Shown: positions 1 through 64,000 of the stretch, piece after piece
How positions within the stretch are numbered: the first letter of the stretch is position 1
How the letters are laid out: each line of letters opens with the position of its first letter
NCBI GenBank assembly: GCA_043805415.1
Contig: JAZDHZ010000007.1
Location: 93,786 to 157,785, forward strand
Direction of reading: 5' to 3'
Source: Candidatus Omnitrophota bacterium
GTDB taxonomy: Bacteria; Omnitrophota; Gorgyraeia; B26-G9
DNA length: 64,000 bases
Made by a program: the position numbers and the translations under genes
The notes under the pieces: model-generated
What the model was told of the DNA's origin: nothing
Seen by the model: only the letters and a program-made list of their open reading frames with translations
Database searches by the model: none

Positions 1-580
1 TTTCGATTCTTAAGGCCCGGCTGGAATTATTTTTCGGCGAGTTCTGAATTAACAACTGTCCGTGAAAAAGATTTTTAAAAACTATTCCCGCCAAGCCGCT
101 CTCTGGTTCCAGGCCGAATACTTTGGCTTTGGGATCAGCGAGAAAAACCCCCTGCCAGACATTATTCATCTCCGGGAAAACCCCTTTTTCCGCTTCACTG
201 AACCATTGCTCATAAGCATCCTTAAACATTATTCCGCTAAATGACTTTGTGATTGCTAATGGTTCTTTAACATCCAAATAAACCACCCAGCCAAAACCAT
301 TGTCAATTTTACTTATCTGCCAAAGCACTCTCAGCGGTAAATCCTCCCAATCAATGGTAATATGCAGAATATCTTGTTTTTCTTCCACCTGCCATATTCC
401 GCTGCTTGTATCATGCCAAGTCCCATTAATTAAAAAAGCCGTATGCAGGCCCAGATCATTGCTGCTCTTTGTTTTCTGATAATAAACCTGGATTTGTTTA
501 TCAGCAATAACCAGCCTGGACATGGAATTAACAAATTTATGTTTATTCAGCTTGGCGATAATTTTTTTTAATATCAGCAT
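1..580 (-). CDS. Partial CDS, C-terminally truncated by the window edge; stand-alone copy of the W-rich repeat domain found in the Wzt C-terminal extension
   Basis: Manual reverse-complement translation from ATG at 578-580 (GGAGA 7 nt upstream) gives an open frame to position 1 (MLILKKIIAKLNKHKFVNSMSRLVIADKQ...IWQVEEKQDILHITIDWEDLPLRVLWQISKIDNGFGWVVYLDVKEP...SFSGIMFKDAYEQWF...). It aligns by eye with NWQVIKTEKDFFLVQGQW...VFGFMFNDQYKHYL of the 5129..9184 protein. The ORF track missed it because no stop lies in the window; the 62..244 plus-strand ORF is antisense to it. Confidence 0.5.
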   Translation of the reverse strand, partial: MLILKKIIAKLNKHKFVNSMSRLVIADKQIQVYYQKTKSSNDLGLHTAFLINGTWHDTSSGIWQVEEKQDILHITIDWEDLPLRVLWQISKIDNGFGWVVYLDVKEPLAITKSFSGIMFKDAYEQWFSEAEKGVFPEMNNVWQGVFLADPKAKVFGLEPESGLAGIVFKNLFHGQLLIQNSPKNNSSRALRIE

Positions 581-600
581 AATAATTCTCCAACTTTTTC

Positions 601-720
601 AGTCAATAGCTAATAGTCAATGGCTTATAGTTAATAGTTATGAATTACAAGTTATTAGTTTCTAGCTCTTAGCCTGCGGCCGTTTAATTCTTACCATTAG
701 CTATGAGCTATAAGCTTTAC
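601..720. repeat. Intergenic TAGC/ATAG-rich repeat element, copy 1; contains AGTCAATAGCTAATAGTCAAT and TGAATTACAAGTTATT
   Basis: Core ATAGTCAATAGCTAATAG recurs at 34921..34938 (+) and as reverse complement at 37971..37993; sub-motif tgaattacaagttatt matches tgaattataagttatg at 34841..34856. Confidence 0.6.
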
Positions 721-721
721 T

Positions 722-1729
722 CTATTCGCTATCAAAATGACAACTAACCACTAAATGACAATTCCTCCGGCAATTATTTATCTGTTCAATATGCTTATCC
801 ATCTGTTCCGACAGACAAATCCGCTCCAGATTCTGCTTATTTTTTATATTATCGATTATTCCCAGCATCTGGCATTTTGACACATTTCCCGCAGGATCAA
901 TATTCAAAACATTGGCCTGAGCCAAATTACATCTATTGCTTTTAATAAAACTCACGGCATCAAAGAAATATTTTTTAAAAATTTTTAACTGGCCAATGCT
1001 GTCCGCGATTTTATAGCCCTGAGATTTAAACTCAATCAGCTGATTGATTATTCGCTCGATTTCCGGCTTATCGTTTGGCCAAAGGCTCTGATATTCATCA
1101 GACTGAAACCAATACTGATCAGCAGCTTCACTATAAGAAAAAGGCTGGGCTATGGCCTGAAAATTAATATACGCTAAGCGCTTGTCATTTTCCACCCACC
1201 GCGTCAGCTCAATTATATCCAAAAGATTAATCCCGCTGATCACAGTATTAATCCCGATACAAATATCCGGATTACTCTCAGCAATATTTTCAATTGCCTG
1301 TAGAACATGTTCCAATGCCCCGGGTTTGCCTCTGAGAAAATCATGAGTTTTTGGATTTAAACTATCCAGCGAAAAACAAATAAACTTTAAGCCAGAGGCA
1401 GCGATATTCGCTGCGATTTGTTTACTTACATAAAACCCATTGGAAATTAGCTGAATTTGAAGCCCTAAACCAATACCGTGTTTTATTAAATCAAATATAC
1501 CAGCGCGCAGTAAAGGTTCCCCCGGTCCGGAAAAATTAACAATACACTTACCGCGGTCCACAAATTCACTGATTTGCTCTAAAACATTCTTCCATTGTTC
1601 GATGGAAAGAATATTATCCGCGGTTAAAGGACTATCCTGCCAAAATTTGCACATCTGGCATTGAAAATTGCACTCATAGGCAATGCCCAAATCGCAATAT
1701 GTTAATTTTATATTATCTATTTTTTCCAT
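722..1729 (-). CDS. Radical SAM/SPASM-domain protein, subtype A (paralog of 2819..3841)
   Basis: N-terminal CNFQCQMC (CxxxCxxC); HDFLRGKPG motif; C-terminal CX13GX4C (CNLAQANVLNIDPAGNVSKC) and CRRNCHLVVSC Cys cluster typical of SPASM/twitch auxiliary Fe-S domains. Confidence 0.8.
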   Translation of the reverse strand: MEKIDNIKLTYCDLGIAYECNFQCQMCKFWQDSPLTADNILSIEQWKNVLEQISEFVDRGKCIVNFSGPGEPLLRAGIFDLIKHGIGLGLQIQLISNGFYVSKQIAANIAASGLKFICFSLDSLNPKTHDFLRGKPGALEHVLQAIENIAESNPDICIGINTVISGINLLDIIELTRWVENDKRLAYINFQAIAQPFSYSEAADQYWFQSDEYQSLWPNDKPEIERIINQLIEFKSQGYKIADSIGQLKIFKKYFFDAVSFIKSNRCNLAQANVLNIDPAGNVSKCQMLGIIDNIKNKQNLERICLSEQMDKHIEQINNCRRNCHLVVSCHFDSE

Positions 1730-1760
1730 TTTCTATTTTCTTTATGTTCTTGTGTCTTGT

Positions 1761-1780
1761 GGCCACGTCACGCCGTGGCC
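1761..1780. other. GC-rich hairpin ggccacg-tcacgc-cgtggcc, 24-43 nt downstream of the stop of the 1804..2838 gene
   Basis: Perfect 7-bp GC stem in an AT-rich spacer; related motif CACGTCAC..CGTGG at 13194..13211. No U-tract follows on the minus strand, so it is not a canonical terminator. Confidence 0.4.
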
Positions 1781-1803
1781 CTACTATTCGCTATACGCTG
1801 CTT

Positions 1804-2838
1804 TCAATCTTCTTCAAAAAAACAATTGATTAAAAAATGACAGTTTTTCTTACAAGCTTTTATATTCTGCCTGATTATTCCGGCTTTTTCCGAGTTCCAG
1901 ATTATATTTATATCCTCCATCAGACGGATATCTCCGATCGGCTCAAAAGCAAAACAATGATAAATCAGTCCGATGGAACTGATATGTATTGCTTTATCCA
2001 TATTACAGCTGGTTTTTTTCACAAAGCTATCTGGATCGGATAAATACTGTTTCATTGCCTTTAGCTGAGCAATACCGTTATTTATTTTATAGCCTTTAGC
2101 TTTTAATTCTATTAACTGATCAAACAATTCACTGACCCGCTGATTGTTTTTCGGCCATAAAAACCCGTATTTGCCCTTCCACCAGTGTTCTTCCGGCAAA
2201 GTATTATTCGGCTGCATCGGCACAGTCAAAGACACATCTTTGATTTTGGGATTATCATTTACCCATTGCACCAGCTCAATTATCCCAGAATAATTCTGTT
2301 CATAAATCACACTGATCAGGGCTATTTCAATATCCGGCGCGAAACAATGCAGATTATCAATCGCCCGCATCAGCTGCGCGTAAACTCCCTCCACTCCCCG
2401 CAAATAATCATGGGTCTGCCTGTCCATGCTATCCAATGATAGTTTTATAGTTTTTAAACCTGATGCTGCCAAACGTTCGGCAGTATTCTGATCAATTAAA
2501 TATCCATTGGAGACTAAATTTGTGCGCAGTCCGGCTTTATCCGCTGCCGCGATCAGAGCGTAAATATCTTTATGCAGCAAAGCCTCTCCTCCGCCGAAAT
2601 TCAGCACAAAATCCTTGCTCACTATTTTTTTTAACTGATTAAGTAAACTCGCATACTGGCTAAGCGTGGGGAAGCAATCAGCCGCGGTATTTTTAATAAA
2701 AATATCCGGCTGCCATTTATAGCACATCTTACATTTAAGCATGCACTGATCAGTAATCCCTAAAGAAGCGAATTCCGCTTTTTCGCTTATTCGCGCCTGT
2801 TTGATTTGTTCCGGGCTATTATTTAACATATTCTTCAC
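1804..2838 (-). CDS. Radical SAM/SPASM-domain protein, subtype B (paralog of 4085..5125)
   Basis: CMLKCKMC CxxxCxxC; SLDSMDRQTHDYLRG motif; C-terminal CKKNCHFLINC cluster; shares KGYKINN and SCNMDKAIHISS blocks with the 4085..5125 protein. Confidence 0.8.
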   Translation of the reverse strand: MKNMLNNSPEQIKQARISEKAEFASLGITDQCMLKCKMCYKWQPDIFIKNTAADCFPTLSQYASLLNQLKKIVSKDFVLNFGGGEALLHKDIYALIAAADKAGLRTNLVSNGYLIDQNTAERLAASGLKTIKLSLDSMDRQTHDYLRGVEGVYAQLMRAIDNLHCFAPDIEIALISVIYEQNYSGIIELVQWVNDNPKIKDVSLTVPMQPNNTLPEEHWWKGKYGFLWPKNNQRVSELFDQLIELKAKGYKINNGIAQLKAMKQYLSDPDSFVKKTSCNMDKAIHISSIGLIYHCFAFEPIGDIRLMEDINIIWNSEKAGIIRQNIKACKKNCHFLINCFFEED

Positions 2839-3841
2839 TTTCGTTAAAGTTGCAGTTAACCAATGACTGACAGTTTTTTCGGCACAATTTTATCTCAGCG
2901 CGCGCCTGTTCTGCGCTCTGACTAAACCAGAGCTCACTGATCCTATTGCTTTTTATATTTCCGATTGCCTGTTTATCAAAGCATATATGCACGTCTCCGG
3001 TAGGCGTAATATTCAGTGCCCGCAGATCAAGATGACAATGATTTTGCTTTATAAAATCATTGGGCTGGGAAAAATATTTACTGAATACGGCAAACTGATC
3101 TTCCGGGTTTTCCAGCACAAAATCCGCGCGCAAATCAGAGCTGTTTTTAAGTTTTGCCAATTGGCACATTGTCTGCCGCACACAATCCTGATCATTGGGC
3201 CATAAAAAAGCGTATTCTGGTTTTTCATACCATTTATCATCAAACTCAGTATTGAACGGCTGGGTAATCGCCTGATAGCCTATGCCGTGAATGCGTTTAT
3301 CTTTATTGGCCCAAAGCGCGACTTCCACCGCGTCTTTGATATTATAACCGGATATTGTGGTTGTAATATCAATAATTATCCGCGGCGCGTATTTAGCCAG
3401 GCTTGCTATAGCCGCCGCAACTTTGTCAAAACTGCCGGGCTTACCGCGGAGAAAATCATGCGTCTTGGGATTAGCTGAATCCAGAGATATGGTTATCTGG
3501 TTTAATCCGGCTTTGGCTAAATCCTCAGCCATCAGGTCATCGAGCAGATAAGCATTTGTTGCCAGCAAAGTCTCAAAACCCTGTTCACGCGCCCAGCTGA
3601 TCAGTTCAATGGTTTCTTTTCTCAGCAAAGGCTCGCCTCCGGCAAAATTAATCCGCGGTTTTTTGGCCAGGCACATCTGCCCCAGATCAGTTATAAACGC
3701 TTTCCACTGGGTAATTGAAGGCTCCCGCGGATCTCTATATTCCACGGAATTATGCCATTTAAAGCACATCTTACAGCGCATAAAACAGCTCTCAAGTAAA
3801 GCAATACAGCAATATGTCGGTAATTTTTTGTTTTCATTCAT
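2819..3841 (-). CDS. Radical SAM/SPASM-domain protein, subtype A (paralog of 722..1729)
   Basis: CFMRCKMC CxxxCxxC; SLDSANPKTHDFLRGKPG; C-terminal CRKNCQSLVNC; its 3' end overlaps the start of the 1804..2838 gene by 20 nt. Confidence 0.8.
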   Translation of the reverse strand: MNENKKLPTYCCIALLESCFMRCKMCFKWHNSVEYRDPREPSITQWKAFITDLGQMCLAKKPRINFAGGEPLLRKETIELISWAREQGFETLLATNAYLLDDLMAEDLAKAGLNQITISLDSANPKTHDFLRGKPGSFDKVAAAIASLAKYAPRIIIDITTTISGYNIKDAVEVALWANKDKRIHGIGYQAITQPFNTEFDDKWYEKPEYAFLWPNDQDCVRQTMCQLAKLKNSSDLRADFVLENPEDQFAVFSKYFSQPNDFIKQNHCHLDLRALNITPTGDVHICFDKQAIGNIKSNRISELWFSQSAEQARAEIKLCRKNCQSLVNCNFNESEEYVK

Positions 3842-4084
3842 GGAACTTTGTATCCTTGCAACTAGCTTATTCCTCGGTCTAGAATCAATTATTTCTGCTC
3901 ATTCTCGCCTTACATCCTGTAAGGCTCCGAGGATAAATCTCTGATTTTGCCAGTCCTAACAAAATCAGGCTTTAAACCCGCAAAATAATTATTCTAGCCC
4001 TTTTTACTTTATCCTTTTTACTTTTTACTTCCATCTGTGTTCATCGATATTTTTTATTAGTGTTTATCACAAAAGCTTCTGCTT
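3842..4084 (-). promoter_or_regulatory. 243-bp structured spacer between two radical-SAM genes inside the operon
   Basis: Nested inverted repeats: cctcgg...[gccttaca tcc tgtaaggc]...ccgagg at ~3871..3925, and tgattttg-N10-caaaatca at ~3944..3969; no ORF of 60 aa or more. Confidence 0.35.
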
Positions 4085-5125
4085 TTACTTTTCAAATTTA
4101 CAGTTAAGCAGGAAATGACAATTTTCCCGGCAATTATTAATTTCTTTTCGCACTAAATCCGCTTTTACGCTCTGCCACATTTCCCGCACTGATTTTTCCC
4201 GCACATCTCCCAAGCATTGATGGCGGTAACACATAAACATATCTCCTACAGAGCTGATATGAATCGCGTGATCAATATTACAGCTGCTCTGCTTCACATA
4301 GGTATCAGGATCAAGCAAATAGGTTTTAAACGCCTGGATATGCTCAATGGGATTACTAATCTTATAGCCTTTTGTTTTCAGCTGAATAAGCTGATCTAAA
4401 ACCGCTTCCGCCTGTTTATAATCCTTAGGCCATAGTTCATTAAACGCCGGGTCTTTCCACCACTGGGTTTGAAGTTCCGTATTATTTGGCTGCATCAGCA
4501 CCATCAGATAAATCATATTGATTTTATTATTTTCCTGAACCCAGTTAACCAGATCAACCATTCCGCCCAGCGTGGGCTGCATAATAATCGAGCAAATACT
4601 GATCTGGATATTAGGCGCGTACGCGTGCACCAGATCAATCGCGTTCATAACCTTATCATAAACCCCGTCAACTCCGCGCAAATAATCATGGGTTTTTCTA
4701 TTAAGACTGTCCAAAGAAATATTGATATAATCAAGCCCGCTGTCGCGCATCTTCTCAACCATTGGTTTATCCACAATGAAGGCATTGGTGGCAATATTGG
4801 TTTTAAACCCCAGTTCATGACAGAACTTAACCAGATCAAACAGCCATGGCACTGTAGTGATTTCTCCTCCCCCGAAATTAATAATAAAATCATTGGGCGC
4901 GATTTTACGCAAAGAAAGAGCGCTCTGTTTCCAGTCGTCAAGCCCCAGCTGTCTGCGATCATCTTTAATGTAAATATCCTGTTTCCACTTTTGACACATT
5001 CTGCAGCCCAGCATGCAATCATCGCAAATACTAAAGCAGCAAAATGTCAGTTTCGGGATCTGGCTGATATTTTCCTTTCTATTAGTAATATTATTCATTA
5101 TTAATCTCCGTAATTGTTTTAACAT
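4085..5125 (-). CDS. Radical SAM/SPASM-domain protein, subtype B (paralog of 1804..2838)
   Basis: CMLGCRMC CxxxCxxC; SLDSLNRKTHDYLRG; C-terminal CRENCHFLLNC; 3-nt gap to the upstream Wzt-like gene, so co-operonic. Confidence 0.8.
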   Translation of the reverse strand: MLKQLRRLIMNNITNRKENISQIPKLTFCCFSICDDCMLGCRMCQKWKQDIYIKDDRRQLGLDDWKQSALSLRKIAPNDFIINFGGGEITTVPWLFDLVKFCHELGFKTNIATNAFIVDKPMVEKMRDSGLDYINISLDSLNRKTHDYLRGVDGVYDKVMNAIDLVHAYAPNIQISICSIIMQPTLGGMVDLVNWVQENNKINMIYLMVLMQPNNTELQTQWWKDPAFNELWPKDYKQAEAVLDQLIQLKTKGYKISNPIEHIQAFKTYLLDPDTYVKQSSCNIDHAIHISSVGDMFMCYRHQCLGDVREKSVREMWQSVKADLVRKEINNCRENCHFLLNCKFEK

Positions 5126-5128
5126 TAA

Positions 5129-8100
5129 TCATTCCTTATCCTTATTAACTTTAATCTTTATCTTAAATTCAATTTTCTTATCCTGAACAGTAATATTTTT
5201 AGTTTTGCTTAATATTACCCGGCTATTATGATTCTCATCCGTATCTTTAATAATATTATCCCAATCAACACTGCACCAAGCTTCCCAGCTAATTTCCGGC
5301 AATTTACTGTTTTCCGCGAAAACTTTCATCTTATTCTTAGACTCAGCGACCTGACGCCAAACATCCGGATTGCTCCGCGGCGCGAACATCCCGAATTTCC
5401 GGGGATGTTCAGATACCTGCCAATTAACAAATTCTTTGTTCAGCATTATTCCCACGGCTATATCTTCAATCAGCGCAGGATCCAACTCGAAATAAATCCG
5501 CCATAATATTTCATTATCATCACCGTATTCAATTTCCTGAGTATGAGCGATTAAACAGTCTGCTTTGAATTTCAGCCGGATCATATCAGCGGTTTTATCA
5601 AGCTGTAATAATAACTGGGATGAATCAAACCAGTAATCTTTTGTTTTCATGGCTGTATACAGGCATAAGCCGTTAGTCAGCTCTTTGCGGTCATAGAACA
5701 ATCTTATTCTAGCCTGATCCAAGACAAGTTTAATTCTGCCTTTGTTCAGTTCCTTTAGCGGCAAAGTTTTTTTCTGAACACAATTATGGTTAAAATCATT
5801 AATTTTTTTCTCTTCCGAAGAAAGCAGAATATTTGCTTTAAATATTTCATGCTTACCGGGTTCAAGAACAAATGCCTGTTCCGCGAGCAAACGTTTAACT
5901 CCCAAAACAATAATCTCTTTGTTCGCTGGCTTAAATATCTGCAGCAGCCATTGCCCCATATCAGCTAAAGGAGCAAAAGCAATTTCCGCTGACTGTTCCG
6001 CGGCTAAATCAGTTTGTTTTAAAACAATATACCGGCTGCGGTTGTCGATAAGGTCTATGGCTTGAAATCCCTGGTCATGATCATTTAAAGCGATTACTCC
6101 CTTACCTAGTTCGCTCAGCCAATGCCGAAAAACTTTGGGTAAAAACATATTTATTGTCAGCGCGTATATTGCTGTTTGTTCTAAAACTTCCAGTTCCACG
6201 ATCCAGGAAATATATCCCGCTTTTTCCTGTAAATACCAGTTCTGGACAAGGAGGGGATTATTATATGTAATTTTAATAAAAAGCGTATGCGGATCCTGTT
6301 TTTTAATCTGCCAGTGCCCCTGGAAAGAATCAAATTCATCATAAGCGCTGACGATTACTGCCAAACCGCAGTCAGCGCTGATCAGCTTATTTTGATAATA
6401 AAGTTCTGTTTTTTGCTGCTTGGCTGTTAATCGGCAAGTCTCTGAACAAACTATAGAAAAATCTTGTTCGCAGTATTCATCTATTCCCTTTTGCCAGGAT
6501 TCCGGATCAACGATATCAAGTTCGGCGCTAAAAACCGGCTTCTGATCGTTTAATTCTCCGGGGTTTAATTTAGCCTGAAACTGCAGGTTCCTTGAACGAT
6601 TTGAATACTGCAGCAAGGGAGTATAAGCAAACTCGCTTAAACTATTATGCTTAAACAGCACGGCGCAGCCGGCATCATCAGTACAGGCTCCCAGCAAACA
6701 GCTGTTTAATTCTGTAAGGTCAATAAGCTTGATTTCCTGCGCGTCATTGCTGAACCTATTTTTTTCATACGCATTAATCCACTGCCGGAATCGCGGATTT
6801 AGTATGATTCCCACTTTATATTCAAAAGCATCATTTAATTCAAGCGGGTCTAAATATACATTCCAAATAAGGCTATGCTGTTTTAATTCAATCCGCCAAG
6901 ACTCTTTTACCTTGGGAAATTTTCTCTGAATGCTTACCAGCAGATAATTATCTTTTTTTTCAATTTTTTTGGCCACACCATGCGATTCATACCAGCGCTT
7001 ATTTAAAAATATTCCGCTGCTAAACCCGGCTAAAGCCGCCGTAATCTCGGTCTGTCCGAAAAATAAACGAATCCTGTCTTGGCCGCAATCAATACGCAGC
7101 GAGTCATTGCCCAGGAGATTAGCGGAATTAAATTTATCTCTTTGCTTGGCAATAAACCGCTGTTTTTCCTCAGACTGTTCAATAACCATCATTCGGCAAT
7201 TAATTGACGCGCTGTCCTGACTGCTGATCCGAATCCGCCGGGTACTTAGTTCCTGGCGGCAATTATACAGATCAATCCGGGCATTATCATCCGCCTCGGC
7301 AATAAAATGCTTATCCTGCCGCGCCTTACTGCTTAAGCCGACAAACCCGCATTTATTATGTTTTAAAATAACCTTTTCGTCAAACTCAATCGCGGGTAGA
7401 AAATCATTTTCCTGAGTTAATTCAAAATACGAATCATAATCATCAGTCAGATCAGCGTCGATCCAGATTAAGCTCTGGCTCTGTTCTAGGCTTTGCCCAT
7501 TTTTCAGCGACATTTTAAGCAATAATTCCTTGCCGGTTAAAATTAAATTTAATCTTACCTGAATCTGTTGCGTAAAAAATTCAGAATCAACCGCGAATTC
7601 CGCCTCACTGATCTTTGTGATTTTCCATTTTCCCTCAAATATATTATAAACATGATTTTGCTGTTTAAATCCGCAAACCAGTCCAAAGCCTTTGCTTATT
7701 TGTTCTGTTCCGTTAAAAAGCTGAAAACTTTTTTCTTCCAGCTTAAGCGTTAAACTATCTTTGCTGATGCGGATTTTTTCCTGCTGCTGCCTGAGCTTTT
7801 GTTCCAGCTGTTTTTTATCCAGCAGCTGAATCAGGGTTTTACATACCGCGCTTTGTTTCTGGTCTAAGAAAACATGCGTTTGGATAATATTTGCCGCGAA
7901 ACCTTCCTGGCGCTGGATCAAACCAAAACCGCGCTGCTGGTCGATATTAAAATTCGCCCAGACCGCGGGGATATCCGAATCAGCCGCGGACAATACCAGT
8001 AAAGCCTCCTTCTGGTCAGTACGATACAAATCCTGGCATTGCTCAGTGGTAAAATTTTCCGCGGCCCGCATAGGTTTTATTTTATCCGCGTCCAGATAAT

Positions 8101-9184
8101 GTTTATATTGATCATTAAACATAAAGCCGAAAACCGCTCTTTCCGCTTTTTGATCAGCCGTCAGGTTAATACTGCCGATACATTCAAATTCTCGCTCATT
8201 CTCCAGTTTAACCTGGATTTGCGCGCTTATCCGATTAGCCCATTGCCCCTGGACAAGAAAAAAATCTTTTTCGGTTTTAATTACCTGCCAATTCGCCTCC
8301 CAGGACATCAGCCATTTATCCCAGAGTTTTAAGCTTAAATACCCGCCAAAATCAGCGGTTATCGGTTTTCCGTCCCAAAGCAAGACAAGCCTTCCGCTAT
8401 TAAAAATAATGCTCAGTTTTTCCTGGTCAATGCAGGCAATAGCCTGTTTCTGCCCCACTGCCTGGACATAGCGGATAATTGATTTATGGATTGAGTCATC
8501 TTTTACTATCTGTCCGGTTTTCAGCAAAATACCCCGGGTGGCAATCCGGCTTAAAGAATCCAGATCATGGGAAACAATTACCACGGTCGCACCTTGTTTG
8601 TTCATTTCCATTATTCGCTTTAAACACTTAGCCTGAAACTCGGCATCGCCCACAGCCAGACTGTCATCAATCAGGAAAATATCCGGATTTACATGCACAG
8701 CCACGGAAAAGCCTAAACGCACGAGCATGCCCTGGGAATAAGTTTTTACCTGAGAGTCAATGAACTCATTTAGCCCGGAAAATTCAACGATTTCAGCAAA
8801 CAGGGCGTGAGTCTGTTTTTTACTCAAACCATAAAGCGCGGCATCAAGATAGATATTTTCTCTTCCGGTTAATTCCGGATGAAATCCCGCGCCTAAATCA
8901 AGCAGTCCCGCTACTTTGCCTTTAACATATATTTGCCCGCTGGAGGGCACCGTGATTTGGCTGATAATCCTCAGAATTGTTGTTTTGCCTGAAGCGTTTT
9001 CTCCGATAATCCCCAGAATCTCGCCTTTTTGCACTGAGAAACTAATATCTTTTAATGCCAAGACCTCGCGCTTGTTCCGGGCTTTTTTAAAAAAAGACAG
9101 AAAATTGCTGACTAAGAATTGTTTCCCTGAATTAAAACAATACTTTTTGCTGATGTTTTTCAGTTCAATAACTTTTTCTGACAT
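5129..9184 (-). CDS. Wzt/TagH/KpsT-type polysaccharide ABC-exporter ATPase (N-terminal ~250 aa) fused to a ~1100-aa C-terminal extension of repeated W-rich domains (1351 aa total)
   Basis: Walker A GENASGKTT; family block KGKVAGLLDLGAGFHPELTGRENIYL; YSQGM signature (Wzt-type YSxGM, not LSGGQ); Walker B FLIDDSLAVGD. The extension carries recurring W-x-(I/V) blocks (WQVIKTEKDFF, WKITKISEAEF, WRIELKQHSLIW, WQIKKQDPHTLF). Confidence 0.8.
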   Translation of the reverse strand: MSEKVIELKNISKKYCFNSGKQFLVSNFLSFFKKARNKREVLALKDISFSVQKGEILGIIGENASGKTTILRIISQITVPSSGQIYVKGKVAGLLDLGAGFHPELTGRENIYLDAALYGLSKKQTHALFAEIVEFSGLNEFIDSQVKTYSQGMLVRLGFSVAVHVNPDIFLIDDSLAVGDAEFQAKCLKRIMEMNKQGATVVIVSHDLDSLSRIATRGILLKTGQIVKDDSIHKSIIRYVQAVGQKQAIACIDQEKLSIIFNSGRLVLLWDGKPITADFGGYLSLKLWDKWLMSWEANWQVIKTEKDFFLVQGQWANRISAQIQVKLENEREFECIGSINLTADQKAERAVFGFMFNDQYKHYLDADKIKPMRAAENFTTEQCQDLYRTDQKEALLVLSAADSDIPAVWANFNIDQQRGFGLIQRQEGFAANIIQTHVFLDQKQSAVCKTLIQLLDKKQLEQKLRQQQEKIRISKDSLTLKLEEKSFQLFNGTEQISKGFGLVCGFKQQNHVYNIFEGKWKITKISEAEFAVDSEFFTQQIQVRLNLILTGKELLLKMSLKNGQSLEQSQSLIWIDADLTDDYDSYFELTQENDFLPAIEFDEKVILKHNKCGFVGLSSKARQDKHFIAEADDNARIDLYNCRQELSTRRIRISSQDSASINCRMMVIEQSEEKQRFIAKQRDKFNSANLLGNDSLRIDCGQDRIRLFFGQTEITAALAGFSSGIFLNKRWYESHGVAKKIEKKDNYLLVSIQRKFPKVKESWRIELKQHSLIWNVYLDPLELNDAFEYKVGIILNPRFRQWINAYEKNRFSNDAQEIKLIDLTELNSCLLGACTDDAGCAVLFKHNSLSEFAYTPLLQYSNRSRNLQFQAKLNPGELNDQKPVFSAELDIVDPESWQKGIDEYCEQDFSIVCSETCRLTAKQQKTELYYQNKLISADCGLAVIVSAYDEFDSFQGHWQIKKQDPHTLFIKITYNNPLLVQNWYLQEKAGYISWIVELEVLEQTAIYALTINMFLPKVFRHWLSELGKGVIALNDHDQGFQAIDLIDNRSRYIVLKQTDLAAEQSAEIAFAPLADMGQWLLQIFKPANKEIIVLGVKRLLAEQAFVLEPGKHEIFKANILLSSEEKKINDFNHNCVQKKTLPLKELNKGRIKLVLDQARIRLFYDRKELTNGLCLYTAMKTKDYWFDSSQLLLQLDKTADMIRLKFKADCLIAHTQEIEYGDDNEILWRIYFELDPALIEDIAVGIMLNKEFVNWQVSEHPRKFGMFAPRSNPDVWRQVAESKNKMKVFAENSKLPEISWEAWCSVDWDNIIKDTDENHNSRVILSKTKNITVQDKKIEFKIKIKVNKDKE

Positions 9185-9208
9185 TATTTTTTCCTTAACC
9201 TGCTCATT

Positions 9209-9988
9209 TTAAGTAAAATCAGCGAAAAATTTCTTATTATTCCTAAATAAAACAATGCCCAATATCCCAAAGCCAAGGCTTATGCCCAGCATCCAGCCAA
9301 GGGCAAAAAAACCGGGAACTTTAGCATAAAGCAAAATATCCCGGTAAGCGTTTATATACAAGCTCAAGGGATTAAGGTAAAAAAATCCTCGGATATTTTC
9401 CGGAACCAAAGACAAAGGATAAAAAATCGGAGTAGCATAAAACCATACCAGCATAATCAGCTCAATAATATATTTCACATCCCGGTAAAAAGTATGCAAA
9501 GCCGCCACAGACAGGCAAAGCCCAACAATAAATACAGTCTGAAGAATGATTATCAGCGGCAGATAAACCCACGGCCAGCTGGGGAAAATTCTAAAATAAG
9601 CTAAAAACGCGAATAGGAGAAACTGGGAAATAAGAAAATTAAACAGATTCGCGCAAACAACGGAAAGCGGAATCACTTCATAAGGAAAATAAGCTTTTTT
9701 AATCAGACTGGCATTATCGACTATTGAAGTCGCGGCCGCGGTTAAAGAAAAATTCAGAAAAAACCAGGGCAAAAGCGCGCTCAGAAGAAATACCGGATAA
9801 TTGGCAATCTGGATCTTCATAATAAAAGTAAACACCAGGCTGAAAACCAGCATTAAAAGCAAAGGATTGAGCAAAGACCATAGCCAGCCTAAGACCGCTG
9901 ACTTATACTTTATTTTTATTTCTTTTTTAGTCAGGCTGATAATCAAATTGCGGTAAGCATAAATGCTTTTTATATAAGCGTAACTCAT
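9209..9988 (-). CDS. ABC-2 type (Wzm/TagG-like) polysaccharide exporter permease
   Basis: 259 aa, about 6 hydrophobic helices; sits directly upstream of the Wzt-like ATPase; start overlaps the stop of the 9985..11277 gene. Confidence 0.75.
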   Translation of the reverse strand: MSYAYIKSIYAYRNLIISLTKKEIKIKYKSAVLGWLWSLLNPLLLMLVFSLVFTFIMKIQIANYPVFLLSALLPWFFLNFSLTAAATSIVDNASLIKKAYFPYEVIPLSVVCANLFNFLISQFLLFAFLAYFRIFPSWPWVYLPLIIILQTVFIVGLCLSVAALHTFYRDVKYIIELIMLVWFYATPIFYPLSLVPENIRGFFYLNPLSLYINAYRDILLYAKVPGFFALGWMLGISLGFGILGIVLFRNNKKFFADFT

Positions 9989-11277
9989 AGTTTATTTATC
10001 TCCTGAGCAATAACCTTTCCATCAATAATCACATCTTCCATTGACATGTATTTCCATTGCCCAAACCGTCCCACGGGAAAGATATTATTCGCTTTTAAAA
10101 AATCATTCAGCGCCTGCATGCTCAGACGATAATTATGATCATATACAACATAGGCATATTTAATATTATGCGCGTGGGAAACTAAAATAAGATCATCCTT
10201 GGTTAAAATCCCAGCGCTGATCAAATCATTTTGGATTATTTTATTTATATCTTTTTTGGGCAAAGGTTTATTTTCGGAATATGATACTTCCGCGTATAAA
10301 GAACTTTTATTCGCGGGAGCAACATTCTGCGAAAAATTCATCGGAAACCCCAGCCGAAAAAAAACAAACTTATCTTCCGGATAATAAATCCAGTGTTTAT
10401 CACTTATCCGCGGCCGGTCAATGCCCAGATTAAGATTATATATTGAGATATATCTAAGCTGGGAAAACGCGGTTTTTACTTTTTCCGGCATCTTATTAAC
10501 AATTAGTTTCTTTAATTCAATCATCGGCAAAGAACAAATAAGCTGCGTAAACTTTTCGGTTCGGCCATTATTAAATTTTACTGTTTTCTGCTCGAGATCT
10601 ATTGCCTGCGTCTCATGTTCAGTATATATGTTTTTGACCTGGTTAGCAAAAGCTTTTGCCAGCTGATCAATTCCCCCGGTTTGCGGATACCAGAATTCAC
10701 TATTATAACCCAAGGCTTTGGTTTTTAAAGTAAATGCTCCATCCAGGACTGTTTTTATTTTTACCTGAGGAACATAATTCACTGTCCAATCAGCTATAAG
10801 CTCTTGCGGCGGCACAGTCCAAAATTTATAGTTATAGGGATACATGAAATATTTTGTTATCCCCTTGCCAAACCTATCTAACATCCACTCGTAAAGATTT
10901 TGCTGGTCATTATCTTTTGTTTTCAATGAGGCTTTGAGCATTCCGAGAATGCATTTTTTTACTATTTGCAAAGGCAAGCCAAAAGTATTTGCCTGAAAAG
11001 GATATTTCGTATAGATATCATGAGAGTAAATCCAGGCATTACGCTTATGGCTAGATAATAAATCCGGCAAAAGTTTATTAATTAATTGTTTAACATAATT
11101 GGTTTTAAAATGCAGAAGATGCCCATCATAATCAAAAATAAAACCATTCACCAAATCAGTGCGGGCAAGACCGCCGACCTGGTCTTCTTTTTCAAATATC
11201 TTAACTTCATCCTGAATATGAAAAGCAGTGCTTAATCCAGCAAGCCCAGCACCTAAAATTATAATTTTCTTACTCAT
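9985..11277 (-). CDS. FAD-dependent oxidoreductase, UDP-galactopyranose mutase (Glf)-like
   Basis: N-terminal dinucleotide fold IIILGAGLAGLSTAFHI; VGGLARTD...YDGHLLHF and PFQANTF blocks resemble Glf IGGNAYTE...YGAHIFHT...PFNMNTF; ATGA overlap with the WecA-like gene. Confidence 0.55.
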   Translation of the reverse strand: MSKKIIILGAGLAGLSTAFHIQDEVKIFEKEDQVGGLARTDLVNGFIFDYDGHLLHFKTNYVKQLINKLLPDLLSSHKRNAWIYSHDIYTKYPFQANTFGLPLQIVKKCILGMLKASLKTKDNDQQNLYEWMLDRFGKGITKYFMYPYNYKFWTVPPQELIADWTVNYVPQVKIKTVLDGAFTLKTKALGYNSEFWYPQTGGIDQLAKAFANQVKNIYTEHETQAIDLEQKTVKFNNGRTEKFTQLICSLPMIELKKLIVNKMPEKVKTAFSQLRYISIYNLNLGIDRPRISDKHWIYYPEDKFVFFRLGFPMNFSQNVAPANKSSLYAEVSYSENKPLPKKDINKIIQNDLISAGILTKDDLILVSHAHNIKYAYVVYDHNYRLSMQALNDFLKANNIFPVGRFGQWKYMSMEDVIIDGKVIAQEINKL

Positions 11278-12290
11278 TCATTTATTTCCAATCGGCTTAA
11301 TTTCATTCCGACTAAACACATAATGCTAATAACCAATAAAAACATAAATAAACCCAAAGTATTTGAACCGAGAAAAATCACTAATGCGCAGCAATTAGTG
11401 ATAATCGCCAGGATGATCATTATCCGCAATATCGATCCCTTGGAAATTCCGATTTTAAGCATTCTGAATACAAAATGATCATTACTTTTCATAAAAATAG
11501 ATTTTTTTTGCCTAAACCGCACAAAAATAACAAAAAGCATATCAAAAAGCGGTAAAGCCAGGATTACTAGAGGGATAACCAAACCGATTTCATGACCTGT
11601 GGGCGCGAAACTTAATGATATTGCCATTACTGCCAGGGAAAACCCCAAAAACTGACTGCCCGCATCACCCATAAATATCCGCGCCGGAGGCAGATTATAT
11701 TTTAAAAAAGCAATTAAAACCGCACACTGAAGTCCGGCGATAAGGATAACAAAATGATTGTTTGTTAAAACCGCAAAAATCAAAAAAACAATCGTACTGA
11801 TTAAAGCCACGCCCCCAGCCAGCCCATCAAGTATATCCAGCAGATTAAACGCGTTAATCAATAAAATAATCCAGAAAAAACTCAAAACTATATTAAAAAA
11901 AGTGTTCAGATAAACAATCTCTGTTCGCATCACAAAACCAATTAGCAGCATTGCCCCGAGGAATTGCCCTGCCAGTTTTTCCCTGGGATTCATTTCTTTA
12001 ATATCATCATAAAAGCCAAGCAATGTGATAATCGCGGCTGCCAGCATAAACATACAGAATCCAAATAAGTCAATCGAGAAACAAGGAAAGCGGACAAACG
12101 CGAAACCAAGAATTAAAAACACACTGAACATGCCGATTCCGCCAAGATAAGGAACCTGTCTTGGATCTATTTTTTGCGGAGCAGGACCAGTAACAAAACC
12201 CTTAGCTTTCGCGAATTTTTCCAACAAGGGCAATAAAAAATAGCATAAGCCAAAAGCACTGATAAATAATAAACCAATAGTACTGGACAT
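11274..12290 (-). CDS. Glycosyltransferase family 4 polyprenyl-phosphate sugar-1-phosphate transferase (WecA/MraY family)
   Basis: Polytopic membrane protein carrying the family signature NAFNLLDILDGLAGG and the DD-containing FYDDIKE motif; first gene of the operon. Confidence 0.75.
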   Translation of the reverse strand: MSSTIGLLFISAFGLCYFLLPLLEKFAKAKGFVTGPAPQKIDPRQVPYLGGIGMFSVFLILGFAFVRFPCFSIDLFGFCMFMLAAAIITLLGFYDDIKEMNPREKLAGQFLGAMLLIGFVMRTEIVYLNTFFNIVLSFFWIILLINAFNLLDILDGLAGGVALISTIVFLIFAVLTNNHFVILIAGLQCAVLIAFLKYNLPPARIFMGDAGSQFLGFSLAVMAISLSFAPTGHEIGLVIPLVILALPLFDMLFVIFVRFRQKKSIFMKSNDHFVFRMLKIGISKGSILRIMIILAIITNCCALVIFLGSNTLGLFMFLLVISIMCLVGMKLSRLEINE

Positions 12291-12625
12291 AATTTAAACC
12301 TTATATATTTTAATTCAGAACAGAGGTGACTCCCCACTATAATTTACAGACAATACAATTAATACAGGGCTAGATTAGCTTGCTTAGATAAAAACAGCCT
12401 GTGCTTTGCTGAAAATTGAAGCTAATTATTCGCAACACCTTGAAATTATAAATAGTTAGACTATTTTCGTGTAAAAATAATATAGCAAAAAACAGCTAAG
12501 TTGTCAAATGAATAGAATCTGTAAATCAGAAAGGAAAACAGGAGAAATAAAGGAATTTTAAAAGTCAGGAATTGCTATGGAAATATGGTTTATTCCGCGG
12601 ACTCAACTTAAGACAAACATATAAC

Positions 12626-13009
12626 TTATGACGACAGCTCTAATCCTTCGAGAAAATCATCAACAATTTTTTTATTCTGGTCATTTTTCCACCAGGAAAA
12701 GCTTATCCCTGATCTATATTTATCAGCATCCTGGTAAGTCCATTCCACTTTGCCGAAAACTCTTATTGGGCTAATAGTTTCATTTAGTAAAATATCTATA
12801 CTTAGACGTGTGCCAACAGCCATTGTTTCTTTTGAATAAATTCCTGCGCCGAAAAGAGTAAAATCCCGCAAAAAGCATTCTGTTCCGTTCCAATAGCGAA
12901 ACCATGCCTGCGGATCTAAGGGCCTAACCTGTACAGCTGATTTATCAGCTAATTTTCTTATATTCGCTCTCTGTTCCTTTGCGATAATATCCATATTTTT
13001 TTGCTCCAA
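12626..13009 (-). CDS. Small stand-alone PilZ-domain protein (putative c-di-GMP receptor)
   Basis: RANIRK (RxxxR) and DFTLFG (DxSxxG-like) motifs; paralog of the 37540..37899 protein (RPLDPQ.WFR.WN...VFGKVEW...G.SFSWWK shared). Confidence 0.6.
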   Translation of the reverse strand: MEQKNMDIIAKEQRANIRKLADKSAVQVRPLDPQAWFRYWNGTECFLRDFTLFGAGIYSKETMAVGTRLSIDILLNETISPIRVFGKVEWTYQDADKYRSGISFSWWKNDQNKKIVDDFLEGLELSS

Positions 13010-13193
13010 TTCAGCTTATTTCAGATTAATAGTTTCTTTAATTTATTTGCTCTTATTTAATCTATTTTTCAAACCCGCAGAGAATAAATCAAAACTATTT
13101 CCCATAGTTTTATAAAGCCTTTTTAAATATTTCATAAGTTTACACTAATGTTTAATTTTTTGCAAATTATTTTTTAAAAATGACAACCATTTT

Positions 13194-13211
13194 CACGTCA
13201 CCGCGTCGTGG
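13194..13211. other. GC-rich hairpin-like motif cacgtcaccgcgtcgtgg, ~50-70 nt downstream of the pilin-like gene stop
   Basis: Shares CACGTCAC..CGTGG with the 1761..1780 hairpin; the stem is shorter here. Confidence 0.3.
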
Positions 13212-13262
13212 AACGGTTGCAGCCAAATGGATGAATTAAGTATTGTGTCCCTTTATTTACCT

Positions 13263-13937
13263 TTATTTAGGCAGGGAAATTGTAGCAGTATAGTCATTTT
13301 TGTAAAATTCAGGGTTTGTTGTTTGTGTGCCCATGCCCATTTCTATGGTAATCAATACTTCTATCTTGCTCGGCGCTCCGTCAGTTCGTGAATCCCAGTC
13401 AATGAATGGAGCTCCGGAGCTGTCAAAAAAAGTAAATTGTAAATCAGTGATATTTTCGGAAAATGGATCGCTTGATCCAGTATTAAAATTAAAATCAAAA
13501 CCAACCGGATCTAAGGTTTTTCTACCGTCAGTAACATAAAATCTTTCTAATACATCATCATTTAATTCCGCGGTTCCCTGCCCATCCAGCCAGAATCCAA
13601 CTTCACATAAATCGGATTTATCAGCTTCATTTGGATTTAAAGCAGCAATAAAATAAAGTTCATCGCCAATGCTATCTGTTCTCCATCCGCTGGGAGTGGT
13701 TTTATCAAATCCTAAACAATAAAAATTATTACCTTCTCTAATCACCGCGCTGGAAATCTCTCGAGTCATTCGATCTAAAACAACCCGCGCGATAGTCGTA
13801 GATTTTAAAATATTATCCGCCTTTTTCCAAGCACGCAAAGAAACATTAAAAACCGAATACAAAATCGCTATCAGTAAAGCAAGAATTCCGATAGAAACTA
13901 AAAGCTCAATCAGGGTAAATCCTTTTTTTAAAACCAT
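13263..13937 (-). CDS. Type IV pilin / pseudopilin-like protein (prepilin N-terminal cleavage/methylation domain)
   Basis: N-terminus KKGFTLIELLVSIGILALLIAILYSVF: class III signal with G-1, F+1, E+5 and a hydrophobic helix; start codon overlaps the stop of the upstream 767-aa gene. Confidence 0.7.
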   Translation of the reverse strand: MVLKKGFTLIELLVSIGILALLIAILYSVFNVSLRAWKKADNILKSTTIARVVLDRMTREISSAVIREGNNFYCLGFDKTTPSGWRTDSIGDELYFIAALNPNEADKSDLCEVGFWLDGQGTAELNDDVLERFYVTDGRKTLDPVGFDFNFNTGSSDPFSENITDLQFTFFDSSGAPFIDWDSRTDGAPSKIEVLITIEMGMGTQTTNPEFYKNDYTATISLPK

Positions 13938-16240
13938 TAAAATGTTCCCTCATAAACAACTCGAACAATATGCCGGGTATCTAAAACAGCGCTCTGCCAT
14001 CCCAGGCCTTTAATATAATCACCCAGATCGCTAAACTGCAAAGAAATTTTACTATTTTCATCACACTGATAAATACACTCAAAATAAAGATTATGGTGTC
14101 CAACAACATCCCCATCTCTTCCATAATCTGAGACACGGCTATAGCGGTAAACAAGGCGGGTGCTTACATCTTCATTCAGCCAGTAACGAATATCCGCTCC
14201 GGTATAATTCATAAAATCATCTAATGTCGCGGCATAATTAAATTCATTATAAGTATATTCCAAGCCTATCTCCGTCCATTTATCCGGAGTTATAACCAAG
14301 CGGGTTTTACTAATATAATAATACGGATAAGGCGCCTGCGGATTAATATCAAGCCAGGTATAAAGATAATCGGGAAATTCAGGATACTCATTAGTTTTTT
14401 CTAATATTTCCTCTAAACTCAGCCATTGATTAAAATCATATTTAAATCCCGCTGATACTGTGCTTATATCCGGGCTTTTACCTTCAGCCGTGTCCGGACG
14501 ATTGTGCGCGAGCATCAAAAACTTGTAAAGCATTTGTTCGCTTGCTTGATAAGCCACCTCGCCTCTTAAAACATTTTCCACAAATGAATCATCTGTGGCA
14601 TTGCTGACATTGCGGAAATTAAGATAAACATCAGTGCCTTCAAATTTACCAAAATGAACATCGGCTGCTGAGACTTTTCTGTCTTTATCAATACTATTGC
14701 CAATCCGATAGTTTTCTTCATCATCGCCGCGGCGAAAAAATGCTATATGTCTGCCCCATTGCTGATCGTTTTTAGTGTAGTTATACGCTGCCAAGGGAGC
14801 TTCAAATTCCCGGCCCATTTGAGAGTATGAAAAACTGGAATCAATCGGCATTTCAAAAGGATCGATTTTACTTTTAAGCGCGACCGTATACGCGTCATCG
14901 TCGCTCTTTACTTCATAAGCTTCATTATTAGTATTATGTTCGGTTTTCGAAATCGCGGCTTCGGCTTTTATGGCGTGATACTCATTAATTTGATAAGAAG
15001 AATCAATGGCCATGGCCTGATCAAACGCGTCCTGACTATCATTATTAAACCCTACTCTTGAACTATAAATTGATCCCAGCATGAATTGATCAGAAAATTC
15101 TTTTTTAAACCTAAAGGCTAAAGGAATATTATTTACTTCAGTATAATCATCCCAAAGATCTAAAGGCGCTGCCATCATAAAATCCGTATAAATGCTGGCA
15201 ATTTCCCCTTCAAACCGAAAAGCTCTGAGCAAAGTAAGCCAGTTGCCGGCGCTGTCTCTTAAAACTTCGTCAGCCTGCCAGGCTCCGCTTGTCCAGCCTT
15301 CGGCTGTATATAACCTGCCGGGTATCCATTTATACAGCCACGGACTTGCCTGCCAAAAAATATGATTATTGACTAATTTCAGCGGATCATCGGAATACAT
15401 TGATATATTTTCTTCGGCATATAAAAATAAAATCATCCGGTATTCATCTTCTTTATAATCAAACCATAAAGCTTTTATTGGTTTTAACTCCATATCAACT
15501 TTTAATTCCGGAATGTCTATTCTATGCGTATCTGATCCATATGATCCAAAAACAGTTGTGGGCGGGGCAAAGCCGTTGGAGACTTTTGCTTCCGGCAAAT
15601 TAAATGTATCTCCGGCCGCGGAACGCACTGTTTGCGGATATAGATTACCCGTATTAGACCAGTATTTTAACTGAAACTCTACTGGATCCGCGCCATCAAC
15701 CGCTCCATACCAGCTAGGCAAAGTGATTTTTTGTGACTTACCGACAAAAGCCCAGGGGTCGATGGATATTTTTGTATACAGGGAAAGCTTATCATTTATC
15801 GGAGCATCAATGCTTAACTGCAATTGATTGTAGATGGAAGGGTCATAAGTATTATAACGGTTCTCGCCATAAACCCAACGCCAGGAACGCTCCCGCTGAA
15901 GATAATTAGCGTCTTTCCAAATTAAGTCCGAAGTATCGGATCCTAAATTAAACCGGAAACTCCCTTTTACTACCGGCTCATAAAGCAGTTCATCTTTCGC
16001 GTAGTCTTCCTGAGCCAGCGCGTAAACATCAGGATCATATAGGTCGGAATACTCCTGATCAATAACTTCACTGCTTTGATCTTGAGCAAAAGTAAATGGG
16101 CAAAAAAAGATATAGTTTAATCCTAAAAATAAAATTATGAATTTAAACAGATAAGCTGATAAGCCGCTACCGCTAAAAAAAAATCTCTTTAGCTTCTTTA
16201 ACTTCTCAAGTAAAACATTTTGATTTCGCATATTTATCAA
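13937..16240 (-). CDS. Large secreted, aromatic-rich protein, possibly an outer-membrane beta-barrel (767 aa)
   Basis: N-terminal signal peptide ending ...PFTFAQ|DQ; Y/W/F-rich, alternating-polarity sequence; C-terminal ...VYEGTF ends with Phe as many OMPs do. Confidence 0.4.
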   Translation of the reverse strand: MINMRNQNVLLEKLKKLKRFFFSGSGLSAYLFKFIILFLGLNYIFFCPFTFAQDQSSEVIDQEYSDLYDPDVYALAQEDYAKDELLYEPVVKGSFRFNLGSDTSDLIWKDANYLQRERSWRWVYGENRYNTYDPSIYNQLQLSIDAPINDKLSLYTKISIDPWAFVGKSQKITLPSWYGAVDGADPVEFQLKYWSNTGNLYPQTVRSAAGDTFNLPEAKVSNGFAPPTTVFGSYGSDTHRIDIPELKVDMELKPIKALWFDYKEDEYRMILFLYAEENISMYSDDPLKLVNNHIFWQASPWLYKWIPGRLYTAEGWTSGAWQADEVLRDSAGNWLTLLRAFRFEGEIASIYTDFMMAAPLDLWDDYTEVNNIPLAFRFKKEFSDQFMLGSIYSSRVGFNNDSQDAFDQAMAIDSSYQINEYHAIKAEAAISKTEHNTNNEAYEVKSDDDAYTVALKSKIDPFEMPIDSSFSYSQMGREFEAPLAAYNYTKNDQQWGRHIAFFRRGDDEENYRIGNSIDKDRKVSAADVHFGKFEGTDVYLNFRNVSNATDDSFVENVLRGEVAYQASEQMLYKFLMLAHNRPDTAEGKSPDISTVSAGFKYDFNQWLSLEEILEKTNEYPEFPDYLYTWLDINPQAPYPYYYISKTRLVITPDKWTEIGLEYTYNEFNYAATLDDFMNYTGADIRYWLNEDVSTRLVYRYSRVSDYGRDGDVVGHHNLYFECIYQCDENSKISLQFSDLGDYIKGLGWQSAVLDTRHIVRVVYEGTF

Positions 16241-16278
16241 CCGTCCTTGGCTAAACTACACTATTCATAGTTAATTTC

Positions 16279-18231
16279 CTAAAATATATTATACTCCTCT
16301 TTGGCAAAAATTGCAAAATTAGTGCCCGCGGCTGAGATTGAGCCGCTATCCGGCGTATACCAGCCATGTCCGGTATCAACAGCGCTATTACTGGCATAAG
16401 GCAAGCCTCCGCTGCCTTTGCTTAAACCAAAGGCTGAACGCACAAGCATCAGTTTTTCCAGCTCGCCCAGATAATAATCCGCTCTGCGCTCATATTTATC
16501 CGCCTTAGCCGGATCTGATTGCTGTTTATAAAAACTGCTGATCTGGCGAAAAGCGACAACCATTTGCGCTGTCCATTCTACTGAAATTGTTCCGCTTCTG
16601 CTGATGCTTGAAGGCGCGCAAAAATCAAAACCGCTTATGTTTATTTTTTTGCCTGAAATATTTTTAACATTTATAGTGGTCTTGCAATTTTCCTCCGCGC
16701 AGTCGATCAGATCATCAATTGTAACTCCCATATCTTCCAGTCCTTCCGGGCCAAAAGCCATAATGCTCAGGGCAATCGTATCAGTCGCGATCATCCGATC
16801 ATCAGTACCGCGATTAAATCTTTTTAATGTTTTATTATAAGCGGTATCTTTAAGCCAGCCATGTATTTTCCGCGCGGCCAGAGCATAGCGCTGATCATGC
16901 TCGGTTTTAAATAGGGTTTTAAAAAATATATACGCGGCAATATTCTGCTCTGTACCGGCCCAACTAACCTGAGGCCCTCCCGGCAAAGATCCATCACTAT
17001 TTTTGTTTTGCAAATCAAGCAGCCAATCAGCTATTTCATAAACCAGTTTGCTATAGGTATTTTTACCAGTAGCTTGTTCATAACGCATAATTGCCAGGCC
17101 TAAATAGATAACTGGTCCGGTGTGCACAATATATTCTGAAACATTGCCGGTAATTACATCATAGGCATTAGCAAACCCGCCTTGAACTTTTTTAGCGCGG
17201 TTATTAAAAAAATCAAAAATAAGTTCCGCCTTTTCAAACTGTTTAAAATTAATAAAATTAAACGCGCTCAGAGCCTGGTCATAAGTAAATCCGACATCGA
17301 TTAAAGCATGATCATTATCATAACTTACAATAAGCCCGGTCTTACTGCTTTGCGAAGCAATAAGCCATTGCCGCATTAAATCCAGAGTCTTATCTTCTAA
17401 AACAACTCTTTTATCACTGATTTTCTCAAGCTTGGTCTCCAAAACAGCCTGGGTATCAGTGTATTTATTAAGCTTAGTCTGCATCTTTTGTTTTTCCGCG
17501 AATAAGTCAGCGAGCTGTTTTTTTAGCTTGCTTTGATCTACCAGCAATTTTTCAACTTCTTCAGTATTCTGCTCGCCGGCTTGCTGATTTTTAAGCGTCT
17601 CGATCTTTGCTAATTTTTCCTTCATCTGATTTTCCGCTTTTGAACTATTATTCAGCATATTGGCTAAAATAAACTTTTCCGCTTTAATTTTATCCAGTTC
17701 TTGGTTTACCATAAACTGTTCATCATTTAACTGTCCCAGATGCTGAACAAGTAAACTATTATCGCGGGTAAGCCGGATATTGTCATAAGCTAAAAACCCG
17801 CAAAATAAGACTAATAGCAAACCAGCCAAAGCAATCATCCGCGGAATAGCCAGCATAATCTTAGCAAAACGGATTATGCGTTTTTGTTCAACTTGATCAA
17901 TCGCTTCATACGCTAATCCGAGCATATAACTTTGGGGATAGGGAGCGGCGGTTTTTTTTGACCAGGCAACACGCGCGATGGCTTTAATTGGGTTTTGGGT
18001 TAAGGGAATATTTAAAAATACTTGAAGTTTGTTTTTGTTGTTTTTCAGTAATTCAGTATGCTCCTGGCTTAAACTGTTTATTTCCACGCATACACCTGAA
18101 AAACTTACGTCCCGGGTAAACCCCTGCATTAAATCGCTGATCGGCTTATTTTGAGCATCAACTATTTTTAATTCAACCGGAAATATCTTATTGAGCCGAA
18201 CGTATTTTCTTTGATCATTTATCATAGGCAA
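16279..18231 (-). CDS. PilZ-domain / transmembrane / coiled-coil / (alpha/alpha)-toroid-like fusion protein (650 aa)
   Basis: N-terminal RKYVRL...DVSFSG PilZ motifs; TM helix IMLAIPRMIALAGLLLVLFCGFLAY; long Q/K/E-rich coiled coil; C-terminal ~330 aa with repeated hydrophobic-helix/Gly-Trp blocks (GWLKDTAY, HGWYTPDSG). Confidence 0.5.
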   Translation of the reverse strand: MPMINDQRKYVRLNKIFPVELKIVDAQNKPISDLMQGFTRDVSFSGVCVEINSLSQEHTELLKNNKNKLQVFLNIPLTQNPIKAIARVAWSKKTAAPYPQSYMLGLAYEAIDQVEQKRIIRFAKIMLAIPRMIALAGLLLVLFCGFLAYDNIRLTRDNSLLVQHLGQLNDEQFMVNQELDKIKAEKFILANMLNNSSKAENQMKEKLAKIETLKNQQAGEQNTEEVEKLLVDQSKLKKQLADLFAEKQKMQTKLNKYTDTQAVLETKLEKISDKRVVLEDKTLDLMRQWLIASQSSKTGLIVSYDNDHALIDVGFTYDQALSAFNFINFKQFEKAELIFDFFNNRAKKVQGGFANAYDVITGNVSEYIVHTGPVIYLGLAIMRYEQATGKNTYSKLVYEIADWLLDLQNKNSDGSLPGGPQVSWAGTEQNIAAYIFFKTLFKTEHDQRYALAARKIHGWLKDTAYNKTLKRFNRGTDDRMIATDTIALSIMAFGPEGLEDMGVTIDDLIDCAEENCKTTINVKNISGKKINISGFDFCAPSSISRSGTISVEWTAQMVVAFRQISSFYKQQSDPAKADKYERRADYYLGELEKLMLVRSAFGLSKGSGGLPYASNSAVDTGHGWYTPDSGSISAAGTNFAIFAKEEYNIF

Positions 18232-18285
18232 ATAATATCGGGTATCAGTTGATTTAGGGTTTCAGGTTAAATGACTTAAGGTTTA

Positions 18286-20109
18286 TTATTCGATCGCGAA
18301 CGAAAACTTTTTGCTTATTTTTTTATCTTTAATCGTAATTAAAAGCTCCGCTTGATAATCGCCGGCCTGCTCAAATACATGGCTAAAACTTCTTTCCTGA
18401 GAAAGCACCAGCTCTTGGCCGTTGATATTCCAGCTCCACCGCATATCTTTTTCCTGAATGCTTGCTGGAAAAATATTAACGCTAAACTCAACTGGCTGAC
18501 CTAGTTTAGCTTTCTTGCCAGCAGGCATATTGATAACTATATCATGCATCCAAACACTTCGGCAAACAGCATTCTCACTGCCCTCTGTTTTAGCGCTAAG
18601 ACATAAAAGCTTCGGCAGCGCTGCAGCATATGTGGTGCTGAATTCAGTAACATTGCCCGGTAAATTATTTGAACCTTTATCCCAAAACCACTCAAAATTA
18701 AATGTTGGCTGAACTGTGCCCACGGAAAAATCCTGGGCCGTTGCCTGCCAATTTACAGTTTCTTCCAAAAACCCGTTCTGAGGTATGCTTTTTAAAGTCA
18801 TTACGATATTAGAACCTTGCGCGCTAAACATCATATCCAGCGGATAAGCCACTTCATTTTTTATCGGAATTTCATTATCAATCTCTTGTTTACGCTCAGC
18901 TGCCTGGAGGGAAAAAGCCTTGGCTTTATTAATCAGGCGCGTGAATAATTCACCTGCCTTTTGCTTATCACCCTTCCATTGCGTAACTAAACCAGCCTGA
19001 TAAGCGCAGAAATCAGCATAGTCAGAATCAGCAAATTCATTATTTACTTTTTCCAGATAATCTAATCCTTGGTCTATCTGTCCAAGATAAAAAAGATTCA
19101 AAATCCCCAAACGGGTATAGACTTCAGCTAAAAACTGACTTTGCGCGGAACTTTTAATAAACTGCTTATATTCTTCTTGGGCGCGTTTATAATCGCTGAG
19201 TGTTTCCAGATTAAGCCCTCTATCAAAAATTTCCGCTTCCGTAAAAACTTCTTGGCCAAAACTTTTTTCGGCTTTAGCGTATATTTGCTCAGCAAAGTCG
19301 GCGTCTAAGGCCGGGCAAAATCCATAATCGCGAAATTTATCACAGATATTCATCAAAACGATCTTGGCATCAAGTTTAGAATATCTTAGCAAAACAAAAT
19401 CAATATAATGACCATAAACAACAATTGCCATATCAATTTGCCCGGCACTTAGATATCCATCCGCGATTTCCTGTAAACGCCGCGCGGAAGAAGCATCAGC
19501 ATTATTGGCGATTAAATAATCTTTATACGCAACAAATAATTGATTAAGCTGGTGCTTTCTTCCTTCGGAAGCAATAATTTTAGCAACTTCCTGGAATTTT
19601 TTAATATCCCCGGTTTTTTCGGTATACGCGATAACATTATTGACAAAATTATCAAATACTTCCTGCGATGCTTGCTCATTCTCATCACGCAAGTATGCTT
19701 TTTGCGCCAAATACTGCAAATCAATCAACTCTCCAGTTATTGCCGCGCTGGCATATTTAGCTGCTGTCTGAATTATTTGTTCATCCAACTCATCCATATT
19801 GTCATAATAATCCTGCCAAAGCTCTTTTTTTTCCAGGTTATCAAGATACAAGGAATCAGCCAAAGCTAAATAGTATTCAATTAAAAAAATATCATCTGAT
19901 TCTATGGCTTGGGTTTCAAGCTGATTAAAATATTCCCTCAGCCCGCTAAAATCTTCTTTGGAAACAAAATCAACAAAACGAGCTTTTATTTGATCAGCAG
20001 AAAAACCATCTTCGGCTAAACCCAGAGTTCCGCTTAGCATAAAACTTATTAGCATAAACATTACCCACACTAAATCCAATTTTTTGCGATTAAAAACGAA
20101 ACTATTCAT
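18286..20109 (-). CDS. Secreted TPR-like helical-repeat protein with a C-terminal PKD/Ig-like domain
   Basis: Signal peptide; helical repeats rich in Y/A/L; C-terminal SFSHVFEQAGDYQAELLITIKDK resembles the PKD consensus. Confidence 0.45.
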   Translation of the reverse strand: MNSFVFNRKKLDLVWVMFMLISFMLSGTLGLAEDGFSADQIKARFVDFVSKEDFSGLREYFNQLETQAIESDDIFLIEYYLALADSLYLDNLEKKELWQDYYDNMDELDEQIIQTAAKYASAAITGELIDLQYLAQKAYLRDENEQASQEVFDNFVNNVIAYTEKTGDIKKFQEVAKIIASEGRKHQLNQLFVAYKDYLIANNADASSARRLQEIADGYLSAGQIDMAIVVYGHYIDFVLLRYSKLDAKIVLMNICDKFRDYGFCPALDADFAEQIYAKAEKSFGQEVFTEAEIFDRGLNLETLSDYKRAQEEYKQFIKSSAQSQFLAEVYTRLGILNLFYLGQIDQGLDYLEKVNNEFADSDYADFCAYQAGLVTQWKGDKQKAGELFTRLINKAKAFSLQAAERKQEIDNEIPIKNEVAYPLDMMFSAQGSNIVMTLKSIPQNGFLEETVNWQATAQDFSVGTVQPTFNFEWFWDKGSNNLPGNVTEFSTTYAAALPKLLCLSAKTEGSENAVCRSVWMHDIVINMPAGKKAKLGQPVEFSVNIFPASIQEKDMRWSWNINGQELVLSQERSFSHVFEQAGDYQAELLITIKDKKISKKFSFAIE

Positions 20110-20149
20110 GCGCGATCACTTCCTTTGGTTTTGTCTGATTATTTTTACT

Positions 20150-21439
20150 TTATTTTTTGCCTGTTTCTTTGTCCTGTTCAGGTTCTTTATCCTGATATTC
20201 TTTATTCCAAAGCTTACGCAAAACATAATAAGCTTTCCTTGGGTTTCTTTTATTTAAACCATTGGCATCAAGCTCAGGATCTAAGCCCACAATCCCGAAC
20301 CATTCTTCATTCATATTCTTGTCCGCTTTAGCGTCAAAATCATATGAACCCATGCCCCAAGCAGCGACATTATCATGAACCCACCAGCTGTTTCGATCGC
20401 TTTCCGAGCTTTTCCACCATTCATCATTCCATTCAAATACAACTCCGCCCAGACAATTACCCACTCCCTCGCCGCCATCCATGTTGTTTTGAATGTCAAG
20501 CCATTGACTTTTCAAAAATTTTGCCTGGTTTTTCTGATCTTCTTGTTTTTTCACCATATTATAGGCGTCACAGCCAAACTCGGTTAAAATAACCGGCCGG
20601 TCAAACTTACGTTTTACTTCTTTAAAAAAGTTGCCAAATACCTTACCGCGATAGACAATACATCCAAGCAAATCAATATCCGGACAATTTTCCGCTGCTA
20701 TTTTCAGACCAACAGTCTCACCATTGCCTAAAGAGACCAGATGGATAGGATCAATTTCCTTTATTTTTTTAGCCAGTTCATTAACAAAGGAATAATATAT
20801 TTTAGCCCGCGCGTCTCTTTTTTTGCCAAAACTATCCATTGCGTCGATTTCATCGCTTGACCAGGGATTTATTCTGCCGTCAAAACTATAATTATTTTCA
20901 TTGCCTAAATTCCAGATTAGTATTCCAGGGGTATCTTTAAAATATTCTACTGTATTTAAGACTTTCTCCGTGATTTCTTTTCTAAACTCCGGATCAGCAT
21001 AATTAGCAGGAGGATAATCCCAAAAACCAAGCGTATAGCCTAAAATAGTCCGAATCCCGTATATCTTATATAAGTCCTCAATCATTGTCCGACAAAATTC
21101 CAGCTCATCTCCGCTATGATAGAGTCTGATCGTATTCACACCCATTTCTTTCATTAATTTTCCATCAACTAACCAGGGTCGCTTCGGGTCGCAGACAAAA
21201 TTATATAAAATTCCCTGCTGACCTATGGGCACTGGGGAATAACAAACCCCTTTTACAATAAACGGTTTTTTATCAACAATCAGCTGATAGTTATATTTTT
21301 GTTCATCTTCTCTGCTTTGTTTTTTAATTTTTATTTTCTTAATATAAACCTTACCCTTAGGCTCTTGTTTTAACAGACTGCATCCTGTGATTAATAAAAA
21401 AATTAATAATAACGTAATTTTACGAATTTCCATATTCAT
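20150..21439 (-). CDS. Lipoprotein glycoside hydrolase, clan GH-A TIM-barrel (GH5/GH72-like catalytic motifs)
   Basis: Lipobox LLITGC; WNLGNENNY (acid/base NE motif) and ILTEFGCDAYN (nucleophile TE/SE-x-GC motif as in GH72); paralog of the 23063..24955 C-terminal domain. Confidence 0.55.
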   Translation of the reverse strand: MNMEIRKITLLLIFLLITGCSLLKQEPKGKVYIKKIKIKKQSREDEQKYNYQLIVDKKPFIVKGVCYSPVPIGQQGILYNFVCDPKRPWLVDGKLMKEMGVNTIRLYHSGDELEFCRTMIEDLYKIYGIRTILGYTLGFWDYPPANYADPEFRKEITEKVLNTVEYFKDTPGILIWNLGNENNYSFDGRINPWSSDEIDAMDSFGKKRDARAKIYYSFVNELAKKIKEIDPIHLVSLGNGETVGLKIAAENCPDIDLLGCIVYRGKVFGNFFKEVKRKFDRPVILTEFGCDAYNMVKKQEDQKNQAKFLKSQWLDIQNNMDGGEGVGNCLGGVVFEWNDEWWKSSESDRNSWWVHDNVAAWGMGSYDFDAKADKNMNEEWFGIVGLDPELDANGLNKRNPRKAYYVLRKLWNKEYQDKEPEQDKETGKK

Positions 21440-21550
21440 ATTAAAAAAACCTTTCCCCTGATTTTAAAATTATTACCCAATACATCTCTTCACTCTTGCT
21501 TTGAAAAATCACCCATCTAAGCTAAATTACAATCTCATATAGCAAATAAG

Positions 21551-21585
21551 GGTAGGAACTAGAATCAGGCCCCTACCCTTACTTG
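21551..21585 (-). terminator. Candidate stem-loop (taagggtagg-N15-cctaccctta) just downstream of the 21608 stop
   Basis: 10-bp perfect stem; the minus-strand downstream sequence is only moderately U-rich. Confidence 0.3.
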
Positions 21586-21607
21586 TTGATATTTATCAAT
21601 CTAATAA

Positions 21608-22297
21608 TTATTTTTCGTAGCGGATATCATCCAGGTAGAAAACAGCTCCATCTGGATTAGAATCAGCATTAGATGCCCAGCAGAAACCGCCATTTATATA
21701 GGACAAATCAACATCTGTCAAATCAATAGTATATTGCAGCCAGTCAGCAGTAAGGTCAATCGGCCCAATTCCTACAGAATCAGAATCGCCATAAGTTCCT
21801 CCGATACCGCCCATTTTAAATTCCATGATGCGTTCATTACCAACTTTACCTTTTGCCCAGAATGTAATTTTTTTTGCTCCGCGCAGATCAAATCCGCCTT
21901 TTTTCTCACCCCAGTTGTTTGCCGGGTTCTGCCAAAATACTCCGGCCCAATTTGCCCCTTGTTTGCCTTTCGCGGTATAAATAAACTCTATACAGGTCTT
22001 TCCCTCATGAGGAGCTACAGCACAATTAAGATCCATTTTTACATCCCCGGAATCTCCCATCCAACCCGAAGGTATATAATGATTTACTCTATCGCCTCTA
22101 TCTTTATATACATAGAAATTTCCGTCCTGAAAATCCCCGGCTTTACCCAACAGTACTTCATCCGCTGCTTCATCTTCCAAATCCTGCGCGGCAACTATCG
22201 GAGCACAAAGCATCAAGCTCACACATAAAATTGCCATAAACCAAACTAACTTTTTCATCCCTTCCTCCTTTAAATGAGCGCTTGACTTACGGAGCAT
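21608..22297 (-). CDS. Secreted carbohydrate-binding-module-like beta-sandwich protein
   Basis: Signal peptide; GANWAGVFWQNPANNWGEKKGGFDLRGAKKITFWAKG...FYLDDIRYE; paralog of 22396..23022. Confidence 0.45.
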   Translation of the reverse strand: MLRKSSAHLKEEGMKKLVWFMAILCVSLMLCAPIVAAQDLEDEAADEVLLGKAGDFQDGNFYVYKDRGDRVNHYIPSGWMGDSGDVKMDLNCAVAPHEGKTCIEFIYTAKGKQGANWAGVFWQNPANNWGEKKGGFDLRGAKKITFWAKGKVGNERIMEFKMGGIGGTYGDSDSVGIGPIDLTADWLQYTIDLTDVDLSYINGGFCWASNADSNPDGAVFYLDDIRYEK

Positions 22298-22395
22298 TTT
22301 TGCGGCGTCAAGTCAACCAGCTCGAATTTAGTCCGAAATGTCTGCGGCCTAGCAGGCACTTTCGGAATCATTATTAATTCTAAGCCATTAAACTA

Positions 22396-23022
22396 TTATT
22401 CATATTTTATATTATCCAGGTAAAAAACACAACCTTTTCGATTATGCGCCTTAGTCAGAGCAAAACTAAACCCAGCAAAAATATACTTCATATTTCTTTG
22501 CGAAACATCCACGGAATACTGTTTCCAATCGGGAGTTAATACCACTGGCCCAATCCCATGATTATCAGAGTCAGGATAATTCCCTTTTAAACCGCCTAAT
22601 CTAAAAACAGCTATATGTTCACCTCCTTTTTCTCCTCTGGCCCAAAAAGTAAGCTTTTTTGCAAAGCGCAGGTCATAGCCACCCTTTTTCTGCCCCCAGT
22701 TACCCGGAGGATTAACCCAGTAAAGGCCAGCCCATCCAAAGTCTCCGGTTGCGTCATATTTTATCTTAACACAGGTATTGCCGGATTGAGGATTTTCCTT
22801 ACACCCCTCATCAACCACAATCGCCTGTCCATCACCAATAGTCTGGGAAGGGAAAAAACTGTTTTCCTTTGCCTCTTTATCTGAATAAACTATTTGCTCA
22901 GTAATCGCCGATACTTGCGCTTCTGGGGCTGGTTCTTTGTCTAAGTCTTGCTGCGCAACGGCATAACTATTTATAGCAGCTATCAAACTGACCAATAATA
23001 TCAGCAAGAAAATCTTTTTCAT
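22396..23022 (-). CDS. Secreted carbohydrate-binding-module-like beta-sandwich protein (paralog)
   Basis: DFGWAGLYWVNPPGNWGQKKGGYDLRFAKKLTFWARG...FYLDNIKYE; collinear with the 21608..22297 protein. Confidence 0.45.
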   Translation of the reverse strand: MKKIFLLILLVSLIAAINSYAVAQQDLDKEPAPEAQVSAITEQIVYSDKEAKENSFFPSQTIGDGQAIVVDEGCKENPQSGNTCVKIKYDATGDFGWAGLYWVNPPGNWGQKKGGYDLRFAKKLTFWARGEKGGEHIAVFRLGGLKGNYPDSDNHGIGPVVLTPDWKQYSVDVSQRNMKYIFAGFSFALTKAHNRKGCVFYLDNIKYE

Positions 23023-23062
23023 TTTTATCTTTTTCCTTAATTTGCCTGATTGCTAAACAATC

Positions 23063-24955
23063 TTATCCCTCAACCCAAATCTTTTGCAATTCAAAGTAAG
23101 CTTTTTTAAGCTGCCGCATAAACGGAGAATCTGTTCCATCGCCTTGGCTGGTAATCCCAAACCATTCTTCATAATACCATCCGTCGACAAACGGTCCGCC
23201 GCAATTAGGGGTAACATCCTGAATTATATCCGGAAATCCCGGAGGAGCTCCGGTCTTCCACCACTCATCAATAAATTCAAACACAACCCCTCCCAAAGCA
23301 TTGCCAGCACCAAAACCCGCGCTGTTTTGCGCAATATCCTGCCAATTGTTAACCAGATAATCAGCCTGAAAGTTTTCAGCATATTCCCGGCTGTATCTAT
23401 GCCCATAAGATGGACATCCATATTCTGTGACCATTGCCGGTTTATCAGCAACTTCCTTAATTGGCAGCCATAAATTAAAATAGCCAAAACCATGCTTGCC
23501 TCTATAGGCATTTACTCCTAGAATATCAATGTCCGGACAATTTCCCGCGAAAATATCGAGAAAATGGATATCGCCATTGCATAAAGCTACCGGATGATAG
23601 GGATCAACTTCTTTAATCTTTTTTGCTACTTCATTTACAAAATGATAATAAGCTTCTGGGTTTTTAGGTGAATTATTGGCTATCCCATAATTATTTTCAT
23701 TGCCCAAAACCCACATCAGCACACACGGTTCATCCTTATAGTTATTAACCATCTTCATTACTGAATCAAGCATATTACTCTGATGTTCTGGATTAGAATA
23801 GTCAGTTCCCGGAACCCAAGAAGCCTTTGAACCAACCGCGTACATGCCCAGGAAATCACCAATAATAATCCGAATACCATAGTCCTTATATAAATCTACA
23901 AACAGCTGCTTGTTTTTTACAAAATCATGGTGGTAAACTCTTAACACATTTACTCCCATATCTTTCATAATCTGAAAATCACCAATAGCCGGCTCATCAC
24001 CTTCCTGGATATTGTTCCTGTTCTTATCAATCCAAGCGTCATAAGGACCATCAATCTTATTATTTTGGTTCTCATCAGATAAAGACCAATCTTTTAATGT
24101 GCCGATATCCGGACTCTGTCCGATCTTAGTTGGCTGATAAGCCATGGCTTTGATTATAAACGGCTGACCGTCTACTTTCATCTGCCAATGACCATTTTCA
24201 TATTTTGTCAAAGTAACATGCCCATAGACTTTTTGTTGTTTGACTTTCAGGCTGGACATATTTATTTTTTTATCCACTACCTGATTGGGCTCAACCTTAA
24301 TTAATTTTCCAGGATTAATACTAAACACATCGTTTCTTAGATCTTCATCGTATCTATTTTCAATCGCGATCCTGGCATCAACCAGCTTAATTCCCAGTTC
24401 AGGATATTTTTTAGTTAAATACATGATTCGATCTAAAGCTGCCGGTCCGACATACCAGGGAGTTCCCCAGTAAGTAACACCCATGCTCTTGGGAAAATGT
24501 ACTGCCGCGGCATAATAAGCTTTTATTGCCTGGCTAATATGCCCGGCATTTTCCAATATTTCCGCGGTATAAAACAGTTTTATTCCCTGATCCTCAGCAG
24601 CGGTTGCCCATTTATAAAATGCCGCCTGATAATCAAAAATATTTACAAATGACCAGTGGCTGCCCAGGAGTTTTTTCGCTTTATTAAACTCCTTGTATTG
24701 AGGATCCTTGGTTACATTGGTATTTGGGAATATGCCTTCGCCAACCGCGGCAGATAATCCTTTGGGATCTTTTAATTGGTATTTATATTTGGCTGTATTT
24801 AGATTCTTAAACTCTCCGTACTTTTCATAATCGATAATAATTTCCGGACCCTGATTCTCCAATTTAAAAGTCGGCTCAGGCAGCGCGAAAACATCGCTCA
24901 AATTATAAATAAAACTAAGAATTAAAAATGTAAAAACCAGTTTTTTAAACCGCAA
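23063..24955 (-). CDS. Secreted glycoside hydrolase, clan GH-A TIM-barrel with an N-terminal accessory domain (630 aa)
   Basis: Signal peptide; WVLGNENNYG, MVTEYGCPSYG and GVVFEFIDEWWKT blocks parallel the 20150..21439 protein. Confidence 0.55.
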   Translation of the reverse strand: MRFKKLVFTFLILSFIYNLSDVFALPEPTFKLENQGPEIIIDYEKYGEFKNLNTAKYKYQLKDPKGLSAAVGEGIFPNTNVTKDPQYKEFNKAKKLLGSHWSFVNIFDYQAAFYKWATAAEDQGIKLFYTAEILENAGHISQAIKAYYAAAVHFPKSMGVTYWGTPWYVGPAALDRIMYLTKKYPELGIKLVDARIAIENRYDEDLRNDVFSINPGKLIKVEPNQVVDKKINMSSLKVKQQKVYGHVTLTKYENGHWQMKVDGQPFIIKAMAYQPTKIGQSPDIGTLKDWSLSDENQNNKIDGPYDAWIDKNRNNIQEGDEPAIGDFQIMKDMGVNVLRVYHHDFVKNKQLFVDLYKDYGIRIIIGDFLGMYAVGSKASWVPGTDYSNPEHQSNMLDSVMKMVNNYKDEPCVLMWVLGNENNYGIANNSPKNPEAYYHFVNEVAKKIKEVDPYHPVALCNGDIHFLDIFAGNCPDIDILGVNAYRGKHGFGYFNLWLPIKEVADKPAMVTEYGCPSYGHRYSREYAENFQADYLVNNWQDIAQNSAGFGAGNALGGVVFEFIDEWWKTGAPPGFPDIIQDVTPNCGGPFVDGWYYEEWFGITSQGDGTDSPFMRQLKKAYFELQKIWVEG

Positions 24956-25007
24956 TTAAATCATCCCTTTCATATATCCGCCAAAATACTCAAAAAATCT
25001 TATCCGC

Positions 25008-26447
25008 TTAACAGCCGCGGCGTTCTTCCAGTATCCTGCGCACTTCCAGTGCTTTTTCTTCTGTTCCTTTAAAAGTAAAAATTGTTATCACCGCGATCAG
25101 TGAGGTTATCATCGGAACACTGATATCAAATACTCTTAAAAGCAATAATGTTTTAACTGTCTGCTGTCCGCCCAAATCAACCCTAAAGCCAGTCGCATTA
25201 AGCAGATGTCCTGACATGGCAAAAGCCAAAGCCATGCCCAGCTTTACCATCCACCAGTATATTGATCCAAACATGCCTTCTCTGCGTTCGCCGGTTTCCA
25301 ATTCATCAACATCGCAAACATCAGCCATCATCGCTCCCATTAAGGTGAAAAGCCCGCCAAGACCAAAAGCAATAAACGGCGCGGGGATAAGCAGCATTTT
25401 CGGATGCCCCGGCTGATAGCAAAACCATTTCATCGCGTATCCAATAATCGATACAGATGTTGAGAAAATAAAAGCCTTTCTTTTTCCTATTTTTGTGGAA
25501 ACCCAAGTAATAAAAGGAATTACACAAAAAGTAGAAATCGATGAAACCGTGCCGAATAAGCCCATATATGTAGCTCCGGCATCACTATTACCGCCAAAAA
25601 CATAATAAATAATTACATATGAAGAAAACGCGGAAACCAGCATAAAACCATTAAAAACCAGGAATGTTGAAGTGCAAAGCTTAAGAAATGGCTTGGATTT
25701 AAGCGTAATCAGAAACCCTTTAAAAAACTTTACAATATTTTTACCCAGACCAGCAATAACTACTGTTTGTTTATGCTTGGCGTCTTTTATATTGCCAAAT
25801 CTTTCTTTACAGAAAATCGCCGGCATTATCCCGGCAACCATAACAAATACTCCGACCATGATCGCTAATCCGCGCGCGCCTTCCACAGGATTAGCAAACC
25901 ATTTATCATTTTCCATGATTTTCCAAAACCAGGGAGCAATAACCCAGGCAAATTGACCAATCCAGTTGCTAAAACCCATAACCCGAGTACGCTCATGATA
26001 ATCCGGCGTCATTTCATATCCCAGGGCTACCCAAGGCGTAGCAAAAACAGTATAGGCAAGATAAAAAATTATCGATACAATCAGAAAATACCAAAAATAA
26101 AAATTTTCGCTTCGCCCGGAATGCAGCTGCCACATCATCGCAAAGATAATTCCTGAGGATATCGCGCCCCAAAAGATATATGGTTTGCGCCTGCCGAAAC
26201 GCGATCTGGTATTATCAGAAATATATCCCATGATCGGATCAGTTAAGGCATCAGTAAGCCGCGGCAATGCCATGAGCGTCCCAACCACTGCCGGATTTAT
26301 TCCCAGTCCGAGATTCAGCACAATCGCCATACAGCCAACAGCAGCTCCCAAAAGATTATTAACTAATCCCCCAATGCCGTACACTAATTTCTGCCCAATA
26401 CTTACACGATCTTGGGGAGCGGTCTTCCAATCCTTGATCTCACTCAT
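25008..26447 (-). CDS. MFS glycoside-pentoside-hexuronide (GPH/MelB-type) sugar:cation symporter
   Basis: GPH signature DNTRSRFGRRKPYIFWG; ~12 TM helices. I took the start as the internal ATG at 26447 (MSEIKDW) because AGGAGC lies 5 nt upstream; the ORF-track start at 26525 has no RBS. Confidence 0.7.
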   Translation of the reverse strand: MSEIKDWKTAPQDRVSIGQKLVYGIGGLVNNLLGAAVGCMAIVLNLGLGINPAVVGTLMALPRLTDALTDPIMGYISDNTRSRFGRRKPYIFWGAISSGIIFAMMWQLHSGRSENFYFWYFLIVSIIFYLAYTVFATPWVALGYEMTPDYHERTRVMGFSNWIGQFAWVIAPWFWKIMENDKWFANPVEGARGLAIMVGVFVMVAGIMPAIFCKERFGNIKDAKHKQTVVIAGLGKNIVKFFKGFLITLKSKPFLKLCTSTFLVFNGFMLVSAFSSYVIIYYVFGGNSDAGATYMGLFGTVSSISTFCVIPFITWVSTKIGKRKAFIFSTSVSIIGYAMKWFCYQPGHPKMLLIPAPFIAFGLGGLFTLMGAMMADVCDVDELETGERREGMFGSIYWWMVKLGMALAFAMSGHLLNATGFRVDLGGQQTVKTLLLLRVFDISVPMITSLIAVITIFTFKGTEEKALEVRRILEERRGC

Positions 26448-26552
26448 TTGAGCTCCTTCCCTATTTTTGTAATTAGCGGCGATCTTCGTCCTTGCTTTAA
26501 TAAACTTTACGAATATTTTCAGCAATTTTTTTGGATCAAGCCCTGCTTAAGT

Positions 26553-26584
26553 AAATAAAAAAGCCCATATAAGTTTATATGGGC
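26553..26584 (-). terminator. Rho-independent terminator (minus strand)
   Basis: Perfect 9-bp stem gcccatata/tatatgggc with a 4-nt loop; on the minus strand it is followed by TTTTTTATTT. Confidence 0.5.
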
Positions 26585-26829
26585 GTGACAATTTTATGAT
26601 TAATTGACAAACTATTGAATATAAATTGTTTTTGCAAGTAACAATTAGACATATTTTTCCTTTGAAAACTTAATTTCGGGGAATTTCCTTCCTTATATAA
26701 ATAGGTATTAATTGAACCCTTTTTATAACATAAATCAACTTTCATGTCAAGCTGAATAAACCTTGCGTATTTTTGTACTGATATTAAACCGTAAACAGTA
26801 TGTTTTTTATTATCCTGCCCTAAACATTA

Positions 26830-29800
26830 TCAAATCGCGCTTTCGATCCGCGGCGCGGTTTCAAAAGATCCATTGTCTTGTTGGCTTTTAAACGGGAAAA
26901 CATTGAAAAAGCCTTCATGTTCTTTTGTTCCTAAAACAGACAAGATTTCATCGCTGATCATTTCCGTGTTTTTTCCGCTGATATAGATCACCCGGTTCTT
27001 CTGCACATCCACTCGGCCATTAACCATGTCCATCCCTTCGGGTATGGTGTATAAGTCCATATCCGCAATAACATCCAGATCAATCGGAATATTCAGTGAC
27101 CTTTCCTCCGGGGTCCCGCTTAGTATGAACTGGAACAACCCCGGGGTGTCCTGCCAGAGCCGCGGGCCAATAGCGTAGATAACTCCCCGCCACATTTTTG
27201 AATCTTTAATGTCTTTTCTTTTTTCCAAAAGAAATTGTTCAATCATAGTGTAAAACCGGGGATCATTGGCAATGGTGTGGAGGAATTTCATAAAACTGGT
27301 ATGGCTAAATTTTGCCTGAATTTCGCGGCGCAGCGTAATAGACTGAGCATCAGCCGCGTCCGCGGGCAGATCAATCGACATATTATCGATAAACAAAGTA
27401 TCTTTCGTAAAATCCATTCTTTTCGCGAGAAAATCGCGGGAAAAATCAATCAAAGCTTCTAAATATTGTTTTTTAAATTTTTCCAGTTTTTTTATATTTC
27501 TTCTTACTTCCGGGTCAAATATTTTTTGAGGATCAACCTTATCCCAGTTTATCCCCTGAACAGCCTTTTCCAAAGACATTGGGCCTCTTTCCGTGATCAC
27601 ATCAAAATCCTTAAGCATAAAATAGCCCAGTGCCCGAATAACATCGCCGACAACAATGTTTTTATAACCTTTGCGGCTGCCGATTTTAAATGACGCCGGT
27701 ATCCGCAGGGAACCGGCAGTCCCGCCGATAGTCAGGGAAACAAACTCTGCCTGCGGCTCAGGAATACTTAATTTTCGGATATTAGCCTGTATCGGCAAAT
27801 ATATTTTAAAGATGGCACAGGGTTGGGTCGTTTTTTTATACGGCGCAGCCGGTATTACCTCCCAGCGGCCGCCGCTAATATGCGTAATTTCGGAAAAAAG
27901 GGCTAAATTGCAGCAATACTTACTGTCTTTGCTAACCACATCCACTTTCGGCCGAATCGCGTAAATCTCGATCGCCAATTCCCGGTTTTGTTCGCGCACA
28001 TCTATTTCCACTTCTTCGGCCCGGGAAAAAGCCGCGCTATTGAGAAATTCACTAAGCATAATCCGCAAACCAGACTTATAACTCAGCACTTCGCCTAATT
28101 CGCCGGTCTTATTTAAAAAATTAATCCGTAATTTGCCTGCTTCCGGCAAGCGGTGCCGGAAATCGGCAATGATCTCCTGGATCGCAGTCTTGACCTCAAA
28201 ACTTTCCGTGGTCCGGTAAGAATAAGCCAGGATCTCCGTGATCTTACGCATTAAATCCGTTGTCCTGCTCTTCAAATCCTCGGCCGTAATCGTATGAATA
28301 ATATTATTCAGAATATTGATCAGCCGGCCTTTTTCCACTGTATTGTTCAGCAGATACTCCCGCTTATCATCCTCCAATTGCTTAACAATCGCGGAAGCGT
28401 TGATCAAGTCACCCCTTTTCTCTAGCTGATCAATCGCCGTTAAGATATGGGTGAAAATATTAACCGCCATATCCTGCGTGATCGCTAACTCCTTTTGCAG
28501 ATTTTCCCTGGTCTTACCGCTGGTAATCGCCCATTTAACCATAGAGTTATTTTCAGCGTTTTGTAAATACGACATCAAGGCCTTGACGATTAACAGCTTC
28601 TTCTTTAACGGATATTTGCCGATCATGAAATTGGCGATCATTAAGGGAGAAAACTCTTTGATTTTTCCTTCCTTAATGTCTGATTCGATTTGGCGTCCGG
28701 CTTCCCTTACTGTCTTGACCATATCGCGCAGCTCTTCTTGAATGACATGAACATCCGCTGCTGCCAGATGATGTTCCAATTGTTGACTGGAAATATTTTT
28801 AAAGGCCTCAATCAGATTAAAATCCGATGATAGATATTCAAGCTCAGATATCCGGTTATGAACTTCAAACACGTTTTGTCTTTTGGCCCGCAGAATTTTC
28901 AAAAAATCCGACAAACCAAATCCTTGCGTTCCGGCGCGATATTTGCGAATATAATTACTTATGTCCCTCAGCAGACGGCCGTAGGGCGCAACTACTATCT
29001 TACCTTTCGGATTATCTTTGAACCAGGAGCGGATAAGCCTTATTTCCTGATAAGCCTTTCTGCTCAGTTCATGCAAACTTTCTATATCGCGGTTTAACAC
29101 CTCCAGCCGGCCGACAACCGGGATTTGCATTGTTAATTCAACCCATTGTTTTTTTTGTTCATCGATCAAAAGCTGTACGTCGGTATTACCGCCGCCCGCG
29201 GCGATCGAGCGCCGCAAGTTCCAAAGATCCGTATTTAAAGAGTGATCATGGGTAAACAATTCAAACATGTAATATATGGACCCCGGGGCAATATTTTCCC
29301 CGTCATATTTAACCCTTAATTCTAAAACATTATAAACCGGTTCCAGTAATTCTCCGGCCACATTTATTGATTCTGCCGTGATAAAAACCTGCTTAGCTCC
29401 GCTGCTGAGCGCGTTTTTAATGATCGTGTTCAAATACGCGCTGAATTCTTCACAAACAACGACTTCGCTTTTGCGCGGCATTTTGTTATCCCAAAAAATA
29501 GTGATCCCAGGGCGTTTTCTCTCGAATTCTTTTTTGCAATTACCGATCAATTCGTCAAGATCCTGCCGTTTAAATTTTAAGGCCCCGCTGGTTACCGTGC
29601 TGAGGATATCAAAATTATTGGTTGCTTCGCGGAAACGCGCTATCCCGGATTCAATGATACTGGTATATTTCGCGGCGTGAGAATTCTCTTTTAAATCCCC
29701 CCAATATTCTTCCAGCTTTTCAATATACCTGCCCATCTGCTCCTGTAATTCATAAACGTATTCGTCGGCGCTGATGCCTTTGGTGAAAATTTCATCTTCA

Positions 29801-31098
29801 TTTACCGCTATTGTTTTCAAAATCTGAACCTCTATTTCCTGAAACAGCTTCAGCATCTCGAATATCACTTTTAATGATTCTGCCTCTTTGGAAGAAAGCT
29901 TATAGTCTGGAGAATCACTGATATGATCAATGCATTCCATAATACTGCGCGTGTTCATAGATTTTATTTCTTGTTTTTCTTTCTCCGGGATATCGGCATT
30001 GTTTAAAATACTCCGGGCAACGCGTACAAGAAAAGGAGCGAGAATATGCACGGGATTACGCATCCTGTCTTCGATCCCGCCGTTGATTTGAAGTTTACGG
30101 GCAAAATTAGTCCGGGTTTTCAATGCCTCGGCGCTTACTTCTTCAAAAACGTCTTTGCTTAAAATACTGATTAGTTCCGAAGCCACTGGGGAAGGATCGA
30201 AATTCTTTAAATCCTTAGCCAGCATATGGCGGATCTGAGTAACCGGATAACGCGCCAGCTCATTTAAAATTTCATGGGCTTTTTCTCCTATGTTTTTATT
30301 GGCATAATATAACATCATCTTCAAGGCATAGATTCTGTCCCAACTATTGCTTTCGTTATTCAAATAAGCGTATTTATACCCTTTTTCATTTTTTGTCCCC
30401 AGGCACTCCTTGCTCATCTCTTCTTTACCAATAACCACATCTTCAATATTTATTTCCGGCAAAGGCTCTCCAAAAGCGGTTGCATAAGCCGGCTTGTCCT
30501 CAAAAGCTGTATGCACGTAAAAAGTCGGCATAATTATCCCGGAAGTCAAAGGCATATTCTCAATTTGGATCCTGAATCCCACGCCGCGGATATCCTTGAT
30601 CCGCGCAAGTTCCTCTGGCGTAATCAGCTCTTCCGGCCTCTTTTTCCGGCTCCAGATGGGATTGGGATTGCCGAAGGCGTAAACATCCACCACATTTATC
30701 CTGGCCTGGCTTTCGTCTACATAGCAAGAGGTTTTGGAAACATTCACCGGCTTGACATTGATAATGATCTTTTTTTGCCGGATTAATTCCAGAAATTCTC
30801 CAATTGACATCTCCGGGCCGTAAATATTACCGTAAAGAAAAAAATTGTCTTTAAACGTGACTGGCTTTAACGGCCAAAACCCGATTTTTTCCACGCTGCT
30901 GATATGCAGCGGATTAGAACTAGCTTGCAGCGCGAATGAATCCATAAACAATGCTAAATTCAAATTTAATTCAGGAGAAAGACAGTCTGTTTGTTTGCTG
31001 AATAGCAGCTCTGTGCCTCCTGCCCAGGCAATATCTAACAGTAAAAATAAATTTATCAGCAATAAGCCAATTATTTTTAATACATTATTTTTTCTCAT
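26830..31098 (-). CDS. Very large secreted protein of unknown function (1422 aa) with a conserved signal-peptide cassette and a weak GHKL-ATPase-like block
   Basis: Signal peptide ...LLLDIAWA|GGTEL shared with the next gene; NTIIKNALSSGAKQVFITAE...KYDGENIAPGS (29381..29460) resembles the N-box/G1-box of histidine-kinase-type ATPases, weakly. Confidence 0.4.
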   Translation of the reverse strand: MRKNNVLKIIGLLLINLFLLLDIAWAGGTELLFSKQTDCLSPELNLNLALFMDSFALQASSNPLHISSVEKIGFWPLKPVTFKDNFFLYGNIYGPEMSIGEFLELIRQKKIIINVKPVNVSKTSCYVDESQARINVVDVYAFGNPNPIWSRKKRPEELITPEELARIKDIRGVGFRIQIENMPLTSGIIMPTFYVHTAFEDKPAYATAFGEPLPEINIEDVVIGKEEMSKECLGTKNEKGYKYAYLNNESNSWDRIYALKMMLYYANKNIGEKAHEILNELARYPVTQIRHMLAKDLKNFDPSPVASELISILSKDVFEEVSAEALKTRTNFARKLQINGGIEDRMRNPVHILAPFLVRVARSILNNADIPEKEKQEIKSMNTRSIMECIDHISDSPDYKLSSKEAESLKVIFEMLKLFQEIEVQILKTIAVNEDEIFTKGISADEYVYELQEQMGRYIEKLEEYWGDLKENSHAAKYTSIIESGIARFREATNNFDILSTVTSGALKFKRQDLDELIGNCKKEFERKRPGITIFWDNKMPRKSEVVVCEEFSAYLNTIIKNALSSGAKQVFITAESINVAGELLEPVYNVLELRVKYDGENIAPGSIYYMFELFTHDHSLNTDLWNLRRSIAAGGGNTDVQLLIDEQKKQWVELTMQIPVVGRLEVLNRDIESLHELSRKAYQEIRLIRSWFKDNPKGKIVVAPYGRLLRDISNYIRKYRAGTQGFGLSDFLKILRAKRQNVFEVHNRISELEYLSSDFNLIEAFKNISSQQLEHHLAAADVHVIQEELRDMVKTVREAGRQIESDIKEGKIKEFSPLMIANFMIGKYPLKKKLLIVKALMSYLQNAENNSMVKWAITSGKTRENLQKELAITQDMAVNIFTHILTAIDQLEKRGDLINASAIVKQLEDDKREYLLNNTVEKGRLINILNNIIHTITAEDLKSRTTDLMRKITEILAYSYRTTESFEVKTAIQEIIADFRHRLPEAGKLRINFLNKTGELGEVLSYKSGLRIMLSEFLNSAAFSRAEEVEIDVREQNRELAIEIYAIRPKVDVVSKDSKYCCNLALFSEITHISGGRWEVIPAAPYKKTTQPCAIFKIYLPIQANIRKLSIPEPQAEFVSLTIGGTAGSLRIPASFKIGSRKGYKNIVVGDVIRALGYFMLKDFDVITERGPMSLEKAVQGINWDKVDPQKIFDPEVRRNIKKLEKFKKQYLEALIDFSRDFLAKRMDFTKDTLFIDNMSIDLPADAADAQSITLRREIQAKFSHTSFMKFLHTIANDPRFYTMIEQFLLEKRKDIKDSKMWRGVIYAIGPRLWQDTPGLFQFILSGTPEERSLNIPIDLDVIADMDLYTIPEGMDMVNGRVDVQKNRVIYISGKNTEMISDEILSVLGTKEHEGFFNVFPFKSQQDNGSFETAPRIESAI

Positions 31099-31139
31099 TA
31101 AGCTCTTCTTTGATTAAATATTTATCATTAACTAAAATA

Positions 31140-34100
31140 CTAAATCGCTTGTCCAACTAAAGCCAATCCTGAATTCAAATTAAGATCAGCTGGTTTGATC
31201 ATGCCAAAGGTTAGGGATTGATCAACAATAACTTGCTTAGGACTTTGCGTGTAAATAAAATTTATAAATGAATCAAGCCATACATTAGCAACCACGCCTT
31301 TGGCATCCAGATAATCGCGAAGGCCTTTTTCAGTTTGGAATACTCGTTCGCCGTCAATTTTTACCCCTAGACTTAAGTTAAACAATGACTGCTTGAGTTT
31401 TTCTTTAGCATCTGGGTTAAGGTTGAACACAGCATGAGTTAATTGCTTCCAATATTCATCAGGAACAGCGTCAAGCCCTTGTTGGTCACCATACAAAGGC
31501 ACAAGGTCACCTTTGGCACTGTAAATAATCAAGCGCCCTGACTCTAATGCCGCCATTTCAATAATCTGCTCCTGGCTAAGCTTGCTGGTATCCCAATCAG
31601 TTGTATAACTAATTCCGGTAACACCCATATCCTTCCACTCATCTTTAAACCGATTAAAAGTAGCCTTGGTTCTAAATTGCTGATAAGGAACCTGCATATA
31701 GGCAACCTTGATTTCATCTTTACCCAGATCTTTTTTGATCTGTTCAAGATAAGGCATTGCCAGCTTGAAATTTTCCGGAGTATTAGTTGAAGTGGTTTCA
31801 AGGTATAAGTCATCTGGAGCAATATCAATATCCAGCATCTTTGCCAAAGCATTCATAATCTGATAAATGATTTCTGATTCAGAAAGCGGAATGACTTTTT
31901 TATACTCTGACCTATCGGGCTGAGCATCCAGCACATCAAGATCAACCGGATTTTCCATGCCAGCCAGCTGTAACATTGTTAAATCATCTGTTGAGTTAAT
32001 AACAATATCTTTGTTGATTCTAATATTAAAACCCATTTTCTGCGCTGATTTAAGCAAAGGCAAAGTCAATCTGCCATATCCGCCAGTAAGCAATATTTTC
32101 TTAATTTTCCCTGCTTTGTATAATCGAAGAGTTTCTTTAAATGTACCGATATCATCATTACCGCACAAAAGCAGAACATCAGCGTTTAATTCATTGAATG
32201 TGCTAGATTGTGCGTTAAGCAATGATTTGACAGATATAAGCGTTTCTGTTTGAGGTTGATAAACAGGTTTCGTAGAACTCATAGGTTTTTCTTCTTCAAC
32301 TTTATCTATTGGTTTAACTGGATTTTTGTGTTCTTCTTCTTTTTTTTCATCTTTAGCTATAATTTTTTTTAATCTTTTTTCCACTTTGGCAAGCTCAGCT
32401 TTTTCTCGTTTTAAATCCTTGTCTATTGCTTCTTGTGGCCTACCCACATATCGCCAAGCTGGACCTAAATTTGCATCATATTCACCCCAACCATTCGGAC
32501 CATAAATTGTTTCGCCTGATACATAAGCCCCATCGGGAACAGTACTGTAAACCTTTCTTTCCGGCTCTTCATTTTCAAGTGTTTTAAGTCTTTCTACAAT
32601 TCTGTTTCTTTTACTCAGAAGTCTTCTATTGCGCGTAATTCTTCTGTGAATTAGTGTTACAGCAATCACAATAAATGGAACACCTAAATACCAAGCATCA
32701 GTTGACAACGCAGTCATAGGTAAAATTCCATCCCCTGCCCAGCTAAATTTAGAGCTTAAAGCAATGAGTGCGGGGGCAAGAAGAGCAGGGATAAATAGAG
32801 ACTTTAAAGTGGAGTTTTTATGAAGCCCCTTTCCTTTCTTTGATGCTTTTTCAACTGCTTTAGGATCAGCTTTTTTTGAATCATTACTCCCGTATTCTTT
32901 AAACTTTTCAATCAATTCCCAATTGAAAGAGGATTTGCCCCTTGTATCAAGAATTCCTCCTAGTATTTCCTCAATGCCTTTTACTGCAGCAATCTCTTTT
33001 AAAATTCCATTTTTCAGCATAGGAATTTCTCTCTTTAGCCTATCTCTTAGCGAAAATTTCATTTCATTCTCACGAAAGAAAAAGCTTTTAATTATACTAG
33101 TTTCCTCTTCGTCAAGCTCTATCAAATTTTCTATTCGCGTTAATAGCATTACTCTTTCTTCAATACTCAAATTCTTGATGCGTTGCCTCACATCTAAAGA
33201 GGCAATAAAATAATTATGATTTTCTGCTAATAGCTGTTCATAAAAAACTCTCACGTCATACTCAAGATTAACATTCTCTGTTTCTTTCGATACTTTCGCA
33301 AATATTCTATCTACCTCTTCTCCTCCTAAAAACTTTAGCAATACCGCCGCTGTCATTTGATTCCGCCGGTTAGAATCTAAATCATACCATCTCCATTTAT
33401 ACCCTGAGACAAAAACTTCAATTAAATATTCTCTGATCTGCTTTTCCAATCCTTTTTCCTGGTATTCACGAATTATTTGCTTAGCAATACTGTTCACGCT
33501 TACTCCAAAACTCACATCATTCCGAAAAATTGCCTCATAAAATTTGGCTTTCTCATCTCCTAACCCCGCCAGAACTGATAATACCGCGTAATCCACTTGC
33601 CAATTACCATTATTCAGCATTCTTGTTTTTAGATGTTCCTCTGCTTTTTTATTACCTATTTTACCTAGAGCAAGAATACAATTAATTTGAACATTTGCAG
33701 AAGAATCAATCAAATCCGTGTATTTAGGCCAATGAGCAGAGATATAATTATTTAATAAAGGGTAATCGTTATAGTTATCTTTTTTTGTAGAAGCAAATAT
33801 CAATTCCTCTACAGCTTTTTCACTTCTTAATTCTCCCAATGCCCACGCAACTGCCGCTCTTAATTTATTGGCCGGCAGGCGATCAATCTTAATAGGGTGG
33901 ATGTATCCAAATTCTAGACCCGATTTACCGGTTATATTAACTATCTTAAATGCGTTTAATTGTTTTATTAGAGTGCTCTCTACATTTTTGTGTCTAAGTT
34001 TACTTAGCTTTAAAGCTGCTTGAACCCTGTTTTCTTCCGGCTCATTTTCATTTTCTAAAATAGCAGCCAATTGTTTAAAGCTTTTCATTTCCTTACTTGT

Positions 34101-34715
34101 TTTTAAGAACGCTTCAGCATCACTATCAATGCCCTGATAATCAATAGTAGCTTTACCTATATTTTCAATTTTATTAAAAGCACACCCTGTAAAACCTGAT
34201 ATAATAACAACTGCTGTTAAGAAAACGACCGCTCTTCTTAACGGTGAAGGGACCTTGGCGGTAAATAAAATTGAAAACGCTGCAGTAATGGCTATTATTG
34301 CTGTTATTATTGACAAGTTCACAATAACCATTCCCCCATTTACAAAAACAGAACCTCCAACCAATATAGCCCAAAAATATTTTGAGCTTGTAGTTTTCTT
34401 CACCCCTACCAGTATTGTATTTGCCAACTGGTCTGCAATCTTATTAAATTTCATTTTTGAATTACGCTGTGTTTTGGGAATTTTTTGATTAGCAGTTTTC
34501 TGAACAGCTGCCTTAGAAGTATTCATCTCATAAAGTCTGCTGAAACCCGCATTAAACATCTGCTGTGTGATTTGAACCGGAGCAGCAAGTGTATCGGAAT
34601 TTTTTTGCAGATTAAGTTCTGTGCCCCCTGCCCAGGCGATATCAAGCATTAGAAATGAATTAATTAAAACTAAACATATTAACTTAAACCACAAACAATC
34701 AACTAATTTTTTCAT
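31140..34715 (-). CDS. Large signal-peptide, multi-TM, HEAT/PBS-repeat protein with a C-terminal DUF218 (YdcF/ElyC/SanA)-like domain (1191 aa)
   Basis: N-terminus ...FLMLDIAWA|GGTEL; HEAT-like repeats (ALGELRSEKAVEELI, ALGKIGNKKAEEHL, LAGLGDEKAKF); TM segments; K/E-rich coiled coil; DVLLLCGNDDIGTFKETLRLYKAGKIKKILLTGGYG resembles DUF218. Confidence 0.45.
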   Translation of the reverse strand: MKKLVDCLWFKLICLVLINSFLMLDIAWAGGTELNLQKNSDTLAAPVQITQQMFNAGFSRLYEMNTSKAAVQKTANQKIPKTQRNSKMKFNKIADQLANTILVGVKKTTSSKYFWAILVGGSVFVNGGMVIVNLSIITAIIAITAAFSILFTAKVPSPLRRAVVFLTAVVIISGFTGCAFNKIENIGKATIDYQGIDSDAEAFLKTSKEMKSFKQLAAILENENEPEENRVQAALKLSKLRHKNVESTLIKQLNAFKIVNITGKSGLEFGYIHPIKIDRLPANKLRAAVAWALGELRSEKAVEELIFASTKKDNYNDYPLLNNYISAHWPKYTDLIDSSANVQINCILALGKIGNKKAEEHLKTRMLNNGNWQVDYAVLSVLAGLGDEKAKFYEAIFRNDVSFGVSVNSIAKQIIREYQEKGLEKQIREYLIEVFVSGYKWRWYDLDSNRRNQMTAAVLLKFLGGEEVDRIFAKVSKETENVNLEYDVRVFYEQLLAENHNYFIASLDVRQRIKNLSIEERVMLLTRIENLIELDEEETSIIKSFFFRENEMKFSLRDRLKREIPMLKNGILKEIAAVKGIEEILGGILDTRGKSSFNWELIEKFKEYGSNDSKKADPKAVEKASKKGKGLHKNSTLKSLFIPALLAPALIALSSKFSWAGDGILPMTALSTDAWYLGVPFIVIAVTLIHRRITRNRRLLSKRNRIVERLKTLENEEPERKVYSTVPDGAYVSGETIYGPNGWGEYDANLGPAWRYVGRPQEAIDKDLKREKAELAKVEKRLKKIIAKDEKKEEEHKNPVKPIDKVEEEKPMSSTKPVYQPQTETLISVKSLLNAQSSTFNELNADVLLLCGNDDIGTFKETLRLYKAGKIKKILLTGGYGRLTLPLLKSAQKMGFNIRINKDIVINSTDDLTMLQLAGMENPVDLDVLDAQPDRSEYKKVIPLSESEIIYQIMNALAKMLDIDIAPDDLYLETTSTNTPENFKLAMPYLEQIKKDLGKDEIKVAYMQVPYQQFRTKATFNRFKDEWKDMGVTGISYTTDWDTSKLSQEQIIEMAALESGRLIIYSAKGDLVPLYGDQQGLDAVPDEYWKQLTHAVFNLNPDAKEKLKQSLFNLSLGVKIDGERVFQTEKGLRDYLDAKGVVANVWLDSFINFIYTQSPKQVIVDQSLTFGMIKPADLNLNSGLALVGQAI

Positions 34716-34840
34716 AACTTTTCTCCTCGTTAAGAATTAAAGCTCTTTATAAAGATTACAGAAAATGCGATAAAGTATACCATGAGTTTTGGGATAATGC
34801 AAATGTGTAACGATTTGATAATAAACGGTTTAAGGAGTTA

Positions 34841-34945
34841 TGAATTATAAGTTATGGGTTGGCGAGTTTGCCAGTTAGGAAAGCAGCGAGTAGTGTTTAG
34901 GACTTAGCGTAAAGTGATCCATAGTCAATAGCTAATAGAAAAATG
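34841..34945. repeat. Intergenic repeat element, copy 2 (TGAATTATAAGTTATG ... ATAGTCAATAGCTAATAG)
   Basis: Exact 18-mer ATAGTCAATAGCTAATAG at 34921..34938; 5' sub-motif matches 641..656. Confidence 0.55.
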
Positions 34946-35037
34946 GAAGATGGGAAAAACTAAAAAAGTTTATAAATAAAACCAGAACTCGTGAACGCGC
35001 TAACGCGCAAACTGGTTAACACTATTGGTTAACACTA

Positions 35038-35151
35038 CTAATTTACATTTACCAATTTACCCAGATACTCTCCCACTAATTGATTATCTTTTACTTCTTC
35101 ATACCCTTTGATTATTAATATTAAATCCCGAACAATCTGCCCATTAGCCAT
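35038..35151 (-). pseudogene. Remnant of a PilZ-paralog 3' end (37 codons), immediately downstream of AbiEii
   Basis: Minus-strand translation MANGQIVRDLILIIKGYEEVKDNQLVGEYLGKLVNVN*; the last 17 aa match the C-terminus of the 37540..37899 PilZ protein (KDDQDKQLVNEYLGKLLNIN); shares the 14-mer aatttacccagata with 37567..37580. Confidence 0.5.
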
Positions 35152-35159
35152 AATGTAAA

Positions 35160-36059
35160 TTATTCTGTTACCAGTTCAAACCTAGTCCCACTTTCCATAG
35201 CGTTATTAATTCTGGTAAGAGCCTTATCTAGACTGAAATTATCCCGCTCATTGAGCGACAAAACATCAAATAGCTCTGCTTCAATGCGTGAATTCATATC
35301 TTTTATTTCTTCATCTGATCTGCCAAGATTTTTTCTGTATTTAACTAAATCTGTATCGGCATCATCCTCCTGAAGTTTCTTTTTAAACAGCGTCATTACT
35401 TCTTTATCTGCTAAATCAAACTTATTGCGAAGAATAAAGTCAATATCGTAGAAATCGCGCGGAGCTATAATTTGACGTGTCGCGCCTGCGCGTAACTTTT
35501 CTGAAACAATCTCTTTTAGTGACATACACTGAATCTCGCCACTAGCAAACAATGGCTCATCAGTAAAAGAGTGTTTGAATTTATGCTGTACCGCTCTTTT
35601 TTCAGTGTCTAAAATAGGGTTAAATTTCAAACCTACTTCAAATTTAATTGTCTGCTCAGAAAGTGTTGTAACAGAATCATATACGATATGGTACACATAC
35701 TGCTTTGATTCATTTCTCCCGGGATTACCGGCATCATCAATCCTCATGCTAAATTGCTTCACAAACCTCTCAATACCATTCTTAACCGGCTGGATGCATT
35801 TACGCCTCTCACCTCGTGTAGCTTGATACCGCGGAAGCATCATACTAAAATCAAGATCTTCACTCAAACGATAATATGAATAATATATCTTATTGAGACA
35901 GGTTCCTCCTTTAAAAATAAGATTACCTGACAATTCATGTATACGAGAAAGCAGTAATGTTAAATAATAATCTTTTTCTATCAGCGGCGCATAAAATCCC
36001 GTTAATGACGCGATACGATCAATAAGAATAAAAAATTGTTCTTTATCTTCGTGTATCAT
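35160..36059 (-). CDS. abiEii: AbiEii-family nucleotidyltransferase toxin (type IV TA / abortive-infection AbiE system)
   Basis: N-terminal hallmark IEKDYYLTLLL...LIFKGGTCLNKIYY...RLSEDLDF (KDYxL...FKGGTxL...R.SEDxDF); ~300 aa; overlaps the upstream AbiEi gene by 17 nt. Confidence 0.75.
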   Translation of the reverse strand: MIHEDKEQFFILIDRIASLTGFYAPLIEKDYYLTLLLSRIHELSGNLIFKGGTCLNKIYYSYYRLSEDLDFSMMLPRYQATRGERRKCIQPVKNGIERFVKQFSMRIDDAGNPGRNESKQYVYHIVYDSVTTLSEQTIKFEVGLKFNPILDTEKRAVQHKFKHSFTDEPLFASGEIQCMSLKEIVSEKLRAGATRQIIAPRDFYDIDFILRNKFDLADKEVMTLFKKKLQEDDADTDLVKYRKNLGRSDEEIKDMNSRIEAELFDVLSLNERDNFSLDKALTRINNAMESGTRFELVTE

Positions 36060-36856
36060 TAATAATAATTCTCCATTTTTTATTTAACGTACCTTTTCTT
36101 GATTCTGACAATGAGGCAATCGACGTTTCTTTGACACTTTTTACAAGTGATCTCAATAATAGATCACTAATTCCACATTTTTCCAATATGTACCCCATAT
36201 ACTTACGAGTCTTTATATTGGGAAACCGAGTCGCATAGTCAATAAGCGTTTTTATGTCACATTTTTTTTCTGTTACAAACCTCTCTACTATCTGGCCTGC
36301 GGCAAAAAAACCGCCTACCGGCTTATTAAAATAAATAAGATCAACCAATGTTTTTTCTTTTGAACTAATGCAAACATTAACGCCTCTTATAATTTTTTTT
36401 TTCAATCCCATACATTTGAGCCCGAGACACATTTATAAACTTAAACAGAATTCCCGCAATCTTTTTTTCCTTGCTCAAGCTCGTATTAAGAACATACACT
36501 TTCTGGAATTGCTGATCTGTAAAGCTGTAATAGTTAAACATTGTAGAATATCCAATATAGTAATCCCCCTTAGGAAAATAAATTGATGGTATTATAAACT
36601 CACTAATACGGCGTCCTGTAGGAACTGATTCAAGAGGAACAAATATATATATGCCGCTTTTAATAGGAATTAAAATATTTTTTGTTTTTAACCTGAATAC
36701 AAGTTGTCTTCTATAAGAAAAATCAGCAGGCAAAAAAGCATCCAACTCTTTTGCTGTTACGATCTCTTTTTTTTCATAGACAAGCCGCGCGATAAGTTCT
36801 GTCTCTGTTTGACTAAGCGAACTAAATGTTTTTTTATTTGGCATATGTACCCCCAC
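36043..36856 (-). pseudogene. abiEi: AbiEi-family antitoxin/transcriptional regulator, interrupted by a -1/+1 frameshift in an A10 homopolymer (T-run 36393..36402 on the plus strand)
   Basis: Two overlapping ORFs: 36377..36856 (N-terminal wHTH-like LVFRLKTKNILIPIKSGIYIFV) and 36043..36432 (C-terminal ...CISSKEKTLVDLIYF...). Removing one A from GAAAAAAAAAAT fuses them into one ~270-aa AbiEi (GIEKK|IIRGVNVCISS). Confidence 0.65.
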
Positions 36857-37330
36857 AGTTACATTGAACTAACGATAATACATTAATATAGTAACATATA
36901 AGACTTATAAGTCAATGGAAAACTGTATTACATGGAAAACTGTATTATTAAAGCCGCAAAAAAATGCTCATACTATAATTCTTTATATTAATTACCTCTA
37001 CTACATTATTAATATTCAATCCTAAACAATCTGCTCAAAATAAAAAGCACACAAGAGCAGCGTATAGCGAAAAGGAATGTTCATTAGTTAAAAGTTTATA
37101 AAGTGAAAGGCGGAAAGCGTAAACTACTTAGCTGATGGCTCTTGGGAAAAACAGGAAAAACAGATAGAGTAAAAGTTTGTAAAGTTCTCGAGTTTAGCGA
37201 TTGGCGGGTCACAAGAAAAGTCACCAGGACACAAAAAAAATAGTATTGAGCATTGCGTAAAACCGAAGGATGAGAGACGATCGCTGCGCTAGGACGACGG
37301 ACGGAAAAGCAGGAAGCATAAAAAACATGC

Positions 37331-37368
37331 TGGCTCATGGCTAATAGCTGATAGCTAATGGTCAATGG
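37331..37368. repeat. Intergenic repeat element, degenerate copy (tggctcatggctaatagctgatagctaatggtcaatgg)
   Basis: Same GCTAATAG / TCAATGG building blocks as the copies at 601, 34921 and 37971. Confidence 0.4.
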
Positions 37369-37476
37369 TAAAAAAATAAAGAAAATAGTATTGCGTATCG
37401 CGTATTGAGTATAGCGTAAAGCAAAAAGAGCTTAGCGGATATCCCTTCGACTTCGCTCAGTGTAAAGATTACAAGC

Positions 37477-37511
37477 AAAAAAAGCATGAAGCTTATTGCT
37501 AGCTTCATGCT
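37477..37511 (-). terminator. Rho-independent terminator downstream of the PilZ gene (also a weaker plus-strand terminator)
   Basis: Perfect 11-bp stem agcatgaagct/agcttcatgct with a 7-nt loop; preceded on the plus strand by AAAAAAA, i.e. a U7 tract after the hairpin on the minus strand; lies 30-60 nt past the 37540 stop. Confidence 0.65.
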
Positions 37512-37539
37512 TTAAAGTATTTTATACTAAATATTATAA

Positions 37540-37899
37540 CTAATTTATATTTAATAATTTACCCAGATATTCATTAACCAACTGTTTATCCTGGTCGTCT
37601 TTCCACCAGGAAAAACTAACTCCGGTTCGATACATTCCAGCATCTTCGGTTATCCACTCCACCTTACCGAAAACCCGGATTGTACTAATATCCTTGCTCA
37701 GGCGCAAGTCAATGCTTAACGGCGTGCCAATCGGTATTCTTTCATTGGAAACCACTCCCGCGCCAACCATGCTGATATCGCGCATGGAATATTCTGCGCT
37801 GTTCCAAAACCTGAACCATACCTGAGGGTCAAGCGGGCGAAGACTTATTGAACTGTTCTTAGCTTCCTTGCGTGCGCTATTGCGTCTATCCTTATCCAT
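37540..37899 (-). CDS. Small stand-alone PilZ-domain protein (paralog of 12626..13009)
   Basis: RRNSAR (RxxxR-like) and DISMVG (DxSxxG) motifs; collinear with the 12626..13009 protein. Confidence 0.6.
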   Translation of the reverse strand: MDKDRRNSARKEAKNSSISLRPLDPQVWFRFWNSAEYSMRDISMVGAGVVSNERIPIGTPLSIDLRLSKDISTIRVFGKVEWITEDAGMYRTGVSFSWWKDDQDKQLVNEYLGKLLNIN

Positions 37900-37920
37900 T
37901 GTGATTACTCCTTTATCAGC

Positions 37921-37993
37921 CTATGGCTGATAGCTTATGGCTAATGGCTCATAGCTTATAGTTTTTTACTATTGACTATTAGCTATTGACTAT
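37921..37993. repeat. Intergenic repeat element, copy 3 (inverted orientation) between the giant-ORF stop and the PilZ gene start
   Basis: 37971..37993 is the exact reverse complement of ATAGTCAATAGCTAATAGTCAAT (= 601..621); flanked by tagcttatgg / ctaatggctc units. Confidence 0.6.
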
Positions 37994-38024
37994 CGACCTG
38001 GTGTCCGTGACCTTGTTTCTGCTT

Positions 38025-41000
38025 TTAAATCGCATTATTAACAAGCTCTCTGGTATCTTCCGGTGATAACTTCTTATCGACACCAGGGATTGCAGCATCC
38101 AAAGCATCTACAGTTGCCGGATCAGCCTCAGGCTTAATTATCATTTCTGGGGTTAAGTCAATTATCTCTTCCCCTTCTTTAGCATCAGGCTTACCGTCTT
38201 TTACCATATCAGTAGGCTCAGTTACTTCTTCCTCTGAAGCCTGGATTTCTGCCGGTGCCGGAGAGATAGCTTCATCGTTTATTGATGATGTTTCATTTTT
38301 AAGAGTATAAGTTAACAATTCTGCCTTGGCTAAAATACCTGTTAAAGTGCGGATTGCCTTTTCAATGCCTTGTTGTTCCCAATATTGTGTTAACCTGTAA
38401 GAATCTTCACGGAATTTTTCGATTTGTTTACCTGCATACTCCATAATATCCTGAGGAGTATTTAGTTTTTTTCTATCTCCCCCATCAAAAATAATATGCA
38501 TACTATCATAGTATCCAATTCTGTCTGATAACTCACCCCACATAAAATATATTTCTTGGTTAAGCGCTTCTATTTTCTGCTCCAGACTTTGCTCGGGCTT
38601 TGTTTCCTCAGAAGAAACCTCAGCAGCTTGTTCTGTAGCATCAGCTGGCTCCACATTTTGATCTGCGCTTACTGCGGAATCTGTTTCATCTGTATTATAA
38701 CTTGTATCAGTTACCGCAGCAGGCAGATTATTTCCACCATTTTGATCCTGCGGACCATTAGGTGGCTTACTATCAGTAGATGATTGACCTTGGCTAGCAG
38801 CAGCTTCTTGGGCTTTAGCCTGCTCAGCTTTCTCTTTATCCTCTTGTTGTTTTCTAATCTTAGTATCTTCCGCTTCACCAAGTTTCTTAATTTCAGTCTG
38901 TATGGCGATACCTAATTTATTATCCACGTCTTTTTTAATCTGCACAGAATTACGCTTTGCAGCAAACATCATATCTTTTGCTGCCTGATCATCTCCTGCC
39001 AAATCCTTATAGCTTTCTTTAACTTCGTCCGGCATAATTGCCCACAAAGAATCTTTAAGCAGTTTTTCATTACTTTCCTTGCTTATTAAATTATACATTT
39101 GCAATGCCGTTTCGCTATTTTTGCTGATCAGCTCCTGGGCGATCTTGGCTGGTTTTGCGCCTTCTCTGTATTCTTCAATCTGCGCTCCATCTACATTCTC
39201 AAAGGTCAGGATTTCATCCTCTGCCTCTACCTGCATCCAGAAAACTATTTTATTAAATAAATAAAGTTTTGCCTGATCTTTATTAAATGCTTGCACAAAA
39301 CCATTTGGAATCATATCCTGAGCAGTCATCAAAGCCAGCAGATCTTCAACTACTTTTTCTTTCGCATCCAAAGCATCATTCCGCGCGCCTCTTATACCTG
39401 TTCTATTCTGTGCAATAAAATCATTTACCGCACTAGTGATAAGAAATTTTCCGTCATAGACTTTACCAAATTGACCAAGATAAACATTTTCAAAATATTC
39501 TTGCATGAGTTTTAAGAGCGATGCTTTTGGATTTTCCTCCTTATTCAAAACATACTTAATATAAGGATCTACGCCAACAGCATTCCAGATCAAATCAATA
39601 TTATCCGGCACCTGCATAGCCAGAATTAATGATTCCATGTTATTTAAAACTAATGCAGGGATATTATCCTGTTTAATATCATTAATCAGATATTTCATGA
39701 GCTGATTCGCAATAATCTCTTTCTGATTGTCTTGATATTTCTCTATTATAGTATTCTGTTTACTTGAGATTGCCTGCTTTAAATTAGTTATTTCATCTTC
39801 AATCGCTTTTTGACGCGAAGCATCTTCTGTTATTTTAAGCTCTTTCTCAAGAGCGCTGAGAAGCTTCATTCTCTGGTCAATTTCTTTATTTTCATTTGCT
39901 CCGGTAGTCAATACTATCATCTGAAAAACAATACGCTCAAGATCATCTCCAGCTTCATTCCATATAACCGCATACAGGTTTTCTCTTAATTTGCTAAGCG
40001 CTGTTTTGTATTTCTTCTCTATTTCTTTTTTCTCTTCATCGCTGCCTGCGGCTTTTAACTGCTTATTGAATGCCTCGTTTAATGTAATCTCCCGCGGGAT
40101 CAGTTCCTTTAACACGTTTTTGTATTTAAATACGATCATAGGCATATCAAAATCAACCACCCTTTGATATTGACTCTTTATTGTTTCATCAGTTTTTTTA
40201 TTTAATTGTTCAAGCAGGTACTTGTTTATTTCCTGTTCATCAAAATTATTAGCCATAAGCAGAAAATATACAGCTTCCTGAGGTAATTGCTGCCAAAGAG
40301 CTTTAATTGATTCCGCTTGATTAGCGATATATTCATCCTGAGATATTTTTGACCCGTCCTTATTCATGTATTGAACGCGGTTATCGATCTCTTTTTGTGT
40401 GAATGCCGATAGTTTTTCCGGTAAAACAATGTTTTCAAAAGCAAATTTATAATTATTAACAAACTGCGCATCAGCAGTAAACAGCTCTGCGAATAAGGCT
40501 TCTGCTGCCTGTTCTTGATCTATTTGATAATCATTTGACCAGAGTTTCTTTTGATCCGCGTCTAATTTGTTCCATATCTCTGTCTTTAATTTATTTTTAA
40601 GCTCTACATCTTTTTGTTTATCCGCTATATATTTACCAATATCGCTTTTAATTCCTTGATATTTCGCATCTAAAAATATCTTGCCCAGAATATCAATCTT
40701 AGACATTTGTTTCGCGGCAATCAGCGCATCTGCAGCTGCTTTTTCCAAACTAAATTTCTCTGTTGTTTCCTTCTGGATTTGAGCACTTTTCGCATCAAAT
40801 TCTTGCGCTTTATTTATTTTCCCTTCTAACTCCGCATTCCGCAAATCCTTAGATCTCTGGAAGAAATAGCTCGGACGCGGACTATAGCGCTGAATAATTC
40901 CTTCAAAAACCAAAAAGCCCAAGAGTAGACCTAATCCCGCTATAAAATTCGGCGCGAATATAAGAATAGCCAGAAACTCAATAATATAACGCGCCGGCCG

Positions 41001-44000
41001 CACCCCGGCATCCTGGGCTTTTTCCCATTTTGCTTCATCATATTCTTGAGCGCTATACTTGGGAGTCATCATCAAGCGCAATGCCGGATATAAAATTGCC
41101 AGTGTCCACAAAGGCGCCGCGAACACGATAAAAGAAGCAAAATAAGAACTGGCCACTAAGGTGGCTACGAATGCTAAACCAAAAATAATATACGGCGCCG
41201 CAAAATAATTTCTGTCAAAAAATTGGCCATCTTTAAATAGCGGGACCCCGTGGGCTTTAAGCCAAGCTTGCTTACCGCGCCACATCGGACGGATATAAAG
41301 ATTTTTAATTCCGTTGAATATTCCGGAGAAGAATGCCTGATCCCACATGCTTTGATCGCGCTCTGACTTCCAGGCATCGCGCAAGGATTGAAATTTTGTC
41401 TTGCCTCTAGACTTCCACAAAGTACTGAACACACTGCCAGCACCTTTTAAAATTCCGGATTCAACTACATAGGTAAGAATATAAGGCCCAAATAACCAGC
41501 CAATCAGCGCGAAGAAATAAAGGAACCAGGTGGAAATAAGCATAGTGGTTACCGGAACAATAAGCATTGTAATCGGCAGGAGTATGGCCGCGATCTTTGC
41601 CGGCCAGGTCGCCAGGCTCTGACGGTAATATTTATTAAAATCCTCGTTCATTGTCTTAAGCCGTACTTCTTTTTCTGTGTAAAGAAATACTGGTCTGGCA
41701 TTAACCCCTTCGGCAATTCCCTGAACCACATAATGAGGAATAAGTATATTAAAGAAAATAAAATTCTTCGCGATCCCGGACAGAGTTACCCATATCCCTT
41801 TAGCATAACTGCCTTCGGATGCAACGTGTGCCCAGTAGGCAGGAAGATTAATCGCTTCAGCAAAGACAAAGCCGACAAATACCCAGAAATAAGGGAAGAC
41901 TAAGGCTAGGAACGGATTGACTGGAGCCAAAAGCCCGGTAAGAATAAGCCCGATGGCTGTAAAGGCAACCACGCATAGAATAACCAGTGGTTTTTTCCAA
42001 TAATGCCAAGCAGAAATAACTGTTCCCCATTTTTCATTCCAAGGGATTATATTACTGCTGATAAAACGCTTAAACTGGCGCCTCATAAGAAACTCCACAC
42101 TGCCGGCAGCCCATTTTGCCAGAGGAACTAATAAATCACTGAGAGACGGCGGCATACGCCATTGGAGTTTCATATATTCCACATGTCTGGTAACCATGCC
42201 GAAAAGCATAAATAGCAAAGCGCTGATCAGATCTTCAGATACATAATCATCCTGCAGCCCTTCGTATTTATACATAAAATCTCTTCGATAAACACCCTTA
42301 CCATAATAACCCAGAGTATCCACAGTTTCCTTAATCCGCATTACCGAACTCTGCCATGCCTTTTCCGCGAGTGCCAGGGCGCGTCCGATTGAATTAAGCT
42401 TTTCCACAAAAATCGTAACTGTAGTCAAAACAATCCCTAATTTGGGATTACGGTTGAATTCTGTTAAGACACGGAACATATTCGGCGTTTCTTCATAATT
42501 AATTTCAAGATGCGTATCCATACCCCAAACAATCTCACCGCGCACATAAGGCTGGGCAACAGCAGCGTCACCATATTTGGAAAAACGGATCTGATCGCCC
42601 TCAAAATCACGAATCTGCCCCTTTGGATCTCCTTTAGCAAGCATATGCGTATATTCACCATTATAGCGCTTAAAATCAAGCAGGAGTTTTCTTACCTGCG
42701 CATCACTTATATTCAGACTCTTAATATCCTCTTCGCTCATGGTATCAAAATTAATATTCAGGAATTGATCGATTGCCGGGCCTTTACTTTTTACCAGATT
42801 ATCTGTGGCAAAAAACTGGAACTTCAAGGTTACCAAACGCTGATATTCTTTGGCGGTTTGCAGATAATAAGACAGTTCATCAGCTGTTATCTGTGCTGCC
42901 TGAACAAACAGTTCTTTTTGCCGAGTATCAAGCGCCTTACCTTGCGCATACATCTGGCTTACAGCTGCCAGCTCTTTGGCTAATAAATCCGTGGAATCAG
43001 ATTCAAAACCCAGAATTCTAAATCTATTTAATATAACATCCAGCTGTGCTTTTGTTTGCTGATAACGATTATTTTGATAAAAATGCTCCACATACTCACG
43101 GTAGCGCTGGCGCATATAATGCTGCGACTGGACCCAGCGCCAGGTTGTCGGCATGCGGTAATTTACCCAATCCTCGATCATGTGAATAATTCCGTCAAAT
43201 ACTTCTATTCCCTGAGGCTGGGTTAGTTTTGCGCGAAGCTGCGCGATCTTTACATCTAAAGCTGCTTTTTCTCTAGAGCCCGGCATTGTTGAAAATAATA
43301 CTACTAATTCTTCCAGCGCAGCCTGATCAGCTGCATTGAGTTTGCCTTTTTCTCTGGTCCAATACTTCTGCAATAGAGCTATTTGGTTTTCATATTCATC
43401 TCTAAACCGTTGCGTCAGATGGTGGAATTTTGACGCCTTTTCCCCTTTTTCTATTCGAATAACCTCATCAAGAAAATAATAGTACTTTTCTCCTCCTCCG
43501 GCTAAAATAAAGATACTGAATACCGGCAGTTTTTCAAAGCCTTCAATGCCAGGCTGGAATCTAAAATAACCAGACATAAACCTGAGCAAACGCTGATTAG
43601 CCTCTTGATTTTTCGGCCTAGACAACTTCATCCGGTCTAACTTTGCTTTTACTGCTTCAGCATCAGTCATCTCATTCGCCGTGAACAGATAATCATTTCG
43701 TTCCTGCTCACTGATCTTTGCCTGTTCAAGCAGATGATTAATCGCGTCGTTCCAGACCTCAACCCTTAATTTACCCGAGAAATCTTCGACTTTCAGCTGA
43801 TTATTATCATCAATAAAAATCTTTTCAAGCCGGCCTTTTAAGCGCTCCGAACGCCAGGTAAATATTCTTCCGGTTAAAGGCGCTATCTTCTTGCTAAAAT
43901 GCACAGTCCAGGCGATAAAAAATGCGCCGATTTCCTTGATCGAAAAATAGGTCAAAGGCAAGAACAGCAAAAACGGCAGAACAGTTATAATGGCAAAACT

Positions 44001-47000
44001 AATTCCAAATCCCAGGCCAAGAGAACTGGTAAGCGAGCTGGCCCAAAGCATTCCGTAACTTCCAACAACATAACCCATAAAAATATTATACAGCACTGTG
44101 ACAATCATTGTCTGGCGCCAAAAACGTTTGGCCTTTAATGTCTTTAAACCAGCTGGGCCTTTTTCCGTGCCTTTGGTCCAGAAACGGTCTTCTTGTCCAA
44201 AATTAAAATTAGGATTATATTCAGAATTAAATTTTTCTATTCTATCTTTATATTCAGAAGGTAATAATTTCAAAAATAAATTAAGATAATCCGGCTGAAA
44301 TACTGTTACAATAAACGCAATAATCACAATCACACTCACCAATAAAACACTTGGAAAGAATAACGAAAGCAATCCACCAATAATAATCGTCGCGACAGTT
44401 GACAAAGCTCCGATAGGGCTAGTAAATTTATTCAGCCAATTAGCAACTTTAGTATTTTTAGCAATAGTCTTATTCGCCAATGACACAAACGGAACCATGA
44501 GTTCCCCAAAGAAGGCGATCCAGCCAATTTTATACATTTTAAGATATGTTTCATTATCTTTCAGGGCTTTATTCACTGCTGGTTTAAGCTTTGTATCCAC
44601 CAAATTCTGTATAAGCTCAGACGCTTTTGCCTCAGCGTCTTTGGCTTCTTTTGGTGTTTCTTTTAGCGGCTTTTTGGGAAGCGCGCCTAGTTCTTTGCTC
44701 AGATCAATATCCAGTTCTTTGATCGGGTCCTCATAATAACGGAACAGATCATCCATATCCTCTTGCCCAAAAAGTATGGTTGGATCAGCCAGCAATCTGC
44801 CGGTTACAGTAACTTCTTTCCTTCTATATCGCTCCAGCTTGCTCTGAATCTGATCAATAATAACCCTTCTCCAGAAACCAGCATGCAAACGCATCAGACT
44901 GACAATCTCGCTTTGTTTATCAACCTTATAAAGCGCATATGATTTGCGCATCAGGTAGCGAATTAATGGTGTACGACCAGATAAAGAACTGCCTAATCCA
45001 TAAGGCTGGCGATAAGGCAGCATAAACACTCTTTCCCACAGCTTAAACCGCAAAAGATTCGGAGTTTTCTCACCTTCAAAAGCCTCACTTTTCATAGCAT
45101 TCGCTTTATCCAGACCGATTAATTCAGGTTCCTCTATCTCAAATTCCTGATCATAAGTACCGCCTTGGATTTGCCTTATTCCATAAGGATTTTTTATTAA
45201 AACAGATAAAATTTCAGCCAGGCGTTCTCTGACGATACGATCGTATTCAGCTGTAAATTCTCCACGTGTATCAATATCAGCAAAATATTTATTGAGGTAT
45301 GGACTAAAAGCCGCGTCTATGCATTCTTCAATAATATAATAATCAATTGCAGAAGGGATTCTCTCATTATTTTGCAGTTTTTGGATAAGATCGTTAATTA
45401 CAGCTTTAAATTGTTCAAGGGTTAATAATCCAAGTCCTTCTTTATCATCTAAAAGGTTTTTAACAATTGAAGCAATCGGCGGAGTAAACATCGCGTCAAA
45501 GGAATCTTTTGGTTCCGGCAGTTTATCAGACAAAACTTTATTAAGTTCTTCAATACCCTTATCCGCGGCTAAAACTATCTCCTTCAGCTCAGCTATTACC
45601 TGCAGTCTTGATTCGCCGGAACGGGGCGGGGCGCGCAAAAGATCGCCTGAGCCGAAAATTGTATTAAGTATTTTATAATCAATACCCTGCTCATTTAAGA
45701 ACTTCTTTGCCTGATCAAGAGTTGCAAATCCTTTTTTCTTAAGATCATTAGCCGGCAATTCCTGAGCAAATGCCGTTGCCGCTGATATTGCTATATCTTT
45801 GTCAACTCCGGCAGCAGTCAACATTTTCTCCAGCTCTTTTTCATTTGTTCTGTTCAGCTGCTGCAGCCTTAAATTCGCATCATCATAGAAATCAGGGATT
45901 ATATCAGCAACCACAATATTATCCAGTATACTTGCCTTGGTTTCCGGATCAACTTCTTTTTTATCAAGAAATTCACCCAGAGCAGCTTCATCCATAAAGC
46001 TTTTTTCTTTGCGTCTTTGGTATACTATTTGGCTTGCTATATATTTTGCATTGGTTTCTGCCTGCGATAAAAGTTCTTCTCTTTGAGCTTCACTCAATTT
46101 ATCATCTTGCGCGGACTGTTCTATTTTTTCCTTATCAAAGATGAGGTTTACAATCTCATCTTCGTTCATGAGATTGATATTGTTCTTGCCTTTTTTCTTT
46201 GCCTTGTCTGCCTTTTTCTTCCAGACCAAGCCAGTAATAACATTAGCACCTACTAAATAAACCGCTAAAACAATAGGAATCACCAACCATGGAAAATAAA
46301 AACTAGTAAATGGAAGTCTGACTTTATAACTAAATACCTGTACAAATTTAAACCCTAAACCTTTGGGGCCAATAGTTACTTCCCGCATTTGACTGTCTTT
46401 ATCAAGATATTTTATTTTTACTCCATCGCCCTGAAGATCATCTTTCTTTTTCTGCTCGTTTGCCTGAGCTAATAATTTCTCAAATAATTTTTCGTCTCTA
46501 AACTTCTCGCCTTCTAACTTAATATGAAACAGTTCCAGTCCGCGTTTGCCCATATTGGCAGTCTGACTGATAACATTATTCTGAAATTTATCAAAATATA
46601 GCCACCAAAGCTGACTATTGATCATCTTTTTGCCTTCAAAAGGCACTGCTTTATCAGAAAAATGCTCTTTTTGCGACAATCCCAAACTCTGATGCATGTT
46701 TGCCCCTTTAATCAGCGGGCTGCCATTGCTTAAAAGCAGTGCTTTCTGTCCGCTTAACGAGGACAACCAGGAGGACAACCAGGACGTGCTGGTTTCGCCA
46801 ACTGAATCGGTAAGCACAAATGTATATGCATTCTGGTCATGAATACTATGATGGATTTCATATGGATGCCAGTTTTTGAGCCCGGCATTAAGATTATCGA
46901 TAACTTCCTCAGGATTATGTGAAGTATCATCACGCAATGTTGCCACCAGGTTCTGGCGCTCATCAAAAACATCGATTCTCCATCTGGGATCTTCACCCAG

Positions 47001-50000
47001 CATTTTCTTGGATATCTGGAACTTGATTCTGCCATCAGGATAATACAATGTTCGTACTTGAGCCAGCTTATCTTTGCGCATATCTTCGATATCATAAACC
47101 ATAGTCGCGTCAGGACGTAAGAAAAGATTTTTTGAATTAGCCCGAGGTTTAAATTTAGCTTTAAAGTCTTTAACTATCTGTTCTGTTGATAAACCGCTTT
47201 GCATTAAAGCTGGATTAAAATCAAAGGTATTGCTGCCCTGTGATAATCCCATATTTTTCTCTTTAAGATACTCAAGAAAAGTTACATATGTTTTTTCAAG
47301 CTCCATCAGCTTAATTTTGTCCTCGGGTCCTGACTGATAAGTACGGTCAACATAACCGTTAAATATGATTTCAAGCTCGCCTTTATTATTCTTGATTTCC
47401 ATCCACATCTGAAGCACTTTCGGGATATCCGCTGCATTAGCATCCTTAGGAGCAACAGCAATTGTCGCTGTCCGTTCCCTCATGCCTTTATCAAGCAGTG
47501 TGATAAATGCTTTATCTTTAGCATTGGAAGGATCTAATTGAATCTTCATTTTTCCCTCAAGACCAGCAAAGAAAGCAACCACATCCGCATCATCTTTAAA
47601 CCCGCCTGTCTTATATTTCTCATCAATCATCTTATCAACAATATCTTCCGCAGTACCCTGTTCCGTGCTTGTTATATCAATTAATTCTTTTATTAGATTT
47701 GCTCTGGATGCCGGCAAACGGAACAATACCCACGAATCTTCAAACTTTCGCTCCATCTTATCGGCTTTTGATTCATTTATTCCTAAGGCAGCGTTTTTGT
47801 CTTCAGGAACAAGTGTCTTTATAACCGCATAATCAACAGCGCCTGTTTTTCTGGCAAGATTAATTGCTTTTGAATAGTTAAACAATGTCCAGCCTTGTTC
47901 AGTTAAAAAAGCTGTTGTAACATCAGCAATTCCAAATTTACCATAATCAGTATCAAATCTTGCCCGCAATTGCATTATGCCTTTAAAAACTTTTTTAGCA
48001 TCCCAATATCCCCAGATATGATTTATAACTCTTCCCAATCTATCCTTTGTTTTGCGATAATGCACATCTGCTTTTGAGAAAACCTTATCGCCATCTCTAG
48101 TGAATTCTGATTTCCAATACTCGATTCCTTCATATTGTATACTGCCTTGCTTATCAAGATACCTATCTATGGAGGTCAGATGGTCAGCATACAATGCCTC
48201 TTTTGCTTTAGCTTCATCACTGTATCGTTTAAGCCATTTAGCTTGCTCTTTTTCACTTAGCTTATCCCAGAATTCCTGCTTTTTCTTAGCTTTAAACAAA
48301 GTTTCTTTTGCCGCAGCTTCATCACCTTTAGACTCTTCAAGTAATTTGTTTCTGTCTTCAATACTAATCGTATCCCAAATTGCTTCTTTTTCAATCTCAA
48401 TAAGCATTGACCTGCTGACTTTTTCCTCAAATAATCCGCTGCACATACCAGCAAGCTGATCCTGAGTAAAAGCCTTAAGATTAAACTGATCTTTCTTTTT
48501 ACTAGCTGCTATTATATCTTCAGCTATATATGCCGGTGAGATAAACCTGAGGATTTCTTTTTGATCGCTGTAATCTGATTTCAGAATACCCAGAACAGCT
48601 TTATGGAAATTATCAGCAACAATAGCTTCGCCGCCAGCAGCAGTTATTGCCGCGTTAAAAGCAGCGAGTTTTTCACCACTTAAAGTTTCCCTGTATACAT
48701 TTAAAGCCGCCCTTGCTTTGTCAAAAGTTGTTTCACCTAAACTCTTAAGAATGTCCGCGTTAGAGCGGAAGAAGAAAGACTCTCCTCTATTGGCAATACC
48801 AGCCGCATCCAGATCATCATCTTCAAAATAAGAAAATGACATTATATTTCTTTTGAAAGATTCGTACCTTAACGCCTTTTCCGACGTCAATAAACCATCA
48901 AATAAGATAATAATTCTGCCTTTATTATCTTTTACTTCCTGATAATCAAGGTTTCTCTTTCGTTGGTGCATATGGTAAATAACATTTCCTCTTTTATCTA
49001 TAAATTCCAAGTCTGATTTAGGCACATTTGACCCGGAATTAAACGGCGCGATCTGTGATTCTGTGATTAATGATTCTCCCTGATCAAATTCATGATTGAT
49101 ATTATAAGCAAAGTATTCTAAAAGCACATCAGTCACGGCAATTGTCAGCGCCTTCTTATCAGCTTTCAAGTTTGAAAGCTTCTCAAGTCCCGCGATTATT
49201 TTTTTGGCGTGATATTTCCCCTGTGTATAGTTTTCTAATTTAGCTTCAATCAGCTTAGCATCAGTTCCGCTGTTAATTATAATATCCACGATTTCAGGAG
49301 CAAGCTGATTAAAATCAATTTCTTGTTTTTTGTTTTCCTTGTTATCAAAATAAAAATATGATTGAGAATTAAAAGCAAGACCTAAAGCTCCTAGATTCTC
49401 CTTGTATTCATCAGGCCAGTCATAATTTAATTTAGAAACCCAAACCCAAATAAAATTACCATTAAATTCATATCCTGAATATTTAACCCGGATATTGCCC
49501 TTATTATCCTTTAAACCTTGCCATAACAGTTTACTCTTAGCATCATAGATTAAGGCCTTTACATATCCAGCATCATTAAGGTAATCAGTTTCTTTAAAAA
49601 CCTGCATGATAATATTTCTAAAATCATTATCTTTTAAACCTTTAAGCTTAAGCTTATTTAACTCTTCCGCAATGCTCTGAGCAGTAATAAACGCGTTTTC
49701 ATTGATTAATTTTTCTGTTGCCCGGATAATTGATTCATGTAAAGTTTTAAGTGTTTCAGCGTCAACAGTTAGTTTTAGTTTTTCTAATATTGGACTTAGC
49801 TGCTGCATCTTTAAATTAAGCAAACTACTAACTTTAAACTCATCTAAATTTTTATATTCATTGGTATCAAATTTCTGTAATATTGATAATGCCAGTAATT
49901 TATTTTCGCCTTGTTCCAATAAATTCATATCAGGATTAATCCCATAGTCATAATTCTTATCATATAAATACGTGCTGCCCAAAGTAGCTATATCAAATTT

Positions 50001-53000
50001 CCCCAAACGCTGCATCGCGCTTCTGATTTCAATACGCATCAGTTCTGGGTCTGTAATCCCCAGAGTTTTCCAGGCTTTGGCCATCTTTCCGGCAATAAAA
50101 TCAAATAGTCTAGGGTCATCATCATAATAGAATCTGGTTGATTTTTGCGGCACAAATATTCCATCTATTTTTTTACCGTCAATAGAAACAAGTACGCGGC
50201 CATGAGCATCTTTCACTTCTTGCCAAACAAGCAGAGTTCTCTTATTATCCAGCTCAACAATCATCTCGCCTCTATTGTTGAAATAATCGCTCAACTGTGT
50301 TCCCGCTTTGCCTTTATGCGGCTTCAGTACAGAAACTGAAACCGGCATGGCTGGTTCTTCTTTTGTGGTTTTATCAAGCAAATAAGTTTCACCGGACATG
50401 GCAAACCCAACCCGGCCCAGATCATTCATAACCTTTTCATTTACGCCTAATTCACCGAACTTATCCTGCTGATAAACATAATGGTATTTTGTTACTTTTA
50501 TCGGATAGTATTTATTGTCTTTGCCCTTCTCATAATCATATACTTTAATCGGACGCCCAAAATTATCTTTTATTTCTTCCCAGGTAAGCTGCTGTTTAAG
50601 ACGGACATTCTGTATCGAGATATTTCCCTCTTTACTGAAATAGTCTTCCACTTTAATAAGTTTGCTTGCCTTAACAATCTCGGTAAGCTCCGCTTGTGTG
50701 ATTTTAACTTGATATTTAGTCCCTAATAATTCTGTTAATGCTTTAACCGCTTCAAGAAATTTCTGCTCATCAGATTGTTCCAAAGCAGATACTTTATTTT
50801 GAATATCCCTTAATAACTCTTTATTCTCGGGAGCTAACTTTAATCCCGCGATAATCTTGCCGGCTAGTGTTTCCATGGTATTTAATGTTGAAAAAGCAAG
50901 TACTTCTGTATCCTCTTTAGTATCTTGATCATAAAGAAAAGTAAAACCATACAAAGCAATATTCCGGCGGCCAAGCTCATCCATTATTTCCTGGGATTTA
51001 CCTTCTTGAAGCTTGGGCAGCTTCTTTTCCCAAGCATCAAGAGCTGCTTTAAGTTCAGGATGCGCCTTGCGATAGTTATTAAAGCTTTCATAATCATAAA
51101 AATAATATGTTTTCTGATTCCTGAAAAATTCGCCGTTTTTCACAACTCCATCAAATTTAACCTGTATTTTTCCTGTGCTGTCTATCTGTTCCTCCCAATG
51201 GAGATTATTTAAAACATTTTTCATTTCCACAAGCACTTCGCCGTTATTATCGATATAAACATCGCGCGTCTTTTCCCGGCCCTGGACATCTCGGTAAGTT
51301 TCCTTCCTGTGTTTTTTAATCCGGGAAACCGACATCAGCGCGGTTTGCTCGTTCTTCTCCTGGTCATAAATATAGGTAGCGCCAATAAGCCCTACTCCAA
51401 ATTTTCCGTAGCGGTTCAGGTCGCTGACGAAACTATCATTAAACATATCCTGTCCGGATTTTATATATTCATCAACAACCGCTTTAATATCCGCGTCTTT
51501 GCCTGCTTTTTTCCGATAAGTTTCCAGGGTTTTCTTAAATTTGTCGCTCAGGATATCCCAGCCTAATTTTTCATATTCAATAATCAGCTGCCTGTAAAGT
51601 TCCGGGTTTTCTTTGCTAAATTGCTGAATTTGCTGCAAGCTGTAGAAAAAGCGTGAGGCCTGCGCCTTTTCAAAAACTTTTGTCTGCACATCAAGTTTGC
51701 CCAGGTACCGGATTATTGTTCTTCCCAGATTATCAATAAGGTCCTGACGGGTCATCCGCTGGTTAGCATTGGTCATCTGAACAAGTATGTTCCCCTGGTC
51801 ATCAACATAACTCTCTTTAATTTTTTCCGTATGATCTTTCTCATCAATATAAGCCTTTTTAAATTTCACCAGGAATGAATGTCCGACTAATCCGCCGGTT
51901 TTACCGGTTTTAGCATCGTAAGTATGGGTTTCTCCAATCATCGAAACACCATAAAGCCCGAGAATATCCATGTCCAGAGCAAAACGCGCTTCAATCCCGT
52001 ACTTTTCAGCAAGGTCTTTCTCATATTTGTAGTGGAATGTCGTTACTTTTTCAGGAATAACTCTTCCGGTTTGTTTATTGAATTTTCCGCTGTATTTAAT
52101 TTTTACGCGGCCATTACCGTCAATCACCTGCTCGCTGATTTCTTTCTTTTGCGCGTCTTTATTTAAGACCTGAACATTGCCGTCTTTGGTTAAATATTTG
52201 CCGTTCGCGTCTGCTTTTACCACTGAACCAGCGACCAAATCAAAAGGCACCGCTGCTTTTTCATCAAAGCTGAAAGTCGCGCCAATAAGCGCGATGTCAA
52301 TTTTCCCCTGACGATTTAACTCTGCCAGCAATTTCTCATCTTCTATATTGATATTTAAAGTGCTTAGTTCATCCTTAAGCTTTTTATAAGCATCCGGGAA
52401 TCTCTTCTTAAATTGATTCAACTGGTTAACACTATAAAAAGAGTGGGAAACTTTTTCCCGCACAAACTGCTTTGTCTGAGCGTCAATATGCCCGTAATAA
52501 TCTACTGTCTTTCTTCCCAGATTGTCGACTAATTGCTGCCATACCAGCTTTTGCTTAGGAGCATACATCTGCAGCAATACATTACCTTCATTGTCAAAAT
52601 AACGTCCGTCTTTAAACGGCTGGGCAACAGACCTTCCCACTGGTTCATCACTTACTCTTATTCCCCGGCCATTTTCAAACTTATACAAATAAGTTTCACC
52701 GACCATGGCTACACCCTGCAATCCCAAAGTGTCCATTGTATCGGGATCAACACCAAAAGCATCAAACTGCTTCCGCAGTTCCCTGGACTTGGCATCTTCT
52801 CCGCCGGGATATTCATAGTAAAAGGTGGTTTCTTTTTCCACGTTAAAACTCATACCTGTTTGTGAATCGCGGGCATCAATCTCAAAGGGCTTGTTTTGTC
52901 CATAGGGGATTACCTGCAGCCGGTTTTCTTTACCAGTAGCTTCTCCCATGCTCCCATCATACTTTTTAATCAAGCGGCCGTATTGGTCACGCACTTCCAG

Positions 53001-56000
53001 AAAACGTTTATTTCTTTCGTGGTCAATAACCAGTTTTGTTGACCATTTGGAATGTTTATCCCAGTAAACCGTATTTCCTTTATCTTTATCCGCAAGCGGC
53101 AGCACCTTTGAACTAAGCACAGGCTTATCTTTATCCCAGCGCGGTTTTTCCAATGTGCCGGTATTTACATAGGTTTTACTTTCCTGCTCTCTGCCCCATT
53201 GGTCAAATTTAATTCTGGTAACATATTTTTCATTAAAAGTCATTACCGGCAGCTCATAATCTTTATATACTTCATAAGTTACCGCTTTAGAATCCGGATC
53301 AATAACTTTTTTAATAAGTATCGGGCTCTTTATCTTTACAACTTTTCCTTTGTTTTCTTTGCTAACTCCTGCCGGATCCTCAAGGTTTTCATCATAAGAA
53401 ACTGTTTCAGTTCTTTTCAGTTCTTTTCCTAATTCAGCATCCTTTCTCACTTCACCGGAGTTGTTAATATATACCTTGCTTTCAGACTCAAGATCATACT
53501 CATTGTATTGCATTACAACAATTTTATCTTTTGTGATTACTCGCTCAAGTAAGCCGCGTTTAAAAACCCGCATTTCCCAGTCATTAGTTCTTCCGTTTTC
53601 TTCTTCGCGTATGTATTCCCGATGGAAAGGAAATTTTAAAGTAACTGTAATATCGCGTTTTTCTCCGTTAATTTCAACTGCCTGGGAGCTTTCTTTGGGA
53701 ATATGAAATACCCAGCGGTCGCGCATAATCTTCTGCATTTGGGCAGCGTCGATCTCATCATTAGCCACCATTTGTTTTATTCTATCCAGGTAATCTCCCA
53801 ACGGGTCATAGTATTGCTTTAAACTTAATTTATCTTTTTCTATTGTCAGAGAACCAACTGATTTAAAAAAATCAAAGCAAACAGCGCTTATTTGCTGATC
53901 AGTTAAGAAACCTATTGCCAACTCCTGTTTTTGAGCAATTAATTTTTTAGCCAATAGCTGCGGATCAATAGTTTTTTCTTTCATCGCCTTAGAGACTTCG
54001 ATAAAAGCGCTTATAATTTTTGATACATTCGCGTTTGGCACTGTTTCTGATTTTACACCGGTTATTCTGGCAATGCTCTTGCGAATAGCTTCTCTCTTGC
54101 CGGAGGCTATTTCTAAAAGCCTTCCAGATTTTAAATCAGTAATAATCGCTCCGCCTTCATCTAAAGTTTTGTATTGCTCCGCGGCGTTCGCCTGCTCATT
54201 TTCTCTTTTTTCTCTTGAAACTTCTATTGCCTTAGCCGGGGCGATTAAAGTAACTGTAATTAGAGAATTGTCCTTAGCATTAAGATATTGATATACACCC
54301 TTGAATATATCCACGCTGATAAGCTTATCCGGCCCATATCCAGCAGCCTGCTGTTTTAAGCTAATAACCTGTTCTTTAGCTTGCGCGAGCTTAAGCTGTT
54401 CATCAGAACTCAGCTTTCCTGCTTTGCTTTTAAGTTCAAGCCCTATGATTTCCTGGTTTAATTCTTTAACCTGGTCTTCTAAATATTTCTTTTCAGAAAG
54501 AAAACTAAGCTTTACCCACCCTTTGTAATAAGGATGCGCTGCTTTTTTATCTTCCAGTTCTTTCTTTTCGCTGTCGCTTAGTTCTTCCCCGCGGGATTTT
54601 TTCTTTAAAAGCACAATAATTCTATCCAGGGTTTTTTCATCCGCGCTTGATGCTGTGAATGTCGTACCTTTAGTGTACTGGATGATCATTTCATTGATCT
54701 GCTGTTTTGCTGAACTTAAATTTTTCTCATCTTCTTTTGTCCAGGCAGCGGGATCAATCTTTTTCCTGGACTGGAGTAAATCAATTTTTAGCTTCTGATC
54801 AATAATCGAACTGTCAAACCCTTTTCCGCTGCTGATTCCCAAAGGAACCACGGGAATGCTTTCCGCCCTGCGGATATCAAAAGGATTAACATCGCTCATT
54901 GCCAATAAAATCCATAAAGAGTTCATACTGGCCAGGGAAACTGTATGAAAATTGCTATCCTTATATCTCTGGATCTGACCGTTTACCGCGTCCTTAGGCA
55001 AGGTGCTGTCCGGGAAAAATACCCCTAATTCAGTCCGAACCTCTAAAGGCTGGAGATTTAAGAGCAGGGTTTCTGATTTTTTCCTCTGCTCCTGGGCAAG
55101 TCCTTCCTGAAACATAGCTGTATAGAAATTTGCCATTATCTTGTGCGCTTTAGCTACATGCGCGGTCATTTCCGGGGATACTACTTCCAAGCGGCCGCCG
55201 AGGCCGGGTTTATCTGTATAGCCATAACCGGAAACCTCAACAACTTTACCCTTGTTATAATGCTTTGCTTTTATTACCTTGCGCTTTTCAAGAGAGCTCA
55301 TTATTTTTTCCGCGGAGTCTTGGCCAAAAACATAAGCATTGTCTTTATTACGTAAATTATTCAGGATTTCCGGCCCCAGCACAATAACCGCCAGAGCATT
55401 GACATCTGTCGCGTAAATATCGTCTTTTTCCCAACGCGGCTTATCCTTATCAGTTGAAGTATTCCGCATACCGCGGGAGAAAAATCCCTCTTCTTTGTTG
55501 TACACACTCGGCAGCCAGTTTAATATTTTTTCCGCCGCGTCTTTATAATCATCATTACCGGTTAAATCATAAAGCATCATGAACACGCCGAACGCGTTTA
55601 TGTTTTCTTCTGTTGATTTGCTGTCAAGCTGCGTAGGCCCTTGGCGAATGCCGCCGTCTTCATCCTGTAATTTAATCAGGAACGCGCCAAGCTTTTCCGC
55701 TAATTTCAAAGCATCTTTTCCTTTATTATCCAGTGATTCGCGGAATTCAGAAACTCCTGAAGAAGAAAACCATCCCGAATCTCCTCTTCCTTTAAATATT
55801 TGGTCTGCTTTTCCTTCTCTGCGGAAATCAGCAAGCGCTTTTGTCACCTTTTCTTTTTGGCGATCAAGTACTGCCTGCCATTTTCCCGCGGGAGCATGAC
55901 GCATTAAGTTTTTAATCAGCATCGCGGCTAGCCAGTTACTGCTGCCGGCATTATAACGGAATTCCGCGATCGGTTTTTTTGCTTCTGTAAGCAGCTGAGA

Positions 56001-59000
56001 CGGGTCAATCGCGTTGCAGACTGCTCCGTTAAAACCATCTTTTTCTCCCTCGCGGAACAACCAGGCGTTATTGAGAAAATAATCCATCCATTTATCAGCG
56101 TGGTCGTTTAAGCCGGCTCCAGACAATACCATGGATCTAAGCGCCAGATCATAAGTAAATGCCATGTTAACACTATTAGTGTCCACAGCTGAATCATATA
56201 AATGGCTGATCGGGATCCCAGTCAAAGGATGTTTAAAATTCAATGTCCCGGAAAGCATGTCCCCAGGTAATTTCTGCGCCCAGATTAACGGAGCAACCGA
56301 TTGGTTTTGCTGCTGATACCTTGAAAGCATTGATTCAAGCACAATCCCGCCGTCATAACCTTTTTTAACAATCCGGCCGCCGCCCTTATCCATTAACATC
56401 ATATACTGGTCAAAAAGGCGTACGTCTACTTCAAGTTTTTGCAGCTTGCTCTTGTAGCCTTCGTCTCCTAAAAATACAATGCCTCCGGTTTTCGCGTTTA
56501 GATAATACACGCGCCGTACTGGCTGTTCATTGTCTCCTTCGGATACTACCTCTCCGATTGGAAGTAATTTCAGTTGTTCAAATTCAGTTTGGGTGTATGT
56601 TGTTACCTTATCCATCCACCATTTTTTACTAAACGGATTCGCGCTGCTTTCCATCTCAAAGGCAAATGAACCGGATGATTTAATAAACGCTTGGGTATTT
56701 TTAAGATCAAACCAGGTCATTACCGGCAATCCGAGAAAAGAAATTCCAAAAGCGCGTCTGCGCGGAATTTCCGGCGCATAGTCAGATACCTTGGGTATTT
56801 TTAGTATTCTCAGCAGGGCTTTCGCGTCAAAAGTAATCCCGACAAAGTTAGCATAGTTTGTCAAGGTATTTCCCCAGCCTTCACGAAACGCCATCATATT
56901 CACTCCGGCGCCAAGCGCGTCGTTTCCGGTAATCGCGCCGATTACTGCCATTACATTTACTTCTCCGGTTAAACTAAAATAGCGGCTGGCTAAAATATTC
57001 CGAAAAGCATTTCCTTTTTGATTAAAAGATTCATGATTCAAACGCGCCAGGTTATCCAGGATTCCTAAGCTGAACACGGTAATGGCATAATTCCTTTGCC
57101 CCTGGACATAAGCAACAAAGCTTTTACTGGCTTCATCATCCATAGCCATGGTAAGCCAAAGATTAAGGTCGGATTTTTTATTAGCTTTTTGCTCTTCAAC
57201 ATACTTGCGGAATTGCTCGTCGGTTATAGTTAGGTTTCCGCCTGAGTCTTCCCGAGTAACTTTATCCAGTCCTTTTTCAGTTCTATTCTTTCCCGGCCCT
57301 TTGGAGAAAAACAGATAACTGGAAATAAAAGTTTCCACGGTATTCTTGCTTGGCGGACCCATCATTTTCGCGCCGCTCGGCATTTCCCAGGCAGTAAAAA
57401 GCATATCATATATTAAACGCATGCCTGCTTGCGCGAAAGGTTTGGACAGCGTCGCAATAATGTTGCCGCCGATACCCAATCCGCCCAGGACATTAAGCGG
57501 CAGCATTGCCGTTTCAAATATCATACTGCGTTTTAGTTTCTTAACGGTTTTGTGGGCGTCTCTGACCGCGATCTTGTGCATTAAAGTGCCGATAGAGACA
57601 TTAAGGATTTCTTTATTTATCGCGTTTTTGCCAAACTTGATCACATCACTTTGCGACCAGTCGCCTTTTGCTTCTTTTTCCGGATTGGTTTCCAGAACAA
57701 TTACATCATGGTCAGATCTGGCATTGACTTCCACCAGCTTTGCCTGGCGGTTATAGCTGAGAAAACGCATTCTTCTCTGCTGAAGCTGACCTTGCTCATC
57801 CTTATAAAAATAATAAACATTATCAAAGCCTTTGCTCTTTTGTGCCTGCTGCCATACTTCTAAAAGTTTTTGTTTTTTTTCAGGAGTCAATTTAGATTGT
57901 TCTAATATTTTTTGAAAGTTGGATTCAAATTCAAGAAAACGCGACTCTTTATGTTTTTGCTTTTTGAAGAACTCTGTCCAAGAAGTATCATCACCAAATA
58001 TTTGCGTTATAGCTGCCTTGAGAATAGAGCCATCATTTAGTTCTAACAACGATAATTCCTTGATTAGCTCCTCTTGACCTTTATACTTTTCTCTTATCTG
58101 ATTATTATATGTTTTTATGTAATTCTGATTCAGGTTGTCACTTTGAATATAATCTTTAACCTTAACCGAACTGCCTTCTTCCTGCTCGAAAATTGCCGCG
58201 ATATACGGACTTTGCTTCATCAGCGGATTTTTGGGAACATTGCCGGCAGCATTAAACACTCTGGCTTTTGTACCAAAGGGTTCTACCCCGGATTCATTCA
58301 GCATGTCAATTTTGTTTTTCTGCGCTTCAATATCCAGGTTGCCTAAGATATTACCCACAACTTCAACATCCAATGCCCTTGATAATCCATAGCTTTTTAC
58401 TCCGGCAAGTAATTTATCTGAGGCAAATTTGCCGTAATTCAAACGATAGGCATACTTACCGCCGGCATCCTCGCCTTCAATCCAGATATCCGGATAATTT
58501 CCTGTCTCCTGATACTCCGCGATTTCTTTCGGACGGGTTAATCTTTCTCCGCGTCCGAACTGATCTCTTTCTTCAAACTGTTTTGGGAATTTATAAAAAC
58601 GCAGCAAATGCTGGACATTACTGATATCCACCACAGAATCAAAAACAAGTTCTTTGCCTTGGCTAACCGGAATGTATGGCTGGGCTCCTTTTGCGCCTTT
58701 TTTGCCAATCCATATTTCAATGTTTTTAACATTAGAAATAGTATTATTATCCACATCCTGTTTGATTAATTCATAAAGAGTGCCTTTTTCATCATTGGAA
58801 GGAATTTCTTTATTTGTTCCTTTAACATAAAAATAAATGTTTTTCTGCTCTTTTAATTCTCCCTGCAATATAGGATTTTCCGCGATCGCGAAACGTCCTA
58901 CTTTTTCTACATTAATCAAAAGTTGGACGATTGCCTTGGCAAGGCCGCGTTCGTAATTGCGCTCCGGAGTTAAAGCAGTGGGAGAATATATTTTTCCAGG

Positions 59001-62000
59001 AGTTACTTTATCCATCAGCTCTTGGATTCGACTCGCGAACTTATCATCTGATTTAGCGGATATCACAGGAACAGCCGCTGGAGCTGCTCTTAAATTTTTT
59101 TGCTTTGGCGGTAATGGAGGAGGGCCTATTTTTTTACCGCTGTCTATGCCAGGATTCTCGCGTGCCTGCGGCGTCATTAACGCGGCAACATCTTTGTCAA
59201 TATTTAGTGTTAATTCCTTACCGATTACTATCAGCGATCCTTTGATCTTTGAATCTGGATGCTGATTATTATAAATTTCCCGCAATTTTATCCAAAGACT
59301 GGCACTGCCGAATAATTTCTGGGCCAAGCCTCTAAGTGTATCACCCTTTTCAACCACATGTTTCCACTGTTTTTGCTGGAACTCACCAGACTTGGCTTCA
59401 GGAGTAGAAACAGCTAATTGCTTTGCTTCAGGAGTTGATGTATCTAAAGAAACAACTAATTGCTTTGCTTCGGGAGTCAGTAACGCCGCGATTTCTTCAT
59501 TAATGGTTAAAATAAGGCTTTTTCCTAAAATAATCGTTGTGTCTTTGATGGGATTTTCCGGATGCTGCCGGTTGTAAATTTCTTTAAACTTTATCCGAAG
59601 ATCTTGATTGCCGAAAAATTTTTGGGCAATTTTAGAAAGAGTATCGCCTAACTTTACCTCGTGAATTATTCTCTTGCCAACTATGCCATTTACTTGTACA
59701 TTTAACTCTGCGGACTTTGTTCTTTCTTGGTTTTCTCCCTCTACTCCCCCGGCATCAGTCACTACTACTTCTTTTTTAGATATTTTTGCTTTAGCAAAAG
59801 GCCCCACAGGTGCTTGCTTATCGCTTTTTATCGTGGTTGGAGCGGTTTTGGCCAGGGCCTGAGCACGCTTCTCTTCGCTGTAATTAGCGAGCTGATGAAG
59901 ATTCGCGCCAAAAACTTTTTCCGGGTCATTAGCTTCAATGTTAAGAAAGTCCTGATAATTTTGTTCCTGATTTTTATGATTAATCTTTTTATCTGATTCG
60001 CGCATTTCAAAATGCAGATGGTCATTTATCAGATCCGCGGCATTGCCAGTCTTTCCTACCCTGGCAATCGGCGTATTCCAATTAACTTTATCCCCGATCT
60101 TTACCAGATTTTCACTATTATGCGCGGCTGTCGCATAAAAATACGTCTTACCGCCTTTGCTATTACTTACTTCGTGCCTGACAATAACCAGATTCCCATA
60201 ACCCGTACCTTCTCCGGCAAAAATAACCTCACCAGGCGCTACCGCATAGGCAATCTGGTGACTTTCTTCCCCTGTCTTGCCTGCTATCTGCGGCATATTA
60301 AAGTCAAACCCCTTGTGCTCGCGCGCACCCTTTCCTCTGGGAGCTCCGAACCCGGATACCGGGGTGGTTGTATATTTGCATTTTATCGGCAAACGGAACT
60401 GCTGCAGGAACTGCTCTAAAGGCGTGGCACTGACAATTCCCGCTAATATGTCTATTTCCGGAGTTTTGATATTAAGAGGCTGCTGCTGAGTATTGATTGA
60501 AGCCAACATAAGATCAGGCTTCATTGCCTGAGCAGCTAGGTCAGTATAATGCGCTTTGATTGCTTCCGGCAGGTTTTCTTCAAGTTTTACATTAGCAGTA
60601 TTATACGGCTTTTGCGCGTTTTGGCTATCTGATGCTGCTGCTAAAGTCGGCACAGAAGCAAGCATACTTGCTCCCATAAACGGCATAATCGAAACCTGTA
60701 AAGCTTTGGTAAGTTTTTCCGGATTTGTGGCAATACCCAATAATCTATTTAATCCCACCTTAGCCAGATTAAGCTCAACCAATAAAGCAGTGACTGCTTT
60801 TCTAAAAGCAGGACGCTGCTGAGCAGTTAAAGCCTCAGCAGGAATCTTGGCAACCATATGCTTTATTTCAGCGCTGGAGAAAAAACTGCCGTCATTGGGG
60901 CTGGAATTCTGTACCGCGGTAAGAAAAGTCCGCAGCATTTTGTCTTTTTCCGCCATGCCGTTCAGCAGATTATAAGCTAAATCAGTGGGATTGTGGGAAC
61001 TTGCTACCTCTTGTTTAAACTGATTAATAACTATACCGATATTATCGGAAAAGTCACTAAGTCCCACATTATTCAGCTGAGACTGTATCCCGGAAAAGTT
61101 TTTTAGTTTATGTTTAGCCAAAGACGAATAGTCTGTAGGGGTTTTTGAAATTTTTGATATAAACCGCTTGGAAATAAAAGTAAAACCGCCGGCCAAAGCA
61201 ATAAGCGGCAGCAGAGCAATTAACTTTGCCCCTAATATCGGAACTCCTACGGTAATCAGCGGAGCAATCCATCCGCCGACAAATAATAAGGCTAATCCCA
61301 TAATCGAACCAGTAGTAATCATAACCATTCGGGATTGAAGCGCGGAAGCGCGAGCCATTGACATAAGCGTAAATATTGTTTGCTTAGATTTTTTTGCTTT
61401 GCCGTCAAATCCAACTTCCTGCCTAGCAATTTTCCGCGCGGTAGAATATTGCGCTTTAAAAAACATTATCCCTTGTAAAGAAAATAAGCCGGTAACTAAA
61501 AGTCCAACCGCCTGAAGCAGGCTGCTGCCCTGCATCACTCCGGTACTCATAGCAATTCTAATTGAATCAAATACCTGAACTCCCAGAAGCGGAACAATGC
61601 CTAAAACAATCGCCGCGCTGGCAGCGATTCCGGCAACAAATCCCAGCAAAGGAACCCAGCCTTTAACCGCGATATTATCACTGCTGCGGGCAAATATTTT
61701 TCTGGCGATCAGCATACTCACCGCGATCGCGGACATGCCGGCAATAACCGGCAAACTAAAACTTCCGCTGGCAACAAAACCAAAAGCATACAGACCTAAA
61801 GTAACTAAAGAACCAAAAATTCCACCTTGGAAAAATCTTTTCGCGCTAGTCATCGGCAGCATGGGAGCGGATTTTAAATCTTTACGGCTGGTAAACAGCA
61901 AGAGAGTTGATGAGATTACCCCGACAACCCCCAATACTGCTGATGCCAGCAATACTGTACTTCCAATACTCCCGGTAATAAGCGTTGCTGAACCAATATA

Positions 62001-63998
62001 GGAAAAAAGCGTCATTGCCGCGACAAAAGGAGCAAAAGAAGCAGTTGTGGTAAGTGTTTTTCGCCAAGCAGTTAATCCTACTGTTTTTCCAATATCTTTT
62101 AAAGACTGCCGATGACCAATAGCAATCGCATCAGCCATTTTAGTGATCGTAGAATCAACTTGCGATAATCTTTTTACTTGGGAATTAAGCGCCCAGCCAA
62201 TCATTACTGCCCCGATAGTCACCGCCACCAAAACAACCGGGCCTAAACCAAGAAACAAACTAACCGCGCTGCCAATAACCGGCAAACCAACCGCGCTGCC
62301 GACACCGCCGATACTTAGAGCTTTAAATACCACCCCGATTAAAACAGCAAGCGCGATATTTGCCGAGATCGCGACTGAAGCAGGAATTATCTTTACAGCT
62401 AATAATTTCACGCGTTCTGAAAAAGGAATTCGATTAATTTTCGCGGCTTCTGCTTGAGCTTGATTCATCTCTCCATCTGTCGGAGCTTGCTGAGCAAGCT
62501 GAAAAGCAAGCCCAATAACATTTTTACCCAGATCATTTGCTGTATCTTGTTTCGTCTGTTCAAAAGCAGCCGCTGTTATCCGCTTGATTTCCGCGTAAAT
62601 CATCTGCGGCCTTATAAACTGTTTCTGATATCCGGAACGTGAAGATATTTTCTCTAATCTATGTTTTTTCCATTCAGATTCACTTAAAAACCGCATCCAT
62701 TTCTGATCAACAATTTCTAAAGCGCGGTTTTTAAGAATATCTTCTATAATCGCGAACAAAGCTTTTTCCAGATTGTAATCAGCAGCTTCCAAAGCGCTAT
62801 TTATTGTTTGGGCTTCTATATTACTTAATCCAAAGTCATTGTTTAAAATTTCATTTATGATTAATTCATATTGAATTTCCTGTCCAAGATCAACTCTATC
62901 ACTAATCGCCTGAGCGATTTTTTCCTTGATTGATTCAATAACATTTCGCGGGATGCCCAGCGCCGTTAAATCCCCAGTAACTATGTTTCTTCTAAACATT
63001 ACATGCTCTCTGGCAAATCCTTGACCTTTGCCCGCGCCGCTGGCCTCTTGCCACAAGAACTCACCAAAAGATTTTTGTTCTTTCTCCATGTTCTGTTTAC
63101 TATCATTAATACTTTTTCGAATTGCCGAAACAACCTTCTGGCTCTGATTAGCTGACTTAGGATCATTAGTCATGATAAACGTATGCGGCTTACCAACACT
63201 AACCTTGCTGGTTAAATAAGCTAATTTCTCGGAAATAAGCTCTTTATAATTTAAAAAATCTTCCGGCGACCAGAACCCAAAAAAGAAACCTTCTCTGCCA
63301 TCTCGTCCGCTGCGGCCTCTTAACTGAATATCTGTTTCTTCAGAGGCATCGGCACTTAATGACATAACCACCATTTTATCGCCTTTAAAATCAACTCCGC
63401 GTCCGGATATATTAGTGGATACAATAATTACTTTACTATTTTTAGAAAGCTCTTCGACCTTGTCTTTTAACATTTTTGTATCTGAAGTGGCTTCATGATT
63501 TTTAGAAACAAATTCAATAATAACATTGTCCACAGCATTATCCGCGATCAGCGAATCCAAATCATCCAAAGTCACATTTTCAATTTCATTGCCTTTTGCA
63601 TCAGTAATCTTTCCCTCCTGAGTAATCCGCGCGATATTCCGCCGCGCCATGGCCGGTTTAGCCAAAAGTTTATCCGTAAAACTTGCTACCTGATTTTCAT
63701 CATCACAGCGGACAAGTACAGCTCCGGCTTGTTCAGGAAGTCCCCAATCAGACATTTTCCTTGTCGCGCTTTGATCTGTCTTTAGAACAACTATCGCGTC
63801 AATCGCGTTTCCGATTGACTCTTCTTGATCAGAACTCAGAATAATCTGTTCTTTTCTTTTTGAAACCTTATCTAATCCGCTAAGATCTTTAAACTCTAAT
63901 CCATAATTATCAGCTGTCTTCTGTCCAATGGTAGCAGAAGCAGCGCTAATTCCGGAAACAAGCCCCAAATTATCACTCAAAATTACCGGCAAAATCAT
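38025..63998 (-). CDS. Giant multidomain membrane-associated protein, partial (>8657 aa); the N-terminus lies beyond the window end
   Basis: A 25,974-nt ORF without stops in AT-rich DNA. Contains a SecA-like ATPase region, four or more TM clusters, an M23 peptidase, two LysM domains, seven or more ~190-aa tandem repeats, a Pro-rich linker and an acidic low-complexity C-terminal tail. Confidence 0.85.
   Translation of the reverse strand: [8657 protein letters not shown]
48900..52770 (-). repeat. Region of giant ORF encoding seven or more tandem ~190-aa repeats (G-[AV]-[MS]-[IV]-GET-[HY]-[LT]-Y ... L-x-W-[QE]-[EQ]-[ILV]-[KD]-D-N-[LKF]-G-R ... F-[YF]-Y)
   Basis: Repeat units visible in translation: [133 protein letters not shown], each preceded by a G(A/V)(M/S)(V/I)GETYLYD-like block. 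Confidence 0.6.
59210..59670 (-). other. Domains in giant ORF: two LysM peptidoglycan-binding modules separated by a TPEAKQL-repeat linker
   Basis: [52 protein letters not shown] and [52 protein letters not shown]. Confidence 0.65.
59990..60380 (-). other. Domain in giant ORF: M23/LytM-family metallopeptidase
   Basis: KGFDFNMP...YGNLVIVRH...INDHLHFE; the HxH motif is encoded at 60005..60019 (plus strand ttcaaaatgcagatg). Confidence 0.7.
62440..63998 (-). other. Domain in giant ORF: SecA-like ATPase NBD2 plus helical scaffold region (aa ~1-520 of the in-window ORF)
   Basis: [14 protein letters not shown] and [23 protein letters not shown] parallel SecA TNMAGRGTDI / [54 protein letters not shown]...Y..E parallels the SecA HSD block [36 protein letters not shown]. 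Confidence 0.55.
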
Positions 63999-64000
63999 CG

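Follow-up and report, generated by a model that had tools for sequence, protein, structure and literature searches.

An Omnitrophota Wzt-type ATPase with five copies of an undescribed domain that recurs on radical SAM enzymes

What is understood of ABC transporter-dependent glycan export comes from a small number of proteobacterial and Aquifex models, where a single Wzt jelly-roll checks the finished chain. In ABC transporter-dependent O-antigen pathways, WbdD and WbbB have coiled coils that are molecular rulers. The mycobacterial GT-C arabinosyltransferases EmbC and AftD carry appended, beta-rich carbohydrate-binding modules that are thought to hold the polymer. The carbohydrate-binding domain (CBD) of Wzt is a strand-swapped jelly-roll (PMC9445017), and carbohydrate-binding modules are reported not to have been found otherwise in terminator enzymes (PMC11231755).

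The locus described here occupies positions 1 to 12,290 of a 64,000-nt stretch of DNA (the window) from an uncultured Candidatus Omnitrophota bacterium. It resembles the WzmWzt O-antigen transporters of Aquifex aeolicus (7k2t/8dku), E. coli O9a, and Raoultella/Klebsiella O12 in the family of its nucleotide-binding domain (NBD; best PDB relatives, Aquifex aeolicus Wzt 6amx and 8dku, E = 3e-58, aa 13-234 only), in its adjacent Wzm gene, in the placement of an accessory module directly after the NBD hinge, and in an operon that includes a WecA-type initiator and glycosyltransferases; by analogy, the logic is likely to be the same, with the finished polymer being captured by the accessory domain for export (PMC9445017; PMC11231755). 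In place of one strand-swapped jelly-roll of ~150 aa, however, the ATPase carries five predicted supersandwiches of ~215 aa that have no sequence or fold kinship with it, the same domain is also present on tailoring enzymes, and the catalytic Glu is replaced by Asp. The NBD is also like those of the teichoic acid exporters TagGH/TarGH (TarH, 6jbh, E = 1e-47; TagH, E = 1e-45), but TarH and TagH are without a supersandwich array, and no polyol-phosphate genes accompany the Wzm-type and glycan genes of the operon here. TagH models were the top NCBIfam matches to the ATPase, with scores well below the equivalog cutoffs for TagH (183 versus 538 bits) and for galactan Wzt/RfbE (159.6 versus 320 and 153 versus 400); it is a member of the broad family and none of those named equivalogs.

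The transporter gene and its neighbors

The ORF at 5129..9184 (minus strand) encodes a protein of 1351 aa, which the initial annotation had described as a Wzt-type ATPase (aa ~1-250) with an exceptional multirepeat C-terminal extension. This description is borne out by a Pfam ABC_tran match at aa 44-175 (3.7e-18), by the Wzt relatives in the PDB, and by the presence of five repeats. The motifs that had been named, GENASGKTT (aa 61; Walker A), ELTGRENIYL (aa 104), and YSQGM (aa 149; signature), were all found, together with Walker B (IFLIDD) and the H-loop (VSHD). The position of the catalytic Glu is occupied by Asp174, which in the alignment to Aquifex Wzt coincides with the mutated position E167Q of 6m96, and the degree of ATPase activity is questionable because of this Asp.

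The surrounding genes (Table 1) include that of a Wzm-type permease, which stops 24 nt before the ATPase gene begins and is conserved in syntenic loci L004 to L007 and L010. The FAD enzyme, syntenic in the same five loci, is most like eukaryote-type UDP-galactopyranose mutases and, judged by these relatives, probably makes a furanose sugar nucleotide. The GT4 transferase, the gene for which is found at the same position in L001, L004, and L005, is likely to be the initiating enzyme of a lipid-linked glycan. On the other side of the ATPase gene lie four small radical SAM (rSAM) genes; the best solved relative of paralogue b is the sugar-nucleoside rSAM enzyme BlsE (7vob, E = 1.6e-12). Scanning the window for Rfam families and tRNA genes gave no match.

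Table 1. Features of the locus, with window coordinates
Feature	Position	Strand	Basis
N-terminal part (193 aa, first repeat) of edge-cut gene	1..580	-	Open to window edge; BLAST; orthologues
Small radical SAM enzyme, paralogue d	722..1729	-	Pfam Radical_SAM 7e-19; syntenic
Small radical SAM/SPASM enzyme, paralogue c	1804..2838	-	Pfam Radical_SAM 3e-17, weak SPASM; syntenic
Small radical SAM/SPASM enzyme, paralogue b	2819..3841	-	Pfam Radical_SAM 1e-21, SPASM 2e-7
Small radical SAM/SPASM enzyme, paralogue a	4085..5125	-	Pfam Radical_SAM 4e-18, SPASM 2e-5; syntenic
Repeat 5 (aa 1146-1351), C-terminal copy	5132..5749	-	hhalign R3-R5 probability 95%; BLAST, alignments
Repeat 4 (aa 910-1145)	5750..6457	-	hhalign R3-R4 probability 92%; BLAST, alignments
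Repeat 3 (aa 689-909)	6458..7120	-	Modelled copy
Repeat 2 (aa 462-688)	7121..7801	-	hhalign R2-R4 probability 90%; alignments
Repeat 1 (aa 241-461)	7802..8464	-	hhalign R1-R5 probability 81%; alignments
Nucleotide-binding domain, Wzt/TagH type (aa 1-245)	8450..9184	-	Pfam, NCBIfam, PDB search, alignment to Aquifex Wzt
Wzm-type ABC-2 permease, partner of ATPase	9209..9988	-	Pfam ABC2_membrane 1.3e-16; NCBIfam galactan Wzm and KpsM, below cutoff
FAD enzyme, UDP-galactopyranose mutase-like	9985..11277	-	Pfam Amino_oxidase, NAD_binding_8; PDB 4dsg E 2.6e-43, aa 2-411
Polyprenyl-phosphate sugar-1-phosphate transferase (GT4, WecA/MraY family)	11274..12290	-	Pfam Glycos_transf_4 6e-35; NCBIfam WecA 3e-26, below curated cutoff

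Five diverged repeats and their predicted fold

Segment BLAST, MAFFT alignment, and pairwise hhalign resolved ATPase residues 241-1351 into five in-register, diverged repeats (R1 to R5) of ~215 aa each, starting near aa 241, 462, 689, 910, and 1146, where four or five W-rich repeats of ~200 aa had been anticipated; tryptophan enrichment applies to four of them (2.1 to 3.4% Trp) but not to R2 (0.9%). Each repeat was separately significant against the independent 1183-aa protein of locus L001, with E values of 9e-6, 2e-4, 2e-14, 3e-9, and 6e-11 for R1 to R5, respectively.

Across 365 copies of the domain, Trp/Tyr and also Gln, Asn, Asp, and Arg are abundant among the 19 best-conserved positions, as is typical of sugar-binding sites. 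Repeats fused to rSAM enzymes keep 17 to 18 of these positions, whereas the transporter repeats keep 6 to 11, and because so few are kept, a conserved binding site may have been lost in most Wzt repeats. R2 is the most degenerate (6/19, with only two Trp) and R5 is the window repeat nearest to the family consensus (11/19), while R1 is the best kept among orthologues yet is far from the consensus (8/19). In every ATPase repeat-number class, it is the last repeat that on average lies nearest to the consensus.

A model of R3 has 18 strands and a C-terminal linker helix in the form of a galactose-mutarotase-like supersandwich of ~200 aa, and on the superfamily fold test, the repeat is likewise predicted to be a beta-supersandwich of this type. 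Most of the close structural matches are carbohydrate-enzyme domains, and the supersandwich matches, with only 5 to 13% identity, include GH38 2wyh, GH94 8ho7/2cqs, GH97, GH2 domain 5, and the aldose 1-epimerases 3nre/3mwx. Known supersandwich domains adjoin a glycosidase catalytic domain, whereas here they form tandem arrays on an ABC ATPase, radical SAM enzymes, and glycosyltransferases. The fold is common in glycoside hydrolases, glycan phosphorylases, and lyases; nonsugar roles, such as that of YidC P1, also occur. When the complete tail (aa 241-1351) was modelled with AF2 from five orthologues, the pLDDT was 50.8 and the pTM 0.33, with only R2 and R5 being moderately confident. On sequence grounds, the repeat is an undescribed and uncurated domain family with no Pfam or NCBIfam model, and our literature searches found no supersandwich or mutarotase-like domain reported on polysaccharide ABC transporters.

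Syntenic loci and the distribution of the domain

The ORF at 1..580 had been taken for a homologous, stand-alone copy of the repeat. The homology is sound, with BLAST matches to R5 (2e-10), R3 (3e-10), and R4 (3e-9), although the pair that was originally quoted, this ORF and R1, is weak alone (E = 0.79); the stand-alone status is not, since the gene is cut by the window edge and its orthologues are long. Residues 1-193 of the ORF align with residues 1-193 of a 1183-aa protein in L005 with 72.5% identity, and the ORF matches the N termini of proteins of 1182 to 1217 aa in eight syntenic loci; in the ninth, L007, the protein is encoded in two pieces (330 + 856 aa). Full-length orthologues (~1183 aa) consist of three repeats followed by Radical_SAM and SPASM domains. 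A stand-alone repeat protein was rejected as an artefact of the window edge, given that the orthologues in nine syntenic Omnitrophota loci continue into rSAM/SPASM.

Gene content beyond this end of the window is read from the orthologous loci, where the gene next to that of the ~1183-aa rSAM protein encodes, in order, a B12-rSAM domain, a repeat, an rSAM/SPASM unit, and a second repeat. The domain would thus be carried by three proteins of one operon in 5+3+2 copies, the last two figures being judged by those loci. Ten GTDB species loci have the operon layout of FAD mutase, Wzm, NBD with four to five repeats, one to six (mostly four to six) small rSAM enzymes, three to four repeats with rSAM/SPASM, the B12-rSAM and rSAM/SPASM protein with its two repeats, a B12-rSAM enzyme, and a GT1, followed by a GT2 in L005, L007, and L008. 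Each operon holds eight to nine rSAM domains, some of them B12 dependent.

The family as a whole comprises 585 representative clusters at 50% identity, with 2 to 8 or more copies of the repeat. Among the top 150, ATPases with two, three, four, and five repeats number 17, 38, 13, and 16, respectively, and longer ones are also present. Outside these loci, every fusion partner is a glycan enzyme or an rSAM: GT-C PMT_2 proteins in which 9 to 13 hydrophobic segments are followed by two to three repeats (P0023, P0092, P0100, and P0116), a GT-B with a repeat and rSAM (P0143), and an NBD with five repeats and rSAM (P0009). The GT-C fusions are like EmbC and AftD in that soluble modules follow a membrane GT-C part, but the modules of those enzymes belong to another fold and family, and they have no module in common with an exporter. 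In independent loci (L015, L017, L018, and L019), the neighbors of repeat-bearing genes again include glycosyltransferases and several genes of the rSAM/SPASM or B12-rSAM type, and each of the five additional loci with repeats that were examined is a glycan cluster rich in rSAM genes. The tie to radical SAM genes suspected in the initial annotation is recurrent, and it extends to the presence of the same domain on the neighboring rSAM enzymes.

Proposed polymer tethering and its alternatives

Our best explanation, to which as a whole we assign a probability of roughly 0.55, is that a polyprenol-linked glycan is exported by a Wzm/Wzt-type ABC transporter, with the 1351-aa protein as its ATPase subunit, and that the repeat domain is a polymer-tethering module common to the exporter and its tailoring enzymes, five copies of which replace the usual single CBD. 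Through their repeats, the transporter and the radical SAM enzymes would each hold the nascent lipid-linked glycan at the cytoplasmic face, so that one captured chain would undergo both modification and export; the internal degenerate repeats may be mainly spacers for the better-conserved C-terminal copy. We suggest that the glycan is the ligand of the repeats and that its modification is coupled to export; the domain probably ties the two processes together because the neighboring radical SAM enzymes carry it as well. In functional terms, the repeats would be an analogue of the Wzt CBD, albeit a nonhomologous one. What they recognize may be the radical SAM-made modification, as the initial annotation suggested, or else the polymer as such or partner proteins. 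The genetic context consists of the WecA-like transferase, the UDP-galactopyranose mutase-like enzyme, and GT1 and GT2 enzymes (the last two from orthologous loci), and a lipid or peptide substrate was rejected in view of these genes and of the glycosyltransferase fusion partners. A bolder version, which we think unlikely, holds that the arrays are unrecognized polymer-reading or docking modules that couple the rSAM battery to the Wzm/Wzt exporter, with repeat number serving as a ruler or counter and a radical-tailored surface glycan as the product.

The Wzt repeats might dock the repeats of the rSAM enzymes and not a glycan, forming a protein-protein scaffold for a modification-export complex at the membrane, a possibility that is suggested by the presence of the domain in three separate proteins from a single operon, by the wide range of copy numbers, by the loss from the Wzt repeats of most family-conserved polar and aromatic positions, and by the nonsugar roles of the fold. 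Docking of this kind is possible but doubtful: the usual GT-C topology implies that in the GT-C fusions the domain is probably periplasmic and so separated from partners in the cytoplasm, and the preponderance of carbohydrate-enzyme domains among the close structural matches also counts against it. The tail may otherwise be a rigid arm in which repeat number sets the distance from the membrane channel to a single functional terminal domain, and with it polymer length. It would then resemble the WbdD and WbbB coiled coils as a structural part of variable length, within an ABC-dependent glycan pathway, by which a distance could be set; the difference is that it is built of beta domains and belongs to the transporter, whereas the coiled coil belongs to the terminator. 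The discrete series of ATPase repeat numbers, the proximity of the final repeat to the consensus, and the linker helix predicted to end each repeat are compatible with such an arm, but the low-confidence model of the whole tail gives no domain arrangement or rigidity, and the repeat that is best kept among orthologues is R1, not R5, so we regard a ruler as quite unlikely.

Two further readings appear very improbable to us. The repeats had been compared with the C-terminal domain of Wzt, and tandem canonical CBDs, each reading a chain-terminating cap, would have the same placement C-terminal to a Wzt NBD. The comparison fails, however, at the level of both sequence and predicted fold, and homology was rejected: Pfam Wzt_C found no match in the whole ATPase at E <= 0.01 or in a set of 26 repeats searched at E <= 10, the repeat profile had no match at E <= 10 among PDB sequences (Wzt CBDs included), Aquifex Wzt could be aligned over the NBD only, and an 18-strand supersandwich of ~200 aa is predicted, not the ~150-aa jelly-roll beta-sandwich of Wzt_C, which dimerizes by exchanging C-terminal strands and binds the polymer's terminal cap. 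The repeats might instead be active mutarotase-, epimerase-, or glycosidase-like enzymes working on the polymer, but no repeat matched an Aldose_epim or GH family of Pfam at E <= 10, or any NCBIfam model, and the window repeats vary at the majority of the conserved polar positions. Neither His nor Glu, the catalytic residues of aldose 1-epimerases, is among the 19 best-conserved positions of the 365 copies, and a catalytic mutarotase was rejected for want of these conserved residues.

The system described here departs from the model systems in three ways. The jelly-roll is replaced by a domain from a large family that has no curated model, in arrays of two to five or more copies; the module is also found in tailoring enzymes, which suggests that modification and export are physically coupled in a way not seen in the model systems; and the unusual density of radical SAM and B12-radical SAM enzymes in these glycan clusters suggests sugar-polymer chemistry that is yet to be explored, in a phylum about which little is known. 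In practical terms, the repeat offers databases a definable new domain family and provides testable constructs for binding and structural work. On the bolder and less likely version, the product would be a heavily radical-tailored surface glycan, e.g., one that is C-methylated or cross-linked, and would be characteristic of Omnitrophota.

The transporter ATPase and its repeated tail

The Wzt-type ATPase is the 1351-aa product of a single long gene, and the motifs quoted for it in the initial annotation are all present (GENASGKTT at aa 61, ELTGRENIYL at aa 104, and YSQGM at aa 149). A Pfam scan returned ABC_tran (aa 44 to 175) as the sole match and no domain in the remaining ~1100 residues, and the top NCBIfam matches, TagH and galactan Wzt models, all fell far under their curated cutoffs. 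The closest solved structures are those of Wzt, the ATPase of the O-antigen transporter of Aquifex aeolicus (6amx and 8dku; E 3e-58), with TarH and TagH the next best; as an ABC ATPase, the protein is, judged by its sequence, a member of the Wzt/TagH family. The Aquifex alignment ends at residue 234, and the carbohydrate-binding domain (CBD) of that protein is therefore unaligned with the tail. At aa 174, the Asp that follows the Walker B Asp replaces the catalytic Glu (IFLIDDSLAVGD); the corresponding residue in Aquifex Wzt is E167, which is mutated in 6m96, and the ATPase domains (NBDs) of the repeat-bearing family carry DD in 65 of 80 cases and DE in 15. This substitution may result in slow or regulated ATP hydrolysis.

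The tail had been described as four or five W-rich repeats of ~200 aa, and this is borne out, with the number settled as five by concordant evidence. BLAST of segments against the whole protein placed five in-register units at approximately aa 241, 462, 689, 910, and 1146, spaced 221 to 236 aa apart; each of these repeats (R1 to R5) was significant against an independent 1183-aa protein from locus L001 (E 9e-6, 2e-4, 2e-14, 3e-9, and 6e-11, respectively); profile-profile probabilities, from five orthologue sets, were 92 to 96% among R3, R4, R5, and the independent repeat, 90% for R2-R4, and 81% for R1-R5, with a constant register throughout; and the same units recur in five orthologous proteins of 1344 to 1352 aa (49 to 54% identity). 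Trp content is 2.1 to 3.4% in four repeats and 0.9% in R2. The predicted structure of the whole tail was poor (pLDDT 50.8) and gives no five-domain arrangement.

The glycan operon and its surroundings

Every gene of the glycan operon lies on the minus strand, overlapping its neighbor or separated by a short gap. The FAD protein is amine-oxidase-like by Pfam but nearest to eukaryote-type UDP-galactopyranose mutases (Trypanosoma cruzi 4dsg, E 2.6e-43; Aspergillus 3uka, 5e-39), a likeness suggesting that the polymer may contain a furanose sugar. BlsE, to which the small radical SAM paralogues are closest, is a sugar-nucleoside enzyme.

Features of the window and of the syntenic loci
Feature	Position	Strand	Remark
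Operon gene 1, WecA-like GT4 phosphotransferase		-	
Operon gene 2, FAD enzyme	9985-11277	-	closest to UDP-galactopyranose mutases
Operon gene 3, Wzm (ABC-2 permease)		-	
Operon gene 4, Wzt with five repeats	5129..9184	-	
Asp at aa 174 of Wzt	8663-8665	-	
Operon genes 5-8, four paralogous small radical SAM/SPASM enzymes		-	best solved relative BlsE
Operon gene 9, repeat-radical SAM fusion	starts at 580	-	cut by window edge
First further gene, syntenic loci			~1400 aa; B12-radical SAM + repeat + radical SAM/SPASM + repeat
Second further gene, syntenic loci			~550 aa; B12-radical SAM
Third further gene, syntenic loci			GT1
Region between glycan operon and giant gene	12626-26525	-	two PilZ-domain proteins, pseudopilin with N-terminal methylation motif, TPR/PKD protein, two GH2-like TIM-barrel proteins, MFS sugar transporter
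Large ORF	26830-31098	-	1422 aa
Large ORF	31140-34715	-	1191 aa
Giant ORF	38025-63998	-	8657 aa

The ORF at the window edge had been taken for a stand-alone repeat. Its homology to the tail stood (E 2e-10 to R5, 3e-10 to R3, and 3e-9 to R4; the pair originally quoted, with R1, gives E 0.79 taken alone), but its stand-alone status did not. The frame runs open to window position 1, and the gene at the same position in another Omnitrophota MAG encodes 1183 aa, with repeats at aa 16 to 235, 236 to 457, and 458 to 685 followed by Radical_SAM and SPASM. The fragment matches this orthologue residue 1 on residue 1 (72.5% identity) and likewise the N-termini of 1182- to 1217-aa proteins in seven further loci; by synteny, it is the start of a repeat-radical SAM fusion. 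In one locus (L007, 10834-14418), the counterpart gene is split into ORFs of 330 and 856 aa, which reflects either an assembly frameshift or a real two-repeat protein that stands free.

Using the fusion protein as the query, we obtained ten species-level genomes, nine labelled Candidatus Omnitrophota and one "Planctomycetia"; all keep the window gene order, continue with three more genes, and in three cases add a GT2 after the GT1. By this gene content, an operon has about ten copies of the domain, spread over three proteins, together with eight to nine radical SAM domains.

Pfam recognized three features in the giant ORF, an M23 peptidase (aa 1227 to 1340), a LysM domain, and part of a Helicase_C domain, all within its first half; the final 4257 aa gave no match. 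The ORF is consistent with the giant proteins reported in Omnitrophota (bioRxiv 10.64898/2026.06.07.730766). That preprint describes pilus/secretion and GH2 genes around giant-protein genes, and the corresponding part of the gene mix at 12626-26525 matches those surroundings. A six-frame HMM scan found the supersandwich repeat absent from the other two large ORFs.

Distribution and conservation of the repeat domain

The domain lies outside every Pfam and NCBIfam model, and the literature searched contains no account of it on a polysaccharide exporter. A profile run against 1.84 billion representatives recovered 585 proteins at E<=1e-3 (481 at E<=1e-10), nearly all of those with a named source being from Omnitrophota and one from Hydrogenedentota. 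Among the best 150 of the 585, ATPases combine the NBD with two (17), three (38), four (13), or five (16) repeats; longer repeat-bearing proteins extend to 2244 aa, and two ATPases, P0041 (2244 aa) and P0086 (1825 aa), have arrays longer than that of the window protein. The first ORF of L013 (JAMWCB010000040.1), whose start is lost at the contig start, has at least 1891 aa and eight repeats. Repeats are also fused to radical SAM/SPASM (P0015, P0074, and P0101), to an NBD, with five copies, and radical SAM/SPASM in one chain (P0009), as a single copy, to GT-B and radical SAM (P0143), and, as two to three C-terminal copies, to GT-C PMT_2 membrane transferases (P0023, P0092, P0100, and P0116).

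In four independent loci (NBD with three repeats in two, NBD with two in one, and GT-C with two in one), the repeat gene invariably lies beside radical SAM/SPASM or B12-radical SAM genes and glycosyltransferases, and some of these neighboring enzymes also bear the domain. In L015/L016 (15116-19534), a 1472-aa protein with three successive Radical_SAM+SPASM units adjoins an ATPase with three repeats, a fusion that supports the small radical SAM paralogues acting together.

The best-conserved positions over 365 copies are T27, G31, W42, S45, W50, Q73, W75, W86, Y111, W114, G121, F123, W132, P155, N173, D175, R181, and Q184, with no His or Glu among them. Repeats of the radical SAM fusions keep 17 to 18 of 19 key positions, whereas those of the window Wzt keep 6 to 11, the C-terminal R5 keeping the most; averaged within each architecture class, the last repeat comes closest to the canonical pattern. 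R1, which adjoins the NBD, is the most conserved repeat among orthologues.

A putative tethering module

The proposal that the tail consists of Wzt-type C-terminal carbohydrate-binding modules is contradicted by both sequence and fold: the region did not match the Wzt CBD family, and it resembled the galactose-mutarotase-like superfamily in fold only. A 2024 paper from the field states that other terminator enzymes had not been found to carry CBMs (PMC11231755). A reading as catalytic mutarotase-like domains is likewise contradicted, since conserved catalytic residues are missing. The degenerate Wzt repeats would suit a protein-protein scaffold whose domains dock the enzymes onto the transporter, and the series of two, three, four, and five repeats among the ATPases would suit a spacer or ruler in which a single terminal copy is functional.

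The best-supported reading, we infer, is a substrate-tethering module common to the exporter and the tailoring enzymes, because the domain has a predicted sugar-enzyme fold, its fusion partners are exclusively glycan enzymes or radical SAM proteins, its gene context is that of glycan synthesis, and its conserved positions are aromatic and polar. Such a module would take hold of the lipid-linked glycan on the cytoplasmic side and couple its radical SAM modification to export, a role analogous to that of the Wzt CBD in a domain of unrelated descent.

What the first reader, a model, noticed from the sequence alone, without database searches (positions are those of the whole stretch)
601..37993. 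Recurring intergenic repeat family with core ATAGTCAATAGCTAATAG(TCAAT)
Exact 18-21-mers occur at 601..621 (+), 34921..34938 (+) and 37971..37993 (reverse orientation). A degenerate copy lies at 37331..37368, embedded in longer TAGC/ATAG/TCAATGG-unit elements. All copies are intergenic and 20-200 nt upstream of minus-strand gene starts (the 1..580 ORF, the 1191-aa gene, the PilZ gene). Read on the minus strand, copy 1 gives CCATTGACTATTAGCTATTGACT, with two TTGACT (-35-like) hexamers. It could be a shared promoter/operator or a REP/MITE-like element.
Basis: seen in the sequence. Interest (0 to 1): 0.55.

Follow-up and report, generated by a model that had tools for sequence, protein, structure and literature searches.

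The report
Heptamer repeat arrays between Omnitrophota genes
The recurring 18-21-mer is not a promoter or a mobile element but the visible tip of degenerate 7-base tandem repeat arrays that fill several gaps between genes in a Candidatus Omnitrophota genome. This is a known but functionally unexplained kind of bacterial repeat, here seen in a phylum where I found no report of it.

Summary
The exact 18-mer lies at 34921-34938 (+) and 37976-37993 (-), and the 21-mer at 601-621 equals the reverse complement of 37971-37991 (0.07 matches expected by chance).

The copies are pieces of degenerate heptanucleotide tandem arrays with units such as TAGTCAA, TAGCTAA, TGGCTTA and TAGTTAA. All 8 period-7 segments in the window are intergenic. 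Two intergenic regions keep one 7-nt register from stop codon to Shine-Dalgarno sequence.

The source is a Candidatus Omnitrophota MAG. Orthologous intergenic regions in relatives carry arrays with different unit numbers (about 0, 3, 5, 7 and 10).

This fits slipped-strand expansion and decay of 7-nt units, not a conserved operator, promoter, REP or MITE. Motif orientation relative to genes is inconsistent. A different conserved promoter-like motif and true REP-like hairpins occur nearby.

The closest known cases are TAACTGA-type and mixed heptamer repeats of Beggiatoaceae, cyanobacteria and Bacteroidetes, and cyanobacterial STRR. Function remains unproven; an effect on mRNA structure next to ribosome-binding sites is the most I can infer. 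It is a new member of a known kind, of modest interest.

The parts
581..721 (.). Whole intergenic region between the radical-SAM gene (722-1729, -) and the 1..580 ORF. It consists of about 20 heptamer units in a single register from stop codon to the GGAG ribosome-binding site. In mRNA sense the units read TTATAGC TCATAGC TAATGGT ... TATAAGC CATTGAC TATTAGC TATTGAC.
   Evidence: TRF periods 7 and 14 at 601-640. Period-7 segments at 620-654 and 691-727. Whole-region column-entropy z = -11.0 at period 7 and about 0 at periods 5, 6, 8 and 9.
601..621 (+). Two of the three units (14 nt) are absent at the orthologous site in relative L043.
   Evidence: I1. Affine-gap alignment of window against L043: 64/69 identical, with only a 7-nt and a 14-nt gap, the 14-nt gap lying inside this motif.
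3998..4036 (.). Heptamer array with another unit (CTTTTTA on the + strand, TAAAAAG on the mRNA strand) in the intergenic region between two radical-SAM/SPASM genes.
   Evidence: TRF 4000-4030, period 7, 4.4 copies, 83% matches. Period-7 scan.
34833..34860 (.). Array GGAGTTA TGAATTA TAAGTTA TGGGTT (mRNA sense CATAACT TATAATT CATAACT), upstream of the promoter-like motif of the 1191-aa gene. It has 3 units here and 5 units in relative L031.
   Evidence: The unit count is read from the sequences.
34891..34938 (+). Short arrays with TAG every 7 nt (TAGTGTT TAGGACT TAGCGTA ... TAGTCAA TAGCTAA TAG).
   Evidence: TAG-N4-TAG-N4-TAG at 34891 and 34922. L031 has unrelated heptamers (CATCGTC...) at the orthologous place.
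37327..37373 (.). It lies downstream of the pilZ terminator and 470 nt upstream of the next gene.
   Evidence: Terminator at 37513..37481.
37385..37429 (.). Array with a different unit (GTATTGC / GTATCGC / GTATTGA / GTATAGC).
   Evidence: TRF period 7 (79%) and period 14 (88%) at 37388-37418..
37913..37961 (.). Array arm that ends at the pilZ ribosome-binding site. In mRNA sense it reads CTATAAG CTATGAG CCATTAG CCATAAG CTATCAG CCATAGG CTGATAA | AGGAG. It has 7 units here, 5 in L034 and L036, 3 in L035, about 10 in L031 and about 0 in L033.
37962..37967 (.). T6 (A6 in the mRNA) centre between the two inverted array arms, forming the loop of an imperfect hairpin.
   Evidence: minimum free energy -27.6 and -32.2 kcal/mol, z -3.1 and -2.8.
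37968..37998 (-). Inverted array arm, in mRNA sense TCGATAG TCAATAG CTAATAG TCAATAG. A 22-nt stretch including the loop (window 37962-37983) is identical in L035.
   Evidence: I1, I25. (L035 9896-9917, 100% over 22 nt).

Best explanation
The 18-21-mers are fragments of degenerate heptanucleotide tandem-repeat arrays. These arrays make up much of several intergenic regions of this Candidatus Omnitrophota genome.

The arrays grow and shrink in steps of one or two 7-nt units, by slipped-strand mispairing or unequal recombination, and then decay by point mutation. They persist only in non-coding DNA, because 7 is not a multiple of 3 and most units carry stop triplets.

The same 18-21-mer recurs because two favoured units (TAGTCAA and TAGCTAA) were expanded independently at different sites. 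It is not a discrete element that was copied, and it is not a conserved protein-binding site.

Many units are near-palindromes (CTA-N-TAG, TAGCTA), so arrays in opposite orientation form imperfect stem-loops.

Shown here: the 7-nt periodicity, the restriction to intergenic DNA, and the indels of 7 and 14 nt between orthologues.

Inferred: slippage as the process. Also inferred is that any effect is on spacing and secondary structure of the intercistronic mRNA just 5' of the ribosome-binding site, rather than sequence-specific regulation.
For: - Period 7 only. Eight period-7 segments, all in the 4.9% of the window that is intergenic; periods 4-12 show nothing comparable.
- Lag spectrum of pooled intergenic DNA. 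Peaks at 7, 14, 21 and 28 nt (0.356, 0.332, 0.311, 0.302 against about 0.285 baseline). The same peaks appear in about 7 kb of intergenic DNA from relatives. Coding DNA shows only period 3.
- Whole-region register. Two regions keep one register end to end (z = -11.0 and -9.9).
- Source and relatives. The source is a Candidatus Omnitrophota MAG. Independent assemblies of relatives carry arrays at the orthologous giant-gene to pilZ intergenic region. Unit numbers are about 0, 3, 5, 5, 7 and 10, and the last unit before the ribosome-binding site is conserved.
- Radical-SAM intergenic region. Window and L043 are 64/69 identical over the 3' part, with only a 7-nt and a 14-nt gap.
- Higher-order 14-nt periodicity. 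TRF finds period 14 more regular than period 7: 82% against 66% matches at 601-640, and 88% against 79% at 37388-37418. This fits recent two-unit duplications.
- Unit turnover. Unit sequences differ between orthologous sites.
- Precedent. The same behaviour (mixed heptamers, 7-nt indels between strains, close relatives lacking arrays) is published for cyanobacteria and Bacteroidetes (PMC4679880).
Against: - Slippage was not observed directly. L031 and L032, from two samples, have identical arrays, so turnover is slow.
- A purely neutral origin does not explain why the same AT-rich units recur in arrays of genomes with 56-66% GC.
- It also does not explain why arrays persist at the same intergenic region across relatives whose PilZ is only 56-62% identical.
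- Nor does it explain the 22-nt stretch that is identical between the window and L035.
- Hairpin potential is uneven: z from -0.4 to -4.5 in the mRNA sense.
Confidence: 0.7

Rival explanations
1. The arrays are binding sites for an oligomeric RNA- or DNA-binding regulator that reads a triplet repeated every 7 nt. This would resemble HutP, which binds UAG-N4-UAG-N4-UAG, or the post-transcriptional regulator proposed for TAACTGA repeats. It would control translation of the downstream gene.
For: - TAG-N4-TAG-N4-TAG occurs 5 times against 0.30 expected, always intergenic.
- Two arrays end within a few nucleotides of the ribosome-binding site.
- MacGregor 2015 proposes this for TAACTGA repeats.
- A Nostoc preprint reports altered reporter expression when heptamers are deleted.
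- Unit vocabulary is shared across phyla.
Against: - The TAG-N4 runs are on the mRNA strand in 2 cases and on the opposite strand in 3.
- Arrays also lie downstream of a terminator and upstream of a promoter-like site.
- At least five unrelated unit types are used.
- Orthologous sites change unit sequence, or lose the array entirely in L033.
- No candidate regulator gene is adjacent.
Confidence: 0.15
2. One reading: the motif is a shared sigma-70 type promoter or operator, with its TTGACT hexamers acting as -35 elements.
For: There are two TTGACT hexamers per copy. One promoter-like match exists, TTGACT-16-TATTAT at 606..579.
Against: - That match puts the -10 hexamer on the start codon and downstream of the ribosome-binding site.
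- Copy 3 is inverted relative to its gene.
- No promoter-like site overlaps copies 2 or 3.
- The motif is not conserved in orthologues.
- The lineage has another conserved promoter-like motif instead.
Confidence: 0.04
3. One reading: the motif is a REP-, REPIN- or MITE-like dispersed mobile element.
For: Inverted arms can form hairpins. The 18-mer occurs in array context in many phyla and in one viral contig. Relatives carry genes for Y1 transposases of the kind associated with REP elements.
Against: - Similarity between copies stops at 18-43 nt of shared units.
- There is no fixed length, and no terminal repeats or target duplications.
- Differences between orthologues are internal 7-nt and 14-nt indels, not presence or absence of a whole element.
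- The hairpins that flank the Y1 transposase genes have an unrelated sequence (AACCCAATTCTGAC...) and are absent from the window.
Confidence: 0.05
4. The arrays are selected as stop-rich, two-strand 'insulators' that end stray translation in every frame, or as processing or stability hairpins that separate the pilZ message from the transcript of the more than 26-kb giant gene.
For: - Stop triplets have density 0.097 in arrays against 0.067 +/- 0.004 in shuffles and 0.076 in other intergenic DNA. TAG is 1.9-fold enriched.
- A heptamer holding a stop puts it in all three frames within 21 nt. This follows from arithmetic, since 7 mod 3 = 1.
- An AUCAGC...GCUGAU stem next to the pilZ ribosome-binding site is kept in four relatives.
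- The fold z-score is -3.7 in the window and -4.5 in L036.
Against: - The stop enrichment is modest and inflated by repeated units.
- Some unit types have no stops (GGACGAA, TTCGCTA).
- Fold z-scores are near 0 for other arrays and show no strand preference.
- The conserved stem never varies, so it gives no covariation evidence.
Confidence: 0.06

Closest known systems
TAACTGA and mixed heptamer direct repeats of marine Beggiatoaceae, cyanobacteria and Bacteroidetes (MacGregor 2015, PMC4679880)
   Same: Tandem 7-nt units, almost exclusively intergenic and often ending a few nucleotides before a start codon or ribosome-binding site. The arrays are mosaics of several heptamers. Related strains differ by indels in 7-nt increments, and close relatives may lack the array. 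The units contain stop triplets.
   Different: No TAACTGA tandem occurs here. The units are degenerate (66-84% matches), not perfect. Both orientations occur relative to the gene, often as inverted pairs. The host phylum is Omnitrophota, and ribosome-binding sites here are strong (AAGGAG, GAGGAG) rather than rare.
Cyanobacterial short tandemly repeated repetitive (STRR) heptamers (Mazel et al. 1990; cited from my own knowledge, not read here)
   Same: Heptanucleotide tandem arrays in non-coding DNA. STRR2 (TTGGTCA) is a cyclic permutation of TGGTCAT, one base from units seen here (TGGTCAA, TAGTCAA).
   Different: STRR1 (CCCCAGT) and STRR3 (CAACAGT) are unrelated in sequence. STRR were defined in heterocystous cyanobacteria.
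Long simple sequence repeats with 5-11 nt units (Mrazek et al. 2007, as summarised in PMC4679880)
   Same: Heptanucleotides are the most abundant class in most genomes. Polymerase slippage is the proposed origin. Units that are not a multiple of 3 are excluded from coding DNA.
   Different: That survey counted long, near-perfect arrays. Here the arrays are short, decayed and mixed.
Contiguous heptamer repeats near promoters and start codons in Nostoc PCC 7120 (Pradhan et al. 2022 preprint, 10.1101/2022.06.06.494920)
   Same: 3-8 contiguous heptamers lie within 30-100 nt of start codons. The reverse complement of GACYAAT (ATTRGTC) is a cyclic permutation of TRGTCAT, one base from the TAGTCAA and TGGTCAA units seen here. 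A regulatory role is suggested but no binding partner is known.
   Different: A reporter effect was measured there. Nothing functional is known here.
REP/REPIN elements with their Y1 transposases (RAYT)
   Same: Intergenic, hairpin-forming and dispersed.
   Different: REPs are fixed-length palindromes, typically beginning with GTAG, and are mobilised as units. Such elements do exist in this lineage (window 1761-1784; L042; hairpins around Y1_Tnp genes in L034 and L035), but they have unrelated sequences.
HutP and TRAP RNA sites (triplets repeated at fixed spacing; from my own knowledge)
   Same: One arm reads UAG-N4-UAG-N4-UAG-N4-UAG on the mRNA strand (37969-37992), the spacing recognised by HutP.
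   Different: Strand and unit sequence are inconsistent among arrays. No HutP- or TRAP-like gene was seen in the window. This is a resemblance only.

Membership tests
Heptanucleotide tandem-repeat arrays (STRR / LSSR / TAACTGA-type) | Head-to-tail units of exactly 7 nt | tested here: met
   TRF period-7 rows. Only period 7 is enriched. Lag peaks at 7, 14, 21 and 28 nt. Whole-region register z = -11.0 and -9.9.
Heptanucleotide tandem-repeat arrays (STRR / LSSR / TAACTGA-type) | Confined to non-coding DNA | tested here: met
   8 of 8 segments in the window and 14 of 15 in relatives are intergenic. Intergenic DNA is 4.9% of the window.
Heptanucleotide tandem-repeat arrays (STRR / LSSR / TAACTGA-type) | Unit-number differences in multiples of 7 between related genomes | tested here: met
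   Gaps of 7 and 14 nt only, within a 93%-identical alignment. The array before pilZ has 3, 5, 5, 7 and about 10 units. Another array has 3 units against 5.
TAACTGA repeats sensu MacGregor 2015 | The unit is TAACTGA, near-perfect, in forward orientation just upstream of the start codon | tested here: not met
   No TAACTGATAACTGA at up to 2 mismatches. Units are degenerate and occur in both orientations.
Cyanobacterial STRR1-3 | The unit is CCCCAGT, TTGGTCA or CAACAGT | tested here: not met
   None of the units listed is one of these. TGGTCAA (37359-37365) is one base from a permutation of STRR2.
REP / REPIN | Fixed-length imperfect palindrome present as many near-identical dispersed copies, associated with a RAYT gene | tested here: not met
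   Copies share only 18-43 nt of units. No Y1 transposase was found among the window proteins scanned. Hairpins next to Y1 transposase genes in relatives are unrelated in sequence.
MITE | Defined element with terminal inverted repeats and target-site duplication; presence or absence of the whole element between relatives | tested here: not met
   Orthologues differ by internal 7-nt and 14-nt indels, not by whole-element insertion. No terminal repeats or duplications appear.
Sigma-70 promoter / operator | Fixed orientation and distance to the gene, a -10 partner at 16-18 nt, and conservation in orthologues | tested here: not met
   Orientation is inconsistent. The only match overlaps the ATG. 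None overlaps copies 2 or 3. The motif is not conserved.
HutP-type RNA site | UAG-N4 repeated at least 3 times on the transcript, plus a cognate HutP-like protein | tested here: inconclusive
   The pattern is present 5 times against 0.3 expected, but on the mRNA strand in only 2 of 5. The protein could not be searched for in the rest of the genome.

The most novel reading that the evidence does not exclude
The heptamer arrays may be a functional class shared across phyla, rather than a slippage by-product. AT-rich, near-palindromic, stop-carrying units of one 'grammar' (T-R-G-Y-N-A-W: TAGCTAA, TGGCTAA, TAGTCAA, TAGCGAA) recur in intergenic arrays of Omnitrophota, cyanobacteria, Bacteroidota, Deinococcota, Chloroflexota, Desulfobacterota and Clostridia, including genomes with 56-66% GC. 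They often take the form array, A/T-run, inverted array. This could mean they are read by a widespread factor, or are selected as two-strand translation stops or RNA structure modules next to ribosome-binding sites.
Probability: 0.12. Interest if true: 0.65.

Novelty: new member of a known kind. Interest (0 to 1): 0.3.

Why it matters
Heptamer arrays are one of the commonest unexplained features of bacterial intergenic DNA, and their function has been debated since 1990 without resolution.

This window adds a phylum, Omnitrophota, made up of host-dependent nanobacteria with giant genes. It also gives a clean comparative series: the same intergenic region with about 0, 3, 5, 7 and 10 units directly in front of a ribosome-binding site. 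That series could be turned into a reporter experiment on whether unit number tunes translation.

For genome scanning it is a caution. Exact 18-21-mers that recur upstream of genes can arise from independent expansion of the same short unit, and need not mark a regulon or a mobile element.

Tried and rejected
- **Rfam and tRNA scans.** Nothing found in the window.
- **Source contig look-up.** Looking up the window's own PilZ and its 100%-identical database entry by exact sequence failed. The rest of the 182-kb source contig could therefore not be read, and a genome-wide count was impossible.
- **First metagenome scan.** The scan with the 1191-aa protein found no relatives. The second, with a PilZ alignment, gave 6 loci.
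- **MAFFT on the repeat-rich intergenic region.** It placed gaps of 5 and 18 nt by sliding one register. An affine-gap alignment gave a much better solution with gaps of 7 and 14 nt.
- **Terminator idea.** Rejected. The array hairpin has its T-run in the loop, and a canonical terminator exists separately at 37513..37481.
- **RNA-specific structure.** Rejected as a general property. Fold z-scores are uneven and equal on both strands.
- **Stop-codon insulator.** Only a modest enrichment.
- **HutP-like site.** Strand-inconsistent.
- **Phage-borne element.** Two viral hits, one clearly by chance.
- **Universal 'TRGYNAW' grammar.** Significant in the motif-selected loci (12 against 2.5). It is weak in the unbiased Omnitrophota relatives (5 against 2.2), so I do not claim it.


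Full report
**1. Observation**

The 18-mer ATAGTCAATAGCTAATAG is exact at 34921-34938 (+) and 37976-37993 (-). Two overlapping 2-mismatch copies lie at 599-630 (+). That is 4 matches at up to 3 mismatches against 0.07 expected, and no shuffle reaches 4.

The repeat finder pairs several of these stretches:
- 601-643 with 37949-37991 (43 nt, 77%, exact 21-mer core)
- 34918-34938 with 37976-37996 (21 nt, 95%)
- 693-715 with 37340-37362 (23 nt, 91%)

**2. What the repeat really is**

Reading the sequence shows a strict 7-nt period. An example is TAGTCAA TAGCTAA TAGTCAA TGGCTTA TAGTTAA TAGTTAT GAATTAC AAGTTAT TAGTTTC TAGCTCT.

- Tandem Repeats Finder reports period 7, and often a cleaner period 14, at 601-640, 37340-37359, 37388-37418, 37913-37961 and 37968-37997.
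- A self-similarity scan for periods 4-12 finds 8 period-7 segments, all intergenic, although intergenic DNA is only 3160 nt (4.9%) of the window. No other period behaves like this.
- Pooled intergenic DNA has identity peaks at lags 7, 14, 21 and 28 (0.356, 0.332, 0.311, 0.302 against about 0.285). Coding DNA shows only the codon period.
- Two intergenic regions, 581-721 and 37900-38024, hold a single 7-nt register from the upstream stop codon to the ribosome-binding site. The column-entropy z-score is -11.0 and -9.9 at period 7 and about 0 at periods 5, 6, 8 and 9.
- Other arrays use other units: CTTTTTA at 3998-4036, GTATTGC-type at 37385-37429, and GAGTTAT/GAATTAT-type at 34833-34860.

**3. 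Context**

All 26 genes run on the minus strand, with strong GC skew. The arrays sit in several different settings:
- between a radical-SAM gene and the start of a large radical-SAM/SPASM protein (581-721)
- between an ORF of more than 8657 aa and a small pilZ gene (37900-38024)
- downstream of the pilZ terminator (37327-37429)
- upstream of the 1191-aa HEAT-repeat gene (34833-34938)

Genes have strong ribosome-binding sites (AAGGAG, GAGGAG, GGAG). A canonical intrinsic terminator follows pilZ at 37513..37481.

The PilZ protein is 100% identical to an NCBI entry from a Candidatus Omnitrophota MAG. All close homologues are Omnitrophota. A pilZ gene directly after a giant gene is a synteny already described for this phylum (preprint 10.1101/2023.11.21.568195).

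**4. Comparison with relatives**

Contigs from independent assemblies keep the giant-gene to pilZ order. They are L031/L032, L033, L034, L035, L036 and L038, with PilZ 56-82% identical.

I cut the intergenic region into 7-nt pieces from the ribosome-binding site leftwards. The array in front of pilZ then has 3 units in L035, 5 in L034 and L036, 7 in the window and about 10 in L031. L033 has almost none, with an intergenic region of only about 50 nt. The last unit (GCTGATTA|CGGAG or CTGATAA|AGGAG) is conserved.

The second intergenic region was tested through radical-SAM orthologues.
- L043 is 93% identical to the window over the 3' 69 aligned bases. The only gaps are 7 nt and 14 nt.
- L042 has no heptamers at that place. 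It has GC-rich GTAG-type hairpins instead.

The sequence downstream of pilZ in L031 and L036 is orthologous to window 35088-34802. There, copy 2 is replaced by other heptamers, and the CATAACT/TATAATT array has 5 units instead of 3.

L031 and L032, from two samples, are identical. Turnover is therefore slow, unlike phase variation.

**5. Mechanism**

The following features are what slipped-strand mispairing or unequal exchange of 7-nt units followed by decay would produce:
- indels of 7 and 14 nt
- 14-nt higher-order periodicity
- similarity that decays with lag
- changing unit sequences at orthologous sites
- exclusion from coding DNA

This is the explanation already offered for heptanucleotide repeats (Mrazek 2007, as summarised in PMC4679880). 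The three 'copies' are therefore independent local expansions of the same two units.

Many units are near-palindromic (CTA-N-TAG, TAGCTA). Oppositely oriented arrays therefore pair. The pilZ leader folds with z = -3.1 to -3.7, L036 with -4.5 and L031 with -2.4. Other arrays do not fold unusually well, and both strands fold equally.

Stop triplets are modestly enriched: 0.097 against 0.067 in shuffles, with TAG 1.9-fold. I infer, but cannot show, that any effect is on spacing and structure of the mRNA just 5' of the ribosome-binding site.

**6. Rivals**

*Promoter or operator.*
- The TTGACT hexamers are on the mRNA strand in copies 1 and 2 and on the other strand in copy 3.
- The one promoter-like match puts the -10 hexamer on the ATG.
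- No promoter-like site overlaps copies 2 or 3.
- A different motif, TTGCA-N15-TGGTAYACT, sits 59 nt upstream of the 1191-aa gene. It recurs 12 times in 7 Omnitrophota loci and never in 30 unrelated loci.

*REP or MITE.*
- There are no element boundaries.
- Real REP-like hairpins in this lineage have other sequences.

*Periodic-triplet RNA site (HutP-like).*
- TAG-N4-TAG-N4-TAG is enriched, 5 against 0.3 expected.
- It lies on the mRNA strand in only 2 of 5 cases.

**7. Wider distribution**

The exact 18-mer occurs in 30 stretches of the species-representative genome set. In 27 of them the flanks continue the 7-nt period.

The hosts are cyanobacteria (6), Bacteroidota (10), Deltaproteobacteria and Desulfobacteraceae MAGs, a Roseiflexaceae MAG, Deinococcota, Clostridia, a PVC-group bacterium and others. 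They include genomes with 56-66% GC.

Other arrays in those loci use related units: 12 clusters against 2.5 +/- 1.5 in shuffles. However, those loci were selected by the motif. In the unbiased Omnitrophota relatives the same grammar is only weakly enriched, 5 against 2.2. I therefore record the shared vocabulary as unexplained rather than as a finding.

**8. Comparison with what is known**

MacGregor 2015 (PMC4679880) describes the following for Beggiatoaceae, cyanobacteria and Bacteroidetes:
- intergenic TAACTGA and mixed heptamer arrays
- arrays often ending just before start codons
- 7-nt indels between strains
- relatives that lack the arrays

Nostoc PCC 7120 has contiguous heptamers near start codons, and reporter expression changes when they are deleted. 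Cyanobacterial STRR heptamers are the classical case (my own knowledge).

The present arrays meet the defining features of the general class: 7-nt tandem units, non-coding location and 7-nt-step variation. They are not TAACTGA repeats and not STRR1-3.

Two Omnitrophota genomics preprints do not contain the words 'heptamer', 'tandem repeat' or 'intergenic'.

**9. Verdict**

The feature is real, and its interpretation is corrected. It is a new member, in a new host phylum, of a known but functionally unresolved kind of repeat. Interest is modest (0.3). The main value is the comparative unit-number series next to a ribosome-binding site, and the warning it gives for motif-based inference.

Noticed in passing
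window 1761-1784 (-); L042 1613-1637, 3720-3745, 3873-3897, 3935-3958, 5010-5033, 5085-5109: A GC-rich hairpin that starts with GTAG (GTAGGGCCACGGCGTGACGTGGCC), like classical REP elements. There is one copy in the window and about six in 9 kb of relative L042. In L042 these hairpins occupy the intergenic regions that hold heptamer arrays in the window and in L043.
   Followed up: partly
L034 10440-11230; L035 10395-10430 and 13990-14745; L038 downstream of pilZ: A gene of about 212-222 aa for a Y1 transposase (PF01797, like REP-associated RAYTs) is flanked on both sides by the hairpin TAACCCAATTCTGAC...GTCAGAATTGGGTTA. A solo hairpin also lies next to pilZ. No copy is in the window.
   Followed up: partly
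window 34774-34802 (-): A promoter-like motif, TTGCA-N15-TGGTAYACT (extended -10), lies 59 nt upstream of the 1191-aa gene. The same motif occurs 12 times in 7 Omnitrophota loci and 0 times in 30 unrelated loci, so it may be a lineage-specific promoter class or regulon.
   Followed up: partly
window 35043-37539: The block holding the AbiEii toxin gene (35160-36059), two small overlapping ORFs (36043-36856) and heptamer arrays is absent between pilZ and its downstream sequence in L031 and L036. A relic of the pilZ 3' end (...DNQLVGEYLGKLVNVN*) lies at 35043-35093 inside a 38-aa ORF. This suggests a cassette that integrated at the pilZ 3' end and brought a replacement end.
   Followed up: partly
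window 38025-63998 (-): One open reading frame of more than 8657 aa runs off the window, followed by pilZ. This is the giant-gene plus pilZ synteny described for Omnitrophota. Only a weak glycosyltransferase-2 hit was found in the last 1991 aa.
   Followed up: no
window 1-9988 (-): Four tandem radical-SAM/SPASM paralogues (722-5125) lie next to a 1351-aa ABC ATPase and an ABC-2 permease. The 1..580 ORF is the N-terminus of a radical-SAM/SPASM protein of about 1183 aa. The order is conserved in L042 and L043 and looks like a peptide-maturation cluster.
   Followed up: no
window 12626-13009, 16279-18231, 37540-37899: Three PilZ-domain proteins lie in 25 kb, two of them small paralogues (72% DNA identity over 126 nt). 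They are next to a pilin-like gene (13263-13937) with an N-terminal methylation motif.
   Followed up: no
window 35013-35037 and 36915-36947: Two perfect short tandem duplications lie in intergenic DNA: a 13-nt one (TGGTTAACACTAT x1.9) and a 17-nt one (ATGGAAAACTGTATTAC x1.9). The 13-nt unit is single-copy at the orthologous place in L031 and L036.
   Followed up: no
whole window: All 26 predicted genes are on the minus strand, and GC skew is negative in every 2-kb bin (-0.08 to -0.29). This is an unusually strong strand bias for a 64-kb stretch.
   Followed up: no
L046 about 1600-1800 (IMG/VR contig IMGVR_UViG_3300028920_000055): A 90-kb viral contig carries the 18-mer inside a dense mosaic of heptamers (TAGGGTA x4, TAGTCTA, TAGTCAA, TAGCTAA). 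Such arrays therefore also occur on putative phage DNA.
   Followed up: no

Follow-up and report, generated by a model that had tools for sequence, protein, structure and literature searches.

PilZ proteins as putative c-di-GMP receptors beside a giant gene and in a glycan module of an Omnitrophota bacterium

Omnitrophota carry giant genes that rank with the longest genes known. Small pilZ genes downstream of such 'Archaeovorin' genes have been described by West-Roberts et al. (bioRxiv 10.1101/2023.11.21.568195; section 11, Fig. 7C), and the linkage between giant gene and pilZ was proposed in that 2023 preprint and is not new here. The preprint also describes a T2SS/T4P-like locus upstream of the giant genes and GGDEF domains in many Omnitrophota giant proteins. 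The locus reviewed below resembles the published ones in having a small PilZ gene immediately 3' of an Omnitrophota giant ORF, and genes for carbohydrate transport and glycosyl hydrolases farther along the locus. It differs from them in two respects. The importer is an MFS_2 symporter instead of a binding-protein-dependent ABC system (an ABC/SBP version occurs in one of the related loci, L025), and the proposed partner, a GGDEF domain within the giant protein, is absent at E ≤ 1e-3 from the 8657 giant-ORF residues covered here. A PilZ-(alpha/alpha)6 fusion, a second small PilZ protein (PilZ-B) and an insertion remnant are not mentioned in the searched passages of the preprint. Since the preprint has the core linkage and existing annotation calls the genes PilZ, the value added is one of refinement: the verification of motifs and fold, a count of the adjacency, the architecture of the fusion and its module, a probable recent origin of PilZ-B and an explanation for the remnant.

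The window, a 64-kb stretch of DNA from a Candidatus Omnitrophota metagenome-assembled genome (MAG), carries three intact PilZ genes in a conserved locus downstream of the giant gene, each with its own functional neighbourhood (all features described below lie on the minus strand). PilZ-A (37540..37899) is a stand-alone protein of 119 aa, PilZ-B (12626..13009) is a stand-alone paralogue, and the PilZ fusion (16279..18231) joins a PilZ domain (residues 6-122) to a membrane helix, a coiled coil and a barrel. An earlier note on this DNA had claimed such a concentration of two small paralogs and one fusion, and the profile search that it proposed bears this out: with a Pfam gathering score of 22.5 bits for PF07238, PilZ-A scores 39.3 bits, PilZ-B 23.7 bits and the fusion 32.4 bits (residues 6-122). 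All three have RxxxR, while the second motif, DxSxxG, reads DxTxxG in PilZ-B; motifs and fold agree with the Pfam calls. The gene positions are also as given there, with PilZ-A 3' of the giant ORF and PilZ-B upstream of the GT4 operon. The three genes carry PilZ names at NCBI already, and the PilZ-A sequence is 100% identical to an entry titled 'PilZ domain-containing protein' from a Candidatus Omnitrophota MAG. Both motifs align in a profile-profile match between the small-PilZ family and the fusion family. No further small-PilZ copy was found in the six-frame translation of the window with the small-PilZ family HMM, and Rfam gave no match to c-di-GMP riboswitches or other RNAs over the whole window. 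Because these canonical PilZ domains keep the c-di-GMP-binding motifs, with Thr for Ser in PilZ-B, it is reasonable to regard all three proteins as putative c-di-GMP receptors. The analysis shows what the domains are, that their motifs are conserved, how they fold, the synteny and the insertion; that they bind c-di-GMP, with which partners they act and in which direction they regulate is what we infer.

The motifs of PilZ-A, read from its translation, are R6-N-S-A-R10 and D41-I-S-M-V-G46, and R6, R10, D41 and G46 are invariant in an alignment of the small PilZ proteins (n=29). A search of the small-PilZ profile against PDB sequences gave no match at E ≤ 1, and solved structures were therefore compared by fold. 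The PilZ-A model from AF2 (pLDDT 78) matches almost exclusively solved PilZ domains (TM 0.55-0.69), including MotI (5vx6, the best structural match, TM 0.68), BcsA (4p00), VCA0042, YcgR, MrkH and Alg44. It has the six-stranded beta-barrel of the PilZ fold; the model of the fusion has its beta-barrel at residues 9-109. PilZ-A thus shares the fold and both binding motifs with known single PilZ proteins and adaptors (MotI/DgrA/YpfA, MapZ/PA4608, VCA0042, YcgR), but the small family differs from adaptors of the MotI/YcgR type in its own conserved Trp-rich segments and in its non-flagellar gene context. The subfamily is narrow: a search of 1.84 billion representatives yields only three clusters at E ≤ 1e-30.

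The giant ORF (38025..63998, Archaeovorin-like) extends over at least 8657 codons within the window, and it probably goes on past the window edge. Pfam matches comprise Helicase_C (residues 176-234), Peptidase_M23 (1227-1340) and LysM, with weak matches to GH76 and GT2_3; the helicase region is SecA-like, and a homologue search with the last 1000 residues gave no matches. Its stop codon lies 125 nt from the PilZ-A start. The co-occurrence in related genomes, which the earlier note had asked to see, is clear for this gene: in 11 of 13 distinct related loci an ORF thousands of codons long is directly followed, 14-326 nt away, by the PilZ-A orthologue. Upstream ORFs counted as giant have 6563-13301 called residues, or are open across the whole 10-kb flank, or are cut by the contig end (2574 residues, L002). 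The adjacency persists where the genes downstream differ (L003, L005, L028), and it is strong support for linking PilZ-A with the giant gene. Two PilZ-A loci, L010/L022 and L018, have no giant ORF upstream. In L010, PilZ-A stands immediately before the MFS-GH module, and its partner could therefore lie downstream.

We propose that PilZ-A is a single-domain adaptor that most likely binds c-di-GMP via R6xxxR10 and D41xSxxG46. It is probably co-transcribed with the giant gene, since no terminator-like site was detected in the interval between the two and a strong one, an intrinsic-terminator-like hairpin (37481..37513; 13-bp stem followed by a T run), stands directly 3' of PilZ-A. The very conserved Trp-rich surfaces (SLRPLDPxVWFRFW, FSWWKDDQDK) would dock on a cytoplasmic part of the giant protein or on its secretion machinery, and deployment of the giant protein would in this way be coupled to the second messenger. 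As a putative dedicated c-di-GMP receptor at the giant-gene 3' end, PilZ-A may be the most concrete regulatory handle on giant genes so far.

The fusion has the motifs R6-K-Y-V-R10 and D39-V-S-F-S-G44. In an alignment of its homologues (n=56), all 53 ungapped rows have R6 and R10, and all 56 rows have G44; at position 39, 29 sequences carry D and 27 carry N, and at position 41, 42 carry S and 13 carry G. The AF2 model (pLDDT 91.3) contains the PilZ domain (6-122), a membrane helix (~127-147), an alpha-helical hairpin or coiled coil extending to ~290, and an (alpha/alpha)6 barrel (~300-648). The hydrophobic segment at ~127-147 lies within a continuous predicted helix (111-217), from which we infer the topology. 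Foldseek matches the barrel to six-hairpin glycosidases and epimerases at E~1e-8; identity to any solved enzyme is only 10-15%, and the glycosidase/epimerase likeness of the periplasmic domain is one of predicted fold. Residues D316, E364, E426 and D482 of this domain are invariant. Full-length homologues number more than 230, almost all from Omnitrophota, some with a Pfam GH76 match, and in a comparison of the family with the PDB the sole PilZ sequence match is YpfA. The 650-aa protein would sit in the inner membrane, with its PilZ domain in the cytoplasm, its glycosidase-/epimerase-like (alpha/alpha)6 domain in the periplasm and a single membrane helix plus the long helical hairpin connecting the two, and would most likely place periplasmic glycan processing under a c-di-GMP response.

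The neighbours of the fusion form a conserved glycan module. Its first gene (25008..26525) encodes a sugar:cation symporter-type transporter (Pfam MFS_2, 3e-61), syntenic in L009, L010, L015, L017, L023 and L026. It is followed by two clan GH-A TIM-barrel glycoside hydrolases (23063-24955 and 20150-21439; Pfam Glyco_hydro_2_C / GH72), which flank two proteins of ~210 aa (22396-23022 and 21608-22297); the latter are predicted to be secreted, from signal peptides read in the sequence, and appear CBM-like. The gene order of 20150..24955 is the same in L009, L010, L012, L025 and L026. A 607-aa protein with Pfam TPR and PKD matches (18286..20109), also syntenic, precedes the fusion. The complete series of hydrolase, two CBM-like proteins, hydrolase, (TPR) and fusion, together with the MFS importer, is found in the window, L009, L010 and L026, and L025 has the same module with an SBP-dependent ABC importer instead and a fusion of only 35% identity. 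Because glycoside hydrolases and a sugar importer accompany the fusion, a role in the breakdown and uptake of glycans is indicated and not one in export; the fusion belongs to a degradative-looking module outside the export operon.

The closest described protein of similar layout is Alg44 of the Pseudomonas alginate system. Like the fusion, Alg44 begins with a cytoplasmic PilZ domain (RxxxR, DxSxxG), crosses the membrane by a single helix and has a helical region in the periplasm, and belongs to a glycan-handling cluster with TPR and probable outer-membrane proteins. However, the periplasmic part of Alg44 is a membrane-fusion-protein domain, whereas that of the fusion is a helical hairpin and a six-hairpin glycosidase-like barrel with no HlyD-type Pfam match. 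Alg44 also has a GT2 synthase as partner, whereas the neighbours of the fusion are hydrolases and an importer with no GT2 gene (a weak GT2-like match is found in the giant ORF only). An Alg44-like assignment was rejected on these differences in periplasmic domain and gene partners. Among the publications searched, nothing specific on a PilZ-glycosidase fusion was found. Proteins of this PilZ/membrane helix/coiled coil/(alpha/alpha)6 type may tentatively be seen as an undescribed class of c-di-GMP effector that connects the messenger to a periplasmic glycan enzyme and that, together with PilZ-A, would allow a c-di-GMP-gated attack on and consumption of prey or host cell-wall glycans by ultra-small, possibly predatory bacteria, a suggestion we put forward as speculative and on balance doubtful. 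The Omnitrophota-wide occurrence of the fusion does suggest that the same messenger governs periplasmic glycan processing too. These bacteria are uncultured, yet the ideas on PilZ-A and the fusion are testable with recombinant proteins.

PilZ-B starts at an ATG at 12994 in the NCBI annotation (122 aa). In this numbering its motifs are R9-A-N-I-R13 and D44-F-T-L-F-G49, with Thr in place of Ser, and its orthologues share DFT(L/I)(F/L)G with Thr at the same position. Its Pfam score exceeds the cut-off by only 1.2 bits. PilZ-B is 53% identical to PilZ-A and of the same subfamily, and forms a long branch nested within the PilZ-A family in the tree. It is syntenic in L012, L020 and L021, is restricted to the window and two or three close MAGs, and is absent from the otherwise syntenic L026. 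On its upstream side are a pseudopilin-like protein with an N-terminal methylation motif (13263..13937; Pfam N_methyl, 3.3e-7) and a 767-aa protein without a Pfam match (13937..16240), probably an outer-membrane beta-barrel as judged from an N-terminal signal-like segment and a C-terminal ending (...YEGTF / ...LTGDF) kept in four homologues. On its downstream side is a putative ABC-transporter-dependent glycan export operon (722..12290; identified by Pfam and syntenic in L012 and L026), comprising a GT4 gene (11274-12290), an amine-oxidase-like flavoprotein, an ABC-2 permease, a 1351-aa ABC ATPase and four radical-SAM genes. PilZ-B would be a fast-evolving, clade-restricted duplicate of PilZ-A that came to lie between the pseudopilin/outer-membrane-protein pair and the GT4/ABC-2 operon, and its link to that operon is positional only. 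The earlier note had suggested c-di-GMP control of both the giant protein and envelope glycan export. The giant-gene half of this proposal gains from the adjacency count; control of glycan export is a weak proposal, because PilZ-B is confined to a narrow clade and absent from L026, because 335 nt with a near-consensus promoter-like site (12507-12479) separate its end from the GT4 gene, and because the fusion, part of a degradative module, lies outside the export operon.

A displaced piece of pilZ lies 3' of PilZ-A. The claimed remnant, placed in the ORF 35038..35151, is a real pilZ 3' end but a shorter one (35037..35099): 63 nt with 75% identity to 37539-37601, encoding NQLVGEYLGKLVNVN at its end followed by a stop codon, whereas the first ~20 codons of the ORF are unrelated to pilZ. 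It would be the ancestral last ~17-20 codons and stop of PilZ-A. Over 133 nt the remnant region shares 82.7% identity with L001 (pilZ 3' end plus flank), and over 152 nt it shares 75% with L014; the pilZ 3' ends and downstream flanks of L001, L014 and L005 align with window positions 35088-34737 and not with the DNA after 37540. Relative to these genomes the window has an insertion of ~2.5 kb (35100..37596, boundaries approximate) inside the pilZ 3' end, flanked by 33-nt imperfect direct repeats and containing a substitute pilZ 3' end, a terminator, repeat-rich spacer DNA and an AbiEi/AbiEii pair. None of 13 related loci has a second pilZ 3' copy, and the remnant is specific to the window lineage. 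A DNA block with the AbiE toxin-antitoxin pair and its own stand-in for the pilZ 3' end would have entered the 3' end of PilZ-A and shifted the original 3' end ~2.5 kb downstream. The remnant is debris of a mobile-DNA insertion and does not speak for extra PilZ dosage. A pilZ 5' fragment, considered for an 89-aa ORF (37096-37365) and for the interval between PilZ-A and AbiE, was rejected, none being detected there.

Several other explanations of these observations deserve weighing. PilZ proteins that do not bind c-di-GMP exist, for example XC1028 (3dsg), which is a weak structural match of PilZ-A. The PilZ domains of this locus could likewise be c-di-GMP-independent structural adaptors in a reduced genome without a working c-di-GMP network, in line with the absence of GGDEF, EAL and HD-GYP domains from every large ORF of the window, the absence of cyclase or phosphodiesterase domains from the last ~3300 residues of the giant ORFs of three relatives, and the small genomes and host-dependent traits of Omnitrophota (PMC10066038). 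We hold this to be very improbable: RxxxR and D/NxSxxG are invariant or nearly so among the small (n=29) and fusion (n=56) homologues despite divergence to 35-50% identity, a pattern that would be surprising in the absence of selection for ligand binding, and GGDEF is reported in many Omnitrophota giant proteins (West-Roberts et al.). The small PilZ proteins might instead regulate a T2SS/type IV pilus-like machinery, and neither the giant protein nor glycan export, with their adjacency reflecting one large secretion locus. The action of stand-alone PilZ adaptors on pilus ATPases is an established paradigm, the PilZ proteins of P. aeruginosa and Xanthomonas acting on the PilB ATPase. The pseudopilin gene one gene upstream of PilZ-B, kept in L012, L021 and L026, would suit this idea, as would the T2SS/T4P-like locus that West-Roberts et al. 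describe upstream of giant genes. However, the window contains no secretion ATPase gene, and PilZ-A stays at the 3' end of the giant ORF and not beside pilin genes. The c-di-GMP motifs, invariant in the small PilZ proteins here, are missing from the founding PilZ proteins of pilus systems, and we regard regulation of such a machinery as unlikely.

The three PilZ genes might also cluster without any joint function, as an old component of a hydrolase module, a partner of the giant gene and a duplicate, PilZ-B, placed by chance beside the export operon. The narrow distribution of PilZ-B, missing from L026, the promoter-like site before GT4 and the presence in L024 and L025 of a fusion with no small PilZ nearby are all consistent with this, but several genomes preserve, across tens of kb, the order giant ORF, PilZ-A, importer, hydrolases, fusion and GT4/ABC-2, which suggests a supra-operonic functional unit, and JAHITE010000094 has PilZ-A and PilZ-B 22 kb apart; we consider a clustering without joint function rather unlikely. 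Rather unlikely, too, is the idea that no 3' end was displaced and that the remnant is the leftover of a second, tandem pilZ copy wrecked by the AbiE cassette. The additional internal pilZ fragment that L005 has beside a Y1 transposase would fit this, while the single pilZ of L001, L014 and L005, with 3' end and flank collinear with the remnant and its flank, and the absence of a pilZ 5' fragment between 37540 and 35100 speak for displacement. Taken as a whole, our account of PilZ-A as an adaptor, the membrane-anchored fusion, PilZ-B as a duplicate and the remnant as a displaced 3' end is one that we think moderately probable.

The AbiE genes of the insertion resemble the type IV toxin-antitoxin/abortive-infection system of that name in comprising an AbiEi + AbiEii pair in the usual order with overlapping ends, but differ from it in lying within an insertion in a pilZ 3' end and in having a damaged antitoxin gene. 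AbiEi (36043..36856) is split by a frameshift into 36377-36856 and 36043-36432, and the two halves correspond in PADLOC to profile positions 2-135 and 125-242 of 252. The nucleotidyltransferase toxin gene AbiEii (35160..36059; Pfam AbiEii 3.3e-28, PADLOC 3.6e-38) is intact.

All genes of the window lie on its minus strand, and three of them exceed the cut-off of the Pfam PilZ model (PF07238, 22.5 bits): the stand-alone gene PilZ-A (37540-37899(-); 39.3 bits), the stand-alone gene PilZ-B (12626-13009(-); 23.7 bits; 122 aa from the NCBI start, the ATG at 12994) and a PilZ-fusion gene (16279-18231(-); 32.4 bits, in the first 122 residues). Their translations carry c-di-GMP-binding motifs of the RxxxR and DxSxxG types: RNSAR and DISMVG in PilZ-A, RKYVR and DVSFSG in the fusion, and RANIR and DFTLFG, with Thr in place of the motif Ser, in PilZ-B. 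Both motifs superimpose in a profile-profile comparison of the small PilZ family with the fusion family, and no additional copy turned up when the window, translated in six frames, was searched with an HMM of the small family. The concentration of PilZ genes claimed in the earlier note is thus confirmed, with a trimmed gene remnant. The domain assignments are not new, since all three genes were previously named PilZ in NCBI: PilZ-A is 100% identical to a "PilZ domain-containing protein" on a 182,139-bp contig of a Candidatus Omnitrophota MAG, which also encodes PilZ-B (protein P0028), and the fusion (protein P0035) already bears the name.

Among 29 aligned small homologues, R6, R10, D41 and G46 are invariant (29/29), and S43 is replaced by Thr solely in the PilZ-B clade and by Asn in one outlier. 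Across 56 fusion homologues (33-85% identity), every ungapped row has R6 and R10, Asp or Asn occupies position 39, S41 is Ser in 42 and Gly in 13, and G44 is invariant. Structural matches of the PilZ-A AF2 model (pLDDT 78) are essentially restricted to solved PilZ domains (MotI/DgrA 5vx6, XCC6012, BcsA, VCA0042, YcgR, MrkH and Alg44). Prediction of the three proteins as c-di-GMP receptors, from sequence and fold, is well founded; no c-di-GMP source was found in the window. Membership of the small subfamily is narrow: searched by profile, 1.84 billion representative proteins give 3, 25 and 564 clusters at E<=1e-30, 1e-10 and 1e-3, respectively. Among 185,579 species genomes, a pattern scan finds 10 loci from 8 MAGs, labelled Omnitrophota (6), "PVC group bacterium" (1) and "uncultured Planctomycetia bacterium" (1).

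PilZ-A starts 125 nt after the stop of the giant ORF (38025-63998(-); at least 8657 codons), with no terminator-like site between them and a 13-bp-stem terminator 3' of PilZ-A. Pfam recognises Helicase_C, Peptidase_M23 and LysM in the giant ORF and, weakly, GH76 and GT2. With Helicase_C a mere 176 residues from the window edge, continuation of the ORF upstream of the window is probable. In 11 of the 13 distinct related loci collected, a PilZ-A orthologue lies 14-326 nt 3' of a long ORF (called at 6563-13301 residues, open across the 10-kb flank, or cut by the contig end), and the adjacency persists despite differing downstream genes in L003, L005 and L028. At the two exceptions, L010/L022 and L018, the upstream ORF is 540-580 aa long. 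The link between PilZ and the giant gene drawn in the earlier note is therefore strong, though already published: small pilZ linkage to Omnitrophota giant genes is reported by West-Roberts et al. (2023, bioRxiv 10.1101/2023.11.21.568195). No Pfam GGDEF match occurs across the 8657 in-window residues of the giant ORF, nor was GGDEF found in the giant ORFs of three relatives, over their C-terminal ~3300 residues. The giant ORF unites cell-wall lytic domains (Peptidase_M23 and LysM) with the weak matches to GH76 and GT2.

Intergenic tandem heptamer arrays (TNAGCYA-like, with UAG/GAG every 7 nt; no Rfam match) occur in the window at 601-640, 34918-34938, 37328-37418 and 37913-37997, and also directly 5' of pilZ in L003, L005, L006, L014 and L017; in several species they are conserved right upstream of the PilZ-A ribosome-binding site.

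The pilZ 3' remnant placed by the earlier note at 35038-35151 is real but shorter, its pilZ-derived part spanning only ~35037-35099(-) (63 nt, 75% identity to 37539-37601). The pilZ 3' end and downstream flank align with the remnant and its flank in the closest relatives, L001 (82.7% over 133 nt) and L014 (75% over 152 nt), the post-pilZ flank of L005 aligns with window 34848-34737, and the DNA 3' of intact PilZ-A has no counterpart in these three relatives. A destroyed second tandem pilZ copy is a less parsimonious source of the remnant: because the relatives' pilZ 3' ends are collinear with the remnant and not with the DNA after PilZ-A, a ~2.5-kb block is concluded to have been inserted into the PilZ-A 3' end. 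This block provides a replacement for the last ~17 codons of PilZ-A, and also contains the terminator, spacer DNA rich in repeats, and a pair of genes, AbiEi and AbiEii. This pair is bracketed by 33-nt imperfect direct repeats (37005-37037 and 35111-35143; 88% identical), which suggests that it moves as a small cassette nested within the larger insertion. AbiEi (36043-36856(-)) is frameshifted into two overlapping ORFs at an A-run near 36400-36412, beside an intact AbiEii toxin gene; the split could be a real pseudogene, a homopolymer assembly error or programmed frameshifting.

The site 3' of PilZ-A is an insertion hot spot, since the same position in other genomes is occupied by Y1 (IS200/RAYT-like) transposase genes (L003 10551-11189, L017 10481-11119, L005 14077-14745 and L023 12848-13534). 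L005 also has an internal pilZ fragment (13795-13896), nearer to window PilZ-A (78.6%) than to its own gene. The element GTCCTAGCGCAGCGATCGTCT, single-copy in the window (37275-37295(-)), has copies 80-92% identical ~100-200 nt 3' of PilZ-A or PilZ-B genes elsewhere (L014 10516-10564, L012 10529-10567, L020 10469-10507 and L021 10459-10512), and is a possible conserved element (3' UTR or repeat) linked to small pilZ genes. Between PilZ-A and the MFS gene, a variable stretch (26830-34715) encodes 650-2500-aa proteins with almost no Pfam matches, many sharing a signal-anchor that is conserved at the N-terminus ("MNNLLSKSWFRFISLVLIQAFL..." type); a similar stretch follows PilZ-A in L005, L015, L017 and L023.

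The AF2 model of the fusion (pLDDT 91.3) has three parts: a beta-barrel (residues 9-109), two long helices (111-217, which includes a hydrophobic segment at ~127-147, and 221-290) and an (alpha/alpha)6 barrel (~300 to 648). In a fold search, this last barrel resembles six-hairpin glycosidases and epimerases (E~1e-8, 10-15% identity), including cellobiose 2-epimerases, MmpH and GH76 mannanases, and several fusion homologues have a precomputed Pfam GH76 match. There are more than 230 full-length homologues; the source-named ones are nearly all from Omnitrophota. In the window, L009, L010 and L026, an MFS_2 importer accompanies a conserved order of GH (630 aa), 2-3 secreted CBM-like proteins of ~210 aa, GH (429 aa), TPR protein and fusion; in L025 (fusion 35% identical) a hydrolase/CBM-like/fusion order without the TPR protein stands beside a binding-protein-dependent ABC importer. 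This neighbourhood suggests breakdown and import of glycans, not their export. Like Alg44, the fusion has a PilZ domain, a predicted membrane helix and a predicted periplasmic domain in order, but an Alg44-type assignment is rejected because two defining features, the membrane-fusion-protein domain and an adjacent GT2 synthase, are missing. The 767-aa gene 3' of the fusion (13937-16240(-)) has no Pfam match, a signal-like N-terminus and a C-terminal ...YEGTF ending conserved in four homologues; its product is a probable outer-membrane beta-barrel.

PilZ-B starts 268 nt 3' of a pseudopilin-like gene (N_methyl motif) and ends 335 nt 5' of a GT4 gene, with a promoter-like site (11/12 consensus positions) in the latter gap. 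The GT4 gene is followed by genes for an amine-oxidase-like flavoprotein, an ABC-2 permease, a 1351-aa ABC ATPase and four radical-SAM proteins, a set that may fairly be called a "glycan export operon". The PilZ-B/GT4 arrangement recurs in L012/L013/L020 and L021; L026 has an otherwise entire cluster without PilZ-B and the 767-aa gene. In a neighbour-joining tree PilZ-B forms a long branch nested within the PilZ-A family, and is therefore a lineage-specific duplicate, linked to the export operon by position alone. The interpretation in the earlier note is partly supported: the prediction of receptors is well founded, and the link to envelope glycan export is weak. The radical-SAM genes (722-5125), four paralogues of which two have SPASM domains, lie 3' of the ABC exporter genes and are kept in L012 and L026, unusual company for a Wzm/Wzt-type operon.

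Follow-up and report, generated by a model that had tools for sequence, protein, structure and literature searches.

To our knowledge, there are few known routes by which c-di-GMP acts across the inner membrane: LapD, which works via a degenerate EAL domain, and Alg44, BcsA and PgaCD, which act on synthases. LapD has two transmembrane (TM) helices, the periplasmic domain LapD_MoxY_N, a HAMP domain and a degenerate GGDEF-EAL receptor. In the pairs BcsA(PilZ)/BcsZ and Alg44/AlgL, a PilZ receptor and a periplasmic (alpha/alpha)n glycan-cleaving enzyme serve one pathway as separate proteins encoded in biosynthetic operons. In Alg44, the alginate co-polymerase of Pseudomonas aeruginosa, a canonical PilZ domain at the cytoplasmic N terminus is followed by one TM helix and an HlyD/MFP-like periplasmic part with coiled-coil character; Alg44 works with the GT2 synthase Alg8. 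A process that extends into the periplasm depends on c-di-GMP binding to Alg44 in the cytoplasm (PMC4436075; 10.1101/814665). According to a review of PilZ domains, Alg44 dimerisation is mediated by the PilZ C-terminal helix, and PilZ domains within fusion proteins keep c-di-GMP binding (10.1101/814665).

We analysed a stretch of 64,000 nucleotides from a Candidatus Omnitrophota bacterium, hereafter the window. Here, a PilZ receptor and an (alpha/alpha)6 domain, the toroid, are joined in one polypeptide, and the operon is apparently catabolic. Our preferred reading, to which we give about an even chance, is that the gene encodes a c-di-GMP-responsive, membrane-anchored periplasmic glycan-processing protein, in which PilZ is coupled to a six-hairpin domain. 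If true, the link from a PilZ domain via a single TM helix to a six-hairpin domain in the periplasm would be a new class of output, the control of extracytoplasmic glycan cleavage or binding.

Domain architecture of the PilZ-toroid protein

The ORF list contains one ORF at exactly 16279..18231 (-), which encodes 650 aa from a TTG at 18231. A 648-aa NCBI protein (P0001), annotated as 'PilZ domain-containing protein [Candidatus Omnitrophota bacterium]', is 100% identical to the product from ATG 18225, which is probably the true start. The AF2 model of the protein (pLDDT 91.5, pTM 0.81) and the other evidence given in brackets divide it as follows.

16279..18225 (-): PilZ-TM-hairpin-toroid gene (ORF list, translation, identical P0001, upstream sequence)
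17896..18216 (-): cytoplasmic PilZ domain, aa ~4-110 (Pfam PF07238, motifs, AF2 beta-barrel)
17782..17850 (-): single predicted TM helix, aa ~126-148 (Kyte-Doolittle, homologue segments, positive-inside bias, AF2)
17356..17781 (-): predicted periplasmic antiparallel coiled-coil hairpin, arms aa ~149-217 and ~221-290, ~100 A long (AF2, heptad periodicity, length variation)
16282..17355 (-): predicted periplasmic (alpha/alpha)6 toroid (AF2, Foldseek against the PDB, conservation; weak GH76/GH88/GH127 matches only)

The domain order PilZ-TM-hairpin-toroid was kept in several hundred proteins, thus the ORF is not a chance ORF.

The PilZ domain matched Pfam PF07238 with E 1.3e-7 (32.4 bits against a cut-off of 22.5), and both c-di-GMP-binding motifs were intact: R6-K-Y-V-R10 (RxxxR) and D39-V-S-F-S-G44 (DxSxxG). 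In the AF2 model, the strands of the beta-barrel occupied residues 9-109 and were followed by a helix from 111, the six-stranded barrel with C-terminal alpha-helix of a PilZ domain. We infer that this domain binds c-di-GMP. Among 96 homologues, RxxxR was present in 77 and strict D/NxSxxG in 68, and glycine replaced the motif serine in ~30% (NxGxxG variant). The homologue models lacking RxxxR begin with M-x-TVFPVE (compare P0119), and we explain the missing motif by start sites placed at an internal Met. A homology search with the PilZ and TM part alone returned a single match.

One hydrophobic segment was found in the protein (aa ~126-148, Kyte-Doolittle maximum 2.4), and a single such segment was present in 94 of the 96 full-length homologues. 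The N-terminal flank of the TM helix carried more K and R than the C-terminal flank (4.5 vs 2.7), and was the richer one in 84 of 96 homologues. Signal peptides were present in the stand-alone toroid relatives, which are secreted and anchor-free. Because of this charge bias and the signal peptides of the relatives, the toroid is placed in the periplasm, and the favoured topology has the N terminus in the cytoplasm.

In the AF2 model, an unbroken helix (111-217) comprised the PilZ C-terminal helix, the TM helix and the first arm of an antiparallel hairpin, whose second arm was the helix 221-290 (pLDDT ~87-94). Both halves of the hairpin showed a 3.5-residue hydrophobic periodicity (p ~0.01-0.02 vs shuffles). 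Indels and length variation in the family were confined to aa ~205-230, the predicted hairpin tip, and the lengths of the two arms were correlated across the family (r = 0.68). An identity of the hairpin with MFP/HlyD was rejected, as there was no HlyD match in Pfam and no lipoyl or beta-barrel MFP domain in the AF2 model.

A preliminary description of the locus had proposed a single gene at 16279-18231, a PilZ domain, one TM helix, a ~200-aa coiled coil and a periplasmic C-terminal domain. The gene, the PilZ domain and the TM helix agree with the ORF list and the identical NCBI protein, with PF07238 above the cut-off together with both motifs, and with the hydrophobicity profile of the protein and its homologues, respectively; the periplasmic location is favoured by the positive-inside bias and the signal peptides. 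The coiled coil is real, but its length is ~140 aa (149-290).

LapD, to which the layout was likened in the same description, is not the closest known system. Like LapD/LapG, the protein would receive c-di-GMP at the inner membrane and carry its output domain in the periplasm, but the receptor is a PilZ domain, there is one TM helix and the output is a six-hairpin toroid. Membership in the LapD family was rejected, since LapD_MoxY_N, HAMP and GGDEF-EAL were absent in the Pfam scan and the AF2 model. The layout resembles Alg44 more closely: the cytoplasmic N-terminal PilZ domain, the one TM helix and the coiled-coil character of the periplasmic part are shared, whereas the periplasmic end is an (alpha/alpha)6 toroid instead of an HlyD domain, and the operon contains no GT2 synthase.

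In the preferred reading, the protein would be bitopic in the inner membrane, with a cytoplasmic N terminus and a periplasmic C terminus. C-di-GMP would bind the cytoplasmic PilZ domain, the C-terminal helix of which would continue unbroken into the TM helix and then into the ~100 A antiparallel hairpin. The hairpin would return the chain to the membrane surface, where the (alpha/alpha)6 domain would sit. Binding of c-di-GMP may alter the oligomeric state or the helix packing of the PilZ-TM-hairpin unit, and this change may in turn alter the activity, the partners or the placement of the periplasmic domain. Inside-out signalling, or coupling across the membrane, may be what the protein does. 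A bolder version, which we consider unlikely, takes the PilZ-TM-hairpin unit as a true transmembrane relay, in which cytoplasmic c-di-GMP, raised for example on contact with prey or host, activates an enzyme in the periplasm that belongs to a new glycoside-hydrolase-like family, its catalytic module being the same as in the giant secreted proteins of Omnitrophota. If true, it would be without precedent both as a PilZ-based inside-out switch and as direct control of a periplasmic glycanase by a second messenger.

The opposite possibility is that the PilZ domain has lost its signalling role or serves only to localise the protein, and that the TM helix and the hairpin merely tether a constitutive periplasmic enzyme. 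The deviating motif serine in some homologues and the absence of RxxxR from some gene models would fit such an anchor, as would the fact that no signal-relay module such as HAMP was recognised in the TM helix and hairpin. Against it, the PilZ N terminus was retained in essentially all ~640-aa family members across Omnitrophota, P16, Q34, T37 and G44 of the PilZ part were invariant, R6 and R10 were conserved in at least 80%, and the cases without RxxxR look like miscalled starts. Furthermore, a PilZ domain would be superfluous in a simple anchor, since secreted anchor-free toroids exist. We regard a plain anchor as very unlikely.

The six-hairpin domain and its relatives

The C-terminal domain was helical, as the preliminary description had stated, and measured ~355 aa (~291-648) instead of the ~330 aa given there; AF2 pLDDT was mostly >90. 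The top 50 Foldseek matches in the PDB (E 1e-7 to 2e-5, target TM 0.50-0.69; the highest-ranked at E ~1e-7 and target TM 0.6-0.69) were without exception (alpha/alpha)6 carbohydrate enzymes, including GH15 KfIG, AGE-family epimerases and isomerases, GH76, MmpH, GH88 and GH100. The model contains 11 helices, and the end of the coiled coil was counted as the twelfth. The (alpha/alpha)-like fold that had been suspected from the sequence was thus recovered in the predicted structure. GH8, GH48 and terpenoid cyclases, the folds named at that time for comparison, were absent from the Foldseek top 50 and from the sequence searches, apart from weak prenyltransferase-toroid matches in 4 of 17 homologues.

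Y315, D316, G370-P371, E426, D482, E550 and H620 were invariant in the toroid, D316, E426, D482 and E550 being the conserved carboxylates. The invariant polar residues mapped to the N-terminal ends of every second helix, and in six-hairpin enzymes this side of the toroid forms the catalytic face. All architectures, including the secreted stand-alone forms, retained the six-fold set of invariant residues, acidic and aromatic.

The toroid reached the threshold of no curated GH family, and is no member of GH8, GH48, GH76 or another curated family. GH76 was the sole curated family that recurred in the sequence searches, and is the nearest relative, though a weak one. The Pfam GH76 family was matched by 5 of 40 distant relatives (best E 3.8e-7), and PDB profile searches gave E ~1e-3. 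A profile from the full-length alignment found nothing in the PDB beyond coiled-coil noise, and the PDB profile searches were based on toroid-only profiles instead. PF03663 did not match the window protein even at E <= 10, and matched 7 of 17 close homologues at E of at least 7e-4. The chains of two GH76A mutants, 6shm and 6y8f, differ at one adjacent pair (Ala-Ala vs Asn-Asn), which we take to be the mutated catalytic Asp-Asp of GH76. This pair aligned with the family-invariant G370-P371, in a weak alignment (E 0.06). Membership in GH76 was rejected because the window protein was below the Pfam threshold and the catalytic Asp-Asp pair was missing. The (alpha/alpha)6 fold is shared with the GH76 alpha-1,6-mannanases, but the likeness is limited to the generic helix-hairpin repeat, with G370-P371 in place of the catalytic pair. 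The likeness to the AGE superfamily was structural only (PF07221 in 2 of 17 homologues, E of at least 0.06), and the toroid was not assigned to it.

Judging from the model, the toroid belongs to an uncharacterised family of the six-hairpin glycosidase clan with an (alpha/alpha)6 fold. Its enzymatic activity and substrate class are proposed here tentatively: since the catalytic-pair stretch of GH76 aligns to an invariant Gly-Pro, catalysis is a guess from the conserved carboxylates. In the preferred reading, the toroid would be a glycan-binding and probably glycan-cleaving module, with D316, E426, D482 and E550 as the candidate residues.

Other toroid relatives have dockerin or CBM11 as fusion partners. 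When an HMM built from the toroid alignment was run against the six-frame translation of the window, it also matched a giant ORF (E 9.4e-36):

54876..56183 (-): toroid paralogue inside the giant ORF, giant-protein aa ~2606-3041 (toroid HMM)

This copy keeps the motifs FTYD, STE.N, ATD and S.E.TA, and the giant ORF also carries Peptidase_M23 and LysM. Other giant Omnitrophota proteins were matched by the HMM as well. Giant proteins are thought to underlie predation or parasitism by Omnitrophota. In a published study of these proteins, 'cellobiose 2-epimerase-like' and 'GH76-like' domains were reported from structure only, with 5ZHB and 4C1S as the structural matches, and pilZ was mentioned only as small genes. 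As 5ZHB and 4C1S are also among the toroid matches here, those domains and the toroid appear to be the same domain family. In the giant proteins, which are secreted and comprise thousands of residues, the toroid is one module among others, whereas the PilZ-anchored membrane protein of 648 aa has it as the only domain outside the cytoplasm. Because the toroid recurs in the giant proteins, the 648-aa protein is a tractable entry point to the function of this CAZyme-like family of several hundred members. Both halves of the protein can be expressed and tested in vitro although Omnitrophota are uncultured.

Genomic context and alternative functions

In the clade of the window, the PilZ-toroid gene lies in a fully syntenic operon, which encodes a sugar importer, two GH158-like (beta-1,3-glucanase-like) enzymes, an exported TPR/PKD protein, the PilZ-toroid protein, an outer-membrane beta-barrel and a pseudopilin. 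Its other genes in the window are as follows, in the direction of transcription.

25008..26525 (-): MFS_2 (glycoside-type) sugar transporter (Pfam MFS_2, E 3e-61)
23063..24955 (-): GH158-like clan GH-A TIM-barrel enzyme, 630 aa (Pfam; best PDB match GH158 9oro, E 4.8e-13, also 6pal)
21608..23022 (-): two paralogous small secreted proteins, 229 and 208 aa (signal peptides in translations)
20150..21439 (-): GH158-like clan GH-A TIM-barrel lipoprotein, 429 aa (Pfam Glyco_hydro_2_C and GH72; best PDB match GH158 9oro, E 3.3e-9)
18286..20109 (-): exported TPR and PKD protein, 607 aa, upstream of the PilZ-toroid gene (Pfam PKD and TPR; NCBIfam CpoB/YbgF-like TPR)
13937..16240 (-): large outer-membrane beta-barrel, 767 aa, downstream (signal peptide, C-terminal Phe, AF2, Foldseek)
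13263..13937 (-): pseudopilin-like gene (prepilin N-methylation motif; Pfam N_methyl and NCBIfam GspJ-like)

The MFS_2 gene is probably the first of the operon, and a terminator-like hairpin lies just upstream of it (26563-26584). The promoter and terminator scan scored barely above shuffles, and was used only for this terminator and for a promoter-like site before a GT4 gene. The two small secreted paralogues are part of the conserved module, as both queries matched the same ORFs in related loci. The operon would serve the breakdown and uptake of a beta-glucan-type polymer, and the toroid may act within it together with the GH158-like enzymes, the importer and the barrel. A glycan-processing output, raised as a possibility in the preliminary description, fits these neighbours. 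Across the family, GH158-like, GH116 and GH94 genes, sugar importers and the outer-membrane barrel were linked to the gene in 20 of 84 distinct loci, in three gene orders. More than half of the loci had unrelated housekeeping neighbours, therefore the link to glycan catabolism holds for some lineages only.

The TPR/PKD gene is 54 nt from the PilZ-toroid gene and was directly upstream in 9 syntenic loci. In other lineages, the upstream protein was a TPR-DUF3857-transglutaminase-core lipoprotein. Taken together, an exported TPR-containing protein was encoded directly upstream in 31 of the 67 loci with a callable upstream ORF (9 TPR/PKD and 22 transglutaminase-core), often with a 4-nt overlap. 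This arrangement is in favour of a LapD-like capture of a partner, in which the toroid and the hairpin would form a non-enzymatic docking surface that binds or releases the exported TPR protein according to cytoplasmic c-di-GMP. An exported transglutaminase-fold protein encoded beside the gene in many lineages is a further feature shared with LapD/LapG; LapG, the partner of LapD, is a transglutaminase-like cysteine protease, which we also count for this reading. LapD is a precedent for inside-out control by c-di-GMP (PMC3032553). However, the TPR/PKD and transglutaminase-core proteins had no detectable homology with each other, Transglut_core (PF01841) differs from the LapG family, and the six-fold acidic and aromatic set of the toroid, typical of a sugar-binding catalytic face, is kept in every architecture. 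We regard partner capture as unlikely.

The downstream genes bring in another alternative, in which the protein would combine an Alg44-like c-di-GMP co-factor with a periplasmic glycanase of the AlgL/BcsZ type, and would export or trim the cell's own exopolysaccharide or envelope glycan across the envelope together with the barrel and the pseudopilin. (Alpha/alpha)n periplasmic glycanases or lyases such as BcsZ and AlgL accompany c-di-GMP-controlled synthases, and the PilZ-TM-helical periplasmic layout matches Alg44. The barrel and pseudopilin genes lie directly downstream, a GT4, Glf-like and Wzm/Wzt cluster follows further downstream, and the PilZ-toroid gene, found at 452 loci in GTDB species genomes across Omnitrophota, seems single-copy and phylum-wide, with no isolate occurring twice among the 80 best loci. 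All of these would suit such a role. On the other hand, the operon has no processive GT2 synthase, the best promoter-like site lies between the operon and the GT4/ABC cluster, Pfam and AF2 detected no HlyD/MFP domain, and the conserved partners are catabolic: importers (MFS_2 or SBP-dependent ABC), GH158-like, GH116 and GH94. We think a role in glycan secretion quite improbable, and keep to the preferred reading of a glycan-processing protein.

The barrel gene is separated from the PilZ-toroid gene by a 38-nt gap. It was directly downstream (<=300 nt) in 10 loci and within 3 kb in 15, and the pseudopilin gene, which overlaps the end of the barrel gene, was kept downstream in 10. AF2 gave an all-beta model of the 767-aa barrel (pLDDT 72), for which Foldseek returned LptD, TonB-dependent receptors and FimD with low TM scores, and Porin_4 was detected in one homologue. 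Its counterpart in locus L001 was 29% identical (E 6e-100). The 940-aa downstream protein of locus L002 was considered as a counterpart and rejected, as it is unrelated to the 767-aa barrel. In a few loci, an HD-GYP gene was directly upstream of the PilZ-toroid gene, with three matches in all, which we count in favour of the preferred reading; the distinct ones are L029 and L030, L006 being the same locus as L030.

The PilZ domain and its anchoring in the membrane

The PilZ-toroid gene is a single ORF at window positions 16279-18231 on the minus strand, with 650 codons from a TTG. An ATG two codons downstream, at 18225, gives a 648-aa product identical to the NCBI entry 'PilZ domain-containing protein [Candidatus Omnitrophota bacterium]' (P0001, from a 182-kb MAG contig), and residues were numbered by this form. 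Inspection of the upstream sequence revealed no obvious Shine-Dalgarno sequence ahead of either codon. All ORFs of at least 150 aa in the window that were taken as genes lie on the minus strand, and the GC skew is negative throughout.

The N-terminal domain is a regular member of the PilZ family. It scored 32.4 bits with Pfam PF07238 (cut-off 22.5, E 1.3e-7) and carries both c-di-GMP-binding motifs, R6-K-Y-V-R10 and D39-V-S-F-S-G44. RxxxR was present in 77 of the 96 full-length homologues, and the strict (D/N)xSxxG in 68. The homologues without RxxxR begin with M-x-TVFPVE, which, compared with P0119, suggests that an internal Met was annotated as the start; the remaining motif deviants read N-x-G-K-G-G. 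According to a review, PilZ domains inside fusion proteins retain c-di-GMP binding, and the PilZ of Alg44 dimerises through its C-terminal helix (10.1101/814665). We consider it likely that the PilZ domain of this protein binds c-di-GMP in the cytoplasm. A protein in which a dead PilZ domain serves as a plain anchor is very improbable given the conservation of these motifs.

One hydrophobic segment follows at aa ~126-148, and a single segment was likewise found in 94 of the 96 homologues. The 15 residues before it contain on average 4.5 Lys and Arg, against 2.7 after it, and the N-terminal flank was the richer one in 84/96, which is the positive-inside pattern of an N-in, C-out protein. The signal peptides of stand-alone relatives and the presence of the domain within secreted giant proteins, both described below, independently support an extracytoplasmic toroid. 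This evidence argues for the periplasmic placement of the C-terminal domain put forward in the preliminary description.

An AF2 model computed from the 96-sequence alignment (mean pLDDT 91.5, pTM 0.81) showed an unbroken helix that starts where the PilZ barrel ends, passes through the membrane and extends as far as residue 217; after a short turn it is followed by a return helix at 221-290. The PilZ domain, single TM helix and helical linker described earlier were recovered, but the linker, previously put at ~200 aa, spans aa 149-290, ~140 residues. Three independent observations are in keeping with a hairpin more than with an extended rod: a 3.5-residue hydrophobic periodicity was significant in both arms (p 0.011 and 0.02), the length variation of the family fell entirely at positions ~205-230 (gap fraction 0.56-0.60 vs at most 0.07 elsewhere), and arm lengths were correlated across the family (r = 0.68). 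At ~67 residues each, the arms would be roughly 100 A long, and with this geometry the modelled toroid would return to the vicinity of the inner membrane's outer face. We hold the domain architecture and topology of the protein with high confidence.

The toroid and its relatives

The C-terminal domain (aa ~291-648) consists of alternating helices, with AF2 pLDDT mostly above 90. The best 50 Foldseek matches in the PDB were all (alpha/alpha)6 carbohydrate-active proteins (E 1e-7 to 2e-5, target TM-score 0.50-0.69, identity ~8-13%), including the GH15 isomaltose glucohydrolase KfIG (5Z3A), AGE-family epimerases/isomerases, the GH76 protein BT2949, MmpH, GH126, GH88 and GH100. The suspected relation to alpha/alpha toroids was borne out by this result.

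The toroid is outside every curated family, and its region gave zero Pfam matches in the window protein. Among 17 diverse close homologues, weak Pfam matches recurred to GH76 (seven members, best E 7e-4), GH88, GH127 and the prenyltransferase toroid, and GH76 was the sole recurring family in 40 distant relatives (five members, best E 3.8e-7). Searching PDB sequences with toroid profiles gave marginal matches to GH76 and AprG only, over a generic 'GPN-W-G-A...Y...TGD..YL.LA' hairpin repeat. Membership in GH76 was rejected on score and also on catalytic residues: between 6shm and 6y8f, two chains of GH76A mutants, a single adjacent pair differs (Ala-Ala vs Asn-Asn), which we take to be the mutated catalytic Asp-Asp of GH76, and opposite this pair, in a weak alignment, the toroids have a family-invariant G370-P371. 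The AGE family was rejected as well, the likeness being that of the six-hairpin fold class.

Whether the relatives are PilZ-fused, stand-alone or multidomain, Y315, G370, E426, D482 and E550 never vary, and D316, W374 and Y610 are nearly invariant; R472, D476, D534, R543, Q554 and H620 are invariant inside the PilZ-fused group. In the AF2 model every second helix (H314, H369, H425, H481, H549 and H632) carries the conserved residues at its N-terminal end. The active site of six-hairpin enzymes is formed by the face with the N-terminal ends of alternate helices. Conservation on this face points to a sugar-binding, probably catalytic, pocket, though it falls short of proof of catalysis. On balance we favor a catalytic, glycan-active toroid, and we concluded that the domain represents an uncharacterised CAZyme-like family.

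The toroid by itself, run with phmmer against 1.84 billion representatives, matched 655 proteins at E <= 1e-3, 295 of them at E <= 1e-10. The PilZ-type layout was found in ~60 clusters (600-700 aa, domain at ~270-650). Stand-alone forms have 370-450 aa with the domain from residue ~30-40, and the N termini inspected were signal peptides or lipoprotein-like. Giant forms have 2,000-7,900 aa with one or more toroid copies, and both of those looked up were from Omnitrophota. Dockerin or CBM11 was found on single relatives. Several copies per protein occur in some giants (P0215, P0216, P0262, P0240, P0192 and P0201), with four matched stretches in P0215 (5,959 aa), indicating that the module was reused repeatedly in giant-type proteins. 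The window itself contains such a gene:

38025-63998, minus strand: giant ORF of at least 8,657 aa, reaching the window end, of the Omnitrophota giant-protein type (10.1101/2023.11.21.568195)

This ORF is probably truncated because it extends to the window end. Its toroid copy (aa ~2606-3041, E 9.4e-36) keeps the FTYD, STE.N, ATD and S.E.TA motifs, and it also has a Helicase_C match (aa 176-234), Peptidase_M23 (aa 1227-1340), LysM and a weak GT2-like stretch. For giant proteins of Omnitrophota, structure-only domains like cellobiose 2-epimerase (5ZHB) and GH76 (4C1S) were reported in the preprint on their genes, which also noted that the giant genes are followed downstream by small pilZ genes, solute-binding proteins and glycosyl hydrolases; the PilZ-toroid fusion is absent from it (10.1101/2023.11.21.568195). 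A stand-alone PilZ protein of 127 aa (12626-13009, minus strand, TTG start, Pfam E 6e-5), encoded three genes downstream of the PilZ-toroid gene and kept at the same position in loci L007 and L008, fits those small pilZ genes.

Gene neighbourhoods and a model for the protein

Scanning one genome per GTDB species identified 452 loci encoding a relative. The best 80 were nearly all labelled Omnitrophota, a few being under placeholder names (Planctomycetia, PVC group, Ratteibacteria, Margulisiibacteriota), and no isolate appeared twice among them. When the ORFs of 84 distinct loci were compared with the window genes, a glycan module lay beside the relative in 20. The window's own clade (at least 51% identity, L007-L016) had the gene order of the window: MFS_2 transporter, 630-aa GH, two small secreted paralogues, 429-aa GH lipoprotein, TPR/PKD protein, PilZ-toroid, 767-aa protein, pseudopilin, and sometimes the small PilZ. 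Two more distant clades kept the glycan association in different orders: in one, the PilZ gene and the 767-aa homologue flank an SBP-dependent ABC importer and a GH116 (L001, L004, L067, L072), and in the other GH116 is upstream and GH94 downstream (L023, L043, L054). In loci with neither this module nor one of the two upstream neighbours described below (transglutaminase-core and HD-GYP), the relative was found amid unrelated housekeeping genes (for example RNase T, HypD, a nuclease and endonuclease III).

Both GHs are clan GH-A TIM barrels, and among solved structures they come closest to enzymes of GH158 (9oro, E 4.8e-13 and 3.3e-9; also 6pal), a beta(1,3)-glucanase family (PMC7157763, PMC13195107). 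The 767-aa neighbour has a signal peptide, a C-terminal Phe and an all-beta model (pLDDT 72), whose best fold matches, at low TM-scores, were LptD, TonB-dependent receptors and the FimD usher; it is a predicted large outer-membrane barrel. The following gene starts at the last base of the barrel gene:

13263-13937, minus strand: pseudopilin-like gene with an N_methyl motif, GspJ-like, with a weak 'Verru_Chthon cassette protein C' match

The pseudopilin was conserved downstream in 10 loci, and no further T2SS or T4P genes were found near it. Barrel, pseudopilin and protein layout would agree with a secretion role of the Alg44-plus-AlgL/BcsZ type, but a synthase is missing and the importer, GH116 and GH94 partners conflict with export, which makes this role improbable. 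A terminator-like hairpin ahead of the MFS gene and the best promoter-like site, which follows the small PilZ and precedes the GT4 gene, weakly suggest an operon from 26525 to ~12626, distinct from the GT4, Glf-like and Wzm/Wzt cluster.

A gene for a TPR-DUF3857-transglutaminase-core lipoprotein was found directly upstream in 22 loci, often with a 4-nt overlap, and ~1.5 kb off in two more. The protein (~800 aa, Cys motif GDCKD; L002 7583-9997, L005 7560-10004 and ~20 further loci, another large set of Omnitrophota genomes) may be a protease partner similar in kind to LapG. The tight coupling of exported TPR proteins to the PilZ-toroid gene, above all of this lipoprotein, which recalls LapG by fold class, raises a LapD-like docking model, in which the periplasmic part binds an exported TPR partner rather than acting as an enzyme. 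The two upstream protein types (TPR/PKD and transglutaminase-core) are, however, unrelated, and the conserved pocket is common to secreted stand-alone forms, so that we regard docking as unlikely. A PAS-GAF-HD-GYP gene was directly upstream in a few loci (three matches, of which L006 and L030 are one locus).

The core of our model is established: the order PilZ, TM, hairpin, toroid with the fold of each part, the strong family conservation of both protein ends, the repeated linkage to beta-glucan-type catabolic genes, and the paralogy of the toroid with giant-protein modules. In the model, the PilZ domain would bind c-di-GMP on the cytoplasmic side and the periplasmic toroid would act on a glycan, which in the window's lineage might belong to the pathway served by the GH158-like enzymes, importer and barrel. 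Binding may alter PilZ dimerisation or the packing of the continuous PilZ-TM-arm helix, and thereby the activity, partners or position of the periplasmic domain. No recognised signal-relay module was found in the protein, and transmembrane coupling is therefore the weakest step, which we propose only tentatively, together with a role in signalling. The whole explanation, a c-di-GMP-responsive membrane-anchored periplasmic glycan-active protein, stands at about an even chance.

The LapD-like layout suggested in the preliminary description holds as a resemblance in concept; the protein is not a LapD member, and its layout is closest to that of Alg44, of which it is not a member either. PilZ fusions in the architecture review include HlyD-type (Alg44), cellulose synthase, REC, GGDEF, EAL, HD-GYP, MCP and CheC (10.1101/814665). 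A limited literature search found no published case of a PilZ domain joined through the membrane to a six-hairpin one. The protein extends the known theme of PilZ receptors joined to output domains to a CAZyme-like output, in an architecture that has good support and a wide distribution and lends itself to in vitro tests, the organism being uncultured.

Other genes of the window

In a 1,351-aa protein (5129-9184, minus strand) a Wzt-like ABC ATPase forms the N-terminal part (aa 44-175), and no Pfam match was found in the ~1,100 residues after it; the gene of this protein adjoins those of an ABC-2 (Wzm-like) permease, a Glf/amine-oxidase-like flavoprotein and a GT4 WecA-like transferase. Four consecutive radical SAM genes (722-5125, minus strand), two with SPASM domains, come next downstream of these ABC transporter genes. 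The region from the giant gene to the sugar operon includes the gene of a 1,422-aa protein (26830-31098, minus strand), which has a signal-anchor-like N terminus and no Pfam match, and, adjoining it, that of a 1,191-aa HEAT-repeat/DUF218 protein (31140-34715, minus strand). Just downstream of the giant gene lies an AbiEii-type nucleotidyltransferase toxin gene (35160-36059, minus strand, Pfam E 3e-28), of which a 159-aa ORF without a Pfam match (36377-36856) could be the partner.
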